This document shows positions 1 to 64,000 of a stretch of DNA of 64,000 nucleotides, piece after piece. Source of the DNA: Pristiophorus japonicus (taxonomy: Eukaryota); NCBI RefSeq assembly GCF_044704955.1, contig NC_091987.1, positions 148,552,001 through 148,616,000 of the forward strand. The letters are read 5' to 3'. The first letter of the stretch is position 1. Each line of letters begins with the position of its first letter. Both the position numbers and the translations under genes were made by a program. The notes under the pieces are model-generated. The model ran no database searches, had not been told where the DNA came from, and worked only from the letters and a program-made list of their open reading frames with translations.

Positions 1-74
1 TCACTCTCTTTCCCCCTCACCCCCCGCTCACACTCTCCCCCGCCTCTCTCTATCCATCCCCCCCTCACTCGCTC

Positions 75-274
75 NNNNNNNNNNNNNNNNNNNNNNNNNN
101 NNNNNNNNNNNNNNNNNNNNNNNNNNNNNNNNNNNNNNNNNNNNNNNNNNNNNNNNNNNNNNNNNNNNNNNNNNNNNNNNNNNNNNNNNNNNNNNNNNNN
201 NNNNNNNNNNNNNNNNNNNNNNNNNNNNNNNNNNNNNNNNNNNNNNNNNNNNNNNNNNNNNNNNNNNNNNNNNN
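75..274. other. Assembly gap (200 N)
   Basis: Run of N between a CT-rich tract and the G-rich minisatellite. Confidence 0.99.
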
Positions 275-1107
275 GGGGGGGAAATAGAGAGACACGGCGG
301 GGGGGGAGAATAGAGATACACGGGGGGGGGGGGAAATAGAGAGACACGGAGGGGGGGGGGAAATAGAGAGACATGGGGGGAATAGAGAGACACGGGGGGG
401 GTGGGGAATAGAGACACACGGCGGAGGGGGGGAATAGAGAGACATGGGGGGGGGGGGAATAGAGAGACACGGGGGGGGGGGAAATAGAGAGACACGGGGG
501 GGGGGGGAGAAATAGAGACACGGTGGGGGGGGGGAAATAGAGAGACACGGGGGGGGGAATAGAGAGACACGGGGGGGGGGAATAGAGAGACACGGTGGGG
601 GGGAATAGAGAGACACGGTGGGGGGGGGGAATAGAGAGACACGGTGGGGGGGGGGAATAGAGAGACACGGTGGGGGGGGGGAATAGAGAGACACGGTGGG
701 GGGGGCGGGGAAATAGAGAGACACGGTGGGGGGGGGGGGAATAGAGAGACACGGTGGGGGGGGGAAATAGAGAGACACGGTGGGGGGGGGGGAAATAGAG
801 AGACACGGTGGGGGGGGGCGGGGAAATAGAGAGACACGGTGGGGGGGGCGGGGAAATAGAGAGACACGGTGGGGGGGGGGAAAGAGAGAGACACGGTGGG
901 GGGGGCGGGGAAATAGAGAGACACGGTGGGGGGGGGGAAATAGAGAGACACGGTGGGGGGGGGGGGGAAATAGAGAGACACGGTGGGGGGGGGGGAAATA
1001 GAGAGACACGGTGGGGGGGGAGGGGGAATAGAGAGACACGGTGGGGGGGGGGGGGGGAATAGAGAGACACGGTGGGGGGGGGGGGGGGGGGGAATAGAGA
1101 GACACGG
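275..1107 (+). repeat. G-rich minisatellite at the start of MHC class I intron 2
   Basis: About 31 copies (counted by eye) of G(n)AA(A)TAGAGAGACACGG(T), ~25-32 bp each with variable G-run. It starts ~15 bp past the alpha1 exon donor and runs into the gap. Confidence 0.95.
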
Positions 1108-1122
1108 GTCGCGGGGGCTCAC

Positions 1123-1383
1123 CGTCGATCTGTTTGGTCTGGGTTAGGATGTCCTTACTATAGACCTTCATTCTCTGCTGCTGGCCCCGTGCAGTATGTG
1201 TGATCCACTTCCGGTACTCAGCGCCCTGTCTTTCTTCCACCCACCGCTGCCGCAGGATCACCTCCTTCCGATCGCTGTCATACTGAACAATCTGCGTATC
1301 GTCCACATAGCTGACTACCTCAAACTGCGGAACACCGGGCATCGGGGTCATCCACGTAAAGAAATACCGGAGGGAGTGAGAGC
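1123..1383 (-). CDS. MHC class I heavy chain, exon 2 (alpha1 domain); divergent, probably non-classical
   Basis: Translation GSHSLRYFFTWMTPMPGVPQFEVVSYVDDTQIVQYDSDRKEVILRQRWVEERQGAEYRKWITHTARGQQQRMKVYSKDILTQTKQID has the class I alpha1 signature (GSHSLRYF, YVDD, YDSD, W51, Y59). Acceptor TGTGTTACAG| at 1384, donor G|GTGAGC at 1122; 261 nt, phase 1 at both ends, no stops. Confidence 0.95.
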
Positions 1384-1734
1384 CTGTAACACACAGAGAC
1401 ATCAGAGCAAGAACCGCAAAACATCTTCTGCATTCCTACATTGTTGCTGGGTCACAATCCTGGAACTCCCTCCTTAACAGCTCTGTTGGGCTAACAGCTT
1501 TCTGCCTGTGGGAATAAGGAGCAAGGCTGGAAGAAGCATGGCCACAATGTTGACCAAGGCACCATGGAACAGGAGGCAGTCCAAGGGGAGCAGCAGGACA
1601 GAAAAGTTGGAGTTAGAGGAAGTCAGTTTAACATTGGGTTTGGGAGCTCCCAGAATCTGTCATTAGGGACAGAGTGACTGAGCACTTGACCAAATACAAA
1701 GTGCTCAGAGAGCCATGTTAAAGGTAAGTCAGCT

Positions 1735-2460
1735 TTGACTAATCTTGATGATTATGTTGAGGAGGTCACGACTGAGGTAGACAAGGGTGTGTCTATGGAT
1801 GTTATGTACATGGACTTCCAGTGTGTATTCACTAAGGTTCCACAAAAGAGACTTAGCAAAATGAGAGTGCCTGGAATTGGAGGTAGTCTTTTGGCTTGGG
1901 CTGTAAATTGGGAGACAGAGACTGGGGATAAAAGGTATGTACTCTGATTGGTGGGATGTGACCAGTGCTGTCCCCCAGGGATCTGTTCTGGGCCTCACCT
2001 TTTCACTACATTTATAACTGACTTGGATGAAGGAGAGGAGAGTTGTATATTGAAGTTTGCAGATGGCACTGAGTTAGAGGGACAGTAAGTTGTGTAGGTG
2101 GGAGCAGGAAGTTACAAAGGGACATCGTTAGATTACGTGTGGATAAAACTGTGGTAGATGGAGTTCACTGTGGGAAAGTGTGAGGTCATCCAGATTGGAC
2201 CCGAGAAAAATCGATCAGTGTATTTCTAATGGAGAGAGGCTGGAAACTGTGGAGGAGCAGAGAGATTTAGGGCCCAAGTACAGAAATCACTAAAAGTTAA
2301 TATAGACAGGTACAAAAAATAATTTTAAATGCTGATGGAATGTTGGCCTTTATCTCGAGGGCTGGAACCCGAGGGGGTAAGTTATGTTCCAGTTCTAGAA
2401 AGCTCTGGTTGGACCCCACCTGGAGCACTACATTCAGTTCTGGGCACAGAGAGGGTGCTG
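1735..2460 (+). mobile_element. Decayed CR1-type LINE fragment (RT region)
   Basis: Remnant RT motifs [33 protein letters not shown] and KFADG, with many frameshifts. Confidence 0.8.
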
Positions 2461-2483
2461 TACTATAACAACAACTTGTATTT

Positions 2484-3438
2484 ATCATAGAATCATAGAC
2501 GTTTACAGCACGGAAGGTGGCCATTTTGGCCCATTGTGTCCGCGCCAGCCAACAAGAGGCTATCCAGCCTAATCCCACTTTCCAGCTCTAGATCCGTAGC
2601 CCTGTAGGTTACAGCACTTCAAGTGCACTTCGAAGTACTTTTTAAATGTGGTGAGGGTTTCTGCCTCTACCACCCTTTCAGGCAGTGAGTTCCAGACTCC
2701 CACTACCCTCTGCGTGAAGAAATTTCCCCTCAAATCCCCTCTAAACCTCCTACCAATTACTTTAAATCTATGCCCCTGGTTGTTGACCCTCTGCTACGGG
2801 AAATAGGCCCTTTCTATCCACTATATCTAGGCCCCTCATAATTTTACACACCTCAATATGGTCTCCCCTCAGCCTCCTCTGTTCTAATGAGAACAAATCC
2901 AGCCTATCCAATCTGTCCTCATAGCTAAGATTCTCCACTCCCGGCAACATCCTCATAAATCTCCTCTGCACCCTCTCCAGTGCAATCACGTCCTTCCTGT
3001 AATGCGGTGACCAGAACTGCACGCAGTATTCCAGCTGTGGCTTAACCAATGTCTTATACAGTTCAAGCATAACCTCCCCCTGCTCTTGTATTCTATGCCT
3101 TGGCTAATAAAGGCAAACATTCAGTATGCCTTCTTAACCACCTTATCTACCTAACCTGCTACTTTCAGGGATCTGTGGACATGCACTCCAAGGTCCCTTT
3201 GTTCCTCTACACTTCTTAGTATCCTACCATTTAATGTGTATTCCCTTTCCTTGTTAGCCCTCCCCAAATGAATTACCTCACACTTCTGAGTTAAATTCCA
3301 TTTGCCACTGCCCTGCCCACCTGACCAGTTGATTCATATCTTTCTGCAGTCCGCAGCTTTCTTCTTCATTATCAACCACACACCCGATTTTAGGATCATC
3401 TGCAAACTTCTTAATCATACCCCCTATATTCAAGTCTA
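2484..3438 (-). mobile_element. CR1-type LINE A, 3' part (continues at 12122-12399 and 13527-13670)
   Basis: ATCATAGA tail repeats at ~2485; LELYKTLVKPQLEYCVQFWSPHY and KFADD. Removing 3439-12121 plus one TA restores GPLLFVVYINDLDLNIGG across the junction. Confidence 0.9.
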
Positions 3439-4106
3439 GGGCTAGATTTTCCATTATTTTTGCATGCATACCGCCCACTTACTGTCCATTTTAATGCTGA
3501 AATGAGGTGTAATGCCCATATATCGGCCATTAGCCGGAAAATGGAAACTGACGCCCATTTCTCGGTCACTTATCGGCAAGCGTTACTTTCGGCATGTACA
3601 TAACGCCGATGAAAAATAATACCATCCGCCCACTTTTTTTGGGCGGAAACTTCAGAATGGGCGAACCCAACGCCCATATTGCCCAGCGTTACTTTTGACA
3701 ACTAATTTACGCCGAGATTCAGTAATACCGCCCGGTCACTTTTTTTTTGTAAACATAACATTGGCCGAAACTAACGCCCAGAAAATCGCCAAGCGTCACT
3801 TTCAGCACCTCGCACACATATCACCCATAATCTCGCTCACCCAAAAAAAAAACGCTGTGAAAAAGTTGAACCGACCTGAACTAATCACAGCGGTGTGGAC
3901 ACCATTTTGTAAATCACAGGTCGCTTCATTGAAAAGGCTGCTTCAACTTCAGGGGAGTTTGGATGTACTCTGGAGGTCTTTTAAGATGATGTGACCATCT
4001 GAACAGACATCTTTTCATACTGTGGACGATTGGATTTTACTTTAGGTGTCTTAGTGGGGACATTTATTGCTTGTGAACAATTGGCATCATACTTATAGTT
4101 ATTGGA

Positions 4107-5234
4107 ATGGGGCCAGCCATTTCTCAGCCTGCCTTGATGACAACGCAGATGCTGCAGAGTACAAATGGCACAAGGTCTAACCCATAGCATTATGTGCCCA
4201 ATCTAAGATGTGCCAGATTGATGAGGAGGACCAGACATTACAAACCCCCGCACTTACAGGGGGAAGCGGTCTTACCTCGACTTATCCGGGAGCCTTTGGA
4301 GAATGCGCTTTCACAAAGAGGTTATCACTGAGATATGCCAGCTCATCAGGGCAGATCTGCAGCCTGCCAGCACCCATCAGGACCGCACTGTCCGTCGAGG
4401 TCAAGATCACCGCGGCACTTTCGTTCTACGTGTCGGGTTCCTTTCAGGCCTCCACTGGCGACATTTGCGCTATATCTCAACATACCACATAATACTGCAT
4501 TATCAGCTTCCCCATGGCCACAGAGGCTCAGACTGACAGGGCTCTCGGAGTCTACCGAATTGCTAACTTCTCCAAGGTGCAGGGAGTAATAGACTGTATG
4601 CAATTCGCCATGTGGGCGCCTTTTGAGGACGCAGAGGATTTTCGCAACCGAAAAAGGTTTTCACTCCCTGAAGGTCCAACTCGTTGTCGACCACAACCAG
4701 ATAATTATGGTAATGAATGCCAAATTTCTGAGCAGCAGCGATGAGGCTCACATCCTGCGTGAGAGCGCTGTATCTAACATGTTTACCAGTCGGCCACAAG
4801 GTCACTGCTGGATGTTTGGTGACAAACGATATGGCCTCACCACTTGGCTGGTGACCCCACTGCGTGACACCCACACCGAAGCTGAGAAGCGATACAATGA
4901 GAGCCACATAGCCACACGCAATGTGGTCCAGAAAACTATTGGTGTGCTTAAGCAAGGCTTTAGATGCCTGGACCGCTCAGGAGGGGAACTACAATACAAC
5001 CCTGATCAGGTAGCTCAATTCGTGGTCATGTGCTCTATGCTGCACAACTTAGCTATCAGGAGGGGGCAAGAATTGCCAGAAGGGATTGATAGTCCACCTC
5101 AGGAGAGAGAAGAAGAGGAGGATAAAGAGGTGGACGCTTACCTCGGGCCAGACAATCAGGTTGACTGTGCAATCATACCCACGACCCCTCCAGACCGCAG
5201 GAGCAAGATTCTTAGGTCAGCAGCTCATAAATGA
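4107..5234 (+). pseudogene. Harbinger DDE transposase (HARBI1-like), frameshifted
   Basis: Motifs spread over several frames: LSVEVKITAALSFYVSGSFQ..GD, GVIDC, FRNRKGFHSLKVQLVVD, GDKRY, YNESHIATRNVVQKTIGVLK..FRCLD, C..LHN. The catalytic Glu position reads Gln; stops and frameshifts present. Confidence 0.88.
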
Positions 5235-7341
5235 GCGCTTTGCCTGAAAGAACGTTGCTGCTTTTGACAAAGCTGACACACTGCTGGGCATCACCTTGGT
5301 GCCAGTTAAAGTTTAAGTTGATTGAAGTGAAGTTTAATTATACCCTCTCATGTTAAGGAATCATCAATGTGTAACGGTGCAACTATCTGAGACAATGCGC
5401 AACAAGGTTATGTTAAATAAAAAACATTTAATCCGACCATTTGTCTGAAATCATAAGAATAACTGTCAAAAACACCCACCCCCACCCGACATTTTATAAC
5501 ATTGATATCAATCAAATGGTCAACATTTCCAGCAACCCAGAACACAAATGCAAACCAACAGGGTGGCCCCCTCCCCTCTCACCGCATACCTTACAAAAAA
5601 AATTGCATACACCGAGATGGAGATATAATAAAGCCATCACCTGCGGACATGCATCTCACCTTCCTTCCCCACCCCACCCTTCTTCTCACAACCTCTACCC
5701 CTTCCCTCCTGACTCCACGCCGCCTGGCCGAGGTGCTCCTCAGGCGGTGCCTCATTGGGGGGGGGGGGGAATGAAGGCAGAGCCGGTGGTTGCACGGATG
5801 CGGGAGCGGGGAGGGGGGGGGGGGGTGGTCCCAAGGTGGGAACCCTCTCCGATCCAGAAGCAAGATGTTGCTCCTGCCTTGCATGTGTCATTGACAATGG
5901 GGTGCAGTGCTACGCTCTGGGACCACTGGGAGGCCTCTGCCACCAGTGTTCCTGGCTATCAGCTCCAGGGCCTCCGCCATCCGTGGAACATACTCCGTCA
6001 TAGTTCCGGACCTGCTGGTCAGCTGTCGCGATATGCCCCCAATGTCTGGAGGATCTGCTGACCTATGTCAACACTCCTCCTGGACAAGTTGACCATGTTG
6101 CCGCTCAGACCTGCCACTGGTGGAGCAGACCTGTCGCATCTAAGAAACCTCCATGGGGTCGGCGCCGTCCTGGTAACAACTGGAGTGCCCTGTGGGGAGG
6201 TGCTTGGGCTTGGTTCCTCCATAGTGGAGGTGTGAATGGCCGCAGGAGCACGAGATGGCGTTGGAGTCGATTGCCTTCTGGAGCCTGGCGATGCAGGCTC
6301 CTCGAAGTCCGAGCTGTCATCTATAGAGAACGGACCCAGCAGATTGATGGGCGAGAATCGGAGCTCCTCAGCACCAGATGTAGGATCGTCCGGTGAGTCC
6401 GGCCCCGCGCCCCCAGCTTCTGGCCTCGGTGGTCTTGCCTGGGGACGTGCTGCTGGCTGAGCTGCAAAACACAAATGAGGTTATTAGAGGAGAAGGAGGT
6501 GCTAGGGTCACAAGGCGAGTCCAGCGCTACACACAGTATATGCACGACGAAAGCACCAACGCTATCAAAATCATCACAGACATCACATTTCATGACCATC
6601 AACACATTCTGAATTGCAATGATTCTCATGAGGCCAGCATTATTTAGAGGACACTTTCAGCAATCATCTGTCATATATTATTGTTTGGAAAAGAGTGGAT
6701 GTGGCATCTATTGACTTTACATCACGCAATAGTATATACTTTACTCACGTGGCATCACATCAGGTTCTGCAGCTGCCTGCGTGGCCAACCGGGGGTGGGT
6801 CCCCACTAGTGCCAACACCCGCTCCTCTATATCGGTGATGTCGATGATGACTGGTGGCCCCCCACCCGTTCGCCTGTGCTCGGCCCTATTCCTTGAAATC
6901 ATTGCGTAATATCATTGCTCGGTACTGTCACAGAGACTGATACAACACATAAGCGACAGATGTAATCATGATTATGATGATAATTATCATTCTTTACCTA
7001 AAGATGTACACCGTGAACACAGGCTTGGAGTACAACATTCCCAGTAAAAGTGAAAGACCTCACATCTGATTTTAATCACTCATCACACTTACAAGTCAGA
7101 TTATATAAATACATAAGTACACGTAAATAAATGTCATACTTACTCTGGCGGATCCAACAAGGTCATTCCATCGCTTTCGGATTGGTTGCCCTCACGCACC
7201 TCATTGGTCGCCGACGAGACCACCTCGGCTCATATCTTCTGGTAGGTCTTTGGGGTGGGCTTCCCATGGTCATCCTGTGTCAATTCACACCAGCGTGACT
7301 CGACCTCCTGCATGAGAGGGGCATTTACCTCGTCCGAGAAC

Positions 7342-7588
7342 TGTCATGTATTCTACTGTCATTGTAATCCATGTGTAAACTGACCTAAGTTGTACACTGT
7401 GAGAACACTGACCACTAGGTGGTGAACTTGTGGGAGACACTCCTAACCTGGACTTTCAGGTATAAAAGGGGAAGCTCCACCCATCTTCGGCACTTCAGTG
7501 CTGGCTAATAAAGGTTACTGGTCACAGAGTGACCTTCTCTCTACTATGGGCCTCGTGTGCATTTGTACTGTATAGTAAGGACATATTA
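7342..7588 (+). repeat. 5' LTR (247 bp)
   Basis: Starts TGTCATGTATT, contains TATAAAA and AATAAA, followed by the PBS; direct repeat of 11328-11572. Confidence 0.95.
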
Positions 7589-7624
7589 TTGGCGACGGGA
7601 AACTGGGATTTAAACCACGCGAAC

Positions 7625-8689
7625 ATGGCCACTAGCAGCACAGACGAGAGGTACTGTGTTGGTGATGATTAGGCCGATTTTATTGAGAGACTACAGCAAA
7701 GTTTCGTCACTAAGGAATGGCTGGGACAGGATTCGTCCGACAAACGCAGGGCTCATCTCCGGACGGTTTGTGGATCCAGGATGTACTCCCTGATGAAGGA
7801 CCTTCTAGTGCCAGAGAAGCCGGCGGACAAGACTTTTCAAGAGCTCAGTAAGTTGATCGGGGAACACTTTAAACCGGCGAGCAGCATGCACATGGCGAGA
7901 CACCGGTTTTACACGCACCAGCGGCGAGAAGGGCAAAGCGTTCCAGACTTCGTGGCAAACCTCCGGCGACTGGCGAGGCTATGTAAGTTCTCAGATGCAT
8001 GCAGAGCGGAGATGCTGCGAGACTTTTTCATTGAGGGCATCGGGCACGCTGGGGTTTTCAGGAAACTGATCGAGACCAAAGACTCGACCCTGGAAACGTC
8101 GGCTTTGATGGCCCAGACATTTATCTCAGGGGAGGAAGAGGCCAGAATGATGTTTGACAAAAATGTTGGTTTAATTGCAGCAAATGGACAGGAAGTCAAT
8201 ATTGTTAACGCGGCACACAGTTCTCCAGGCAGACAGGGGCAATCGGACATGCCCGAGCATGTAGTCGAACCCAAAGGGGGAATTCAACAGAGACAATGGC
8301 TAGCTGAACGGCGATTCATGCCATCGCAAGGGACAATGCGGCCAGTAATGGGGCCATCAACACCTGTCAATGGTGCATTTCAGGACAGTTACAGAGACAG
8401 TCAGAGACGATCGACTGGTAATGGGCCTTTTGTTTCCAACAACGGCTCATGTTGGAGGTGTGGATGCAAACACACAGCCAGACCTTGCAGGTATCAGCAA
8501 TATACCTGCAGAAACTGCAACATCAGCGGTCACTTGGTGCGTATGTGCAGGAAGCCTGCAGCCAGGTTGATGTACGAGGAGGACGGGCCCGATGTAAGCC
8601 CTACGAGGCCAAATGGACACTGGGGGAAATCGCTGGAAGCTGAAGTTCAGCGCGTTCATGTGGAGCCGTACTTGATGCGGGAAAAGTAG
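7625..8689 (+). pseudogene. Gypsy gag with two zinc knuckles
   Basis: RHRFY...Q.EGQSV.DFVANLRRLA..C.F; knuckles CWRCGCKHTARPC and CRNCNISGHLVRMC; early in-frame TAG near 7670. Confidence 0.88.
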
Positions 8690-11275
8690 AAGGCGAATGG
8701 GACCGACTGCTGAGGGAAGGCATCATCTCGCCAGTCGAATTCAGTGACTGGGCGAGCACGATTGTACCGGTGCTCAAGGCGGATGGGTCGGTCAGGATAC
8801 GTGGTGATTACAAGGCCACCATCAATCAGGTGTCATTCCAAGACCAGTAACCGCTACCGAGAGCGGAGGACCTCTTTGCGACGCTATCCGGTGGAAAACT
8901 TTTTTCAAAATTGGACTTGCCCTCAGCTTACATGACCCAGGGGCTGGCGAGTGAGTCGAAGAAGCTGATCACCATCATGACACACAAGGGGTTGTTTGAG
9001 TACAACAGATGTCCGTTCGGGATTCGCTCGGCCGCCGCGATCTTTCAACGAAACATGGAAAGTCTCCTCAAGTCGATTATAGGACAGTGGTTTTTAAAGA
9101 TGACATCCTCATCACGGGTTGCGATACTGAAGAACACCTCCACAACCTGGAGGAAGTGCTACGCAGACTGGACCGGGTAGGTCTACGACTGAAAAAGGCG
9201 AAGTGCGTCTTCCTAGCTCCAGAGGTAGAATTCTTGGGGATGAGGGTAGCAGCAGACGGGATCAGACCTACTGTGTCCAAAACGGAAGCGATCCAGAGAG
9301 CACCCAGACCCTGTAACACGACGGAGCTGCGTTCGTTCCTGGGGCTCCTGAACTATGTTGGTAACTTTCTTCCCAAATTGAGCACACTGTTAGAGCCGCT
9401 ACATGTGCTCCTACGCAAAGGTCGCGAATGGGTCTGGGGGGACAGCCAGGAAAGGGCGTTTAATAGAGCACACAATTTGTTATGTTCCAACAATCTGTTA
9501 ACGCTATATGATCCATGTAAGAAACTTGTTTTAATGTGCGATGCGTTGTCCTATGGGTTCGGGTGTGTGTTGCAGCATGTTAATGCCAAGGGTCAGTTAC
9601 AGCCGGTAGCTTATGCCTCCAGAAGTCTGTCCCAGGCAGAAAGGGGCTACAGGATAGTAGAAAAGGAAGCGCTTGCATGTGTATATGCAGTAAAAAAAAA
9701 TGCACCAGTACCTGTTTGGCAAGAAATTTGAGCTGGAGACAGATCACAAACCCCTAACGTCCCTTTTGGCCAACAACAAGGCCATAAATGCAAATGCATC
9801 GGCCCGCATACAGAGGTGGGCACTCACGTTAGCCGCCTATGACTATACAATTTGGCACAGACCGGGCACTGAAAACTGTGCCGATGCACTCAGCAGGCTC
9901 CCACTAGCCACCACCGAGGGGGCAACCGAGCATGCTGTCGAGATGGTCATGGCTGTTGAAGCTTTCGAAAGCGAAGGCTCACCCGTGACAGCCTGTCAGA
10001 TCAAAGTCTGGACAAATAGAGACCGCTACTGTCTTTAGTCAAGAAATGTGTCCTGAATGGGGACTGGGCAGCCACGTGCGGGGCATGCCCTGAGGAATTT
10101 AAACCATTTCACAGGCGCAAGGATGAACTCTCGATTCAGGCCGATTGCCTACTGTGGGGAAACCGCGTAGTCATGCCCCAGATGGGCAGAGAGGTGTTCA
10201 TCAGAGAACTCCACAATGACCACCTGGGCATTGGCATAATGAAGGCAATTGCCAGGTCACACGTTTGGTGGCCAGGGATAGACGCAGACCTGGAACTTTG
10301 TGTTCGCAGGTGCAACACGTGTGCCCAACTGGGCAATGCGCCCAGAGAAGCCCCCCTTAGCCCCTGGTCCTGGCCCGCCAAGCCATGGTCACGCATCCGT
10401 GTGGACTATGCAGGTCCTTTCATGAGAAAAATGTTTTTGGTTGCAGTAGCCGCCTACTCCAAATGGATCGAGTGTGACATTCTCAATTCAAGCACATCCT
10501 CTGCCACGGTAGAAAGTCTACGGGCAATGTTCGCCACCCATGGACTACCGGACGTCTTGGTCAGCGACAATGGCCCGTGCTTTACAAGCATTGAATTCCA
10601 GGACGTCATGGCAGGAAATGGTATCAACCATGTCAGAACAGCTCTGTTCAAGCCGGCCTCAAACGGCCAGGCGGAACGAGCAGTGCAGATAATCAAACAG
10701 GGGATGCTCAGAATCCAAGGGGGTTCCCTACAAAGCCGCTTATCACGCCTCCTGTTGGCCAATAGATCCCGACCACACTCGCTCACAGGGGTTCCACCCA
10801 CAGAGCTGCTAATGAAAAGGACGCTCAAAACCAGGTTATCCCTTATACACCCCACCATGAAAGAAATTGTTGAGAGAAGGCGCCGGTCACAATATGACTA
10901 CCATGATGGGAATGCAAGGGCGCGATGTATTGATGTCAATGACCCTGTCTTTGTCCTCAACTACGCTGCAGGGCCAAATGGCTCGCAGGCACTATGATTG
11001 CCAAAGAGGGGAATAGGATTCTGGTAGTTAAACTTACCAATGGACAAATCTGCCAGAAACACGTGGATCAAACAAAAAGGAGGTTCAGCAACCCCATAGA
11101 AGAAGCAGAGGAAGAACACGATGTAGAGTTCACTCCACCACAGGTGACCGAACACCGGAACCAAGTGGAGGAGAGCGCAGTCACTGTGGGCAGTCCGGAC
11201 AGGCCTGAGGCACCGCAAACAGCAGACACTCAGGCCAGCGCCCAACAACCGGAGCCCCAACTCAAGGGAGCGTAA
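8666..11275 (+). pseudogene. Gypsy pol (RT, RNase H, integrase), frameshifted; protease region missing
   Basis: Motifs YNRCPFGIRSAAAIFQ, FKDDILITG, LMCDALSYGFG, TDHKPL, ADALSR, H-H-C-C zinc finger, and D-D-E core RVDYAG/SDNG/QAER. Confidence 0.9.
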
Positions 11276-11327
11276 ACCACAAGAGAGACTTAATCTGTGA
11301 TCCCTTAAGACTTTGGGGGGAAGGTGA

Positions 11328-11572
11328 TGTCATGTATTCTACTGTCATTGTAATCCATGTATAAACTGACCCAAGTTGTACACCGTGAGAACACTGACCA
11401 CTAGGTGGTGAACTTGTGGGAGACACTCCTAACTTGGACTTTCCGGTATAAAAGGGGAAGCTCCACCCATCTTCGGCACTTCTGTGCTGGCTAATAAAGG
11501 ACTGGTCACAGAGTCACCTTCTCTCTAGTATGGGCCTCGTGTGCATTTGTACTGTATAGAAAGGACATATTA
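11328..11572 (+). repeat. 3' LTR (245 bp)
   Basis: Preceded by the PPT; differs from the 5' LTR by 9 substitutions and one 2-bp indel in my manual comparison. Confidence 0.95.
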
Positions 11573-12121
11573 AGAATCTCTTTCGTCCTCCCAATTGTTC
11601 CTCTCCCAGCTCATTGCTCTCGCCAGTGTCAGTCTCCACAGCGTGCTGTGTCACCTCCTCCACTCCCTCCATTATAGGCACCAAATGAGTGAAAATATCT
11701 GGCTGGTAAAAGCTAACTCTTTTCTCACAATGTTGTATTAAGGTCGAAATTCTCCCTCTTACCCCCCAAAACAGACAAAGAAGCACCCACACCACACCCA
11801 CACACGCCTTCACTCCCTCTCTGCTCCATCTCTCTGTCTCCTCTTATGCGCATGTAATGATGATCCCTGACCTCCTGAAACACGGGAAACAAGCGTTGCC
11901 ATACCGTTGCTAAGGACGACGACACTTTACGGCAGAAGGTCAGAGAAATTTAACGCTAATGCCTATTTCAGATCGCCCACAATAACGCCCATTTTAGAAA
12001 ATGGAAAGTAGGCATTTTGAAAATGGGCGATAATACAGCGATCTGAAAACCATATTTACCACCCACGCCAGAAATAACGCCCATTTTTGGGCGATCTGCA
12101 CAAAAGTGGAAATTCTAGCCC

Positions 12122-12399
12122 TAGATCATTGATGTATACCACAAAAAGCAAGGGACCTAGTACTGAGCCCTGCGGAACCCCACTGGAAACATCCTTCCAG
12201 TTGCAAAAACATCCATCAATCATTACACTTTGCTTCCTGCTTTCGAGCCAATTTTGGATCAAACTTGCCACTTTGCCCTGGATTCCATGAGCTTTTACTT
12301 TTGTGACCAGTCTGCCATGTGGGACTTTATTAAAAGCTTTGCTAAAATCCATATACACTATATCATACGCTTTGCCTTCATCGACCCTCCTGGTTGCCT
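12122..12399 (-). mobile_element. CR1-type LINE A, middle segment
   Basis: YMDFSKAFNKVPH...[19 protein letters not shown]; contiguous with 3438 and with 13527. Confidence 0.88.
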
Positions 12400-13526
12400 T
12401 CAAATCACATGGTATTGGGGGTAACGTACTGACGTGGATAGGAAACTGGTTGGCAGACAGGAAGCAGAGAGTTGGGATAAACGGGTCCTTTTCAGAATGG
12501 CAGGCAGTGACTAGTGGAGTGCCGCAGGGCTCAGTGCTGGGACCCCAGCTCTTTGCAATATACATCAATGATTTAGATGAAGGAATTGAGTGTAATATCT
12601 CCAAGTTTGCAGATGACACTAAACTGGGTGGCGGTGTGAGCTGTGAGAGGGATGCTAGGAGGCTGCAGGGTGACTTGGACAGGTTAGGTGAGTGGGCAAA
12701 TGCATGGCAGATGAAGTATAATGTGGATAAATGTGAGGTTATCCACTTTGGGGGCAAAAACACGAAGACAGAATATTATCTGAATGGCGGCAGATTAGGA
12801 AAAGGGGAGGTGCAACGAGACCTGGGTGTCATGGTTCAGTCATTGAAAGTTGGCATGCAGGTACAGCAGGTGGTAAAAACGGCAAATGGTATGTTGGCCT
12901 TCATAGCACGGGGATTTGAGTATAGGAGCAGGGAGGTCTTAATGCAGTTGTACAGAGCCTTGGTGAGGCCTCACCTGGAATATTGTGTTCAGTTTTGGTC
13001 TCCTAAACTGAGGATGGAGATTCTTGCTATTGAGGGAGTGCAGCGAAGGTTCACCAGACTGATTTCTGGAATGGCTGGACTGACATATGAGGAGAGACTG
13101 GATCAACTGAGCCTTTAAACATTAGAGTTTAGAAGGCTGAGAGTGGATCTCATAGACATACAAGATTCTGACGGGATGGGACAGGTTAGATGCAGGTAGA
13201 ATGTTCCCGATGTTGGGAAAGTCCAGAACCAGGGGACACAGTCTTAGGATAAGGGGTAGGCCATTTAGGACTGAGATGAGGAGAAACTTCTTCACTCAGA
13301 GAGTTGTTAACCTGTGGAATTCCCTGCTGCAGAGAGTTGTTGATGCCAGTTCATTGGATATATTCAAGAGGGAGTTAGATATGGCCCTTACTGCTAAAGG
13401 GATCAAGGGGTATGGAGAGAAAGCAGGAAAGGGGTACTGAGGGAATGATCAGCCATGATCTTATTGAATGGTGGTGCAGGCTCGAAGGGCCGAATGGCCT
13501 ATTTCTGCACCTATTTTCTATGTTTC
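12400..13526 (+). mobile_element. 5'-truncated CR1-type LINE B inserted into LINE A
   Basis: [28 protein letters not shown], then 3' UTR and TTTCTATGTTTC tail; LINE A resumes on both sides. Confidence 0.9.
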
Positions 13527-13670
13527 TCGAAAAATTCAATGAAGTTAGTCAGACACGACCTTCCCGTAACAAATCCGTGCTGACTGTCCTTGATCCATGT
13601 CTTTCTAAATGAAGATTTATCCTGTCCTTCAGGACTTTTTCCAATAATTTTCCCACCACTGAGGTTAGGC
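13527..13670 (-). mobile_element. CR1-type LINE A, 5'-most remnant
   Basis: Reverse strand reads SQHGFVTGRSCLTNFIEFFE, continuing into the segment ending at 12399. Confidence 0.75.
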
Positions 13671-13859
13671 CTTTAGCATCCCAAGGGCTTCACAGGGGTA
13701 TTATGACATAAAAAAAATTGACACTGAGCGGCATAAGGAGAAATTAGTGCAGGTAACCAAAAGCTTGGTCAAAGAGGTAGGGTTAAAGGAGCGTCTTGAA
13801 GGAGGAGAGTTAGAGAGGCGGAGAGGTTTAGGCAGGCACTTCCAGAGCTTGGGGCCTAG

Positions 13860-14300
13860 TGCAGATTCACCAAAATTATACCCGGGCTTAGAGGGTTAAA
13901 GTATGAGGACAGGTTGTATAAACATGGCCTGTATTCTCTCAAGTTTAAAAGATTGAGGGTAATCTGATCGAGGTGTTTAAAATGTTCAAAGGATCGAAAG
14001 ATTAGATACAGGGAAACTGCTCCCTCTGGTGGAGGAATGAAGAACAAGGGGACATAATCTTAAACTTAGAGCTCGACCATTCAGGAGGGAAATCAGGAAG
14101 CACTTCTTCATAAGAAGGGGAGTAGAAATAGGGACCGTTCTCCCCAAATGGCAGTAGATGTTGAGAATCAAGTGGAGCTTTCAAAACTGAGATCGCATTT
14201 TCGAGCAAAGGCAGGTAAATGGTGTTGAGGTACAGATCAGTCATGAGTTAACTGGTTGGCGGAACAGGCTTAAGGGACTAAATAGCCTTCTCCTGCTGCT
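13860..14300 (+). mobile_element. Old CR1-type LINE 3' fragment
   Basis: RFTKIIPGLRGLKYEDRL...RTRGHNLKL...F..EIRKHFF followed by 3' UTR-like sequence. Confidence 0.75.
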
Positions 14301-14439
14301 ATTGCTCTCTCCCTTTCCATTTTACATCCTCATGACCCTCTCAGTCCCCGCTGGTCTCTCCCTCTCTCTACAATCCAGCCCCACATCCCTGCCCCTCAGT
14401 ACCCCCACTCTCCTCACCATTGTCTCTCAACATCTCAGA

Positions 14440-14815
14440 CCCAGTACCCAGCCTGGTACTGAGCCTCTCACACCCCATTACCCCAGGGTTAATGGCCCAG
14501 TACCCAGCTCTCACTGACCCTCTCACACCCCATTACCCCAGGGTTAATGCCCCAGTACCCAGCCTGGTACTGAGCCTCTCACACCCCATTACCCCAGGAT
14601 TAATGGCCCAGTTCCCCGCTCTCACTGACCCTCTCACACCCCATTACCCCAGGGTTAATGCCCCAGTACCCAGCCTGACACTGACCCTCTCACACCCCAT
14701 TACCCCAGGGTTAATGCCCCAGTACCCAGCCTGACACTGACCCTCTCACACCCCATTACCCCAGGGTTAATGCCCCAGTGCCCAGCCTGACACTGAGCCT
14801 CTCACACCCCATTAC
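14440..14815. repeat. 55-56 bp minisatellite, ~7 copies, at the 5' end of intron 1
   Basis: CTCTCACACCCCATTAC starts at 14465, 14520, 14576, 14631, 14687, 14743 and 14799; the last copy overlaps the exon 1 donor. Confidence 0.95.
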
Positions 14816-14819
14816 TCAC

Positions 14820-14868
14820 CTGCAGAGACCCCTCCACACAGAAGGGCCAGCACTATCAGTCCGATCAT
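14820..14868 (-). CDS. MHC class I heavy chain, exon 1 (signal peptide MIGLIVLALLCGGVSA)
   Basis: ATG at 14868; 16 codons plus 1 nt of hydrophobic leader ending V-S-A; donor CAG|GTGAGT. Phase 1 joins exon 2 in frame (G+GC = Gly1). Class I promoter motifs lie immediately upstream. Confidence 0.9.
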
Positions 14869-14990
14869 TGTTACTTCCCTCGCCGGGCTGGGATGAGCAA
14901 TTTGTGGGCAATCCTTTTCAAATGGATCGTGTAACTTAATCTGTGAGCTGTGAACAATTCAGATCTTGTGATTCCTGTGCTCAGTGCTGC

Positions 14991-15227
14991 TTTTATTACA
15001 CTCAGACTCCTCTGCACTGATTGGTTCAAGGGTATATTTGTGTCCAATTAGAATAAAAACAGGCTGTGAGTCAGCAGGCTCTGGGTAGAAAAGTCCCAGC
15101 GTTGAAGTCAATATAAACTTTCCAAATATCATAAGCTATCTATCCAGAGAAATACTGCGAGCTACATCATCAGTTGTCAAGTAGGATGAACTGAACAAGG
15201 TTGGATAATTAAACCAGAAACTGAAAG
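14991..15227 (-). promoter_or_regulatory. MHC class I proximal promoter: ISRE, S-X1-X2, X1-X2-Y, CCAAT, TATA-like
   Basis: On the minus strand: ISRE CTTTCAGTTTC (15217-15227); S CAACCT (15198-15203), 16 bp, X1 CTTGACAACTGA, X2 TGATGTA (15163-15169); then CCCAGAGCCTGC-TGACTCA (15067-15085), 18 bp, Y ATTGG (15044-15048); CCAAT (15020-15024); TAATAAAA (14991-14998). Confidence 0.8.
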
Positions 15228-15252
15228 CAGTTTGATACTGCACATGACAGGA

Positions 15253-15432
15253 AAGAACATTCGGGTCAGGAGGAGGCCATTTGGTCCCTCGGGCCTGCTC
15301 CGCCATTCAATCAGATCACGGCTGACCTGTACCTCAACTCCATTTACCTACCTTTGCTCCGTATCCTTCGATACCCTTACCCAGCAACAATCATCGCTCT
15401 CGATCTTAAAAGCTCCAATTGTCCCAAGTAGC
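15253..15432 (-). mobile_element. Old CR1-type LINE 3' UTR (continues at 19937-20360)
   Basis: AAGAACAT..AGGAGGAGGCCATT..CCCTCG 3' end motif; the sequence resumes after the SINE. Confidence 0.7.
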
Positions 15433-15762
15433 ATTGTTGTGGCACCCTTGTCTGAGCCAGAGGGTTTGAAACATAGAAACATCGAAAATAGGTGCAGGAG
15501 TGGGCCATTTGGCCCTTCGAACGTGCACCACCATTCAATAAGATCATGGCTGAACATTCCTTCAGTACCCCTTTCCTGCTTTCTCGCCATACCCCTTGAT
15601 CCCCTTAGCCATAAGGGCCATATTTAACTCCCTCTTGAATATATCCAATGAACTGGCATCAACAACTCTCTGCGTTAGGGAATTCCACAGGTTAACAACT
15701 CTGAGTGAAGAAGTTTCTCCTCATCTCAGTCCTAAATGGCCTACCCCTTATCCTAAGACTAT

Positions 15763-17253
15763 GGGGCCAAGTTTCGGCCTGAGTTGCTCCTGTTTTTTTG
15801 GAGCAACTGGTTTAGAATGGAGTATCTTAGAAATTCAAATTCTCAGCATTTAGTTTGCTCCAGTTCTAGTCAGTCAGAACAGTTTCACTTTGGAACAAAA
15901 TTTTTTTTTCAAAAGGGGGCGTGTCCGGCCACTTACGCCTGTTTCAAAGTTTACACAGTGAAAACTTATTCCAAACTAACTTAGAATGGAGTAAGTGAAG
16001 ATTTTTGTACGTTCGAAAAAACCTTGTCTACACTTTAGAAAATCAGGCGTAGGTTACAAATTAGGCGTAGGGAATGGTGGGGGGGGGGAGGTTTAAAGGG
16101 AAGTTTACAAACATTAAACACTTTAGTGTTACAAATAAAGAGCCATCATCAATAATAAATAATAAATACATCAATAAATCAACCAATAAATCAATCAAAA
16201 AAAATTAATAAAAAATAAAAAAAATTAAAAAGATTAATAAATGAAACATTTTCTACTTACCGACTGCAGCACCGGGAGTCCTCCAACAGCGTGCTGGGAG
16301 GGAAGTAGAGAGGAGGAAGGGATGGAAGGAGAGAGGGGGAGAGGAGGGAAGGAGAGAGGGAGAGAGGAGGGAAGGAGAGAGGAGTGAGGGAGAGAAGGAG
16401 AGAGGAGTGAGGGAGGGAAGGAGAGAGGAGNNNNNNNNNNNNNNNNNNNNNNNNNNNNNNNNNNNNNNNNNNNNNNNNNNNNNNNNNNNNNNNNNNNNNN
16501 NNNNNNNNNNNNNNNNNNNNNNNNNNNNNNNNNNNNNNNNNNNNNNNNNNNNNNNNNNNNNNNNNNNNNNNNNNNNNNNNNNNNNNNNNNNNNNNNNNNN
16601 NNNNNNNNNNNNNNNNNNNNNNNNNNNAAGGAGGCTGAACGGCCAGGCCCAAGACTTCGGGCTGGATTTACAGGTAGGTGGCTTCGGGTCTCGGGCGGGC
16701 GGGCGGGGGGGGGGGTCGCGGAGGTCCGGGGGCGCGGTGGGGGGGGAAAGAGTCTCGGAGGTCCGGGGGGGGTTGGGGGGGAGGGAGAGTCGCGGAGGTC
16801 CGGGGGGGGAGCGGAGGTCGGGTCACCGGGGGGGGGGGGGCAGGGGTCAGGTCGCCGGGGTGGGGGAAGCAGAGGTCAAGTTGCGGAGGTCCGGGGGGGG
16901 GAGGGGAGAGCGGGGGTCCGGTCGGGTGGGAGGAGCCTTATCCACGCAGCCCCAGTGAGGCCATTTGGCCAGGGCTAGGGGCTGCGTGCTTCGGGCCCAT
17001 CCCACAGTTCGGCGCCTGGAGCTACTGCACATGCGTGCCCACTGTAGCGCGCATGTGCAGGGGTCCCGGCACTGTTTTCAGCGCAGGGATCTGGCTCCGC
17101 CCCCTACAGCTCGTGCTGCGCCGCGCCCAGCTCCAGAGGGCCTGCAGGGAGCAGGAGAATAGGTAAGTTTTTTTTAGGCGCACTTTCTGGCGCGAAAAAT
17201 GGACGTCCAGGTCCAGGCTGCGCCGTTTTAGGCGCAGCCCGAAACTTGGGCCC
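15763..17253. mobile_element. Non-autonomous DNA transposon with 15-bp TIRs; contains an N gap
   Basis: GGGGCCAAGTTTCGG ... CCGAAACTTGGGCCC (14/15), AT on both flanks; the LINE sequence CCTAAGACT / TGTCCCCTGG rejoins across it; no transposase ORF. Confidence 0.85.
16431..16627. other. Assembly gap (197 N)
   Basis: N run within GA/G-rich low-complexity sequence. Confidence 0.99.
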
Positions 17254-19534
17254 ATTGTCCCCTGGTTCTGGACTTCCCCAACATCGGGAACATTCTTGCC
17301 GCATCTATCGCGTCCAGTCCCGTCAGAATCTTATATGTTTCGATGAGATCCCATCTCATCCTTCTAAACTCCAGTGAATAAAGGCACAGTTGATCCAGTC
17401 TCTCCTCATATGACAGCCCAGCAATCCCTGGAATCAGTCTGGTGAACCTTCGCTGCAATCCCTCAATAGCAAGAACGTCCTTCCTCAGATTAGGAGACCA
17501 AAACTGAACACAATATTCCAGGTGAGGCCTCACTAAGGCCCTGTACAGCTGCATTAAGACCTCCCTGCTTCTATATTCAAATCCCCTAGCTATGAAGGCC
17601 AACATACAATTTGCCTTCTTCACCGCCTGCTGCACCTGCGTGCCCACTTTCAGTGACTGATGAACCATGACACCCAGGTCTCGTTGCACCTCCCCTTTTC
17701 CTAGTCTGCCGCCATTCAGATAATATTCTGCCTTCGTGTTTTTGCCCCCAAAATGGATAACCTCGCATTTATCCACATTATACTGCATCTGCCATGTATT
17801 TGCTCACTCACCTAACCTGTCCAAGTCACCCTGCAGCCTCTTAGCGTCCTCCTCACAGCTCACACCGCCATCCAGTTTAGTGTCATCTGCAAACTTGGAG
17901 ATATTACACTCTATTTCTTCATCTAAATCATTGATGTATATTGCAAAGAGCTGGGGTCCCAGCACTGAGCCCTGCGGCACTCCATTAGTCACTGCCTGCC
18001 ATTCTGAAAAAAACCCGTTTATCCCGACTCTCTGTTTCCTGTCTGCCAACCAGTTCTCTATCCACGTCAGTATATTACCCCCGATACCATGTGCTTTGAT
18101 TTTGCACACCAATCTCTTGTGCGGGACCTTGTCAAAAGCCTTTTGAAAGTCCAAATACACCACATCCACTGGTTCTCCCTTGTCCACTCTGCTCAAAAAA
18201 TTCCAGAAGATTCATCAAGCATGATTTCCCTTTCATAAATCCATGCTGACTTGGTCCGATCCTGTCACTGCTTTCCAAATGCGCTGCTATTTCATCCTTA
18301 ATGATTGATTCCAACATTTTACCCACTATTGATGTCAGACTAACTGGTCTATAATTACCTCTCTCCCTCCTTTTTTAAAACGTGGTGTTACATTAGCTAC
18401 CCTCCAGTCCACAGGAACTAATCCAGAGTCGATAGACTGTTGGAAAATGATAACCAATGCATCCACTATATCTAGGGCCACTTCCTTGAGTTCTCTGGGA
18501 TGCAGACTATCAGGCCCCGGGGATTTATCAGCCTTCAATCCCATCAATTTCCCTAACACAATTTCCCGCCTAGGGATATCCTTCAGGTCCTCCTTCTCAC
18601 TAGACCCACTATCCCCTAGTACATTCGGAAGGTTATTTGTATCTTCTTTCGTGAAGACAGAACCGAAGTATTGGTTCAATTGGTCTGCCATTTCTTTGTT
18701 CCCATTATAAAATCACCTGAATCCGACTGCAAGGGACCTACGTTTGTCTTTACTAATCTTTTTCTCTTCACATATTTATGAAGCTTTTGCAGTCAGTTTT
18801 TATATTCCCTGCAAGCTTCCTCTCATAGTCTATTGTCCCCTCCTAATTAAACCCTTAGTCCTCCTCTGTTGAATTCTAAATTTCTCCCAGTTCTCAGGTC
18901 TGTTGCTTTTTCTAGCCAATTTATATGCCTCTTCCTTGGCTTTAACACTATCCTTAATTTCCTTTGTTAGCCATGGTTGAGCCATCTTCCCAGTTTTAAT
19001 TTTACTCCAGACAGGGATGAACAATTGCTGAAGTTCATCCATGTGATCTTTAAATGTTTGCCTCTGCTTATCCACCGTCAACCCTTTGAGTATCCTTTGC
19101 CAGTCTATTTTAGCCAATTCACGCCTCATACCGTCGAAGTTACGTTTCCTTAAGTTCAGGACCCTAGTTTCTGAATTAACTTTGTCACTCTCCATCTTAA
19201 TAAGGAATTCTACCATATTATGGTCACGTTTCCCCAAGGGGCCTCGCACAACAAGATTGCTAATTAGTCCCTTCTCATTACACATCACCCAGCCGAGGAT
19301 GGCCAGCTCCCTGGTTGGTTCCTCGACATATTGGTCTAGAAAACCATCCCAATACACTGCAGGAAATCCTTCTCCACCGCATTGCTACCAGTTAGGTTAG
19401 CCCAATCAATATGTAGATTAAAGTTGCTCATGATTACTGCTGTACCTTTATTGCACACATCCCTTATTTCTTGTTTGATGCTGACCCCAACCTCACTACT
19501 ACTATTTGGTGGTCTATACACAACTCCCACTAGC

Positions 19535-19936
19535 GTTGTGGGTTCAAGTCCCACTCTCGAGATTTAAGTACAAAAATCTAGGCTGACACTCCAGTGCAGT
19601 GCTGAGGGAGAGCTGCAATGTCTTTCGGATGAGACGTTAAACCGAGACCCCGTCTGCTGTCTCGGGTGGATATAAAAGATCTCATGGCACTATATCGAAG
19701 AAGAGCAGGGGAGTTATTGCCGGTGTCCTGGCCAATATTTATCCCTCAATCAACATAACAAAAACAGATTATCTGGTCATTATCACATTGCTGTTTGTGG
19801 GAGCTTGCTGTACACAAATTGGCTGCCACGTTTCCCACATTACAACAGTGACACTTCAAAAAGTACTTCATTGGCTGTGAAGCGCTTTGGGATGTCCGAT
19901 GGTTGTGAAAGGCGCTATATAAATACAAATCTTTCT
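19535..19936 (+). mobile_element. tRNA-derived SINE (DeuSINE-like); 5' head displaced to 15433-15467
   Basis: B-box GGTTCAAGTCC at ~19541; body GTCTTTCGGATGAGACGTTAAACCGAG; tail GCGCTATATAAATACAAATCTTTC. The head TCTGAGCCAGAGGGTT lies on the other side of the LINE. Family name is from recall only. Confidence 0.75.
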
Positions 19937-20360
19937 TCCAACGTCCTCTGGGTTTGGGGGGGAGTTCCAGATTTCTGTTACCCTTTCTGTGTAAATGTGT
20001 TTCCTGATTTCACTCCTAAATCAGCCTTGCTCTAATTTTAAGATTATGTCCCCTCTTTCTTCATTCCCCCACCAGAGGAAATAGTTTCCCTGTTTCTACC
20101 CTATCGAAACCTGTTAACATTATAAATATCTGGATTCGATCACCCCTCAACTTTCTATACGCCAGGGAATACAAGCCAAGTTTAAGCAACCTCCCTTTAA
20201 AGCTCCGTACCTTTCTGGTCAATCTGTGCTGCTCCCCCGCCAAGGTCAATCTATCCTTCCTGAGGTGTGGGGCCCAGAACTGATCAGTGTCCAGATAGGG
20301 TCTGACCAGGGCTCTGTACAACTTGCTCCCCTTTGTATTGCAGCCCCTCGAGATAAACAT
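19937..20360 (-). mobile_element. Old CR1-type LINE 3' coding fragment
   Basis: LYRALVRPYL..QFWAPHLRKD...LGLYSL..LRGD. Confidence 0.8.
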
Positions 20361-21008
20361 TCCATCAGACAGACTGGGGAAATGGGCAGATGAAATTTAA
20401 TGCAGACAAGTGTGAAGTCATGCATTTTGGAGGGAAGAATGTGGGGAGGCAATATAAACGAAACAATGCAATTTTAAAGGGGTACAGGAACAAGGAGACC
20501 TGGGGGTTTATGTACACAAATCTTTGGAAATGGCAGGACAAGTTGGTAAGTCTGTTAAAAAGCGTACAGGATCCTTGGCTCTTCAAATACTGACAGAGAG
20601 TAGAAAAGCAAGGGCGTTATGCTGAACATTTAGAGAGCAGTAATTAGGCCCCAGCTGGAGTATTGTGTCCAATTCTGGGCACTGTACTTTAGGAAGGATG
20701 TTGAGGCCTGGGAGAGGATGCAGAGAAGATTTACTAGAATGTTCTCCTTAGAGCAGAGAAGGTAAATAAGGAGAAAGTGTTTCCAGTGGGAGAAGACGCA
20801 GTAACCATAGGGCACAGATTTAAGCGAATTGATAAAAGAACCAGAGAGAAGATGAGAATTATTTTTACACAGTAAGTTGTTGTGATCTGGAATGCACTGC
20901 CTGAAAGGGTGGTGGAAGCAGATTCAATAATAACACTGAAAAGCGAATTGGATAAATATTTGAAGGACAGAAATGTGCAGGGCTATGGGGAAAGAGCAGG
21001 GGAATGGG
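20361..21008 (+). mobile_element. Old CR1-type LINE 3' fragment
   Basis: WQMKFNADKCEVMHFG...RPQLEYCVQFWA...QGYGERAG; its UTR resumes at ~21383-21416 after a SINE. Confidence 0.8.
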
Positions 21009-21009
21009 C

Positions 21010-21382
21010 CACGGCAGCATAGTGGTAATGTTACTGACCAGTAATCCAGAGGCCTGGATTAATAATACATGAATTCAAATCCCACCACGGCAGCCGGGGA
21101 ATTTAAATTCGGTTAAATAAATCTGGAATTAAAAAGCTAGTGTCAGTAACGGTGACCATGGAACTACCGGATTGTGGTAAAAATCCATCTGTTTCACTGA
21201 TGTCCTTTCAGGAAGGAAATCTGCCACCCTTACCCGGTCTGGCCGATATGTGACTCCAGACCCACAGCAATGTGGTTGGCTCTTAACTGCCCTCTGAAAT
21301 GGTCCAGCAAGACACTCAAGGGCAATTAGGGATAGGCAATAAATGGCAGTTACGCATACATCCTATGAATGAATAGAAAGAA
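21010..21382 (+). mobile_element. Second tRNA-derived SINE
   Basis: A-box-like GGCAGCATAGTGG, B-box-like GAATTCAAATCCC, TGAATGAATAGAAAG tail; interrupts the LINE 3' end. Confidence 0.7.
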
Positions 21383-21766
21383 AATTGGATAACTCTTTCA
21401 AAGAGCCAGCACAGGCAATTTTACAGTGGTGGATTTAAACAAACACTGAATGTGGTAATGAACTCTGATGATGTGAAACCTATTTCCTGGGGATGTGTTC
21501 CTGCAGCGTTACCTCTGGAGTCACTCAAATATCGATCCTTGGCCCTCTCCGATCGGCCTCCTTCTGTGCTCTATCAATCTATGATTTTATTCTATGAATC
21601 TATTTGACGCACGACACCCTGAGCACTGACACCCTGAGCTGTGAGGCTAAACATGGAGGTTATATCGGGAACTGGTCCTGGGCAAGTTGTGGCTCGCACA
21701 CTGTGAGTGTGAGAGATGTGCTCGATGCCGGGTTTTATGATGAGAGAAGGTGGAGTTAACATTGGT

Positions 21767-21827
21767 TTCCTGGAAGAAACTGGACTGCAGCCAGTGCAGA
21801 GACTATGGTCTGTGACCGGGGATTTCC
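21767..21827. promoter_or_regulatory. Candidate GAS plus kappaB enhancer
   Basis: TTCCTGGAA (21767-21775) and GGGGATTTCC (21818-21827) in an apparently non-repetitive island. Confidence 0.4.
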
Positions 21828-22039
21828 AGTGTTGTGTAACAGTATTGTGCTAACCGCAGGATTCAGGCCCTGACACTCAGTTACCGGTCGCTGTGTTTCT
21901 CTATAAAACAACAGTGACTACACTTCAAATAATTCACAGGCTGTAGGGTGTCCTAGGGACAGGAACGGTGCTGTATAGACTTGTCTTTGATCAACAATTT
22001 TCTAAAACTTAGCTCACGGACTTTCCAACAGAGATAAAC

Positions 22040-22380
22040 ACAAGGGAGGGGGCGCGGCAGAGAGGGAGAGGGCAGAGAGTGAGGGGGCAGAGAGGGAAGG
22101 GGAGTGGGTAGGGACGGAGGGGAAGGAGGCAGAGATTGAGGAGGCTGATATGGAAGGGGCAGAGAGGGAGAGGGCAGAGAGAGGGCAGAGACGGAGGGGG
22201 AGGGGAGGGGACAAACACAGAACGGGGAGGGGAAGAGGGCAGAGATGGAAGGGGAGGGCAGAGGTGGAAGGGGCAAAAGGGGAGGGGGCAGAGACGGAGG
22301 GGGCAGAGACGGAGGGGGCAGAGACGGAAGGGACACAGAGGGAGAGGGCGGAGACGGAAGGGGCAGAGAGGCAGGGCGGG
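22040..22380 (+). repeat. G-rich minisatellite (GGGGCAGAGA core, ~18 bp unit)
   Basis: Repeated GAGGGGGCAGAGACG variants. Confidence 0.85.
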
Positions 22381-22623
22381 CAGCAGCCCCGGGTGAGTTG
22401 GATATCTGCTTGGGGGGGGCGGAGTTCTGAAGGGTGCTGCTGGGAGAGGGGGTCTGATGCGAGCTGCTGTGGTGGGAGGGAGAGGGAAGGCAGGGGCTGG
22501 ACAGGCCCAGTGACTCTGTCTGGAGCCCAGGGTATCAGTCCTACTCCTCCAGGCCGCCACGGTATAAATTACACGCACCCTGGCCTCTTCTGATCATGTT
22601 CCTCGCTCCCGCCTGGCCTCGAC

Positions 22624-23745
22624 ATAAGAACTTTAGAAATAGGAGCAGGAGTAGGTCATACGGCCCCTCGAGCCTGCTCCACCATTTAATACGATCATAG
22701 CTGATCCGATCATGGACTCAGGTCCACTTCTCTGCCCTCCCCCCCCCCCTTAACCCCTTAATCCCTTATTGGTTAAGAAACTGTCTATCTCTGTCTTAAA
22801 TTTATTCAATGTCCCGGCCTCCACAACTGTCTGAGGCAGAGAAGTCCACAGATTTACAATCCTCTGAAAAAAGAAATTCCTTCTCATCTCAGTTTTAAAT
22901 GGGCGTCCCGTTATTCTAAGATCTTGCCCTCTAGTTCTAGTCTTCACCATCAGTGGAAACATCCTCTCTGCATCCACCTTGTCAACCCCTCTCTTATACG
23001 TTTCGATAAGATCACCTCTCATTCTTCTGAATTCCACTGAGTAGAGGCACAACCTACTCAACCTTTTCTCATAAGTCAACCCCCTCATTCCCGGAATCAA
23101 CCTAGTGAACCTTCTCTGAACTGCCTCCAAAGCAAGTATATCCTTTCGTAAATGTGGAAACCAAAACTGCACGCAGTATTCCAGGTGTGGCCTCACCAAT
23201 ACCCTGTATAACTGTAGTAAGATTTCCCTGCTTTTATACTCCATCCCCTTTGCAATAAAGGCCAAGATTCCATTGGCCTTCCTGATCACTTGCTGTACCT
23301 GCATACTAACTGTTTGTGTTTCATGCACCAGACTCCCAGGTCCCGCTGTACTGCAGCACTTTGCAATTTTTCTCCATTTAAATAATAACTTGCTCTTTGA
23401 TTTTTTTTCTGCCAAAGTGCATGACCTCACACTTTCCAAAATTATATGCCATCTGCCAAATTTTTGCCCACTCACTTAGCCTGTCCATGTCCTTTTGCAG
23501 AATTTTTGTGTCCTCCTCACATATTGCTTTTCCTCCCATCTTTGTATCGTCAGCAAACTTGGCTACATTACACTCGGTCCCTTCTTCTAGTCGTTAATAT
23601 AGATTGTAAATAGTTGGGGTCCCAACACTGATCCCTGCGGCACCCCACTAGTTACTGATTGCCAACCCGCGAATGAACCATTTATCCCGACTCTCTGTTT
23701 TCTGTTTGTTAGCCAATCCTCTATCTATGCTAATATATTACCCCC
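22624..23745 (-). mobile_element. 5'-truncated CR1-type LINE
   Basis: CATAAGAA tail at the left; [26 protein letters not shown]. Confidence 0.9.
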
Positions 23746-23767
23746 TTACCTGCTGAACAGGCCTTGT

Positions 23768-23856
23768 GAGACGAAGAGTCACAGACATGGAATGTTAACT
23801 CGGTTTCTCTCCACAGACGCTGCCCTGAGCCGCTGAGATTTGCAGCAATGTGCTGT
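23768..23856 (+). mobile_element. Possible Penelope-like terminal-repeat relic with a degenerate hammerhead core
   Basis: GACGA-AGAGTC-ACA-GACAT-GGAA-TGTTAACTC..TTTCTCTCCACAGACGCTGCC.TGA..GCTGAG resembles, from recall, the CTGATGA-stem-GAAA repeat of Penelope-like elements. Confidence 0.45.
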
Positions 23857-23923
23857 GGGTCTGGACCTTAAGAAAGCTCACTCTGTCCCTAGTGCTGAGA
23901 GACCGCTTCACATCCCAGTCACA

Positions 23924-24032
23924 GGGAGTTCCCGTGGAGACCATGGGGCGGCGCTGACTGATGGGGCTGTCCAATAATAAATAGACTCAGCATGATGTCA
24001 TTGTTACCAGGCAGAACAACCGGGGAATGTTT
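23924..24032 (-). promoter_or_regulatory. Distal MHC-type X1-X2-Y module with kappaB site and GC box
   Basis: Minus strand: X1 CCTGGTAACAA (24001-24011), X2 TGACATC (23994-24000), 18 bp, Y ATTGG (23971-23975). Also GGGCGG at 23946, kappaB GGGAGTTCCC at 23924-23933, and weak S-like AAACAT at 24027-24032. Confidence 0.65.
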
Positions 24033-27000
24033 AAATTGTCACCCAGCTCGTTTCATGGAAAGAGATAAAACAGGGAAAGGGAGTGAATGAATGAATGAAT
24101 GAAACAGGGAGAGAGAGTGAGAGTCAGTGAGTGAGTGAGAAAGAGTGAGAGAGAGAGTGAAACCCTGACAGTGAGAGCGAGAGAGTGAAACAGGGACGGG
24201 GGGACTGAGAAAGTGAAACAGGGAGAGAGAGAGAGTGAAACAGGGAGAGGGAGAGTGAAAGAGAGTGAGTGAGAGTTAGACGGAGAGAGTGAGAGAGGGC
24301 AAGAGAGTATGAGAGTGAAACAGTGAGAGTGAAAGAGAGAGAGAGATAGAGCGTGTGAAACAGGGACAGTGAGAGAGAGTGAAACAAGGAGGGTGAGAGA
24401 AAGTAAACAGTGAGTGAGAGTGAGAGAGTGAAACAGGGAGAGTGAGAGAGAGAGTGAGAAAGTGAAACAGGGCGAGAGAGAGTGAAACAGGGAGAGTGAA
24501 AGAGAGAGTGAGAGAAAGTGAAACAATGAGAGTGAGAGAGTGAAACAGGGAGAGTGAGAGAGAGAGAGAGAGAGTTAAAGGGAGAGAGTGAGAAAGTGAA
24601 ACAGGGCGAGAGAGAGAGAGTGAGAGAGAGTAAAACAGAGTGAGTGAGGGCGAGTGAAACAGGGAGAATGAGTGATAGAAAGTTAAACGGAAAGAGAGAA
24701 GGACTGAGAAAGTGAAACCGGGCAAGAGAGTGAGAGAGAGCGTGAAACAGGGAGAGTGAGAGAGAGTTAGTGAGTGAGAGTGTGAAACAGTGAGAGTGAG
24801 AGAGTAAAACAGAGAGAGAGTGAGTGAGTGAGAGTGTTAAACAGGACGAGTGAGAGTGAGAGTGAAACAGGGAGAGTGAGAGTGAGAGAGTGAAACAGGG
24901 AGAGCGAGAGTGAGAGAGAGTTAGTGAGTGAGAGGAAATGTTAAATAGGGAAAGAGTGAGAGAGAGAGAGAGTGAAACAGTGAGAGTGAGTGAAACATGG
25001 AGAGGGAGAAACAGGGAGAGTGTGAGAGTGAAACAGGGAGACGGAGAGTGAGTCTCAGAGAGAGAAGCAGGGAGAGGAAAAGAGAGAGTGAGTGAAACAT
25101 GGAGAGTGAAAGTGAGAGTAAAACAGTGAGAATGAGGGAGAGTGAAACAAGGAGAGTGAGAGAGAGTGAAACATGGAGAGTGAGAGAGAGAGAGAAAAAA
25201 AGGAGAGTGAGAGAAAAAGGGGGAGTAAGAAGAGAGTGAAACAGAGAGAGTGAGAGAGTTAAACGGAGAGTGAGACAGTGAAACAGGGCGAGAGAGTGAG
25301 AGAAACAGGGAGAGTGAGAGAGAGGGAAACAGGGCAAGTGAGAGTAAGAAGAGAGTGAAACAGGGAGAGTGAGAGAGTGAGAGTTAAACAGGGAGAGAGA
25401 GAGAGTGTGAGAGAGAAACAGGGAGAGCGAGAGAGAGGGAAACAGGGAGAGAGAGAGTGAGAGAGAGGGAAACAGGGAGAGAGAGAGAGTGAGAGAGTGA
25501 AACTGGGAGAGTGAGGGAGTGAAACAGTGAGAGTGAGTGAAACATGGAGAGGGAGAGAATGAGAGAAACAGGGAGAGAGAGAGAGAATGAAACAGGGAGA
25601 GTGAGAGTGAGAGAGTGAAACCGGGAGAGTGAGGGAGTGAAACAGTAAGAGTGAGTGAAACATGGAGAGGGAGAGAATGAGAGAAACAGGGAGAGAGAGA
25701 GAGAGAGAGTGTGAAACAGGGAGAGTGAGAACGAGAGAATAAAACAGTGAGAGTGAGAATGAGAGTGAAACAAGCAGATTGAGAGAGAGGGAAACAGGGA
25801 GAGGGAGGGGGAGAATGCGAGAGTTAAACAGGGAGAGGGAGAGTATGAGTGAGTGGAACGGGAAAGGGAGTGAGAGAGATTGAAATAGGGAGAGAGAGAG
25901 TGAAACAGGGAGAGTGAGAAAGCGAGGGAGAAAGAGTGAGAGTGAAACAGGGAGAGGGACAGGAAGAGAAAGTGAAACAGAGAGGGAGAGAGGGAGGGAG
26001 AGAGAGGGAGAGAAACAGCGAGAGAGGGAGAGAGTTATTGAGTGAGTGAGAGAGAGTATTAAACAGGGCGAGGGAGAGTAAGAAAGAGTGAAACAGGGTG
26101 AGAGTGAGACTTAAACAGGGAGAGATAGAGTGAGAGAGAGTGAAACAGTGAGTGTGAGTGAAATATGGAGAGAGAGAAACAGGGATAATGAAATAGTGAA
26201 ACAGAGAGAGAGTGAGCGAGTGAAACAGTGAGACGGAGAGTGAGTCTGAGAGAGAGAGAAGCAGGGAGAGTGAGAGAGAGAGTGAGTGAAACATGGAGAG
26301 TAAGAGAGAGTGAAACAGGGAGAGGGAGAGAGAGTTAGAGAGTGAGAGAGAGTGTTAAACAGGGAGAGGGTGAGAGAGAGAGAATGAGAGAAACATGGCA
26401 CGTAAGAGAGAGAGTGAAACAGGGAGAGCGAGAGAGAGTGCTTGAAACCGGGAGAGTGAAAACAGTGAGAGTGAGAGAATCAAACAGGGAAAGTGAGAGA
26501 GAGAAACAGGGAGAGGGACAGAGAGAGAGAGAGAGAGTGTGAAACAGGGAGAATGAGAGAGAGTGCGTGAAACAGGGAGAGAGTGAAACAGGAAGAGTGA
26601 GAGTGTCAAACAGGGAGAGAGGGAGAGTGAAATAGGGAGAGTGAGAGAGAGAGAGAGCAAAACAGGGAGAGGGAGAGAGAAAGTGAAACCGGGAGAGGGA
26701 GAGTGAGTGAAACACGGAGAGGGAGAGTGAGAGAGAGAATCAGGGAGAGTGAGAGATAGAGAGAGTGAAACAGTGAGAGTGAGAGTGAAACAGCAAGAGG
26801 AAGAGTGTGAAAGTGAGTGAGAGAGTGAAACAGGGAGAGAGAGTGAAACAGGGAGAATGAAAGAGAGAATCAGGGAGAGGGAGAGAGAGAGAGAGCGAGT
26901 GAAACAGGGAGAGAGAGTGAGTGAAACAGGGAGAGTGAGAGAGAGTGTGAAACAGGGAGAGTGAGAGAGAGAGTGAAACAGGGAGAGTGAGAGAGAGAGA

Positions 27001-27390
27001 GAGTGAAATGGAGAGAGAGTGAGTGAAGCAGGGAGAGTGAGAGAGTGAGAGTGAAAGAGTGAGTGAGAGTCAAACAGGGAGAGGAAGAGTGTGCGAGAGT
27101 GAAACAGGGATAAAGAGAGAGAGAGAGTGAAACGGGGAGAGTGAGAGAGAGTGAAGCAGGAAGAGTGAGAGAGTGAAACAGAGAGTGAGAATGAGAGAGC
27201 AAAACAGGGAGAGTGAGAGTGAGAGAGTGAAACAGTGAGAGTGAGAGAATCAAACAGGGAAAGGAAGAGTGCGAAAGAGAGTGAGCGAATGAAACAGGGA
27301 GAGTGACAAAGGAGAGAGTGAGAGAGCGAGAGTGAGAGAGAGAGCGAGAGTGAACCAGGGAGAGGGAGAGAGAGAGAGAGAGAGGGAAAT

Positions 27391-27425
<35 letters not shown>

Positions 27426-28278
27426 AACAGGGTGAGAGTGAAACAGGGTGAGAGAGAGAGAGTGAAACCGGGAGAGGGAGAGTGAGTGAAACACGGAGAG
27501 GGAGAGGACGAGAGAGAGAGAAACAGGGAGAGTGGGAGGAAGAGAGTTAAACAGTGAGAGTGAGAGATAGAGAGAGTGAAACAGTGAGAGTGAGAGTCAA
27601 ACAGCAAGAGGAAGAGTGCGAAAGTGAGTGAGAGTGAAACAGGGAAAGAGAGTGAAACAGGGAGGATGAAAGAGAGAAACAGGGAGAGGGAGAGAGAGAG
27701 AGAGCGAGTGAAACAGGGAGAGTGAGAGTGAGAGAGAGAGAGAGTGAAACAGGAAGAGAGTGAGAGAGAGAGGGAAATAGGGAGAGTGAGAGAGAGTGAA
27801 ACCGGGAGAGTGAGAGAGAGTGAAACCGGGAGAGTGAGAGTGAGTGAAACAGGGAGAGGGAGAGTGAGAGCGAGAGAAATAGGGAGTGAGAGTGAGTGAG
27901 TGAAACAGGAAGAGTGGGAGTGAGAGCGCAAAACAGGGAGAGAGAGAGAGAAAGTGAAAGAGTGAGTGAGAGTCAAACAGGAAGAGTGTGAGAGTGAGAT
28001 TGAAACAGGGAGTGAGAGAGAGTGAAACGGGGAGTGAGAGAGAGAGAACCAAAGAGTGGGATAGAGAGAGAGAGAGAGTGAAACAGGGAGAGAGTGAAAC
28101 ATGTAGAGAGTGCGAAAGAGAAACAGGAAGAGGAAGAAAGAGAGATAGCGAATGGAACAGGGAGAGTGAGAGAGATTGAAGCAGGGAGAGGGGGAGAGAA
28201 TGAAACAGGGTGAGTGAGAGATTGAAACAGTGGGAGAGAGAGAGAGAGACAGAGTGAAACAGAGTGAGAGAGTGAAAC

Positions 28279-28313
<35 letters not shown>

Positions 28314-30222
28314 ACCAGGGAGACGGAGAGAGATTGAAACAAGGAGAGGGAGAGTGAAAATGAGTGAAACAGGGAGAGAGAGAGAGAGAGAGAGAGTGGA
28401 ACAGGGAGAGAGGGAGAGAGTGGAACAGGGACAGTGAGAATGAAACAGGGAGTGGGAGAGTGAGAACAAGTAAAATGGAGAGATTGAATCAGGGAGAGTG
28501 AGAGAGAGAAAGAGTGAGAGATTGAAATCGGGAGAGTGAGAGTGAGAGAGAGTGAAACAGGGAGAGAGAGAGTGGGAGAGCAAAACAGGGAGAGTGAGAG
28601 AGAGAGAGTGAAAGAGTGAGTGAGAGTCAAACAGGGAGAGGAAAAGTGTGAGAGTGAGAGTGAAACAGGGATAGAGAGAGAGTGAAACATGGAGAGTGAG
28701 AGTGAGAGAGAGTGAAACAGGGAGAGAGAGTGAGTGAAGTAGGGAGAGTGAGAGAGTGAAACCGGGAGAGTGAGAGTGAGAGTGAAACAGGGAGAGAGAG
28801 TGAGTGAAGCAGGGAGAGTGAGAGAGTGTGAAACAGGGAGAGTGAGAGAGAGTGTAACAGGGAGAGTGAGAGTGGGAGAGCAAATCAGGAGAGTGAGAGA
28901 GAGTGAAAGAGTGAGTGAGAGTCAAACATGGAGAGGAAGAATGTGAGAGTGAGAGTGAAACAGGGATAGAGAGAGAGAGTGAAACAGGTAGAGTGAGAGA
29001 GAAACGGGGAGAGGGAGAGAGAGAGTGAAACAGGGAGAGGTGAGAGTGAGTGAAACGGAGAGTGAAAGAGAGAGAGAAAAACAGTGAAAGTGAGATAGGT
29101 CAAACAGGGAGAGGAAGAGTGTGAAAGAAAATGAGTGAAACAGGGAGAGTGAGAGAGAGAGTGAAACAGGGCGAGTGAGAGTGAAACAGTGAGAGTGAGA
29201 GTGAGAGAGCAACACGGATAGAGGAGGAGTGCAAAATTGAGTGAGAGAGTAAAACGGAGAGTGAGAGAGAGTGAGTGAAGCAGGGAGAGGAAGATCGAGA
29301 GAGTGAAACAGGGAGAATGAGGGTGAGAGAGAGTTAGTGAATGTGTGAGAGAGAGTGTTAAACAGAGAGAGGGTGAGAGAGTAACTGAAACAGTGAGAGT
29401 GAGTGAAACATGGAGTGGGAGAGAAAGAGAGAATAAGAGAAACAGGAAGAGTGAGAGAGTGAAACAGAGAGAGAGTGAGAGTGTGAAACAGGGAGATGGA
29501 GAGTGAGTCTGAGAGAGAGAGAGAAGCAGGGAGAGAGAGAGAGAGAGTGCATGAAACATGGAGAGGGCTACGGAGAGAGAGAGAGTGAAACTGGGAGAGG
29601 GAGGGAGAGAGTGAAACAGGGAGAGATAGAGAGAGTGAGAGATAGAGAGAGTGAGAGATAGAGAGAGTGAGAGATAGAGAGAGAGAGATAGAGAGAGAGA
29701 GAGAAAGAGAGAGTGAAACAGGGAGAGTGAGAGAGGGTGCGTGAAACAGGGAGAGAGTGAAACAGGGAGAGTGAGAGATTCAAACAAGTAGAGAGAGAGA
29801 AGCTGGAGAGTGTGAGAGAGTGTGAAATAGGGAGAGAGAGAGTGAGAAAGAGTGAATCAGGGAGAGAGAGAGAGAGAGAGCAGGGACGGTGAGAGTGACA
29901 GTGAGAGAGTGAAACCAGGAGAGTGAGAATTAAACCGGGAGAGAGTGAGAGTGAGAGAGAGTGAAACAGGGAGAGTGAGAGAATGAGTGAGTGAGTGAAA
30001 CTGGGAGAGGGAGAGTGAGTCAGAGTAAAACAGGGAGGGAGAGTGAACCAGGGAGAGTGAGAGAGAATGAAACAGGGAGAGAGAGTGAAACAGGGAGACT
30101 GAGAGAGTGAGTGAGTGGAACAGTGAGAGTGAGAGTGAGAGAGTGAAGCAGGGAGAGAAAGAGTGCGGAAGAGAGTGAGAGTGAGTGAAACAGGGAGAAT
30201 GAGAGAAAGAGGGAGAAAGCAA

Positions 30223-30253
<31 letters not shown>

Positions 30254-31496
30254 TGAGAGTGAACCATGGAGAGAGAGTGAGAGAGATTGAAATAGGGAGA
30301 GGGAGTGAGAAAGAGTGAAACAAGGGTAGAGAGAGAGAACAAGAAAGAGAGAGAAAGAATGAGATGAAACATGGAAAGGGAGAGAAATAGAGAATGAGAG
30401 AAACAGGGAGAGTGAGTGAGAGAGAGAGAGTGTGAAACAGGGAGAGGGAGAATGAGAGAGAGTGAAATAGAGAGTGTGAGTGAAATATGCAGAGGAAGAG
30501 ATAGAGAGAATGAGAGAAACAGGGAGAGTGAGAGAGTGAAACATGGAGAGTGAAACAGTGAGAGTGAGAGAGTCAAATAGGGAGAGTGAGAGAGAGAAAC
30601 AGGGAGAGGAGGAGAGAGCGAGAGTGAGAGAGAGAAACAGAGAGTGAAACAGAGAAAGTGAGAGTGAAACAGGGAGAGGGAGAGTGAAAAAGAGTGAAAC
30701 AGAGAGAGAGAGAGAGAGAGAGAGAAGCAAGGAGAGTGAGAGTGTGAAACCGGGAGAGTGAGAGTGAAACTGGGAGAGTGAGAGTGTCAAACAGGGAAAG
30801 TGTGAGAGAGAAACAGGGAGAGAGAGAGAGCGAGAAAGAGAGTGAAACAGGAAGAGTGAGAGAGGGTGCGTGAAACAGGGAGAGAGTGAAACAGGGAGAG
30901 TGAGAGAGTCAAACAGGTTGAGAGAGAGAGAAGCAGGAGAGTGAGAGTGAAAATGGAGAGTGAGAGAGAGAGAATGAAACAGGGAGAGGAAGAAAGAGTG
31001 AAACAGGGAGAATGCGAGTGTGAAACGGAGAGTGAGAGTGAGAGTGAGAGAGCAACACAGGGAGAATGAGGGAGAGAGAGAGAGAGAGAGCCAGGGAGAG
31101 GGAGAGTGAGAGAGATTGAAAGAGAGAGAGGGGGAGAGAGGGAAACAGGGAGAGTGAGAGAAAGAGAAAGAGAGTGTGAAACAGGGTGAGAGTGTACCAG
31201 GGTGAGTGAGAGATTGAAATCGGGAGAGTGAGAGTGAGAGAGAGTGAAACAGGGAGAGAGAGTGAGTGAAGCAGGGAGAGTGAGAGTGGGAGAGCAAAAT
31301 AGTGAGAGTGAGAGAGAGAGAGAGATAGAGAGAGTGAAAGAGTGAGTGAGAGTCAAACAGAGAGAGGAAGAGTGTGAGAGTGAGAGTGAAACAGGGATAG
31401 AGAGAGAGAGTGAAACAGGGAGAGGGGGAGAGAGGGAAACGGAGAGTGAGAGAGAGAGAAAGAGCGTGTGAAACAGGGTGAGAGGGTGAGTGAGAC

Positions 31497-31528
<32 letters not shown>

Positions 31529-32669
31529 TGAAAGAGTGAGTGAGAGTCAAACAGGGAGAGGAAGAGTGTGAGAGTGAATGAAACAGGGATATAGAGAGCG
31601 TGAAACAGGGAGAGTGAGAGAGAGAGTGTGAAGCAGGGAGTGTGAGAGAGAGTTAAACGGAGAGAGCGAGTGAGAAAGTGAAAGAGGGCGAGAGAGAGAG
31701 TGAAACAGGGTGAGTGAGAGTAAGAGAGTGAAACCGGGAGAGTGAGAAAGTGAAACAGGGAGAGGGAGAAAGAGTTAGTGAGTGAGAGGGAGTATTAAAC
31801 AGGGAGAGGGTGAGAGAGAGAGAGAGAGTGAAACAGTGAGAGTGTGAAAAGAGAGAGTGAGAGAGTGAAACAGGGAGAGTGAGAGAGTGAAACAGGGAGA
31901 GTGAGAGAATAAAACAGTGAGAGTGAGAATGAGAGAGAGTGCAACAGGGAGATCGAGAATGCGAGCGTGAAACAGGGAGTAGGAGAGAGAGAGAGTGAAA
32001 CAGGGAGTGGGAGAGAGAGTGAGAGTGAAACTGGGAGAGTGAAAGTGACAGAGAGTTAGTGAGTGAGAGTGTTAAGCAGGGAGAGAGTGAAAGAGAGAGT
32101 GAAACAGTAGAGTAAGTGAAACAGGGAGAGGGAGAGAAAGGGGGAGGGAGAGAGAGAGAGAGAGAAAGAGAGTGAAACAGGGAGAGTGAGAGAGAGTGCG
32201 TGAAACAGGGAGAAAGTGAAACAGGGAGAGTGAGAGAGGGAGAGAGAAGCAAGAGAGTGAGAGTGAGAGTGAAACAGGGAGAGTGAGAGAGAGAGAATGA
32301 AACAGGGAGAGGGAGAGAGTTAGTGAAACCGGGAGAGGGAGAGTGAATGAAACATGGAGAGGGAGAGGGAGAGAGAGAGAGAGAGAAACAGGGAGAGTGG
32401 GAGAGGGAGAGAGAGAAACAGGGAGAGTGGGAGAGGGAGTGTGAAACAGGGAGAGGGAGAGTGAGAGAGAGTGAAATAGAGAGTGTGAGTGAAACATGGA
32501 GAGGGAGAGATAGAAAGAATGAGTGAAGCAGGGAGAGGGAGAGAATGTGTCAAACAGGGAGCGTGAGAGAATGAAACAGGGAGTGTGAGAGTGAGTGAAA
32601 CAGGGAGAGTGAGAGAGAGAGAGAGAGTGAAACAGGGTGAGGGAGAGTGAGAGAGAGTGAAATAGAGAG

Positions 32670-35600
32670 TGTGAGTGAAACATGGAGAGTGAGAGATGGA
32701 GAGAATGAGAGAAACAGGGAGAGTGAGAGAGTGAAACAGGGTGAGGGAGAGAGTTAGTGAAACCGGGAGAGGAAGAGTGAGTGAAACACGGAGAGATAGA
32801 GGGAGAGAGTTAAACAGGGAGAGTGGGAGAGTGATAGAGTGAAATCGGGAGTGAGAGGAAGAGTGAAACATAGCGAGTGAGAGATAGAGAGAGTGAAACA
32901 GTGAGAGTGAGAGTCAAACAGGGAGCGGAAGAGTGCTAAACAGAGTGAGAGAGTGAAACAGGGAGAGAGAGTGAAACGGAGAATGAGAGAAACAGGGAGA
33001 GGGAGAGAGAGAAAGAGAGAGAGTGAATGAAACAGGGAGAGTGAGAGAGAGAGAGAGTGAAACAGGGAGAGTGAGAGTGTGAGAGAGTGAAATAGGGAGA
33101 GGAAGAGTGAGAAAGAGTGAATTGGGAGCGAGAGAGCGAGAGCAGGGAGGGTGAGAGTGACAGTGAGAGTGTGAAATCGGGAGAGTGAGAATGAAACCGG
33201 GAGATTGAGAGTGGGAGAGTGGGAGAGTGTGAGTGAAAGCGGGAGAGTGAGAGAGAGAGTGAAACTGGAAAAGGGAGAGTAAGAAAGTGAGTGAGTGAAT
33301 GAGTGAGTGAAACCGGGAGAGGGAGAGTGGGTGAGAGTGAAACAGGGAGGGAGAGTGAGAGTGAGTGAAACAGAGAGAGAGACTGAAACAGGGAGAGTGA
33401 GAGAGTGAGTGAGTGAAACAGGGAGAGTGAGAGAGTCAAACAGTGAGAGGAAGAATGCGAAAGAGAGTGAGAGATTGAAACAGGGAGTGAGAACAAGCGA
33501 GAGAGAGAGGGAGAATGAGAGAGATTGAAACAGGGAGAGAGAGAGAGGGAGAGTGAGAAAGAGTGAAACGGAATGTGAGAGAGAGAGTGAAACAGTGAGA
33601 GTGAGAGAGAGAGCGAGAGAGAGAGGGAGAGTGAGAGAGAGTGAAACAGTGAGAGTGAGTGAAATATGGAGAGGGAGAGACATAGAGAATGAGAGAAACA
33701 GGGACAGTGAGAGAGTGAAACAGTAAGAGGAAGAGTGCGAAAGAGAATGAGAGAGCGAAACAGGAAGAGTGAGAGGGAGAGAGTGAAACAGTGAGAGTGA
33801 GAGAGAGAAACAGGGAGAGGGAGAGAGAGAAACAGGGAGAGGGAGAGTGTGAAACAGTGAGAGTAAGAGAGAGAAACAGGGAGAGGGGGGAGAGAGAAAG
33901 AGAGTGCAACAGGGAGAGTGAGAGTGAAACAGAGAGAGTGAGAGTGAGTGTGAAACAGGGAAAGAGAGAGAGAGAGGAGCAGGGAGGTTGAGGGTGACAG
34001 TGAGTGAGTGAAATTGGGAGAGGGAGAGTGAGTGAGCGAAACAGGGAGAGTGATTGTGAGGGAGAGTATAATAGGGAGTGTGAGAGAGAGTGAAACAGGG
34101 TGAGAGGGAGTGAAACAGGGAGAGTGAGAGGGAGAGTGAGTGAAACAGGGAGAGTCAGAGAGAGAATGAGTGAAGCAGGGAAATGGAGAGAGAGAATGAG
34201 TGAAGCAGGGAGATGGAGCGTGAGAGAGCGTCAAACAGGGAGAGTGAGAGTGAGAGAGTGAAACAGGGAGAGTGAGAGAGTGAAACAGGGAGAGGGAGAG
34301 AGTTAGTGAAACTGGGAGAGAATGAGAGAGTGAAATAGGGAGAGAGAGTGAAACGGAGAATGAGAGAAACAGGGAGAGGGAGAGAGAGAGAGAGTGAAAC
34401 AGTGAGAGTATGAGAGTCAAACAGGGAGAGGAAGAGTGCGAAAGAGAATGAGAGAGTGAAACAGGGAGAGTGAGAAAGAGAGCAAGAGAGAGAGGGAGAA
34501 TGAGAGAGATTGAAACAGGGAGAGAGAGAGAGAGGGAGAGTGAGAAAGAGTGAAACGGAGTGTGTGAGAGAGAGTGAAACAGTGAGAGTGAGCGAGTCAA
34601 ACATGGAGAGGATAAGTGCGAAAGAGAGTGAGAGTGTGAAACAGGGAGAGTGAGAAAGACAGCGAGAGAGAGAGGGAGAGTGAGATAGAGTGAAACAGTG
34701 AGAGTGAGTGAAACATGGAGAGGGAGAGAAATAGAGAATGAGAGAAACAGGGAGCGTGAGAGTGAAACAGTGAGAGTGAGAATGAGTGAGAGGGAGAGAG
34801 AGAGAAACAGGGAGAGTGAGAGAGAGTGCATAAAACAAGGAGAGTGAAACAGGGAGAGGGAGAGTGAGAAAGAGTGAAACAGGGAGAAACAGAGAGAGAG
34901 AGGGAGAAGCAGGGAGAGTGACAGAGTGAGAGAGGGGGTGAAACAGGGAGAGAGAGAGTGGAATAGGGAGAGCGAGAGTCAGATAGTGAAACCGGGAGAG
35001 TGAGGGTGAAACCAGGAGAGTGAGAGTGAGAGTGAAATAGGGAGTGTGAGTGAAACATGGAGAGTGAGAGATGGAGAGAATGAGAGAAACAGGGAGAGTG
35101 AGAGAGTGAAACAGGGTGAGGGAGAGAGTTAGTGAAACCGGGAGAGGAAGAGTGAGTGAAACACGGAGAGATAGAGGGAGAGAGTTAAACAGGGAGAGTG
35201 GGAGAGTGATAGAGTGAAATCGGGAGTGAGAGGAAGAGTGAAACATAGCGAGTGAGAGATAGAGAGAGTGAAACAGTGAGAGTGAGAGTCAAACAGGGAG
35301 CGGAAGAGTGCTAAACAGAGTGAGAGAGTGAAACAGGGAGAGAGAGTGAAACGGAGAATGAGAGAAACAGGGAGAGGGAGAGAGAGAAAGAGAGAGAGTG
35401 AATGAAACAGGGAGAGTGAGAGAGAGAGAGAGTGAAACAGGGAGAGTGAGAGTGTGAGAGAGTGAAATAGGGAGAGGAAGAGTGAGAAAGAGTGAATTGG
35501 GAGCGAGAGAGCGAGAGCAGGGAGGGTGAGAGTGACAGTGAGAGTGTGAAATCGGGAGAGTGAGAATGAAACCGGGAGATTGAGAGTGGGAGAGTGGGAG

Positions 35601-37419
35601 AGTGTGAGTGAAAGCGGGAGAGTGAGAGAGAGAGTGAAACTGGAAAAGGGAGAGTAAGAAAGTGAGTGAGTGAATGAGTGAGTGAAACCGGGAGAGGGAG
35701 AGTGGGTGAGAGTGAAACAGGGAGGGAGAGTGAGAGTGAGTGAAACAGAGAGAGAGACTGAAACAGGGAGAGTGAGAGAGTGAGTGAGTGAAACAGGGAG
35801 AGTGAGAGAGTCAAACAGTGAGAGGAAGAATGCGAAAGAGAGTGAGAGATTGAAACAGGGAGTGAGAACAAGCGAGAGAGAGAGGGAGAATGAGAGAGAT
35901 TGAAACAGGGAGAGAGAGAGAGGGAGAGTGAGAAAGAGTGAAACGGAATGTGAGAGAGAGAGTGAAACAGTGAGAGTGAGAGAGAGAGCGAGAGAGAGAG
36001 GGAGAGTGAGAGAGAGTGAAACAGTGAGAGTGAGTGAAATATGGAGAGGGAGAGACATAGAGAATGAGAGAAACAGGGACAGTGAGAGAGTGAAACAGTA
36101 AGAGGAAGAGTGCGAAAGAGAATGAGAGAGCGAAACAGGAAGAGTGAGAGGGAGAGAGTGAAACAGTGAGAGTGAGAGAGAGAAACAGGGAGAGGGAGAG
36201 AGAGAAACAGGGAGAGGGAGAGTGTGAAACAGTGAGAGTAAGAGAGAGAAACAGGGAGAGGGGGGAGAGAGAAAGAGAGTGCAACAGGGAGAGTGAGAGT
36301 GAAACAGAGAGAGTGAGAGTGAGTGTGAAACAGGGAAAGAGAGAGAGAGAGGAGCAGGGAGGTTGAGGGTGACAGTGAGTGAGTGAAATTGGGAGAGGGA
36401 GAGTGAGTGAGCGAAACAGGGAGAGTGATTGTGAGGGAGAGTATAATAGGGAGTGTGAGAGAGAGTGAAACAGGGTGAGAGGGAGTGAAACAGGGAGAGT
36501 GAGAGGGAGAGTGAGTGAAACAGGGAGAGTCAGAGAGAGAATGAGTGAAGCAGGGAAATGGAGAGAGAGAATGAGTGAAGCAGGGAGATGGAGCGTGAGA
36601 GAGCGTCAAACAGGGAGAGTGAGAGTGAGAGAGTGAAACAGGGAGAGTGAGAGAGTGAAACAGGGAGAGGGAGAGAGTTAGTGAAACTGGGAGAGAATGA
36701 GAGAGTGAAATAGGGAGAGAGAGTGAAACGGAGAATGAGAGAAACAGGGAGAGGGAGAGAGAGAGAGAGTGAAACAGTGAGAGTATGAGAGTCAAACAGG
36801 GAGAGGAAGAGTGCGAAAGAGAATGAGAGAGTGAAACAGGGAGAGTGAGAAAGAGAGCAAGAGAGAGAGGGAGAATGAGAGAGATTGAAACAGGGAGAGA
36901 GAGAGAGAGGGAGAGTGAGAAAGAGTGAAACGGAGTGTGTGAGAGAGAGTGAAACAGTGAGAGTGAGCGAGTCAAACATGGAGAGGATGAGTGCGAAAGA
37001 GAGTGAGAGTGTGAAACAGGGAGAGTGAGAAAGACAGCGAGAGAGAGAGGGAGAGTGAGATAGAGTGAAACAGTGAGAGTGAGTGAAACATGGAGAGGGA
37101 GAGAAATAGAGAATGAGAGAAACAGGGAGCGTGAGAGTGAAACAGTGAGAGTGAGAATGAGTGAGAGGGAGAGAGAGAGAAACAGGGAGAGTGAGAGAGA
37201 GTGCATAAAACAAGGAGAGTGAAACAGGGAGAGGGAGAGTGAGAAAGAGTGAAACAGGGAGAAACAGAGAGAGAGAGGGAGAAGCAGGGAGAGTGACAGA
37301 GTGAGAGAGGGGGTGAAACAGGGAGAGAGAGAGTGGAATAGGGAGAGCGAGAGTCAGATAGTGAAACCGGGAGAGTGAGGGTGAAACCAGGAGAGTGAGA
37401 GTGAGAGTGAAATAGGGAG
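32670..37419 (+). repeat. Near-perfect 2375-bp tandem duplication inside the satellite
   Basis: ORFs 32754-33683 and 35129-36058 are identical, and 32936-34831 and 35311-37206 differ at one residue; both pairs are offset by 2375. GTATAATAGG occurs at 34066 and 36441. Confidence 0.92.
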
Positions 37420-40400
37420 ATTGAGAGGGAGGGAGTGAAACAGTGAGAGTGAGAGAGTCAAACAGGGAGAGTGAGAGAGTGTGAAGCAGGGAGTGTGAGA
37501 GAGCGTTAAAAGGAGAGAGTGAGTGAGAAAGTGAAAGAGGGGGAGAGAAAGAGTGAGAGAGAGTGAAACAGGGTGAGTGAAAGTGAGAGAGTGAAACCGG
37601 GAGAGTGAGAGAGTGAAACAGGGAGACGGAGAGAGAGTTAGTGAGTGAGAGAGAGTATTAAACAGGGAGAGGGTGTGAGAGAGAGAGAGAGAGAGAGTGA
37701 AACAGGGAGAGTGTGAAAAGGGAGAGTGAGAGAATAAAACAGTGAGAGTGAGAATGCGAGAGTGAAACAGGGAGAGGGAGATCGAGAATGCGAGAGTGAA
37801 ACAGAGAGTGGGAGAGAGAGAGAGAGAGTGAAACAGGGAGTGGGAGAGAGAGAGAGTGAGAGGGAGAGTGAAACTGGGAGAGTGAAAGTGACAGAGAGTT
37901 AGTGAGTGAGTGAGAGAGAGAATGAAATAGGGAGAGGGAGCGAGTTAGTGAAACCGGGAGAGGAAGAGTGAATGAAACACGGAGAAGGAGAGAGAGAGAG
38001 AGAGAGAAACAGGGAGAGTGGGAGAGTGATAGAGTGAAACCGGGAGAGAGAGGGAGAAAGTGAAACAGGGAGAGTGAGAGATAGAGAGAGTGAAACAGTG
38101 AGAGTGAGAGTCAAACAGGGAGAGGAAGAGTGCGAAAGAGAGGGAGAGAAAGTGAAACAAAAAGAATGAGTGTGTAAAACAGGGAAAGGGAGAGAGAGAG
38201 AGAGAGAGAGTGAAACAGGTAAAGTGAGAGAGGGTGCATAAAACTGGGAGAGAGTGAAACAGGGAGAGTGAGAGAGTCAAACAGGGAGAGAGAGAGAGAA
38301 GCAAGAGAGTGAGAGAGTGTGAAATAGGGAGAGGGAGAAAGAGTGAATCAGGGAGGGAGAGAGTAAAACCACGAGCGTGAGAATAAAACCGGGAGAGAGT
38401 GAGAGTGGGAGAGTGAAAGAGAGTGAAACAGGAAGAGTGAGAGAGTGAGTGAGTGAGTGAAACCGGGAGAAGGAGAGTGAGTGAGAGTAAAACAGGGAGG
38501 GAGAGTGAAACAGGAAGAGGGAGAGAGAATGAAACAGGGAGAGAGAGTGAAACAGGGAGAGTGAGAGAGCGAGTGAGTGAAACAGGGAGAGTGAGAGTGA
38601 GAGAGTGAAGCAGGCAGGGAGAGAGAGACAAACAGGGAGAGGAAGAGCGTGGAAGAGAGTGAGAGAGTGAAACAGGGAGAATGAGAGAAAGAGGGAAAGA
38701 GCAAGAGAGAGAGAGTGAAAGTGAACCAGGGAGAGAGAGAGAGTGAGAGAGATTGAAATAGGGAAAGGGGGTGAGAAAGAGTTAAACGGGGGAGAGAGAG
38801 GGAGCGAGAGAGAGAGAGAGAGAGAGTGAGGTGAAACATGGAAAGGGAGAGAAACAGAGAATGAGAGAAACAGGGAGAGTGAGAGTGAGAGAATGAAACA
38901 GGAAGTGTGAGAGTGAGTGAAACAGGGAGAGTGAGAGAGAGAGAGAGAGTGAAACAGGGTGAGGGAGAGTGAGAGAGAGTGAAGTAGAGAGTGTGAGTGA
39001 AACATGGAGAGTGAGAGATGAAGAGAATGAGAGAAACAGGGAGAGTGAGAGAGTGAAACAGGGTGAGGGAGAGAGTTAGTGAAACCGGGAGAGGAAGAGT
39101 GAGTGAAACACGGAGAGGTAGAGGGAGAGAGTTAAACAGCGAGAGTGGGAGAGTGATAGAGTGAAATCGGGAGTGAGAGGAAGAGTGAAACATGGCGAGT
39201 GAGAGAAAGAGAGAGTGAAACAGTGAGAGTGAGAGTCAAACAGGGAGCGGAAGAGTGCTAAACAGAGTGAGAGAGTGAAACAGGGAGAGAGAGTGAAACG
39301 GAGAATGAGAGAAACAGGGAGAGGGAGAGAGAGAAAGAGAGAGAGTGAATGAAACAGGGAGAGTGAGAGAGAGAGAGTGAAATAGGGAGAGGAAGAGTGA
39401 GAAAGAGTGAATCGGGGGAGAGAGAGCGAGAGAGCGAGAGCAGGGAGGGTGAGAGTGACAGTAAGAGTGTGAAATCGGGAGAGTGAGAATGAAACCGGGA
39501 GATTGAGAGTGGGAGAGTGTGAGTGAAAGCGGGAGAGTGAGAGAGAGAGTGAAACTGGAAAAGGGAGAGTAAGAAAGTGAGTGAGTGAATGAGTGAGTGA
39601 AACTGGGAGAGGGAGAGTGGGTGAGAGTGAAACAGGGAGGGAGAGTGAGAGTGAGTGAAACAGGGAGAGAGACTGAAACAGGGAGAGTGAGAGAGCGAGT
39701 GAGTGAAACAGGGAGAGTGAGAGAGTCAAACAGTGAGAGGAAGAGTGCGAAAGAGAGTGAGGGAGTGAAACAGGGAGTGAGAACAAGCGAGAGAGAGAGG
39801 GAGAATGAGAGAGATTGAAACAGCGAGAGAGAGAGAGAGGGAGAGTGAGAAAGAGTGAAACGGAGTGTGAGAGAGAGAGTGAAACAGTGAGAGTGAGAGA
39901 GTCAAACATGGAGAGGAAGAGTGCGAGAGAGTGAAACAGTAAGAGTGAGAGAGAGAGAGCGAGAGGGAGAGTGAGAGTGAAACAGTGAGAGTGAGTGAAA
40001 TATGGAGAGGGAGAGACATAGAGAATGAGAGAAACAGGGACAGTGAGAGAGTGAAACAGTAAGAGGAAGAGTGCGAAAGAGAATGAGAGAGCGAAACAGG
40101 AAGAGTGAGAGGGAGAGAGTGAAACAGTGAGAGTGAGAGAGAGAAACAGGGAGAGGGAGAGAGAGAAACAGGGAGAGGGAGAGAGTGAAACAGTGAGAGT
40201 AAGAGAGAGAAACAGGAAGAGGGGGGAGAGAGAAAGAGAGTGCAACAGGGAGAGTGAGAGTGAAACAGAGAGAGTGAGAGTGAGTGTGAAACAGGGAAAG
40301 AGAGAGAGAGCGGAGCAGGGAGGTTGAGGGTGACAGTGAGTGAGTGAAATTGGGAGAGGGAGAGTGAGTGAGCGAAACAGGGAGAGTGATTGTGAGGGAG

Positions 40401-43400
40401 AGTATAATAGGGAGTGTGAGAGAGAGTGAAACAGGGTGAGAGGGAGTGAAACAGGGAGAGTGAGAGGGAGAGTGAGTGAAACAGGGAGAGTCAGAGAGAG
40501 AATGAGTGAAGCAGGGAAATGAAGAGAGAGAATGAGTGAAGCAGGGAGATGGAGCGTGAGAGAGCGTCAAACAGGGAGAGTGAGAGTGAGAGAGTGAAAC
40601 AGGGAGAGGGAGAGAGTTAGTGAAACTGGGAGAGAATGAGAGAGTGAAATAGGGAGAGAGAGTGAAACGGAGAATGAGAGAAACAGGGAGAGGGAGAGAG
40701 AGAGAGAGTGAAACAGTGAGAGTATGAGAGTCAAACAGGGAGAGGAAGAGTGCGAAAGAGAATGAGAAAGTGAAACAGGGAGAGTGAGAAAGAGAGCAAG
40801 AGAGAGAGGGAGAATGAGAGAGATTGAAACAGGGAGAGAGAGAGAGAGGGAGAGTGAGAAAGAGTGAAACGGAGTGTGAGAGAGAGAGTGAAACAGTGAG
40901 AGTGAGCGAGTCAAACATGGAGAGGATGAGTGCGAAAGAGAGTGAGAGTGTGAAACAGGGAGAGTGAGAAAGACAGCGAGAGAGAGAGGGAGAGTGAGAG
41001 AGAGTGAAACAGTGAGAGTGAGTGAAACATGGAGAGGGAGAGAAATAGAGAATGAGAGAAACAGGGAGCGTGAGAGTGAAACAGTGAGAGTGAGAATGAG
41101 TGAGAGGGAGAGAGAGAGAAACAGGGAGAGTGAGAGAGAGTGCATAAAACAAGGAGAGTGAAACAGGGAGAGGGAGAGTGAGAAAGAGTGAAACAGGGAG
41201 AAACAGAGAGAGAGAGGGAGAAGCAGGGAGAGTGACAGAGTGAGAGAGGGGGTGAAACAGGGAGAGAGAGAGTGGAACAGGGAGAGCGAGAGTCAGATAG
41301 TGAAACCGGGAGAGTGAGGGTGAAACCAGGAGAGTGAGAGTGAGAGTGAAATAGGGAGATTGAGAGGGAGGGAGTGAAACAGTGAGAGTGAGAGAGTCAA
41401 ACAGGGAGAGTGAGAGGGAGAGTGAGTGAAACAGGGAGAGTCAGAGAGAGAATGAGTATAGTGCGAAATGGAGAGAGAGAATGAGTGAAGCAGGGAGATG
41501 GAGAGTGAGAGAGCGTCAAACAAGGAGAGAGAGTGAGAGAGTGAAACAGGGAGAGGGAGAGAGTTAGTGAAACTGGGAGAGAATGAGAGAGTGAAATAGG
41601 GAGAGAGAGTGAAACGGAGAATGAGAGAAACAGGGAGAGGGAGAGAGAGTGAAACAGTGAGAGTGAGAGAGTCAAACAGGGAGAGGAAGAGTGCGAAAGA
41701 GAATGAGAGAGTGAAACAGGGAGAGTGAGAAAGAGAGCGAGAGAGAGAGGGAGAATGAGAGAGATTGAAACAGGGAGAGAGAGAGAGAGGGAGAGTGAGA
41801 AAGAGTGAAACGGAGTGTGAGAGAGAGAGTGAAACAGTGAGAGTGAGCGAGTCAAACATGGAGAGGATGAGTGCGAAAGAGAGTGAGAGTGTGAAACAGG
41901 GAGAGTGAGAAAGACAGCGAGAGAAAGGGAGAGTGAGAGAGAGTGAAACAGTGAGACTGAGTGAAACATGGAGAGGGAGAGAAATAGAGAATGAGAGAAA
42001 CAGGGAGCGTGAGGATGAGAATGAGTGAGAGGGAGGGAGAGAGAGAGAAACAGGGAGAGTGAGAGAGAGTGCATAAAACAAGGATAGTGAAACAGGGAGA
42101 GGGAGAGTGAGAAAGAGTGAAACAGGGAGAAACAGAGAGAGAGAGGGAGAAGCAGGGAGAGTGACAGAGTGAGAGAGGGAGTGAAACAGGGAGAGAGAGA
42201 GTGGAACAGGGAGAGTGAGAGTCAGATAGTGAAACCGGGAGAGTGAGGGTGAAACCAGGAGAGTGAGAGTGAGAGTGAAAAAGTGAGAGGGAGAGAGTGA
42301 AACAGTGAGAGTGAGAGAGTCAAATAGGGAGAGGAAGAGTGCGAAAGAGAATGAGAGAGTGAAACATGAAGAGTGAGAGGGAGAGAGTGAAACAGTGAGA
42401 GTGAGAGAGAGACACAGGGAGGTGGAGAGAGAGAAAGAGAATGCAACAGGGAGAGTGAGAGTGAAACAGAGAGTGTGCGAGTGAGAGAGTGTGAAACAGG
42501 GAAAGAGAGAGAGAGAGGAGCAGGGAGGGTGAGGATGAGGGTGACAGTGAGTGAAATTGGGAGAGGGAGAGTGAGTGAGTGAAACAGGTAGAGCGAGAGT
42601 GAGGGAGAGTAAAACAGGGAGGGAGAGTGAGAGAGTGAAACAGGCAAAGTGAGAGAGAGTGAAACAGGGAGAGTGAGAGGGAGAGTGAGTGAAGCAGGGA
42701 GAGTCAGAGAGAGAATGAGTGAAGCAGGGAGATGGAGAGAGAGAGAATGAGTGAAGCAGGGAGATTGAGAGGGAGAGAATGAGTGAAGCAGGGACATGGA
42801 GAGTGAGAGAGCGTCAAACAGAAAGAGTGGGAGTGAGAGAGTGAAACAGGGAGAGTGAGAGAGAGTGAGAGTGAGAGAGAGAATGAAACAGGGAGAGGGA
42901 GAGAGTTAGTGAAACCGGGAGAGGAAGAGTGAGTGAAACACAGAGAGGGAGAGGGAGAGTGAAACAGGGCGAGTGTGAAACAGGGAGAATGGGCGTCAAA
43001 CAGGGAGAGGAAGAGTGCGAAAGAGAATGAGAGAGTGAAATAGGGAGAGAGATTGAAACGGAGAATGAGAGAGAGAAACAGGGAGAAGGAGAGAGAGTGA
43101 AACAGTGAGAGTGAGAGAGAGTGAAACAGTGAGAGTGAGTGAAACATGGAGAGGGAGAGAAATAGAGAATGAGAGAAACAGGGAGCGTGAGATTGAAACA
43201 GTGAGAGTGATAATGAGTGAGAGGGAGGGAGAGAGAGAGAAACAGGGAGAGTGAGAGAGAGTACATAAAACAAGGAGAGTGAAACAGAGAGAGGGAGAGT
43301 CAGAAAGAGTGAAACAGGAAGAAACAGAGAGAGAGAGGGAGAAGCAGGGAGAGAGAGAGTGGAACAGGGAGAGCGAGAGTCAGATAGTGAAACCGGGAGA

Positions 43401-44108
43401 GTGAGGGTGAAACCAGGAGAGTGAGAGTGAGAGTGAAAAAGGGAGCGTGAAAGGGAGAGAGTGAAACAGTGAGAATGAGAGAGTGAAACAGGGAGAGGGA
43501 GTGAAACAGGAAGAGTGAGAGAGAGAAAAAGGGAGAGGGAGAGAGAGAAAGAGAGTGCAACAGGGAGAGTGAGAGTGAAACAGGGAGAGGGAGAGTAAGT
43601 GAGTGAAACAGGGAGAGGGAGAGTGAGTGAGTGAAACCGGGAGAGTGAGGGAAACAGGGAGATTGAGAGGGAGAGAGTGAAACAGTGAGAGTGAGAGTCA
43701 AACAGGGAGAGGAAGAGTGTGAAAGAGAGTGAGAGAGTGAAACAGGGAGAGTGAAACATGGAGAATGAGAATGTAAAACAGGGAAAGGGAGCGAGAGAGA
43801 GAGAGAGAGTGAGAGAGAGAGAAAGAGAGAGTGAAGCAGGGAAAGTGAGAGAGGGTGCGTAAAACTGGGAGAGAGTAAAACAGGGAGAGTGAGAGAGTCA
43901 AACAGGGAGAGAGAGAGAGAGAAGCAGGAGAGTGAGAGTGAAACAGGGAGAGTGAGAGAGTGTGAAATAGGGAGGGAGGGAGAGAGAGAGAGCAGGGAGG
44001 GTGAGAGTGACAGTGAGAGTGTGAAACCGGGAGAGTGAGAATGAAACCGGGAGAGAGTGAGAGTGGGAGAGTGAGAGAGAGTGAAACAGGGAGAGTGAGA
44101 GAGTGAGT

Positions 44109-45772
44109 GAAACATAGAAACATAGAAAATAGGTGCAGGAGTAGGCCATTCGGCCCTTCTAGCCTGCACCGCCATTCAATGAGTTCATGGCTGAACATGC
44201 AACTTCAGTACCCCATTCCTGCTTTCTCACCATACCCCTTGATTCCCCTAGTAGTAAGGACCTCATCTAACTCCTTTTTGAATATATTTAGTGAATTGGC
44301 CTCAACAACTTTCTGTGGTAGAGAATTCCACAGGTTCACCACTCTCTGGGTGAAGAAATTCCTCCTCATCTCGGTCCTAAATGGCTTCCCCCTTATCCTT
44401 AGACTGTGTCCCCTGGTTCTGGACTTCCCCAACATTGGGAACATTCTTCCTGCATCTAACCTGTCTAACCCCGTCAGAATTTTAAATGTTTCTATGAGGT
44501 TCCCTCTCATTCTTCTGAACTCCAGTGAATACAAGCCCAGTTGATCCAGTCTTTCTTGATAGGTCAGTCCCGCCATCCCGGGAATCAGTCTGGTGAACCT
44601 TCGCTGCACTCCCTCAATAGCAAGAATGTCCTTCCTCAGGTTAGGAGACCAAAACTGTACACAATACTCCAGGTGTGGCCTCACCAAGGCCCTGTACAAT
44701 TGTAGCAACACCTCCCTGCCCTTGTACTCAAATCCCCTCGCTATGAAGGCCAACATGCCATTTGCTTTCTTAACCGCCTGCTGTACCTGCATGCCAACCT
44801 TCAATGACTGATGTACCATGACACCCAGGTCTCGTTGCACCTGCCCTTTTCCTAATCTGTCACCATTCAGATAATAGTCTGTCTCTCTGTTTTTACCACC
44901 AAAGTGGATAACCTCACATTTATCCACATTATACTTCATCTGCCATGCATTTGCCCACTCACCTAACCTATCCAAGTCGCTCTGCAGCCTCATAGAATCC
45001 TCCTTGCAGCTCACACTGCCACCCAACTTAGTGTCATCCGCAAATTTGGAGATACTACATTTAATCCCCTCGTCTAAATCATTAATGTACAGTGTAAACA
45101 GCTGGGGCCCCAGCACAGAACCTTGCGGTACCCCACTAGTCACTGCCTGCCATTCTGAAAAGTCCCCATTTACTCCTACTCTTTGCTTCCTGTCTGACAA
45201 CCAGTTCTCAATCCATGTCAGCACACTACCCCCAATCCCATGTGCTTTAACTTTGCACATTAATCTCTTGTGTGGGACCTTGTCGAAAGCCTTCTGAAAG
45301 TCCAAATATACCACATCAACTGGTTCTCCCTTGTCCACTCTACTGGAAACATCCTCAAAAAATTCCAGAAGATTTGTCAAGCATGATTTCCCTTTCACAA
45401 ATCCATGCTGACTTGGACCTATCATATTACCTCTTTCCAAATGCACTGCGATGACATCCTTAATAATTGATTCCATCATTTTACCCACTACCGATGTCAG
45501 GCTGACCGGTCTGTAATTCCCTGTTTTCTCTCTCCCTCCTTTTTTAAAAAGTGGGGTTACATTGGCTACCCTCCACTCCATAGGAACTGATCCAGAGTCA
45601 ATGGAATGTTGGAAAATGACTGTCAATGCATCCACTATTTCCAAGGCCACCTCCTTAAGTACTCTGGGATGCAGTCCATCAGGCCCTGGGGATTTATCGG
45701 TCTTCAATCCCATCAATTTCCCCAACACAATTTCCCGACTAATAAGGATTTCCCTCAGTTCCTCCTCCTTAC
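44109..45772 (-). mobile_element. Young 5'-truncated CR1-type LINE inserted in the satellite
   Basis: GAAACATA tail repeats at 44109, 3' UTR, uninterrupted RT frame; empty-site copies at ~50311, ~55445 and ~59103. Confidence 0.95.
44205..45772 (-). CDS. LINE ORF2 reverse transcriptase, C-terminal ~520 aa, open frame, no endonuclease
   Basis: [43 protein letters not shown] through to the natural stop after EKAGMGY. Confidence 0.85.
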
Positions 45773-48700
45773 CGGGAGAGAGAGAGTGAGAGTAAAACAG
45801 GGAGGGAGAATGAAACAGGGAGAGTGAGAGAGAATGAAACAGAGAGAGAGTGAAACAGAGAGAGTGAGAGAGCGAGTGTGTGAAACAGGGAGAGTGAGAG
45901 TGAGATAGTGAAGCAGGCAGAGCGAGAGAGTCAAACAGGGAGAGGAAGAGTGCGGAAAAGAGTGAGAGAGTGAAACAGGGAAAATGAGAGAAAGAAGGAG
46001 AGAGCAAGAGAGAGAGAGTGAGAGTGAACCACAGAGAGGGAGAGAGTGAGAGAGATTGAAATAGGGAAAGGGAGTGAGAAAGAGTGAAATGGGGGAGAGA
46101 GAGAGAGAGAGAGAGTGAGGTGAAACATGGAAAGGGAGAGAAATAGAGAATGAGAGAAACAGGGAGAGTAAGAGAGAGAGTGAAACAGGGTGAGGGAGAG
46201 TGAGTGAAACAGGGAGAGTGAGAGAGAGAGAGAGAGTGAAACAGGGTGAGGGAGAGTGAGAGAGAGTGAAATAGAGAGTGTGAGTGAAACATGGAGAGGG
46301 AGAAATAGAGAGAATGAGAGAAATAGAGAGAGTGAGAGTGAAACAGGCAGAGTGAAACAGTGAGAGTGAGAGAGTCAAATAGGGAGAGTGAGAGAAACAG
46401 GGAGAGGGAGAGGAAGAGAGAGAAACAGAGAGAGTGAGAGAGAATGCATGAAACCGGGAGCGTGAAACAGGGAGAGTGCGAGTGAAACAGGGAGAGGGCG
46501 AGTGAAAAAGAGTGAAACAGGGAGAGGGAAACAGGGTGAGAGAGAGAGAAGCAGGGAGAGTGAGAGAGTGAAACCGAGAGAGGGAGAGTGAGTGAGTGAA
46601 ACCGGGAGAGGGAGTGAAACAGTGAGAGTGAGAGAGTCAAACAGGGAGAGAAAGAATGCGAAAGAGAGTGAGAGAGTGAAACAGAGAGTGAGAGCGAGCG
46701 AGAGAGAGAGAAGGAGAATGAGAGCGATTGAACAGGGAGAGAGAGAGAGAGGGAGAGTGAGAAAGAGTGAAACAGAGTGTGAGAGAGAGAGTGAAACAGT
46801 GAGAGTGTGAGAGAGAAACAGGGAGAGGGAGAGAGAGAAACAGGGAGAGGGAGAGAGAGAAAGAGAGTGAAACAGAGAGAGTGAGAGAGTGTGAAACAGG
46901 GAAAGAGAGAGAGGAGCAGGGAGGGTGAGGGTGAGAGTGAGTGAGTGAAATTGGGAGAGGGAGAGTGAGTGAGCGAAACAGGGAGAGTGAGAGTGAGGGA
47001 GAGTAAAACAGGGAGGGAGAGTGAGAGAGTGAAACAGGGAGAGTGAGAGTGAGGGAGAGTAAAACAGGGAGGGAGAGTGAGAGAGTGAAACAGGGAGAGT
47101 GAGAGAGAGTGAAACAGGGAGAGGGAGAGTGAGTGAAACAGGGAGAGTGAGAGTGAGGGAGAGTAAAACAGGGAGGGAGAGTGAGAGAGTGAAACAGGGA
47201 GAGTGAGAGAGAGTGAAACAGGGAGAGGGAGAGTGAGTGAAACAGGGAGAGTCAGAGAGAGAATGAGTGAAGCAGGGAGATGGAGAGTGAGAGAGCGTCA
47301 AACAGGGAGAGTGAGAGTGAGAGTGTGAAACAGGGAGAGTGAGAGAGAAGGTGGGTGAGAGAGAGAGAGAGAGAGAATGAAACAGGGAGAGGGAGAGAGT
47401 TAGTGAAACTGGGAGAGGAAGAGTGAGTGAAACAAGGAGAGGGAGAGGGAGAGGGAGAGTGAAACAGGGAGAATGTGAAACAGGGAGAGTGGGAGTCAAA
47501 CAGGGAGAGGAAGAGTGCGAAAGAGAATGAGAGAGTGAAATTGGGCGAGAGAGTGAAATGGAGAATGAGAGAAACAGGGAGAAGGAGAGAGAGTGAAACA
47601 GTGAGAGTGGGAGTCAAACAGGGAGAGGAAGAGTGCGAAAGAGAATGAGAGAGTGAAATTGGGCGAGAGAGTGAAATGGAGAATGAGAGAAACAGGGAGA
47701 AGGAGAGAGAGAGTGAAACAGTGAGAGTGAGTCAAAAAGGGAGAGGAAGAGTGCGAAAGAGAATGAGAGAGTGAAATAGGGAGAGTGAGAGGGAGAGTGA
47801 GAAAGAGTGAAACGGAGTGTGAGAGAGAGAGTGAAACAGTGAGAGTGAGAGAGTCAAACATGGAGAGTACGAGTGCGAAAGAGAGTGAGAGTGTGAAACA
47901 GGGAGAGTGAGAAAGAGAGCGAGAGTGAGAGAGAGTAAAACAGTGAGAGTGAGTGAAACATGGAGAGGGAGAGAAAAGAGAATGAGAGAAACAGGGAGCG
48001 TGAGAGTGAAACAGTGAGAGTGAGAATGTGAGAGAGAGAGGAAGGGAGAGAGAGAGAAACAGGGAGAGTGAGAGAGAATGCATGAAACAAGGAGAGTGAA
48101 ACAGGGAGTGGGAGAGTGAGAAAGAGTGAAACAGGGAGAAAGAGAGAGAGCGAGGGATTGAAACAGGGAGAGAGAGAGAGAGTGGAACAGGGAGAGCGAG
48201 AGTGAGATGGTGAAACCGGGAGAGTGAGAGTGAAACTAGGAGAATGAGACTGAGAGTGAAAAAGTGAGAGTGAGAGGGAGAGAGTGAAATAGTGAGAGTG
48301 AGAGAGTCAAACAGGGAGAGGAAGAGTGCGAAAGAGAATGAGAGAGTGAAACAGGGAGAGAGAGTGAAACAGGAAGAGTGAGAGAGAGAAACAGGGAGAG
48401 GGAGAGCGAGAAAGAGAGTGCAACATGGAGAGTGAGAGTGAAACAGGGAGGGAGAGTGAGAGAGTGAAACAGGGAGAGTGAGAGAGAGTGAAACAGGGAG
48501 AGAGGGAGAGTGAGTGAAACAGAGAGAGTCAGAGAGAGAATGAGTGAAGCAGGGAGATGGAGAGAGAGAGAATGAGTGAAGCAGGGAGATGGAGAGTGAG
48601 AGAGCGTCAAGCAGGGAGAGTGAGAGTGAGTGAGTGAAACAGGGAGAATGAGAGAGAGGGTGAGTGAGAGAGAGAGAGAGAATGAAACAGGGAGAGGGAG

Positions 48701-51700
48701 AGAGTTAGTGAAACCGGGAGAGGCAGAGTGAGTGAAACACGGAGAGGGAGAGGGAGAGTTAAACAGGGAGAATGTGAAACAGGGAGAGTGAGAGTCAAAC
48801 AGGGAGAGGAAGAGTGCGAAAGAGAATGAGAGAGTGAAATTGGGCGAGAGTGAAATGGAGAATGAGAGAAACAGGGAGAAGGAGAGAGAGTGAAACAGTG
48901 AGATTGAGTCAAACAGGGAGAGGAAGAGTGCGAAAGAGAATGAGAGAGTGAAACAGGGAGAGAGAGAGTGAGAGTGGGAGAGCAAAACAGGGAGAGTGAG
49001 AGGGAGAGTGTGTAAGAGTGAGTGAGAGTCAAACAGGGAGAGGATAGTTAAACAGGGATAGAGAGTGTGAAACAGGGAGAGGGGGAGAGAGGGAAACAGG
49101 GAGAGTGAGAGAGAAAGAGAGTGTGAAACAGGGTGAGAGAGTGAGTGAAACAGGGAGAGAGAGAGTGAGTGAGAGTCAAACAGGGAGAGGAAGAGTGTGA
49201 GAGTGAGAGTGAAACAGGGATAGAGAGAGAGTGAAACGGGGAGAGTGAGAGAGAGAGAGTGTGAAGCAGGGAGTGTGAGAGAGAGTTAAATGGAGAGAGT
49301 GAGTGAGAAAGTGAAAGAGGGCGAGAGAAAGAGTGAGAGAGAATGAAACAGGGTGAGTGAGAGTAAGAGAGTGAAACAGGGAGAGGAAGAGAGAGTTGGT
49401 GAGTGAGAGAGAGTATTAAACAGGGAGAGGGTGAGAGAGGGTGAAAGAGAGAGAGAGAGAGAGAGAGTGAAACAGTGAGAGTGTGAAAAGGGAGAGTGAG
49501 AGAGTGAAACAGGGAGAGTGTGAAAATGGAGAGTGAGAGAATAAAACAGTGAGAGTGAGAATGAGAGAGATTGAAACAGGGAGAGGGAGATCGAGAATGC
49601 AAGAGTGAAACAGAGAGTGGGAGAGAGAGAGAGTGAAACAGGGAGTGGGAGAGAGTGAGAGGGAGAGGGAGAGTGAGAGTGAAACTGGGAGAGTGAAAGT
49701 GACAGAGAGTTAGTGAGTGAGTGAGAGAGGGTGAGAGAGAGAATGAAATAGGGAGAGGGAGCGAGTTAGTGAAACCGGGAGAGGGAGAGTGAATGAAACA
49801 CGGAGAGGGAGAGGGAGAGAGAGAGAGAAACAGGGAGAGTGGGAAAGTGATAGAGTGAAACCGGGAGAGAGAGGGAAACAGGGAGAGTGAGAGATAGAGA
49901 GAGTGAAACAGTGAGAGTGAGAGTCAAACAGGGAGAGAAAGAGAGTGAGAGAGTGAAACAGGGAGAGTGAAACATGGAGAATGAGAATGTAAAACAGGGA
50001 AAGGGAGCGAGAGAGAGAGAGAGTGAGAGAAAGAGAGAGTGAAGCAGGGAAAGTGAGAGAGGGTGCGTAAAACTGGGAGAGAGTGAAACAGGGAGAATGA
50101 GAGAGTCAAACAGGGAGAGAGAGAGAGAGAGAAGCAGGAGAGTAAGAGTGAAACAGGGAGAGTGAGAGAGTGTGAAATAGGGAGGAAGGGAGAGAGAGAG
50201 AGCAGGGAGGGTGAGAGTGACAGTGAGAGTGTGAAACCGGGAGAGTGAGAATGAAACCGGGAGAGAGTGAGAGTGGGAGAGTGAGAGAGAGTGAAACAGA
50301 GAGAGTGAGTGAAACCGGGAGAGAGAGAGTGAGAGTAAAACAGGGAGGGAGAATGAAACAGGGAGAGTGAGAGAGAATGAAACAGAGAGAGAGAGTGAAA
50401 CAGAGAGAGTGAGAGAGCGAGTGAGTGAAACAGGAAGAGTGAGAGTGAGATAGTGAAGCAGGCAGAGCGAGAGAGTCAAACAGGGAGAGGAAGAGTGCGG
50501 AAAAGAGTGAGAGAGTGAAACAGGGAGAATGAGAGAAAGAGGGAGAGAGCAAGAGAGAGAGAGTGAGAGTGAACCACAGAGAGAGAGAGAGTGAGAGAGA
50601 TTGAAATAGGGAAAGGGAGTGAGAAAGAGTGAAATGGGGGGGAGAGAGAGAGAGAGAGAGTGAGGTGAAACATGGAAAGGGAGAGAAATAGAGAATGAGA
50701 GAAACAGGGAGAGTGAGAGAGAGAGAGAGTGAAACAGGGTGAGGGAGAGTGAGAGAGAGTGAAATAGAGAGTGTGAGTGAAACATGGAGAGGGAGAAATA
50801 GAGAGAATGAGAGAAATAGGGAGAGTGAGAGTGAAACAGGCAGAGTGAAACTGTGAGAGTGAGAGAGTCAAATAGGGAGAGTGAGAGAAACAGGGAGAGG
50901 GAGAGGAAGAGAGAGAAACAGAGAGAGTGAGAGAGAATGCATGAAACAGGGAGCGTGAAACAGGGAGAGTGCGAGTGAAACAGGGAGAGGGCGAGTGAAA
51001 AAGAGTGAAACAGGGAGAGGGAAACAGGGTGAGAGAGAGAGAAGCAGGGAGAGTGAGAGAGTGAAACCGGGAGAGTGAGAATGAAACCAGGAGAGTGAGA
51101 GTGAAACAGGGAGAGGGAGAGTGAGTGAGTGAAACAGGGAGAGGGAGAGTGAGTGAGTGAAACAGGGAGAGGGAGTGAAACAGGGAGATTGAGAGGGAGA
51201 GAGTGAAACAGTGAGAGTGAGAGAGTCAAACAGGGAGAGGAAGAATGCGAAAGAGAGTGAGAGAGTGAAACAGAGAGTGAGACCGAGCGAGAGAGAGTGA
51301 AGGAGAATGAGAGCGATTGAAACAGGGAGAGAGAGAGAGAGGGAGAGTGAGAAAGAGTGAAACGGAGTGTGAGAGAGAGAGTGAAACAGTGAGAGTGTGA
51401 GAGAGAAACAGGGAGAGGGAGAGAGAGAAAGAGAGTGCAACAGGGAGAGTGAGAGTGAAACAGAGAGAGTGAGAGAGTGTGAAACAGGGAAAGAGAGAGA
51501 GGAACAAGGAGGGTGAGGGTGAGAGTGAGTGAGTGAAATTGGGAGAGGGAGAGTGAGAGAGAGTGAAACAGGGAGAGTGAGAGTGAGGGAGAGTAAAACA
51601 GGGAGGGAGAGTGAGAGAGTGAAACAGGAAGAGAGGGAGAGTGAGTGAAACAGGGAGAGTCAGAGAGAAAATGAGTGAAGCAGGGAGATGGAGAAAGAGA

Positions 51701-54700
51701 GAATGAGTGAAGCAGGGAGATGGAGAGTGAGAGAGCGTCAAACAGGGAGAGTGAGAGTGAGAGAGTGAAACAGGGAGAGTGAGAGAGAGGGAGAGAGAGA
51801 GAGAGAGAGAATGAAACAGGGAGAGGGAGAGAGTTAGTGAAACTGGGAGAGGAAGAGTGAGTGAAACACGGAGAGGGAGAGTGAAACAGGGAGAATGTGA
51901 AACAGGGAGAGTGGGAGTCAAACAGGGAGAGGAAGAGTGCGAAAGAGAATGAGAGAGTGAAATTGGGCGAGAGAGTGAAATGGAGAATGAGAGAAACAGG
52001 GAGAAGGAGAGAGAGTGAAACAGTGAGAGTGAGTCAAACAGGGAGAGGAAGAGTGCAAAAGAGAATGAGAGAGTGAAACAGGGAGAGTGAGAGGGAGAGT
52101 GAGAAAGAGTGAAACAGAGTGTGAGAGAGAGAGTGAAATAGTGAGAGTGAGAGAGTCAAACAGGGAGAGGAAGAGTGCGAAAGAGAATGAGAGAGTGAAA
52201 CAGGGAGAGAGAGTGAAACAGGAAGAGTGAGAAAGAGAAACAGGGAGAGGGAGAGCGAGAGAGTGCAACATGGAGAGTGAGATTGAAACAGGGAGGAAGA
52301 GTGAGAGCGTGAAACAGGGAGATTAAGAGAGAGTGAAACAGGGAGAGAGGGAGAGTGAGTGAAACAGAGAGAGTCAGAGAGAGAATGAGTGAAGCAGGGA
52401 GATGGAGAGAGAGAGAATGAGTAAAGCAGGGAGATGGAGAGTGAGAGAGCGTCAAACATGGAGAGTGAGAGTGAGAGAGTGAAACAGGGAGAGTGAGAGA
52501 GAGGGTGAGTGAGAGAGAGAGAGCGAATGAAACAGGGAGAGGGAGAGAGTTAGTGAAACCGGGAGAGGAAGAGTGAGTGAAACACAGAGAGGGAGAGTGA
52601 AACAGGGAGAATGTGAAACAGGGAGAGTGGGAGTCAAACAGGGAGAGGAAGAGTGCGAAAGAGAATGAGAGAGTGAAATTGTGCGAGAGAGTGAAATGGA
52701 GAATGAGAGAAACAGGGAGAAGGAGAGAGAGTGAAACAGTGAGAGTGAGAGAGTCAAACATGGAGAGTAAGAGTGCGAAAGAGAGTGAGAGTGTGAAACA
52801 GGGAGAGTGAGAAAGAGAGCGAGAGAGAGGGAGAGTGAGAGAGAGTAAAACAGTGAGAGTGAGTGAAACATGGAGAAGGAGAGAAAAGAGAATGAGAGAA
52901 ACAGGAAGCGTGAGAGTGAAACAGTGAGAGTGAGAATGAGAGAGAGAGAGGAAGGGAGAGAGAGAGAAACAGGGAGAGTGAGAGAGAATGCATGAAACAA
53001 GGAGAGTGAAACAGGGAGTGGGAGAGTGAAAAAAGGTGAAACAGGGAGAAAGAGAGTGAGCAAGGGATTGAAACAGGGAGAGAGAGAGAGAAAGAGTGGA
53101 ACAGGGAGAGCGAGAGTGAGATGGTGAAACCAGGAGAGTGAGAGTGAAACTAGGAGAATGAGACTGAGAGTGAAAAAGGGAGCGTGAGAGGGAGAGAGTG
53201 AAATAGTGACAGTGATTGAGTCAAACAGGGAGAGGAAGAGTGCGAAAGAGAATGAGAGAGTGAAACAGGGAGAGAGAGTGAAACAGGAAGAGTGAGAGAG
53301 AGAAACAGGGAGAGGGAGAGGGAGAGAGAGTGCAACAGGGAGAGTGAGAGTGAAACAGGGAGAGTGAGAGTGAGAGAGTGTGAAACAGGGAGAGAGAGAG
53401 AGCGAGAGGAGCAGGGAGTGTGAGGGTGACAGTGAGTGAGTGAAACTGGGAGAGGGTGAGTGAGTAGTGAAACAGGGAGAGTGAGAGTAAGGGAGAGTAA
53501 AACAGGGAAGGAGAGTGAAAGAGTGAAACAGGAAGGGTGAGAGAGAGTGAAACAGGGTGAGAAGGAGAGTGAGTGAAACAGGGAGAGTCAGAGAGAGAAT
53601 GAGTGAAGCAGAGAAAGGGAGAGTGAGAGAGAGTCAAACAGGGCGAGTGTGTGAGTGAGAGAGTGAAACAGGGAGTGTGAGAGTGAGTGAAACGGAGAGA
53701 AACAGTGAGCGTGAGAGAATCAAACAGGGAGAATGAGTGAAACAGAGAGTGAGAGAGAGTGAAACAGGGAGAATGAGAGCGTGAAACAGAGAGTGAGAGT
53801 GAGAGAGCAACATAGGGAGAGTGAGAGAGAGAGAAAGAGAGTGAAAAAGTGAGAGAGGGAGAGGAAGAGTGTAAAAGTGAGAGAGTGAAACAGGGAGAGT
53901 GAGAGAAACAGGGAGAGAGAGGGAGAGAAAACCAGGGAGAGAGAGAGTGAGAGAGATTGAAACAGAGAGAGGGGGAGAGAGGAAAATGGGGAGTGAGAGA
54001 GAGAAAAAGAGAGTGTGAAACAGGGTGAGAAACAGGGTGAGTGAGAGATTGAAATCGGGAGAGTGAGAGTGAGAGAGAGTGAAACCGGGAGAGAGAGAGT
54101 GAGAGTGGGAGAGCAAAACAGGGAGAGTGAGAGAGAGAGAGTGTAAGAGTGAGTGAGAGTCAAACAGGGAGAGGAAGAGTGTGAGAGTGATAGTGAAACA
54201 GGGATAGAGAGAGTGAAACAGGGAGAGGGGGAGAGAGGGAAACAGGGAGAGTGAGAGAGAAAGAAAGAGAGTGTGAAACAGGGTGAGAGAGTGAGTGAAA
54301 CAGGGAGAGAGAGAGTGAGTGAGAGTCAAACAGGGAGAGGAAGAGTGTGAGAGTGAGAGTGAAACAGGGATAGAGAGAGAGTGAAACGGGGAGAGTGAGA
54401 GAGAGAGTATGAAGCAGGGAGTGTGAGAGAGAGTTAAATGGAGAGAGTGATTGAGAAAGTGAAAGAGGGCGAGAGAAAGAGTGAGAGAGAATGAAACAGG
54501 GTGAGTGAGAGAGTGAAACAGGGAGAGGGAGAGAGAGTTAGCGAGTGAGAGTATTAAACAGGGAGAGGGTGAGAGAAGGTGAAAGAGAGAGAGAGAGAGA
54601 GAGAGAGTGAAACAGTGAGAGTGTGAAAAGGGAGAGTGAGAGAGTGAAACAGGGAGAGTGTGAAAATGGAGATTGAGAGAATAAAACAGTGAGAGTGAGA

Positions 54701-57700
54701 ATGGGAGAGATTGAAACAGGGAGAGGGAGATCGAGAATGCAAGAGTGAAACAGAGAGTGGGAGAGAGAGAGAGTGAAACAGGGAGTGGGAGGGAGAGGGA
54801 GAGTGAGAGTGAAACTGGGAGAGTGAAAGTGACAGAGAGTTAGTGAGTGAGTGAGAGAGAGAATGAAATAGGGAGAGGGAGCGAGTTAGTGAAACCGGGA
54901 GAGGGAGAGTGAATGAAACACGGAGAGGGAGAGGGAGAGAGATAGAGAAACAGGGAGAGTGGGAGAGTGATAGATTGAAACCGGGAGAGAGAGGGAAACA
55001 GGGAGAGTGAGAGATAGAGAGAGTGAAACAGTGAGAGTGAGAGTCAAACAGGGAGAGGAAGAGTGCGAAAGAGAGTGAGAGAGTGAAACAGGGAGAGTGA
55101 AACATGGAGAATGAGAATGTAAAACAGGGAAAGGGAGCGAGAGAGAGAGAGAGTGAGAGAGAGAGAAAGAGAGAGTGAAGCAGGGAAAGTGAGAGAGGGT
55201 GCGTAAAACTGGGAGAGCGTGAAACAGGGAGAGTGAGAGAGTCAAACAGGGAGAGAGAGAGAGAGAAGCAGGAGAGTGAGAGTGAAACAGGGAGAGTGAG
55301 AGAGTGTGAAATAGGGAGGAAGGGGGAGAGAGAGAGCAGGGAGGGTGAGAGTGACAGTGAGAGTGTGAAACCGGGAGAGTAAGAATGAAACCGGGAGAGA
55401 GTGAGAGTGGGAGAGTGAGAGAGAGTGAAACAGGGAGAGTGAGTGAAACCGGGAGAGAGAGAGTGAGAGTAAAACAGGGAGGGAGAATGAAACAGGGAGA
55501 GTGAGAGAGAATGAAACAGAGAGAGAGAGTGAAACAGAGACAGTGAGAGAGCGAGTGAGTGAAACAGGGAGAGTGATAGTGAGATAGTGAAGCAGGCAGA
55601 GCGAGAGAGTCAAACAGGGAGAGGAAGAGTGCGGAAAAGAGTGAGAGAGTGAAACAGGGAGAATGAGAGAAAGAGGGAGAGAGCAAGAGAGAGAGAGTGA
55701 GAGTGAACCACAGAGAGAGAGAGAGTGAGAGAGATTGAAATAGGGAAAGGGAGTGAGAAAGAGTGAAATGGGGGAGAGAGAGAGAGAGAGAGAGTGAGGT
55801 GAAACATGGAAAGGGAGAGAAATAGAGAATGAGAGAAACAGGGAGAGTGAGAGAGAGAGAGAGTGAAACAGGGTGAGGGAGAGTGAAATAGAGAGTGTGA
55901 GTGAAACATGGAGAGGGAGGAATAGAGAGAATGAGAGAAATAGGGAGAGTGAGAGTGAAACAGGCAGAGTGAAACAGTGAGAGTGAGAGAGTCAAATAGG
56001 GAGAGTGAGAGAAACAGGGAGAGGGAGAGGAAGAGAGAGAAACAGAGAGAGTGAGAGAGAATGCATGAAACAGGGAGCGTGAAACAGGGAGAGTGAGAGT
56101 GAAACAGGGAGAGGGCGAGTGAAAAAGAGTGAAACAGGGAGAGGGAAACAGGGTGAGAGAGAGAGAAGCAGGGAGAGTGAGAGAGTGAAACCGGGAGAAT
56201 GAGAATGAAACCAGGAGAGGGAGAGTGAGTGAGTGAAACAGGGAGAGGGAGAGTGAGTGAGTGAAACAGGGAGAGGGAGAGTGAGTGAGTGAAACCGGGA
56301 GAGGGAGTGAAACAGGGAGATTGAGAGGGAGAGAGTGAAACAGTGAGAGTGAGAGAGTCAAACAGGGAGAGGAAGATTGCGAAAGAGAGTGAGAGAGTGA
56401 AACAGAGAGTGAGAGCGAGCGAGAGAGAGAGAAGGAGAATGAGAGTGATTGAAACAGGGAGAGAGAGAGAGAGGGAGAGTGAGAAAGAGTGAAACGGCGT
56501 GTGAGAGAGAGAGTGAAACAGTGAGAGTGAGAGAGTCAAACATGGAGAGTAAGAGTGCGAAAGAGAGTGAGAGTGTGAAACAGGGAGAGTGAGAAAGAGA
56601 GCGAGAGAGAGGGAGAGTGAGAGAGAGTAAAACAGTGAGAGTGAGTGAAACATGGAGAGGGAGAGAAAAGAGAATGAGAGAAACAGGAAGCGTGAGAGTG
56701 AAACAGTGAGAGTGAGAATGAGAGAGAGAGAGGAAGGGAGAGAGAGAGAAACAGGGAGAGTGAGAGAGAATGCATGAAACAAGGAGAGTGAAACAGGGAG
56801 TGGGAGAGTGAAAAAAGATGAAACAGGGAGAAAGAGAGTGAGCGAGGGATTGAAACAGGGAGAGAGAGAGAGAAAGAGTGGAACAGGGAGAGCGAGAGTG
56901 AGATGGTGAAACCGGGAGAGTGAGAGTGAAACTAGGAGAATGAGACTGAGAGTGAAAAAGGGAGCGTGAGAGGGAGAGAGTGAAATAGTGACAGTGATTG
57001 AGTCAAACAGGGAGAGGAAGAGTGCGAAAGAGAATGAGAGAGTGAAACAGGGAGAGAGAGTGAAACAGGAAGAGTGAGAGAGAGAAACAGGGAGAGGGAG
57101 AGAGAGTGCAACAGGGAGAGTGAGAGTGAAACAGGGAGAGTGAGAGTGAGAGAGTGTGAAACAGGGAGAGAGAGAGAGCGAGAGGAGCAGGGAGTGTGAG
57201 GGTGACAGTGAGTGAGTGAAACTGGAAGAGGGTGAGTGAGTAGTGAAACAGGGAGAGTGAGAGTAAGGGAGAGTAAAACAGGGAAGGAGAGTGAAAGAGT
57301 GAAACAGGGAGAGTGAGAGAGAGTGAAACAGGGTGAGAGGGAGAGAGAGTGAAACAGGGAGAGTCAGAGAGAGAATGAGTGAAGCAGAGAAAGGGAGAGT
57401 GTGTGAGTGAGAGTGAAACAGGGAGTGTGAGAGTGAGTGAAACGGAGAGAGAGAAACAGTGAGCGTGAGAGAATCAAACAGGGAGAGTGAGTGAAACAGA
57501 GAGTGAGAGAGAGTGAAACAGGGAGAATGAGAGCGTGAAACAGAGAGTGAGAGAGCAACATAGGGAGAGTGAGAGAGAGAGAAAGAGAGTGAAAAAGTGA
57601 GAGTGAGAGAGTCAAACAGGGAGAGGAAGAGTGTAAAAGTGAGAGAGTGAAACAGGGTGAGTGAGAGAAACAGGGAGAGAGAGGGAGAGAAAACCAGGGA

Positions 57701-58252
57701 GAGAGAGAGTGAGAGAGATTGAAACAGAGAGAGGGGGAGAGAGGAAAACGGGGAGTGAGAGAGAGAAAAAGAGAGTGTGAAACAGGGTGAGAAACAGGGT
57801 GAGTGAGAGATTGAAATCGGGAGAGTGAGAGTGAGAGAGAGTGAAACCGGGAGAGAGAGAGTGAGAGTGGGAGAGCAAAACAGGGAGAGTGAGAGAGAGA
57901 GAGTGTAAGAGTGAGTGAGAGTCAAACAGGGAGAGGAAGATTGTGAGAGTGATAGTGAAACAGGGATAGAGAGAGTGAAACAGGGAGAGGGGGAGAGAGG
58001 GAAACAGGGAGAGTGAGAGAGAAAGAAAGAGAGTGTGAAACAGGGTGAGAGAGAGAGTGAAACGGGGAGAGTGAGAGAGAGAGTGTGAAGCAGGGAGTGT
58101 GAGAGAGAGTTAAATGGAGAGAGTGAGTGAGAAAGTGAAAGAGGGCGAGAGAAAGAGAATGAAACAGGGTGAGTGAGAGAGTGAAACAGGGAGAGGGAGA
58201 GAGAGTTAGCGAGTGAGAGAGAGTATTAAACAGGGAGAGGGTGAGAGAGGGT

Positions 58253-58287
<35 letters not shown>

Positions 58288-60513
58288 ACAGTGAGAGTGT
58301 GAAAATGGAGAGTGAGAGAATAAAACTGAGAGTGAGAATGAGAGAGATTGAAACAGGGAGAGAGAGATCGAGAATACAAGAGTGAAACAGAGAGTGGGAG
58401 AGAGAGAGAGTGAAACAGGGAGTGGGAGAGAGAGAGAGTGAGAGGGAGAGGGAGAGTGAGAGTGAAACTGGGAGAGTGAAAGTGACAGAGTTAGTAAGTG
58501 AGTGAGAGAGAGAATGAAATAGGGAGAGGGAGCGAGTTAGTGAAACCGGGAGAGGGAGAGTGAATGAAACACGGAGAGGGAGAGGGAGAGAGCGAGAGAA
58601 ACAGGGAGAGTGGGAGAGTGATAGATTGAAACCGGGAGAGAGAGGGAAACAGGGAGAGTGAGAGATAGAGAGAGTGAAACAGTGAGAGTGAGAGTCAAAC
58701 AGGGAGAGGAAGAGTGCGAAAGAGAGTGAGAGAGTGAAACAGGGAGAGTGAAACATGGAGAATGAGAATGTAAAACAGGGAAAGGGAGCGAGAGAGAGAG
58801 AGAGTGAGAGAGAGAGAAAGAGAGAGTGAAGCAGGGAAAGTGAGAGAGGGTGCGTAAAACTGGGAGAGCATGAAACAGGGAGAGTGAGAGAGTCAAACAG
58901 GGAGAGAGAGAGAGAGAAGCAGGAGAGTGAGAGTGAAACAGGGAGAGTGAGAGAGTGTGAAATAGGGAGGAAGGGGAGAGAGAGAGCAGGGAGGGTGAGA
59001 GTGACAGTGAGAGTGTGAAACCGGGAGAGTGAGAATGAAACCGGGAGAGAGTGAGAGTGGGAGAGTGAGAGAGAGTGAAACAGGGAGAGTGAGAGAGTGA
59101 GTGAAACCAGGAGAGAGAGAGTGAGAGTAAAACAGGGAGGGAGAATGAAACAGGGAGAGTGAGAGAGAATGAAACAGAGAGAGAGAGTGAAACAGAGAGA
59201 GTGAGAGAGCGAGTGAGTGAAACAGGGAGAGTGATAGTGAGATAGTGAAGCAGGCAGAGCGAGAGAGTCAAACAGGGAGAGGAAGAGTGCGGAAAAGAGT
59301 GAGAGAGTGAAACAGGGAGAATGAGAGCGAGAGAGTGAGAGTGAACCACAGAGAGAGAGAGTGAGAGAGATTGAAATAGGGAAAGGGAGTGAGAAAGAGT
59401 GAAATGGGGGAGAGAGAGAGAGAGAGAGAGAGAGAGTGAGGTGAAACATGGAAAGGGAGAGAAATAGAGAATGAGAGAAACAGGGAGAGTGAGAGAGAGA
59501 GAGAGTGAAACAGGGTGAGGGAGAGTGAAATAGAGAGTGTGAGTGAAACATGGAGAGGGAGGAATAGAGAGAATGAGAGAAATAGGGAGAGTGAGAGTGA
59601 AACAGGCAGAGTGAAACAGTGAGAGTGAGAGAGTCAAATAGGGAGAGTGAGAGAAACAGGGAGAGGGAGAGGAAGAGAGAGAAACAGAGAGAGTGAGAGA
59701 GAATGCATGAAACAGGGAGCGTGAAACAGGGAGAGGGCGAGTGAAAAAGAGTGAAACAGGGAGAGGGAAACGGTGAGAGAGAGAGAAGCAGGGAGAGTGA
59801 GAGAGTGAAACCGGGAGAGTGAGAATGAAACCAGGAAAGTGAGAGTGAGAGTGAAGCAGGGAGAGGGAGAGGGAGTGAGTGAAACAGGGAGAGGGAGAGT
59901 GAGTGAGTGAAACCGGGAGAGGGAGTGAAACAGGGAGATTGAGAGGGAGAGAGTGAAACAGTGAGAGTGAGAGAGTCAAACAGGGAGAGGAAGAGTGCGA
60001 AAAAGAGTGAGAGAGTGAAACAGAGAGTGAGAGCGAGCGAGAGAGAGAGGAGAATGAGAGCGATTGAAACAGGGAGAGAGAGAGAGAGGGAGAGTGAGAA
60101 AGAGTGAAACGGAGTGTGAGAGAGAGAGTGAAACAGTGAGAGTGTGAGAGTCAAACATGGAGAGGAAGAGTGCGAGAGAGTGAGAGTGTGAAACAGGGAG
60201 AGTGAGATCGAGAGTGAGAGTGTGGGAGAGTAAAACAGGGAGGGAGAGTGAGAGAGTGAAACAGGGAGAGTGAGAGAGTGAAACAGGGAGAGTGAGGGAG
60301 AGTAAAACAGGGAGGGAGAGTAAGAGAGTGAAACAGGGAGAGTGAGAGAGAGTGAAACAGGGAGAGAGGGAGAGTGAGTGAAACAGGGAGAGTCAGTGAG
60401 AGAATGAGTGAAGCAGGGAGATGGAGAGAGAGAGAATGAGTGAAGCAGGGAGATGGAGAGTGAGAGAGCGTCAAACAGGGAGAGTGAGAGTGAGAGAGTG
60501 AAACAGGGAGAGT

Positions 60514-60545
<32 letters not shown>

Positions 60546-61522
60546 ATGAAACAGGGAGAGTTAGTGAAACTGGGAGAGGAAGAGTGAGTGAAACACGGAG
60601 AGGGAGAGGGAGAGGGAGAGTGAAACAGGGAGAATGTGAAACAGGGAGAGTGGGAGTCAAACAGGGAGAGGAAGAGTGCGAAAGAGAATGAGAGAGTGAA
60701 ATTGGGCGAGAGAGTGAAATGGAGAATGAGAGAAACAGGGAGAAGGGGAGAGAGTGAAACAGTGAGAGTGAGTCAAACAGGGAGAGGAAGAGTGCGAAAG
60801 AGAATGAGAGAGTGAAACAGGGAGAGTGAGAGGGAGAGTGAGAAAGAGTGAAACGGAGTGTGAGAGAGAGAGTGAAACAATGAGAGTGAGAGAGTCAAAC
60901 ATGGAGAGTAAGAGTGCGAAAGAGAGTGAGAGTGTGAAACAGGGAGAGTGAGAAAGAGAGCGAGAGAGAGGGAGAGTGAGAGAGAGTAAAACAGTGAGAG
61001 TGAGTGAAACATGGAGAGGGAGAGAAAAGAGAATGAGAGAAACAGGGAGCGTGAGAGTGAAACAGAGAGTGAGAATGAGAGAGAGAGAGGGAGGGAGAGA
61101 GAGAGAAACAGGGAGAGTGAGAGAGAATGCATGAAACAAGGAGAGTGAAACAGGGAGTGGGAGAGTGAGAAAGAGTGAAACAGGGAGAAAGAGAGTGAGC
61201 GAGGGATTGAAACAGGGAGAGAGAGAGAGATAGAGTGGAACAGGGAGAACGAGAGTGAGATGGTGAAACCGGGAGAGTGAGAGTGAAACTAGGAGAATGA
61301 GACTGAGAGTGAAAAAGGGAGAGTGAGAGAGTGAAATAGTGAGAGTGAGAGAGTCAAACAGGGAGAGGAAGAGTGCGAAAGAGAATGAGAGAGTGAAACA
61401 GGGAGAGAGAGTGAAACAGGAAGAGTGAGAGAGAGGAACAGGGAGAGGGAGAGGGAGAGAGAGTACAACAGGGAGAGTGAGAGTGAAACAGGGAGAGTGA
61501 GAGTGAGAGAGTGTGAAACAGG

Positions 61523-61554
<32 letters not shown>

Positions 61555-62372
61555 AGCAGGGAGGGTGAGCGTGACAGTGAGTGAGTGAAACTGGGAGAGG
61601 GAGAGTGAGTGAGTAAAACAGGGAGAGTGAGAGTAAGGGAGAGTAAAACAGGGAGGTAGAGTGAGAGAGTGAAACAGGGAGAGTGAGAGAGAGTGAAACA
61701 GGGTGAGAGGGAGAGTGAGTGAAACAGGGAGAGTCAGAGAGAGAATGAGTGAAACAGGGAGAGGGAGAGTGAGAGAGAGTGAAACAGGGAGAGTGAGAGT
61801 GAGAGTGAAACAGGGAGTGTGAGAGTGAGTGAAACAGGGAGTGAGAGAGAGAAACAGTGAGAGTGGGAAAGTCAAACAGGGAGAGTGAATGAAACGGAGA
61901 GTGAGAGAGAGAGTGAAACAGGGAGAATGAGAGCGTGAAACAGAGAGTGAGAGTGAGAGAGCAACAGAGGGTGAGTGAGAGAGAGAGAGAGAAAGAGAGT
62001 GAAAACGTGAGAGTCAAACAGGGAGAGGAAGAGTGTAAAAGTGAGAGAGTGAAACAGGGAGAGAGTGAGAGAAACAGGGAGAGAGAGAGAGAACCAGGGA
62101 GAGGGAGAGTGAGAGTGATTGAAACAGAGAGAGGGGGAGAGAGGGAAACAGGAGGAGTGAGAGAGAGAGAAAGAGAGTGTGAAACAGTGTGAGTGTGAAA
62201 CAGGGTGAGTGACAGATTGAAATCGGGTGAGTGAGAGTGAGAGAGAGTGAAACAGGGAGAGAGAGAGTGAGAGCAAAACAGGGAGAGTGAGAGAGAGAGA
62301 GAGTGAAAGAGTGAGTGAGAGTCAAACAGGAAGAGGAAGAGTGTGAGAGTGAGAGTGAAACAGGGATAGAGA

Positions 62373-62608
62373 TGTGGTATATGTAGCACACAAATCACTG
62401 ACTCCACACGGTCTGGTGTAAAACTAACTGCTGTGACCTTCGTCCTTTATTGTTCAGCTCCAGAGTGCCTCTCAGGTGTGGTGGTCAGCCTTTTATAGCG
62501 CCTGTTGCAGGCACTTCCAGGTTTCCCACCACAGCGCCCTCTGTGGTGTAGCATTGTGCTTACATTACATTTAAGGTACCAGGACGATACACACATCAAT
62601 ACATAACA
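62373..62608 (-). repeat. Putative 3' LTR (236 bp)
   Basis: Minus strand starts TGTTATGTATT, ends ACCACA, and has TATAAAA followed by AATAAA. The partner LTR is not in the window. Confidence 0.7.
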
Positions 62609-63422
62609 TCACACTTGTCCAACGGAAGGCAGGTAGGCATAGTCAGTGCGTTAGTATGGTACATGTTATCTGGTACATTAACTAGTTATTGACTGGTAAC
62701 GGATCCCTGATTTCCTTGTGAGCCCTTATCAACGTGTTCAGTTGCTCTTGCATTATCAATAGTTTGAAATAGAAGCAAGAAATGTAAAAAAAAATGCACA
62801 GGTATTCAGTATATAAAAAATATTGTTAGCATTCTACAAAAATGGTGCAGAGGTTATTTAATATACAGATAATTATTTTTATAGTTATATTTTACCCAAA
62901 TACAGTGGCCATTCAGCATAAAAAAATAAATTCTTGTTATAAATTCGCCATCTCACATTAACCTAGCTCATTTTAGACTCGCTCTGCCTTACAGAAGTCC
63001 TTTGTGGTGACCACCTCATGGTAAGGCCCTTTTAAGACTCCCGGGTGCATTTCGTTTTTAAGGCGCCATATTTGATGCAGAAGGATTCCACGAGGCTTCT
63101 CCTTGGGCGCCACCATCTTTGACGCTCTGCTGCTCTGGACACGATGCCGCTGCCATCTTGCTCTCCGTCGCTCTGGATGCCCTCCACCATCGTAGCCTCC
63201 GCTCCCACCTGACTTGCCGCTTCTCCTGCAGCCATCGTCGTCGCTTCTCCGACGGCCACGGTAGCCGCCTCCCATGCGGCCGTCGACCTCCAGCTGCTGC
63301 CGCCGCCCGACTCCCCCTCTGCGTGGGCCCCTCCAATCCGCCAGCCATCCTGGATCCTTCGCACCCCGCCCGCAGCGCCCCGCCAGCTCACCCCCCCCCA
63401 CTCGGCCCCTCTCTGCAGGGCT

Positions 63423-63618
63423 GCTTGCCTGTGGGGGCTGAGGCTGCAGGATCTCTGTGTGAGGTCCGGGGCTGGGGCTTGCCTGTGGGTGGATTAAGGC
63501 TGCAGGATCTCTGTGTGAGATCCGGGCCTGGGGCTTGCCTGTGGGTGGATTAAGGCTGCAGGATCTCTGTGTGAGGTCCGGGGCTGGGGCTTGCCTGTGG
63601 GTGGATTGAAGCTGCAGC
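63423..63618. repeat. 56-bp tandem repeat, ~3.5 copies
   Basis: GCTTGCCTGTGGG starts at 63423, 63477, 63533 and 63589. Confidence 0.92.
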
Positions 63619-63689
63619 TCCAGCTCGGTTGGCGCTGCTCTCTGGGGACCCGGGGCACGGCAGCGCCCCGGGGAGTGATGAAGTCTTCC

Positions 63690-63994
63690 CAGCTCCCACG
63701 GACCGTCCCCATCCACCTGCAGCCGAGGAGTGTCGGCCCATCGCCTGCAACGACCCACAAAGGTAAACTGTGCGTCTCGTCCCCGTGGGATACTTGCACC
63801 ATCGCTCTGCCAAAAACAGGTATCAGTTCCCTGGTGTAGGTACGCAGCTTCGCCGTGACCGGGACCAGCTTGGGTCGTGTAACTGGGTTAATCCACAGTT
63901 TATCAAAAGTTCTACAACTCATCAACGATGGACCCGAGCCCGTGTCCACTTCCACACTCACAAGGACTCCGTTGATTTTTACTTCCCTTATCAC
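63690..63994 (-). CDS. Gypsy aspartic protease domain (partial ORF)
   Basis: VKINGVLVSVEVDTGSGPSLMS...KLRTYT...LPLWVVAGDGPTLLGCRWM contains the DTG catalytic motif and an LLG motif. Confidence 0.8.
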
Positions 63995-64000
63995 TGGGGG

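What the first reader, a model, noticed from the sequence alone, without database searches (positions are those of the whole stretch)
24060..62372. Best candidate for a new system: a 38-kb satellite of ISRE-like units starting where the module's ISRE would sit
Seen: the array begins ~30 bp upstream of the distal module. Its core GAGAGTGAAAC is one base from the ISRE/IRF core GAAAGTGAAAC and has the same orientation as the proximal ISRE. Exact GAAAGTGAAAC copies occur at 24209, 24458, 24514, 24592 and 24708 (five in ~500 bp) but look sparse deeper in (e.g. 25968, 26679, 31746, 38056). Established: IRFs bind GAAANNGAAA, and an ISRE lies just 5' of SXY in class I promoters. Inference: an amplified array of IRF half-sites acting as a copy-number-variable enhancer, sink or boundary for a non-classical class I gene. 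Caveat: it may be a generic GA-rich satellite that happens to lie here.
Basis: partly seen in the sequence, partly recalled or inferred. Interest (0 to 1): 0.7.

Follow-up and report, generated by a model that had tools for sequence, protein, structure and literature searches.

The report
Satellite grown beside shark MHC enhancer
A GA-rich repeat that is about 200 bases long beside two immune-display (MHC class I) genes of a shark spans 4 to 126 thousand bases beside three duplicated copies on another chromosome; it likely grew in place as a passenger next to a likely distant control box, and only its first 700 bases carry enough true interferon-factor sites to be worth testing.

Summary
The array is real and larger than reported. 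It runs about 126 kb, past the window's end, and 1027 of 1045 genome matches to a 17-base unit lie in one 0.66-Mb class I cluster. It abuts an X–Y (SXY-type) module found at five loci, all upstream of class I sequences. On the MHC chromosome the module carries a 0.2-kb GA tract without any ISRE; in three duplicates elsewhere the tract is 3.7, 5.0 and 126 kb.

Against an amplified ISRE enhancer: the ISRE-making G>A is the rarest of five G>A changes, half-site density equals flanking DNA, the nearest ISRE is 198 bp from the X box (35 bp in the proximal promoter), and a 54-kb sister array amplified with no module or class I gene.

For it: the five-copy edge cluster is the most clustered of 54 variants (p about 0.001), both short sister arrays keep 3–4 edge ISREs, and the gene appears spliced.

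Verdict: a locus-specific satellite, likely neutral in bulk, beside a conserved distal module. The scan has unchecked notes of similar expansions elsewhere in this genome, none of this array.

The parts
75..274 (.). 200-N stretch lying where the alpha-2 exon would be
   Evidence: no alpha-2 exon in flanking letters or elsewhere at high identity
1124..1384 (-). MHC class I alpha-1 exon
   Evidence: Pfam MHC_I E 1.2e-14; contigs of three runs cover it to its borders and run on unlike the genome
14820..14868 (-). class I leader exon, coding part
   Evidence: sequence; 90-99% identical to leaders of four other class I genes
14869..15230 (-). proximal promoter: ISRE 15217-15226, X box 15168-15181, first Y box mutated, second Y and CCAAT kept
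   Evidence: alignment with three paralogues; coordinates
23968..24062 (-). distal X-Y (SXY-type) module: X box 23998-24011, ATTGG 23971-23975
   Evidence: five copies in the genome, all upstream of class I sequences; 19 bp from the 14-base X box to the Y box
24209..24717 (+). edge cluster of five exact GAAAGTGAAAC (ISRE-consensus) units
   Evidence: 3 and 4 such units in the first 850 bp of the two short sister arrays
24060..44112 (+). GA-rich satellite, first block; variable 14-60 bp units around GTGAAACAGG, median core spacing 30 bp; 2.36-kb tandem duplication inside
44113..45773 (-). 5'-truncated CR1-type LINE inserted in the array (family label from recalled sequence features)
   Evidence: sequence; 85-90% identical to many dispersed copies
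45774..62372 (+). GA-rich satellite, second block; no exact GAAAGTGAAAC
62373..64000 (.). start of a 2.8-kb element with terminal direct repeats inserted in the array; four copies in the full array, three within a 10.1-kb triplicated block; the satellite resumes behind it outside the window

Best explanation
The array is a locus-specific satellite that likely grew in place from a 0.2-kb GA-rich tract abutting a conserved distal X-Y module of shark class I genes, and its bulk is likely a passenger with no regulatory role. Shown: the module with a short tract lies 7 and 21 kb upstream of two class I promoters on the chromosome that carries MHC class II alpha; three duplicates on C11 carry the same module followed by 3.7, 5.0 and 126 kb of satellite; one short tract contains the satellite's unit. 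Inferred: after a class I segment was copied to C11, slippage lengthened the tract and unequal exchange multiplied kilobase blocks (2.4, 4.4, 6.9 and 10.1 kb), carrying inserted retroelements along. The module likely binds RFX, CREB/ATF and NF-Y as a distal enhancer (by analogy, untested). The ISRE-type units at the module edge are likely copies of an old edge variant; they may add IRF input to the module (about 0.3), but the units further in would not.
For: Five module copies only, all upstream of class I sequences; X and Y boxes and their spacing kept while the spacer changes. C19 tracts of about 0.2 kb share a far border, and one holds the unit GAGTGAAACAGGGAGAGTGAGA. 1027 of 1045 genome matches of the 17-mer and 218 of 222 of the 27-mer lie in C11:148.10-148.76 Mb. 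Higher-order duplications and TE inserts. A 54-kb sister array shares our array's far flank at 89-94% identity, has its own block periods, and has no module or class I exon within 95 kb to its left. ISRE variant is the rarest G>A change; half-site density equals background. C19 tracts hold no GAAANNGAAA. Four other variants also have their densest cluster in the first 1.3 kb (5 of the top 10 of 54 clusters), so the edge is a distinct subdomain. An unrelated 25-kb satellite lies between the arrays and class I introns are filled with simple repeats.
Against: The ISRE variant is the most clustered of 54 single-base variants (permutation p 0.001, about 0.05 after correction) and all three module-linked arrays keep 3-5 copies at the edge although the surrounding units are reshuffled. 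GAAANNGAAA is five times denser in the array than in flanking DNA (0.57 against 0.11 per kb). TGAAAC is reported as an IRF9-preferred 6-mer and GAGA half-sites as enriched at IRF5 sites (PMC6954429 passages), so the common unit may be a weak site, present 1815 times as GAGANNGAAA. The neighbouring gene appears transcribed and spliced, so selection on its regulation is possible. The two short arrays end at a CR1-like element, so their small size may reflect truncation. One genome only.
Confidence: 0.63

Rival explanations
1. The whole array is a low-affinity IRF landing pad: thousands of GAGA-NN-GAAA units plus scattered exact ISREs would concentrate IRFs near the X-Y module, so array length would tune or titrate interferon induction of the class I gene.
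For: Class I-specific location; edge cluster significant and kept in three arrays; 14 AAAGTGAAAGTG sites in the full array; IRF5/IRF9 tolerate such half-sites; repeats can bind factors weakly (bioRxiv 2022.05.24.493321 abstract); gene appears spliced.
Against: ISRE variant rarest of five G>A changes; half-sites not enriched. [quoted passage not shown] For MAX, the effect of flanking AG/CT repeats saturated after about 40 nt. MHC-linked tracts have no ISRE. The orphan array amplified without a gene.
Confidence: 0.12
2. The array matters, but as chromatin or DNA structure: a long purine-strand satellite would form heterochromatin or triplex/R-loop structures that dampen the adjacent module or insulate the transposed gene.
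For: 85% purine on one strand, 119 purine runs of 20 or more bases, 7 G4-type motifs in 36.7 kb; direct contact with the module; large satellites silencing neighbours is established knowledge (recalled).
Against: No chromatin data. The gene beside the longest array appears transcribed. The 54-kb sister array has no class I gene to act on.
Confidence: 0.15
3. A generic GA-rich satellite family, widespread in the genome, happens to lie here.
For: A 320-bp piece of the same repeat sits inside a CR1 on C9; the 10-base core GTGAAACAGG recurs in an unrelated 30-bp minisatellite on C4; this genome has many long satellites (unchecked notes).
Against: 98% of 17-mer matches are in one cluster; six other single-match sites read were not arrays of this unit; the seed tract is in the same position at two MHC-linked paralogues.
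Confidence: 0.05
4. The length is inflated by assembly error in a low-complexity repeat.
For: Near-identical blocks (97.5% for the triplicated insert); no raw long reads available.
Against: No N inside the array; units are diverged (about 60% matches by TRF); TE inserts and unique flanks are coherent, and a diverged sister array exists.
Confidence: 0.05

Closest known systems
Distal XL / SXY-like enhancers of the human MHC class II region (PMC7866136 passages; Krawczyk 2004 seen only as a reference entry)
   Same: An X-Y module away from the promoter, with X and Y boxes in fixed order and spacing.
   Different: Here it lies upstream of class I genes of a shark, has a GA tract or satellite on its 5' side, and binding of RFX or CIITA/NLRC5 is untested.
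NLRC5-bound SXY module with upstream ISRE in mammalian class I promoters (PMC4374748 passages)
   Same: The proximal promoter has ISRE then X then Y; the distal module's X-Y gap (19 bp by my box limits) is near the reported 20-22 bp.
   Different: Reported modules are promoter-proximal; the distal module has no ISRE at the matching distance (198 against 35 bp) and its S box was not identified.
Locus-specific satellites grown from short tandem repeats by slippage and unequal exchange, with higher-order repeats (general knowledge, recalled)
   Same: Short variable monomer, kilobase higher-order blocks, TE inserts copied with blocks, distinct edge, independent homogenisation of sister arrays.
   Different: The seed is identifiable and sits against a conserved immune regulatory module, giving a 0.2 / 3.7 / 5.0 / 126 kb series in one genome.
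Short tandem repeats that tune factor binding next to motifs (bioRxiv 2022.05.24.493321; abstract and section 14)
   Same: A simple repeat flanking a factor-binding module and resembling a weak motif.
   Different: Those effects act over tens of bases; they could apply to the 0.2-kb tract or the edge, not to 100 kb.

Membership tests
ISRE / IRF-dimer enhancer array | Units match GAAANNGAAA | tested here: not met
   340 common cores lack the 5' GAAA; 21 matches in 36.7 kb, within Markov expectation of 12-27
ISRE / IRF-dimer enhancer array | Half-sites AANNGAAA enriched | tested here: not met
   27 observed against 52-81 expected; 0.74 per kb against 0.70 in 325 kb of flanking DNA
ISRE / IRF-dimer enhancer array | Local cluster of consensus ISREs beside the module | tested here: met
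   5 in the first 700 bp, p 0.001 or less; 3 and 4 in sister edges; descent from one variant not excluded
ISRE / IRF-dimer enhancer array | ISRE conserved in homologous tracts | tested here: not met
   0 of 2 MHC-linked tracts hold GAAANNGAAA
ISRE / IRF-dimer enhancer array | IRF binding and interferon response | not testable with these tools
   no binding or reporter data
SXY module | X and Y boxes in fixed order and spacing | tested here: met
   same order and gap in 5 of 5 copies; pattern gave 7 hits in the fetched regions, 0 in 1.06 Mb read backwards; X-box likeness rests on a recalled consensus
SXY module | S box within 16 bp of X | tested here: inconclusive
   an invariant block lies 5' of X but no S-box matrix was available; the logos are in figures not held
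SXY module | Bound by RFX/CREB/NF-Y and NLRC5 or CIITA | not testable with these tools
   no ChIP data
Locus-specific satellite DNA | Head-to-tail array of tens of kb with higher-order repeats | tested here: met
   110 kb of units; block periods 2.36, 4.4, 6.9, 10.1 kb
Locus-specific satellite DNA | Confined to few loci | tested here: met
   1027 of 1045 matches in 0.66 Mb
MHC class I gene | Leader, alpha-1, alpha-2, alpha-3 exons | tested here: inconclusive
   leader, alpha-1 and alpha-3 present; alpha-2 absent but a 200-N stretch lies at its place

The most novel reading that the evidence does not exclude
A GA tract beside a distal class I enhancer acquired true ISREs at its edge and expanded into a length-variable IRF landing pad, turning a non-interferon distal module into an interferon-tuned one for class I genes that left the MHC: a satellite acting as a rheostat of immune gene expression.
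Probability: 0.12. Interest if true: 0.8.

Novelty: new member of a known kind. Interest (0 to 1): 0.38.

Why it matters
The five loci give a graded natural series (0.2, 0.2, 3.7, 5.0, 126 kb) of one repeat next to one conserved module, so whether a satellite changes the activity of an adjacent enhancer is directly testable. The side results may matter more to shark immunologists: a distal X-Y module conserved upstream of class I genes, and apparently transcribed class I genes off the MHC chromosome, where a 2023 survey reported none in elasmobranchs (PMC10751288, section 9). If the array proves inert, it is an ordinary example of satellite birth in a repeat-prone genome.

Tried and rejected
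Protein-coding array: + strand has no ORF of 110 codons or more outside the CR1 and end inserts; - strand open frames are low-complexity Ser/Leu/His runs and were not pursued. Expression search: no RNA holder listed by record. Module as a transcribed first exon: contigs of X1, X3 and X4 gave no cover of 23850-24075 while the DNA-like run X2 did; a part without cover proves nothing. Leader-to-alpha-1 joint was not among the joints shown (table cut). Pseudogene status of the window gene: first inferred from the missing alpha-2 exon, then withdrawn because of the 200-N stretch. Module near two other intron-containing class I genes (C19:57.16 and 54.67 Mb): not found in 110 kb and 100 kb read, so 4 of 6 class I genes with a proximal promoter have it. 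Two further exact 16-base X-box matches on C1 and C7 were not read and may be chance (that search's backward control hit a common repeat and is uninformative). The loose two-core pattern was swamped by an unrelated C4 minisatellite and was not used for counts. Origin from a CR1 end: rejected because the unit is confined to one cluster and present in the C19 tract. Literature searches listed no paper on a shark class I distal module or this satellite; the library lacks most subscription papers. Place look-up of earlier findings gave none.
Full report
Observation. The stretch 24060-62372 is a GA-rich, strand-biased satellite of variable 14-60 bp units built around GTGAAACAGG. The limits do not hold. 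A 1.66-kb CR1-type insert splits the array, and its apparent right end is an inserted element with terminal direct repeats. In the genome the array runs from C11:148,576,157 to 148,702,480, about 126 kb, of which 110 kb is satellite.

The gene. A class I gene lies on the minus strand: leader at 14820-14868 and alpha-1 at 1124-1384, alpha-3 1.5 kb outside the window. A UniRef protein identical over alpha-1 carries a Pristiophorus (sawshark) label. Contigs of three runs of unrecorded kind cover alpha-1 to its borders with 0-1 differences and run on unlike the genome, which I read as spliced RNA (inference). No alpha-2 exon is present, but a 200-N stretch lies at its place, so loss is unresolved. 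The neighbouring paralogue has a 13-residue deletion in alpha-3, and a third copy shows only alpha-3, again near an N stretch. Class II alpha and many class I-type exons lie on C19, so C19 is likely the MHC chromosome and the C11 trio lies outside it (the second class II alpha hit, on C6, was not read).

The module. Two searches found five copies of the distal module: three on C11 (97-100%) and two on C19 (84-88%). Four lie 7-21 kb upstream of a class I proximal promoter in the gene's orientation; the fifth precedes the alpha-3-only copy. The X box, the ATTGG box and their gap are kept while the spacer varies. Two other intron-containing class I genes lack it in 100-110 kb read. Distal X-like and SXY-like enhancers are known in the human class II region (PMC7866136 passages); SXY spacing is from PMC4374748 passages.

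Origin of the array. On C19 each module is followed on its 5' side by about 0.2 kb of GA-rich tract with a shared far border, and one tract holds the satellite unit itself. On C11 the same position holds 3.7, 5.0 and 126 kb. Of 1045 genome matches to a 17-base unit, 1027 lie in C11:148.10-148.76 Mb; for a 27-mer, 218 of 222. Seven outlying sites were read: one is a 320-bp piece of the repeat inside a CR1 on C9, six are not arrays of this unit. The long array grew by tandem blocks of 2.36, 4.4, 6.9 and 10.1 kb, the last copying an inserted element three times. A fourth array of 54 kb shares our array's far flank at 89-94% identity, has its own block periods, starts at a CR1 end, and has no module or class I exon nearby. 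Amplification therefore does not need the gene, unless it preceded the loss of the module.

The ISRE question, against. In the full array the G>A change that makes the ISRE occurs 19 times, against 82, 45, 69 and 38 at the four other G positions of the 13-mer. GAAANNGAAA (21) is within Markov expectation and AANNGAAA (27) is below it; half-site density equals that of 325 kb of flanking DNA. Neither C19 tract holds GAAANNGAAA. The nearest ISRE is 198 bp from the distal X box, against 35 bp in the proximal promoter. The orphan array has the higher ISRE density of the two long arrays and five copies at its far end. IRF3/5/7 prefer two GAAA half-sites 2 bp apart (PMC5861432 passages).

The ISRE question, for. 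The edge cluster is significant and is the most clustered of 54 single-base variants tested, p 0.001 before and about 0.05 after correction. The two short arrays keep 3 and 4 ISRE units in their first 850 bp and have 2.3 and 1.4 per kb overall; in them position 3 is the commonest or joint commonest G>A change of the 13-mer. GAAANNGAAA is five times denser than in flanking DNA. TGAAAC and GAGA half-sites are tolerated by IRF9 and IRF5 (PMC6954429 passages). However, many edge copies share one context across the three arrays, so they are not independent, and four other variants also cluster in the first 1.3 kb, as expected of an old, less homogenised edge. Repeat effects on factor binding were reported to saturate within about 40 nt in one tested case (bioRxiv 2022.05.24.493321, section 14).

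Mechanism and verdict. Shown: position, size, homology series, block structure, motif counts. Inferred: in-place growth by slippage and unequal exchange after a class I segment was copied off the MHC; enhancer function of the module; neutrality of the bulk (0.63). The edge may add IRF input (about 0.3). A length-tuned IRF pad is 0.12, a chromatin effect 0.15. Papers were seen as passages or single sections as stated; figures with the SXY logos were not held and supplements were not opened, which leaves the S box untested. Searches listed nothing on this module or satellite. Earlier scan notes describe similar expansions elsewhere; they are unchecked and were read after my reading was formed. 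Interest 0.38; a new member of a known kind.

Noticed in passing
window 75-274 and G000:C11:148,550,234-148,553,384: The window gene shows no alpha-2 exon; a 200-N stretch sits at its place. The database model P0001 joins alpha-1 to alpha-3 directly.
   Followed up: partly
window 15130-15145; paralogue C11:148,440,3xx: The first Y box of the proximal promoter is mutated in both C11 genes relative to C19 paralogues; the distal module keeps its Y box.
   Followed up: partly
G000:C11:148.36-148.57 Mb: Three class I copies, two as an inverted pair, lie off the chromosome that carries class II alpha; at least one appears spliced. PMC10751288 section 9 reported no elasmobranch class Ib genes outside the MHC.
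   Followed up: partly
G000:C3:316.6-319.3 Mb: Nine class I matches in long open frames (419-777 codons); the one read is intronless, full length and preceded by part of a proximal promoter split by an insert.
   Followed up: partly
G000:C19:54,716,706 (-): A different X-Y match with the same spacing 41 kb upstream of the class I gene closest to nurse shark class I; may belong to another gene.
   Followed up: partly
L110 (G000:C9:32,235,860-32,236,180): A 320-bp piece of this satellite inserted inside a CR1-type element.
   Followed up: no
G000:C11:148,244,502-148,269,917: An unrelated 25-kb satellite of a 22-bp G-rich unit between the arrays.
   Followed up: no
G000:C4:162.477 Mb and 164.085 Mb: A 30-bp minisatellite sharing the core GTGAAACAGG.
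   Followed up: no
G000:C19:56.607 Mb and 57.161 Mb: Two MHC-linked class I genes are broken: frameshifts in alpha-3 and a stop in alpha-2; the first still keeps the distal module and tract.
   Followed up: no
window 44107-44125: The CR1 insert joins the array through its short tail repeat, which resembles the satellite's GAAACA core; possible microhomology at insertion.
   Followed up: no
window 7344-11570 and 4181-5234: An LTR retroelement with broken frames sits inside a Harbinger-like transposase region in intron 1 (labels from recalled protein features).
   Followed up: no
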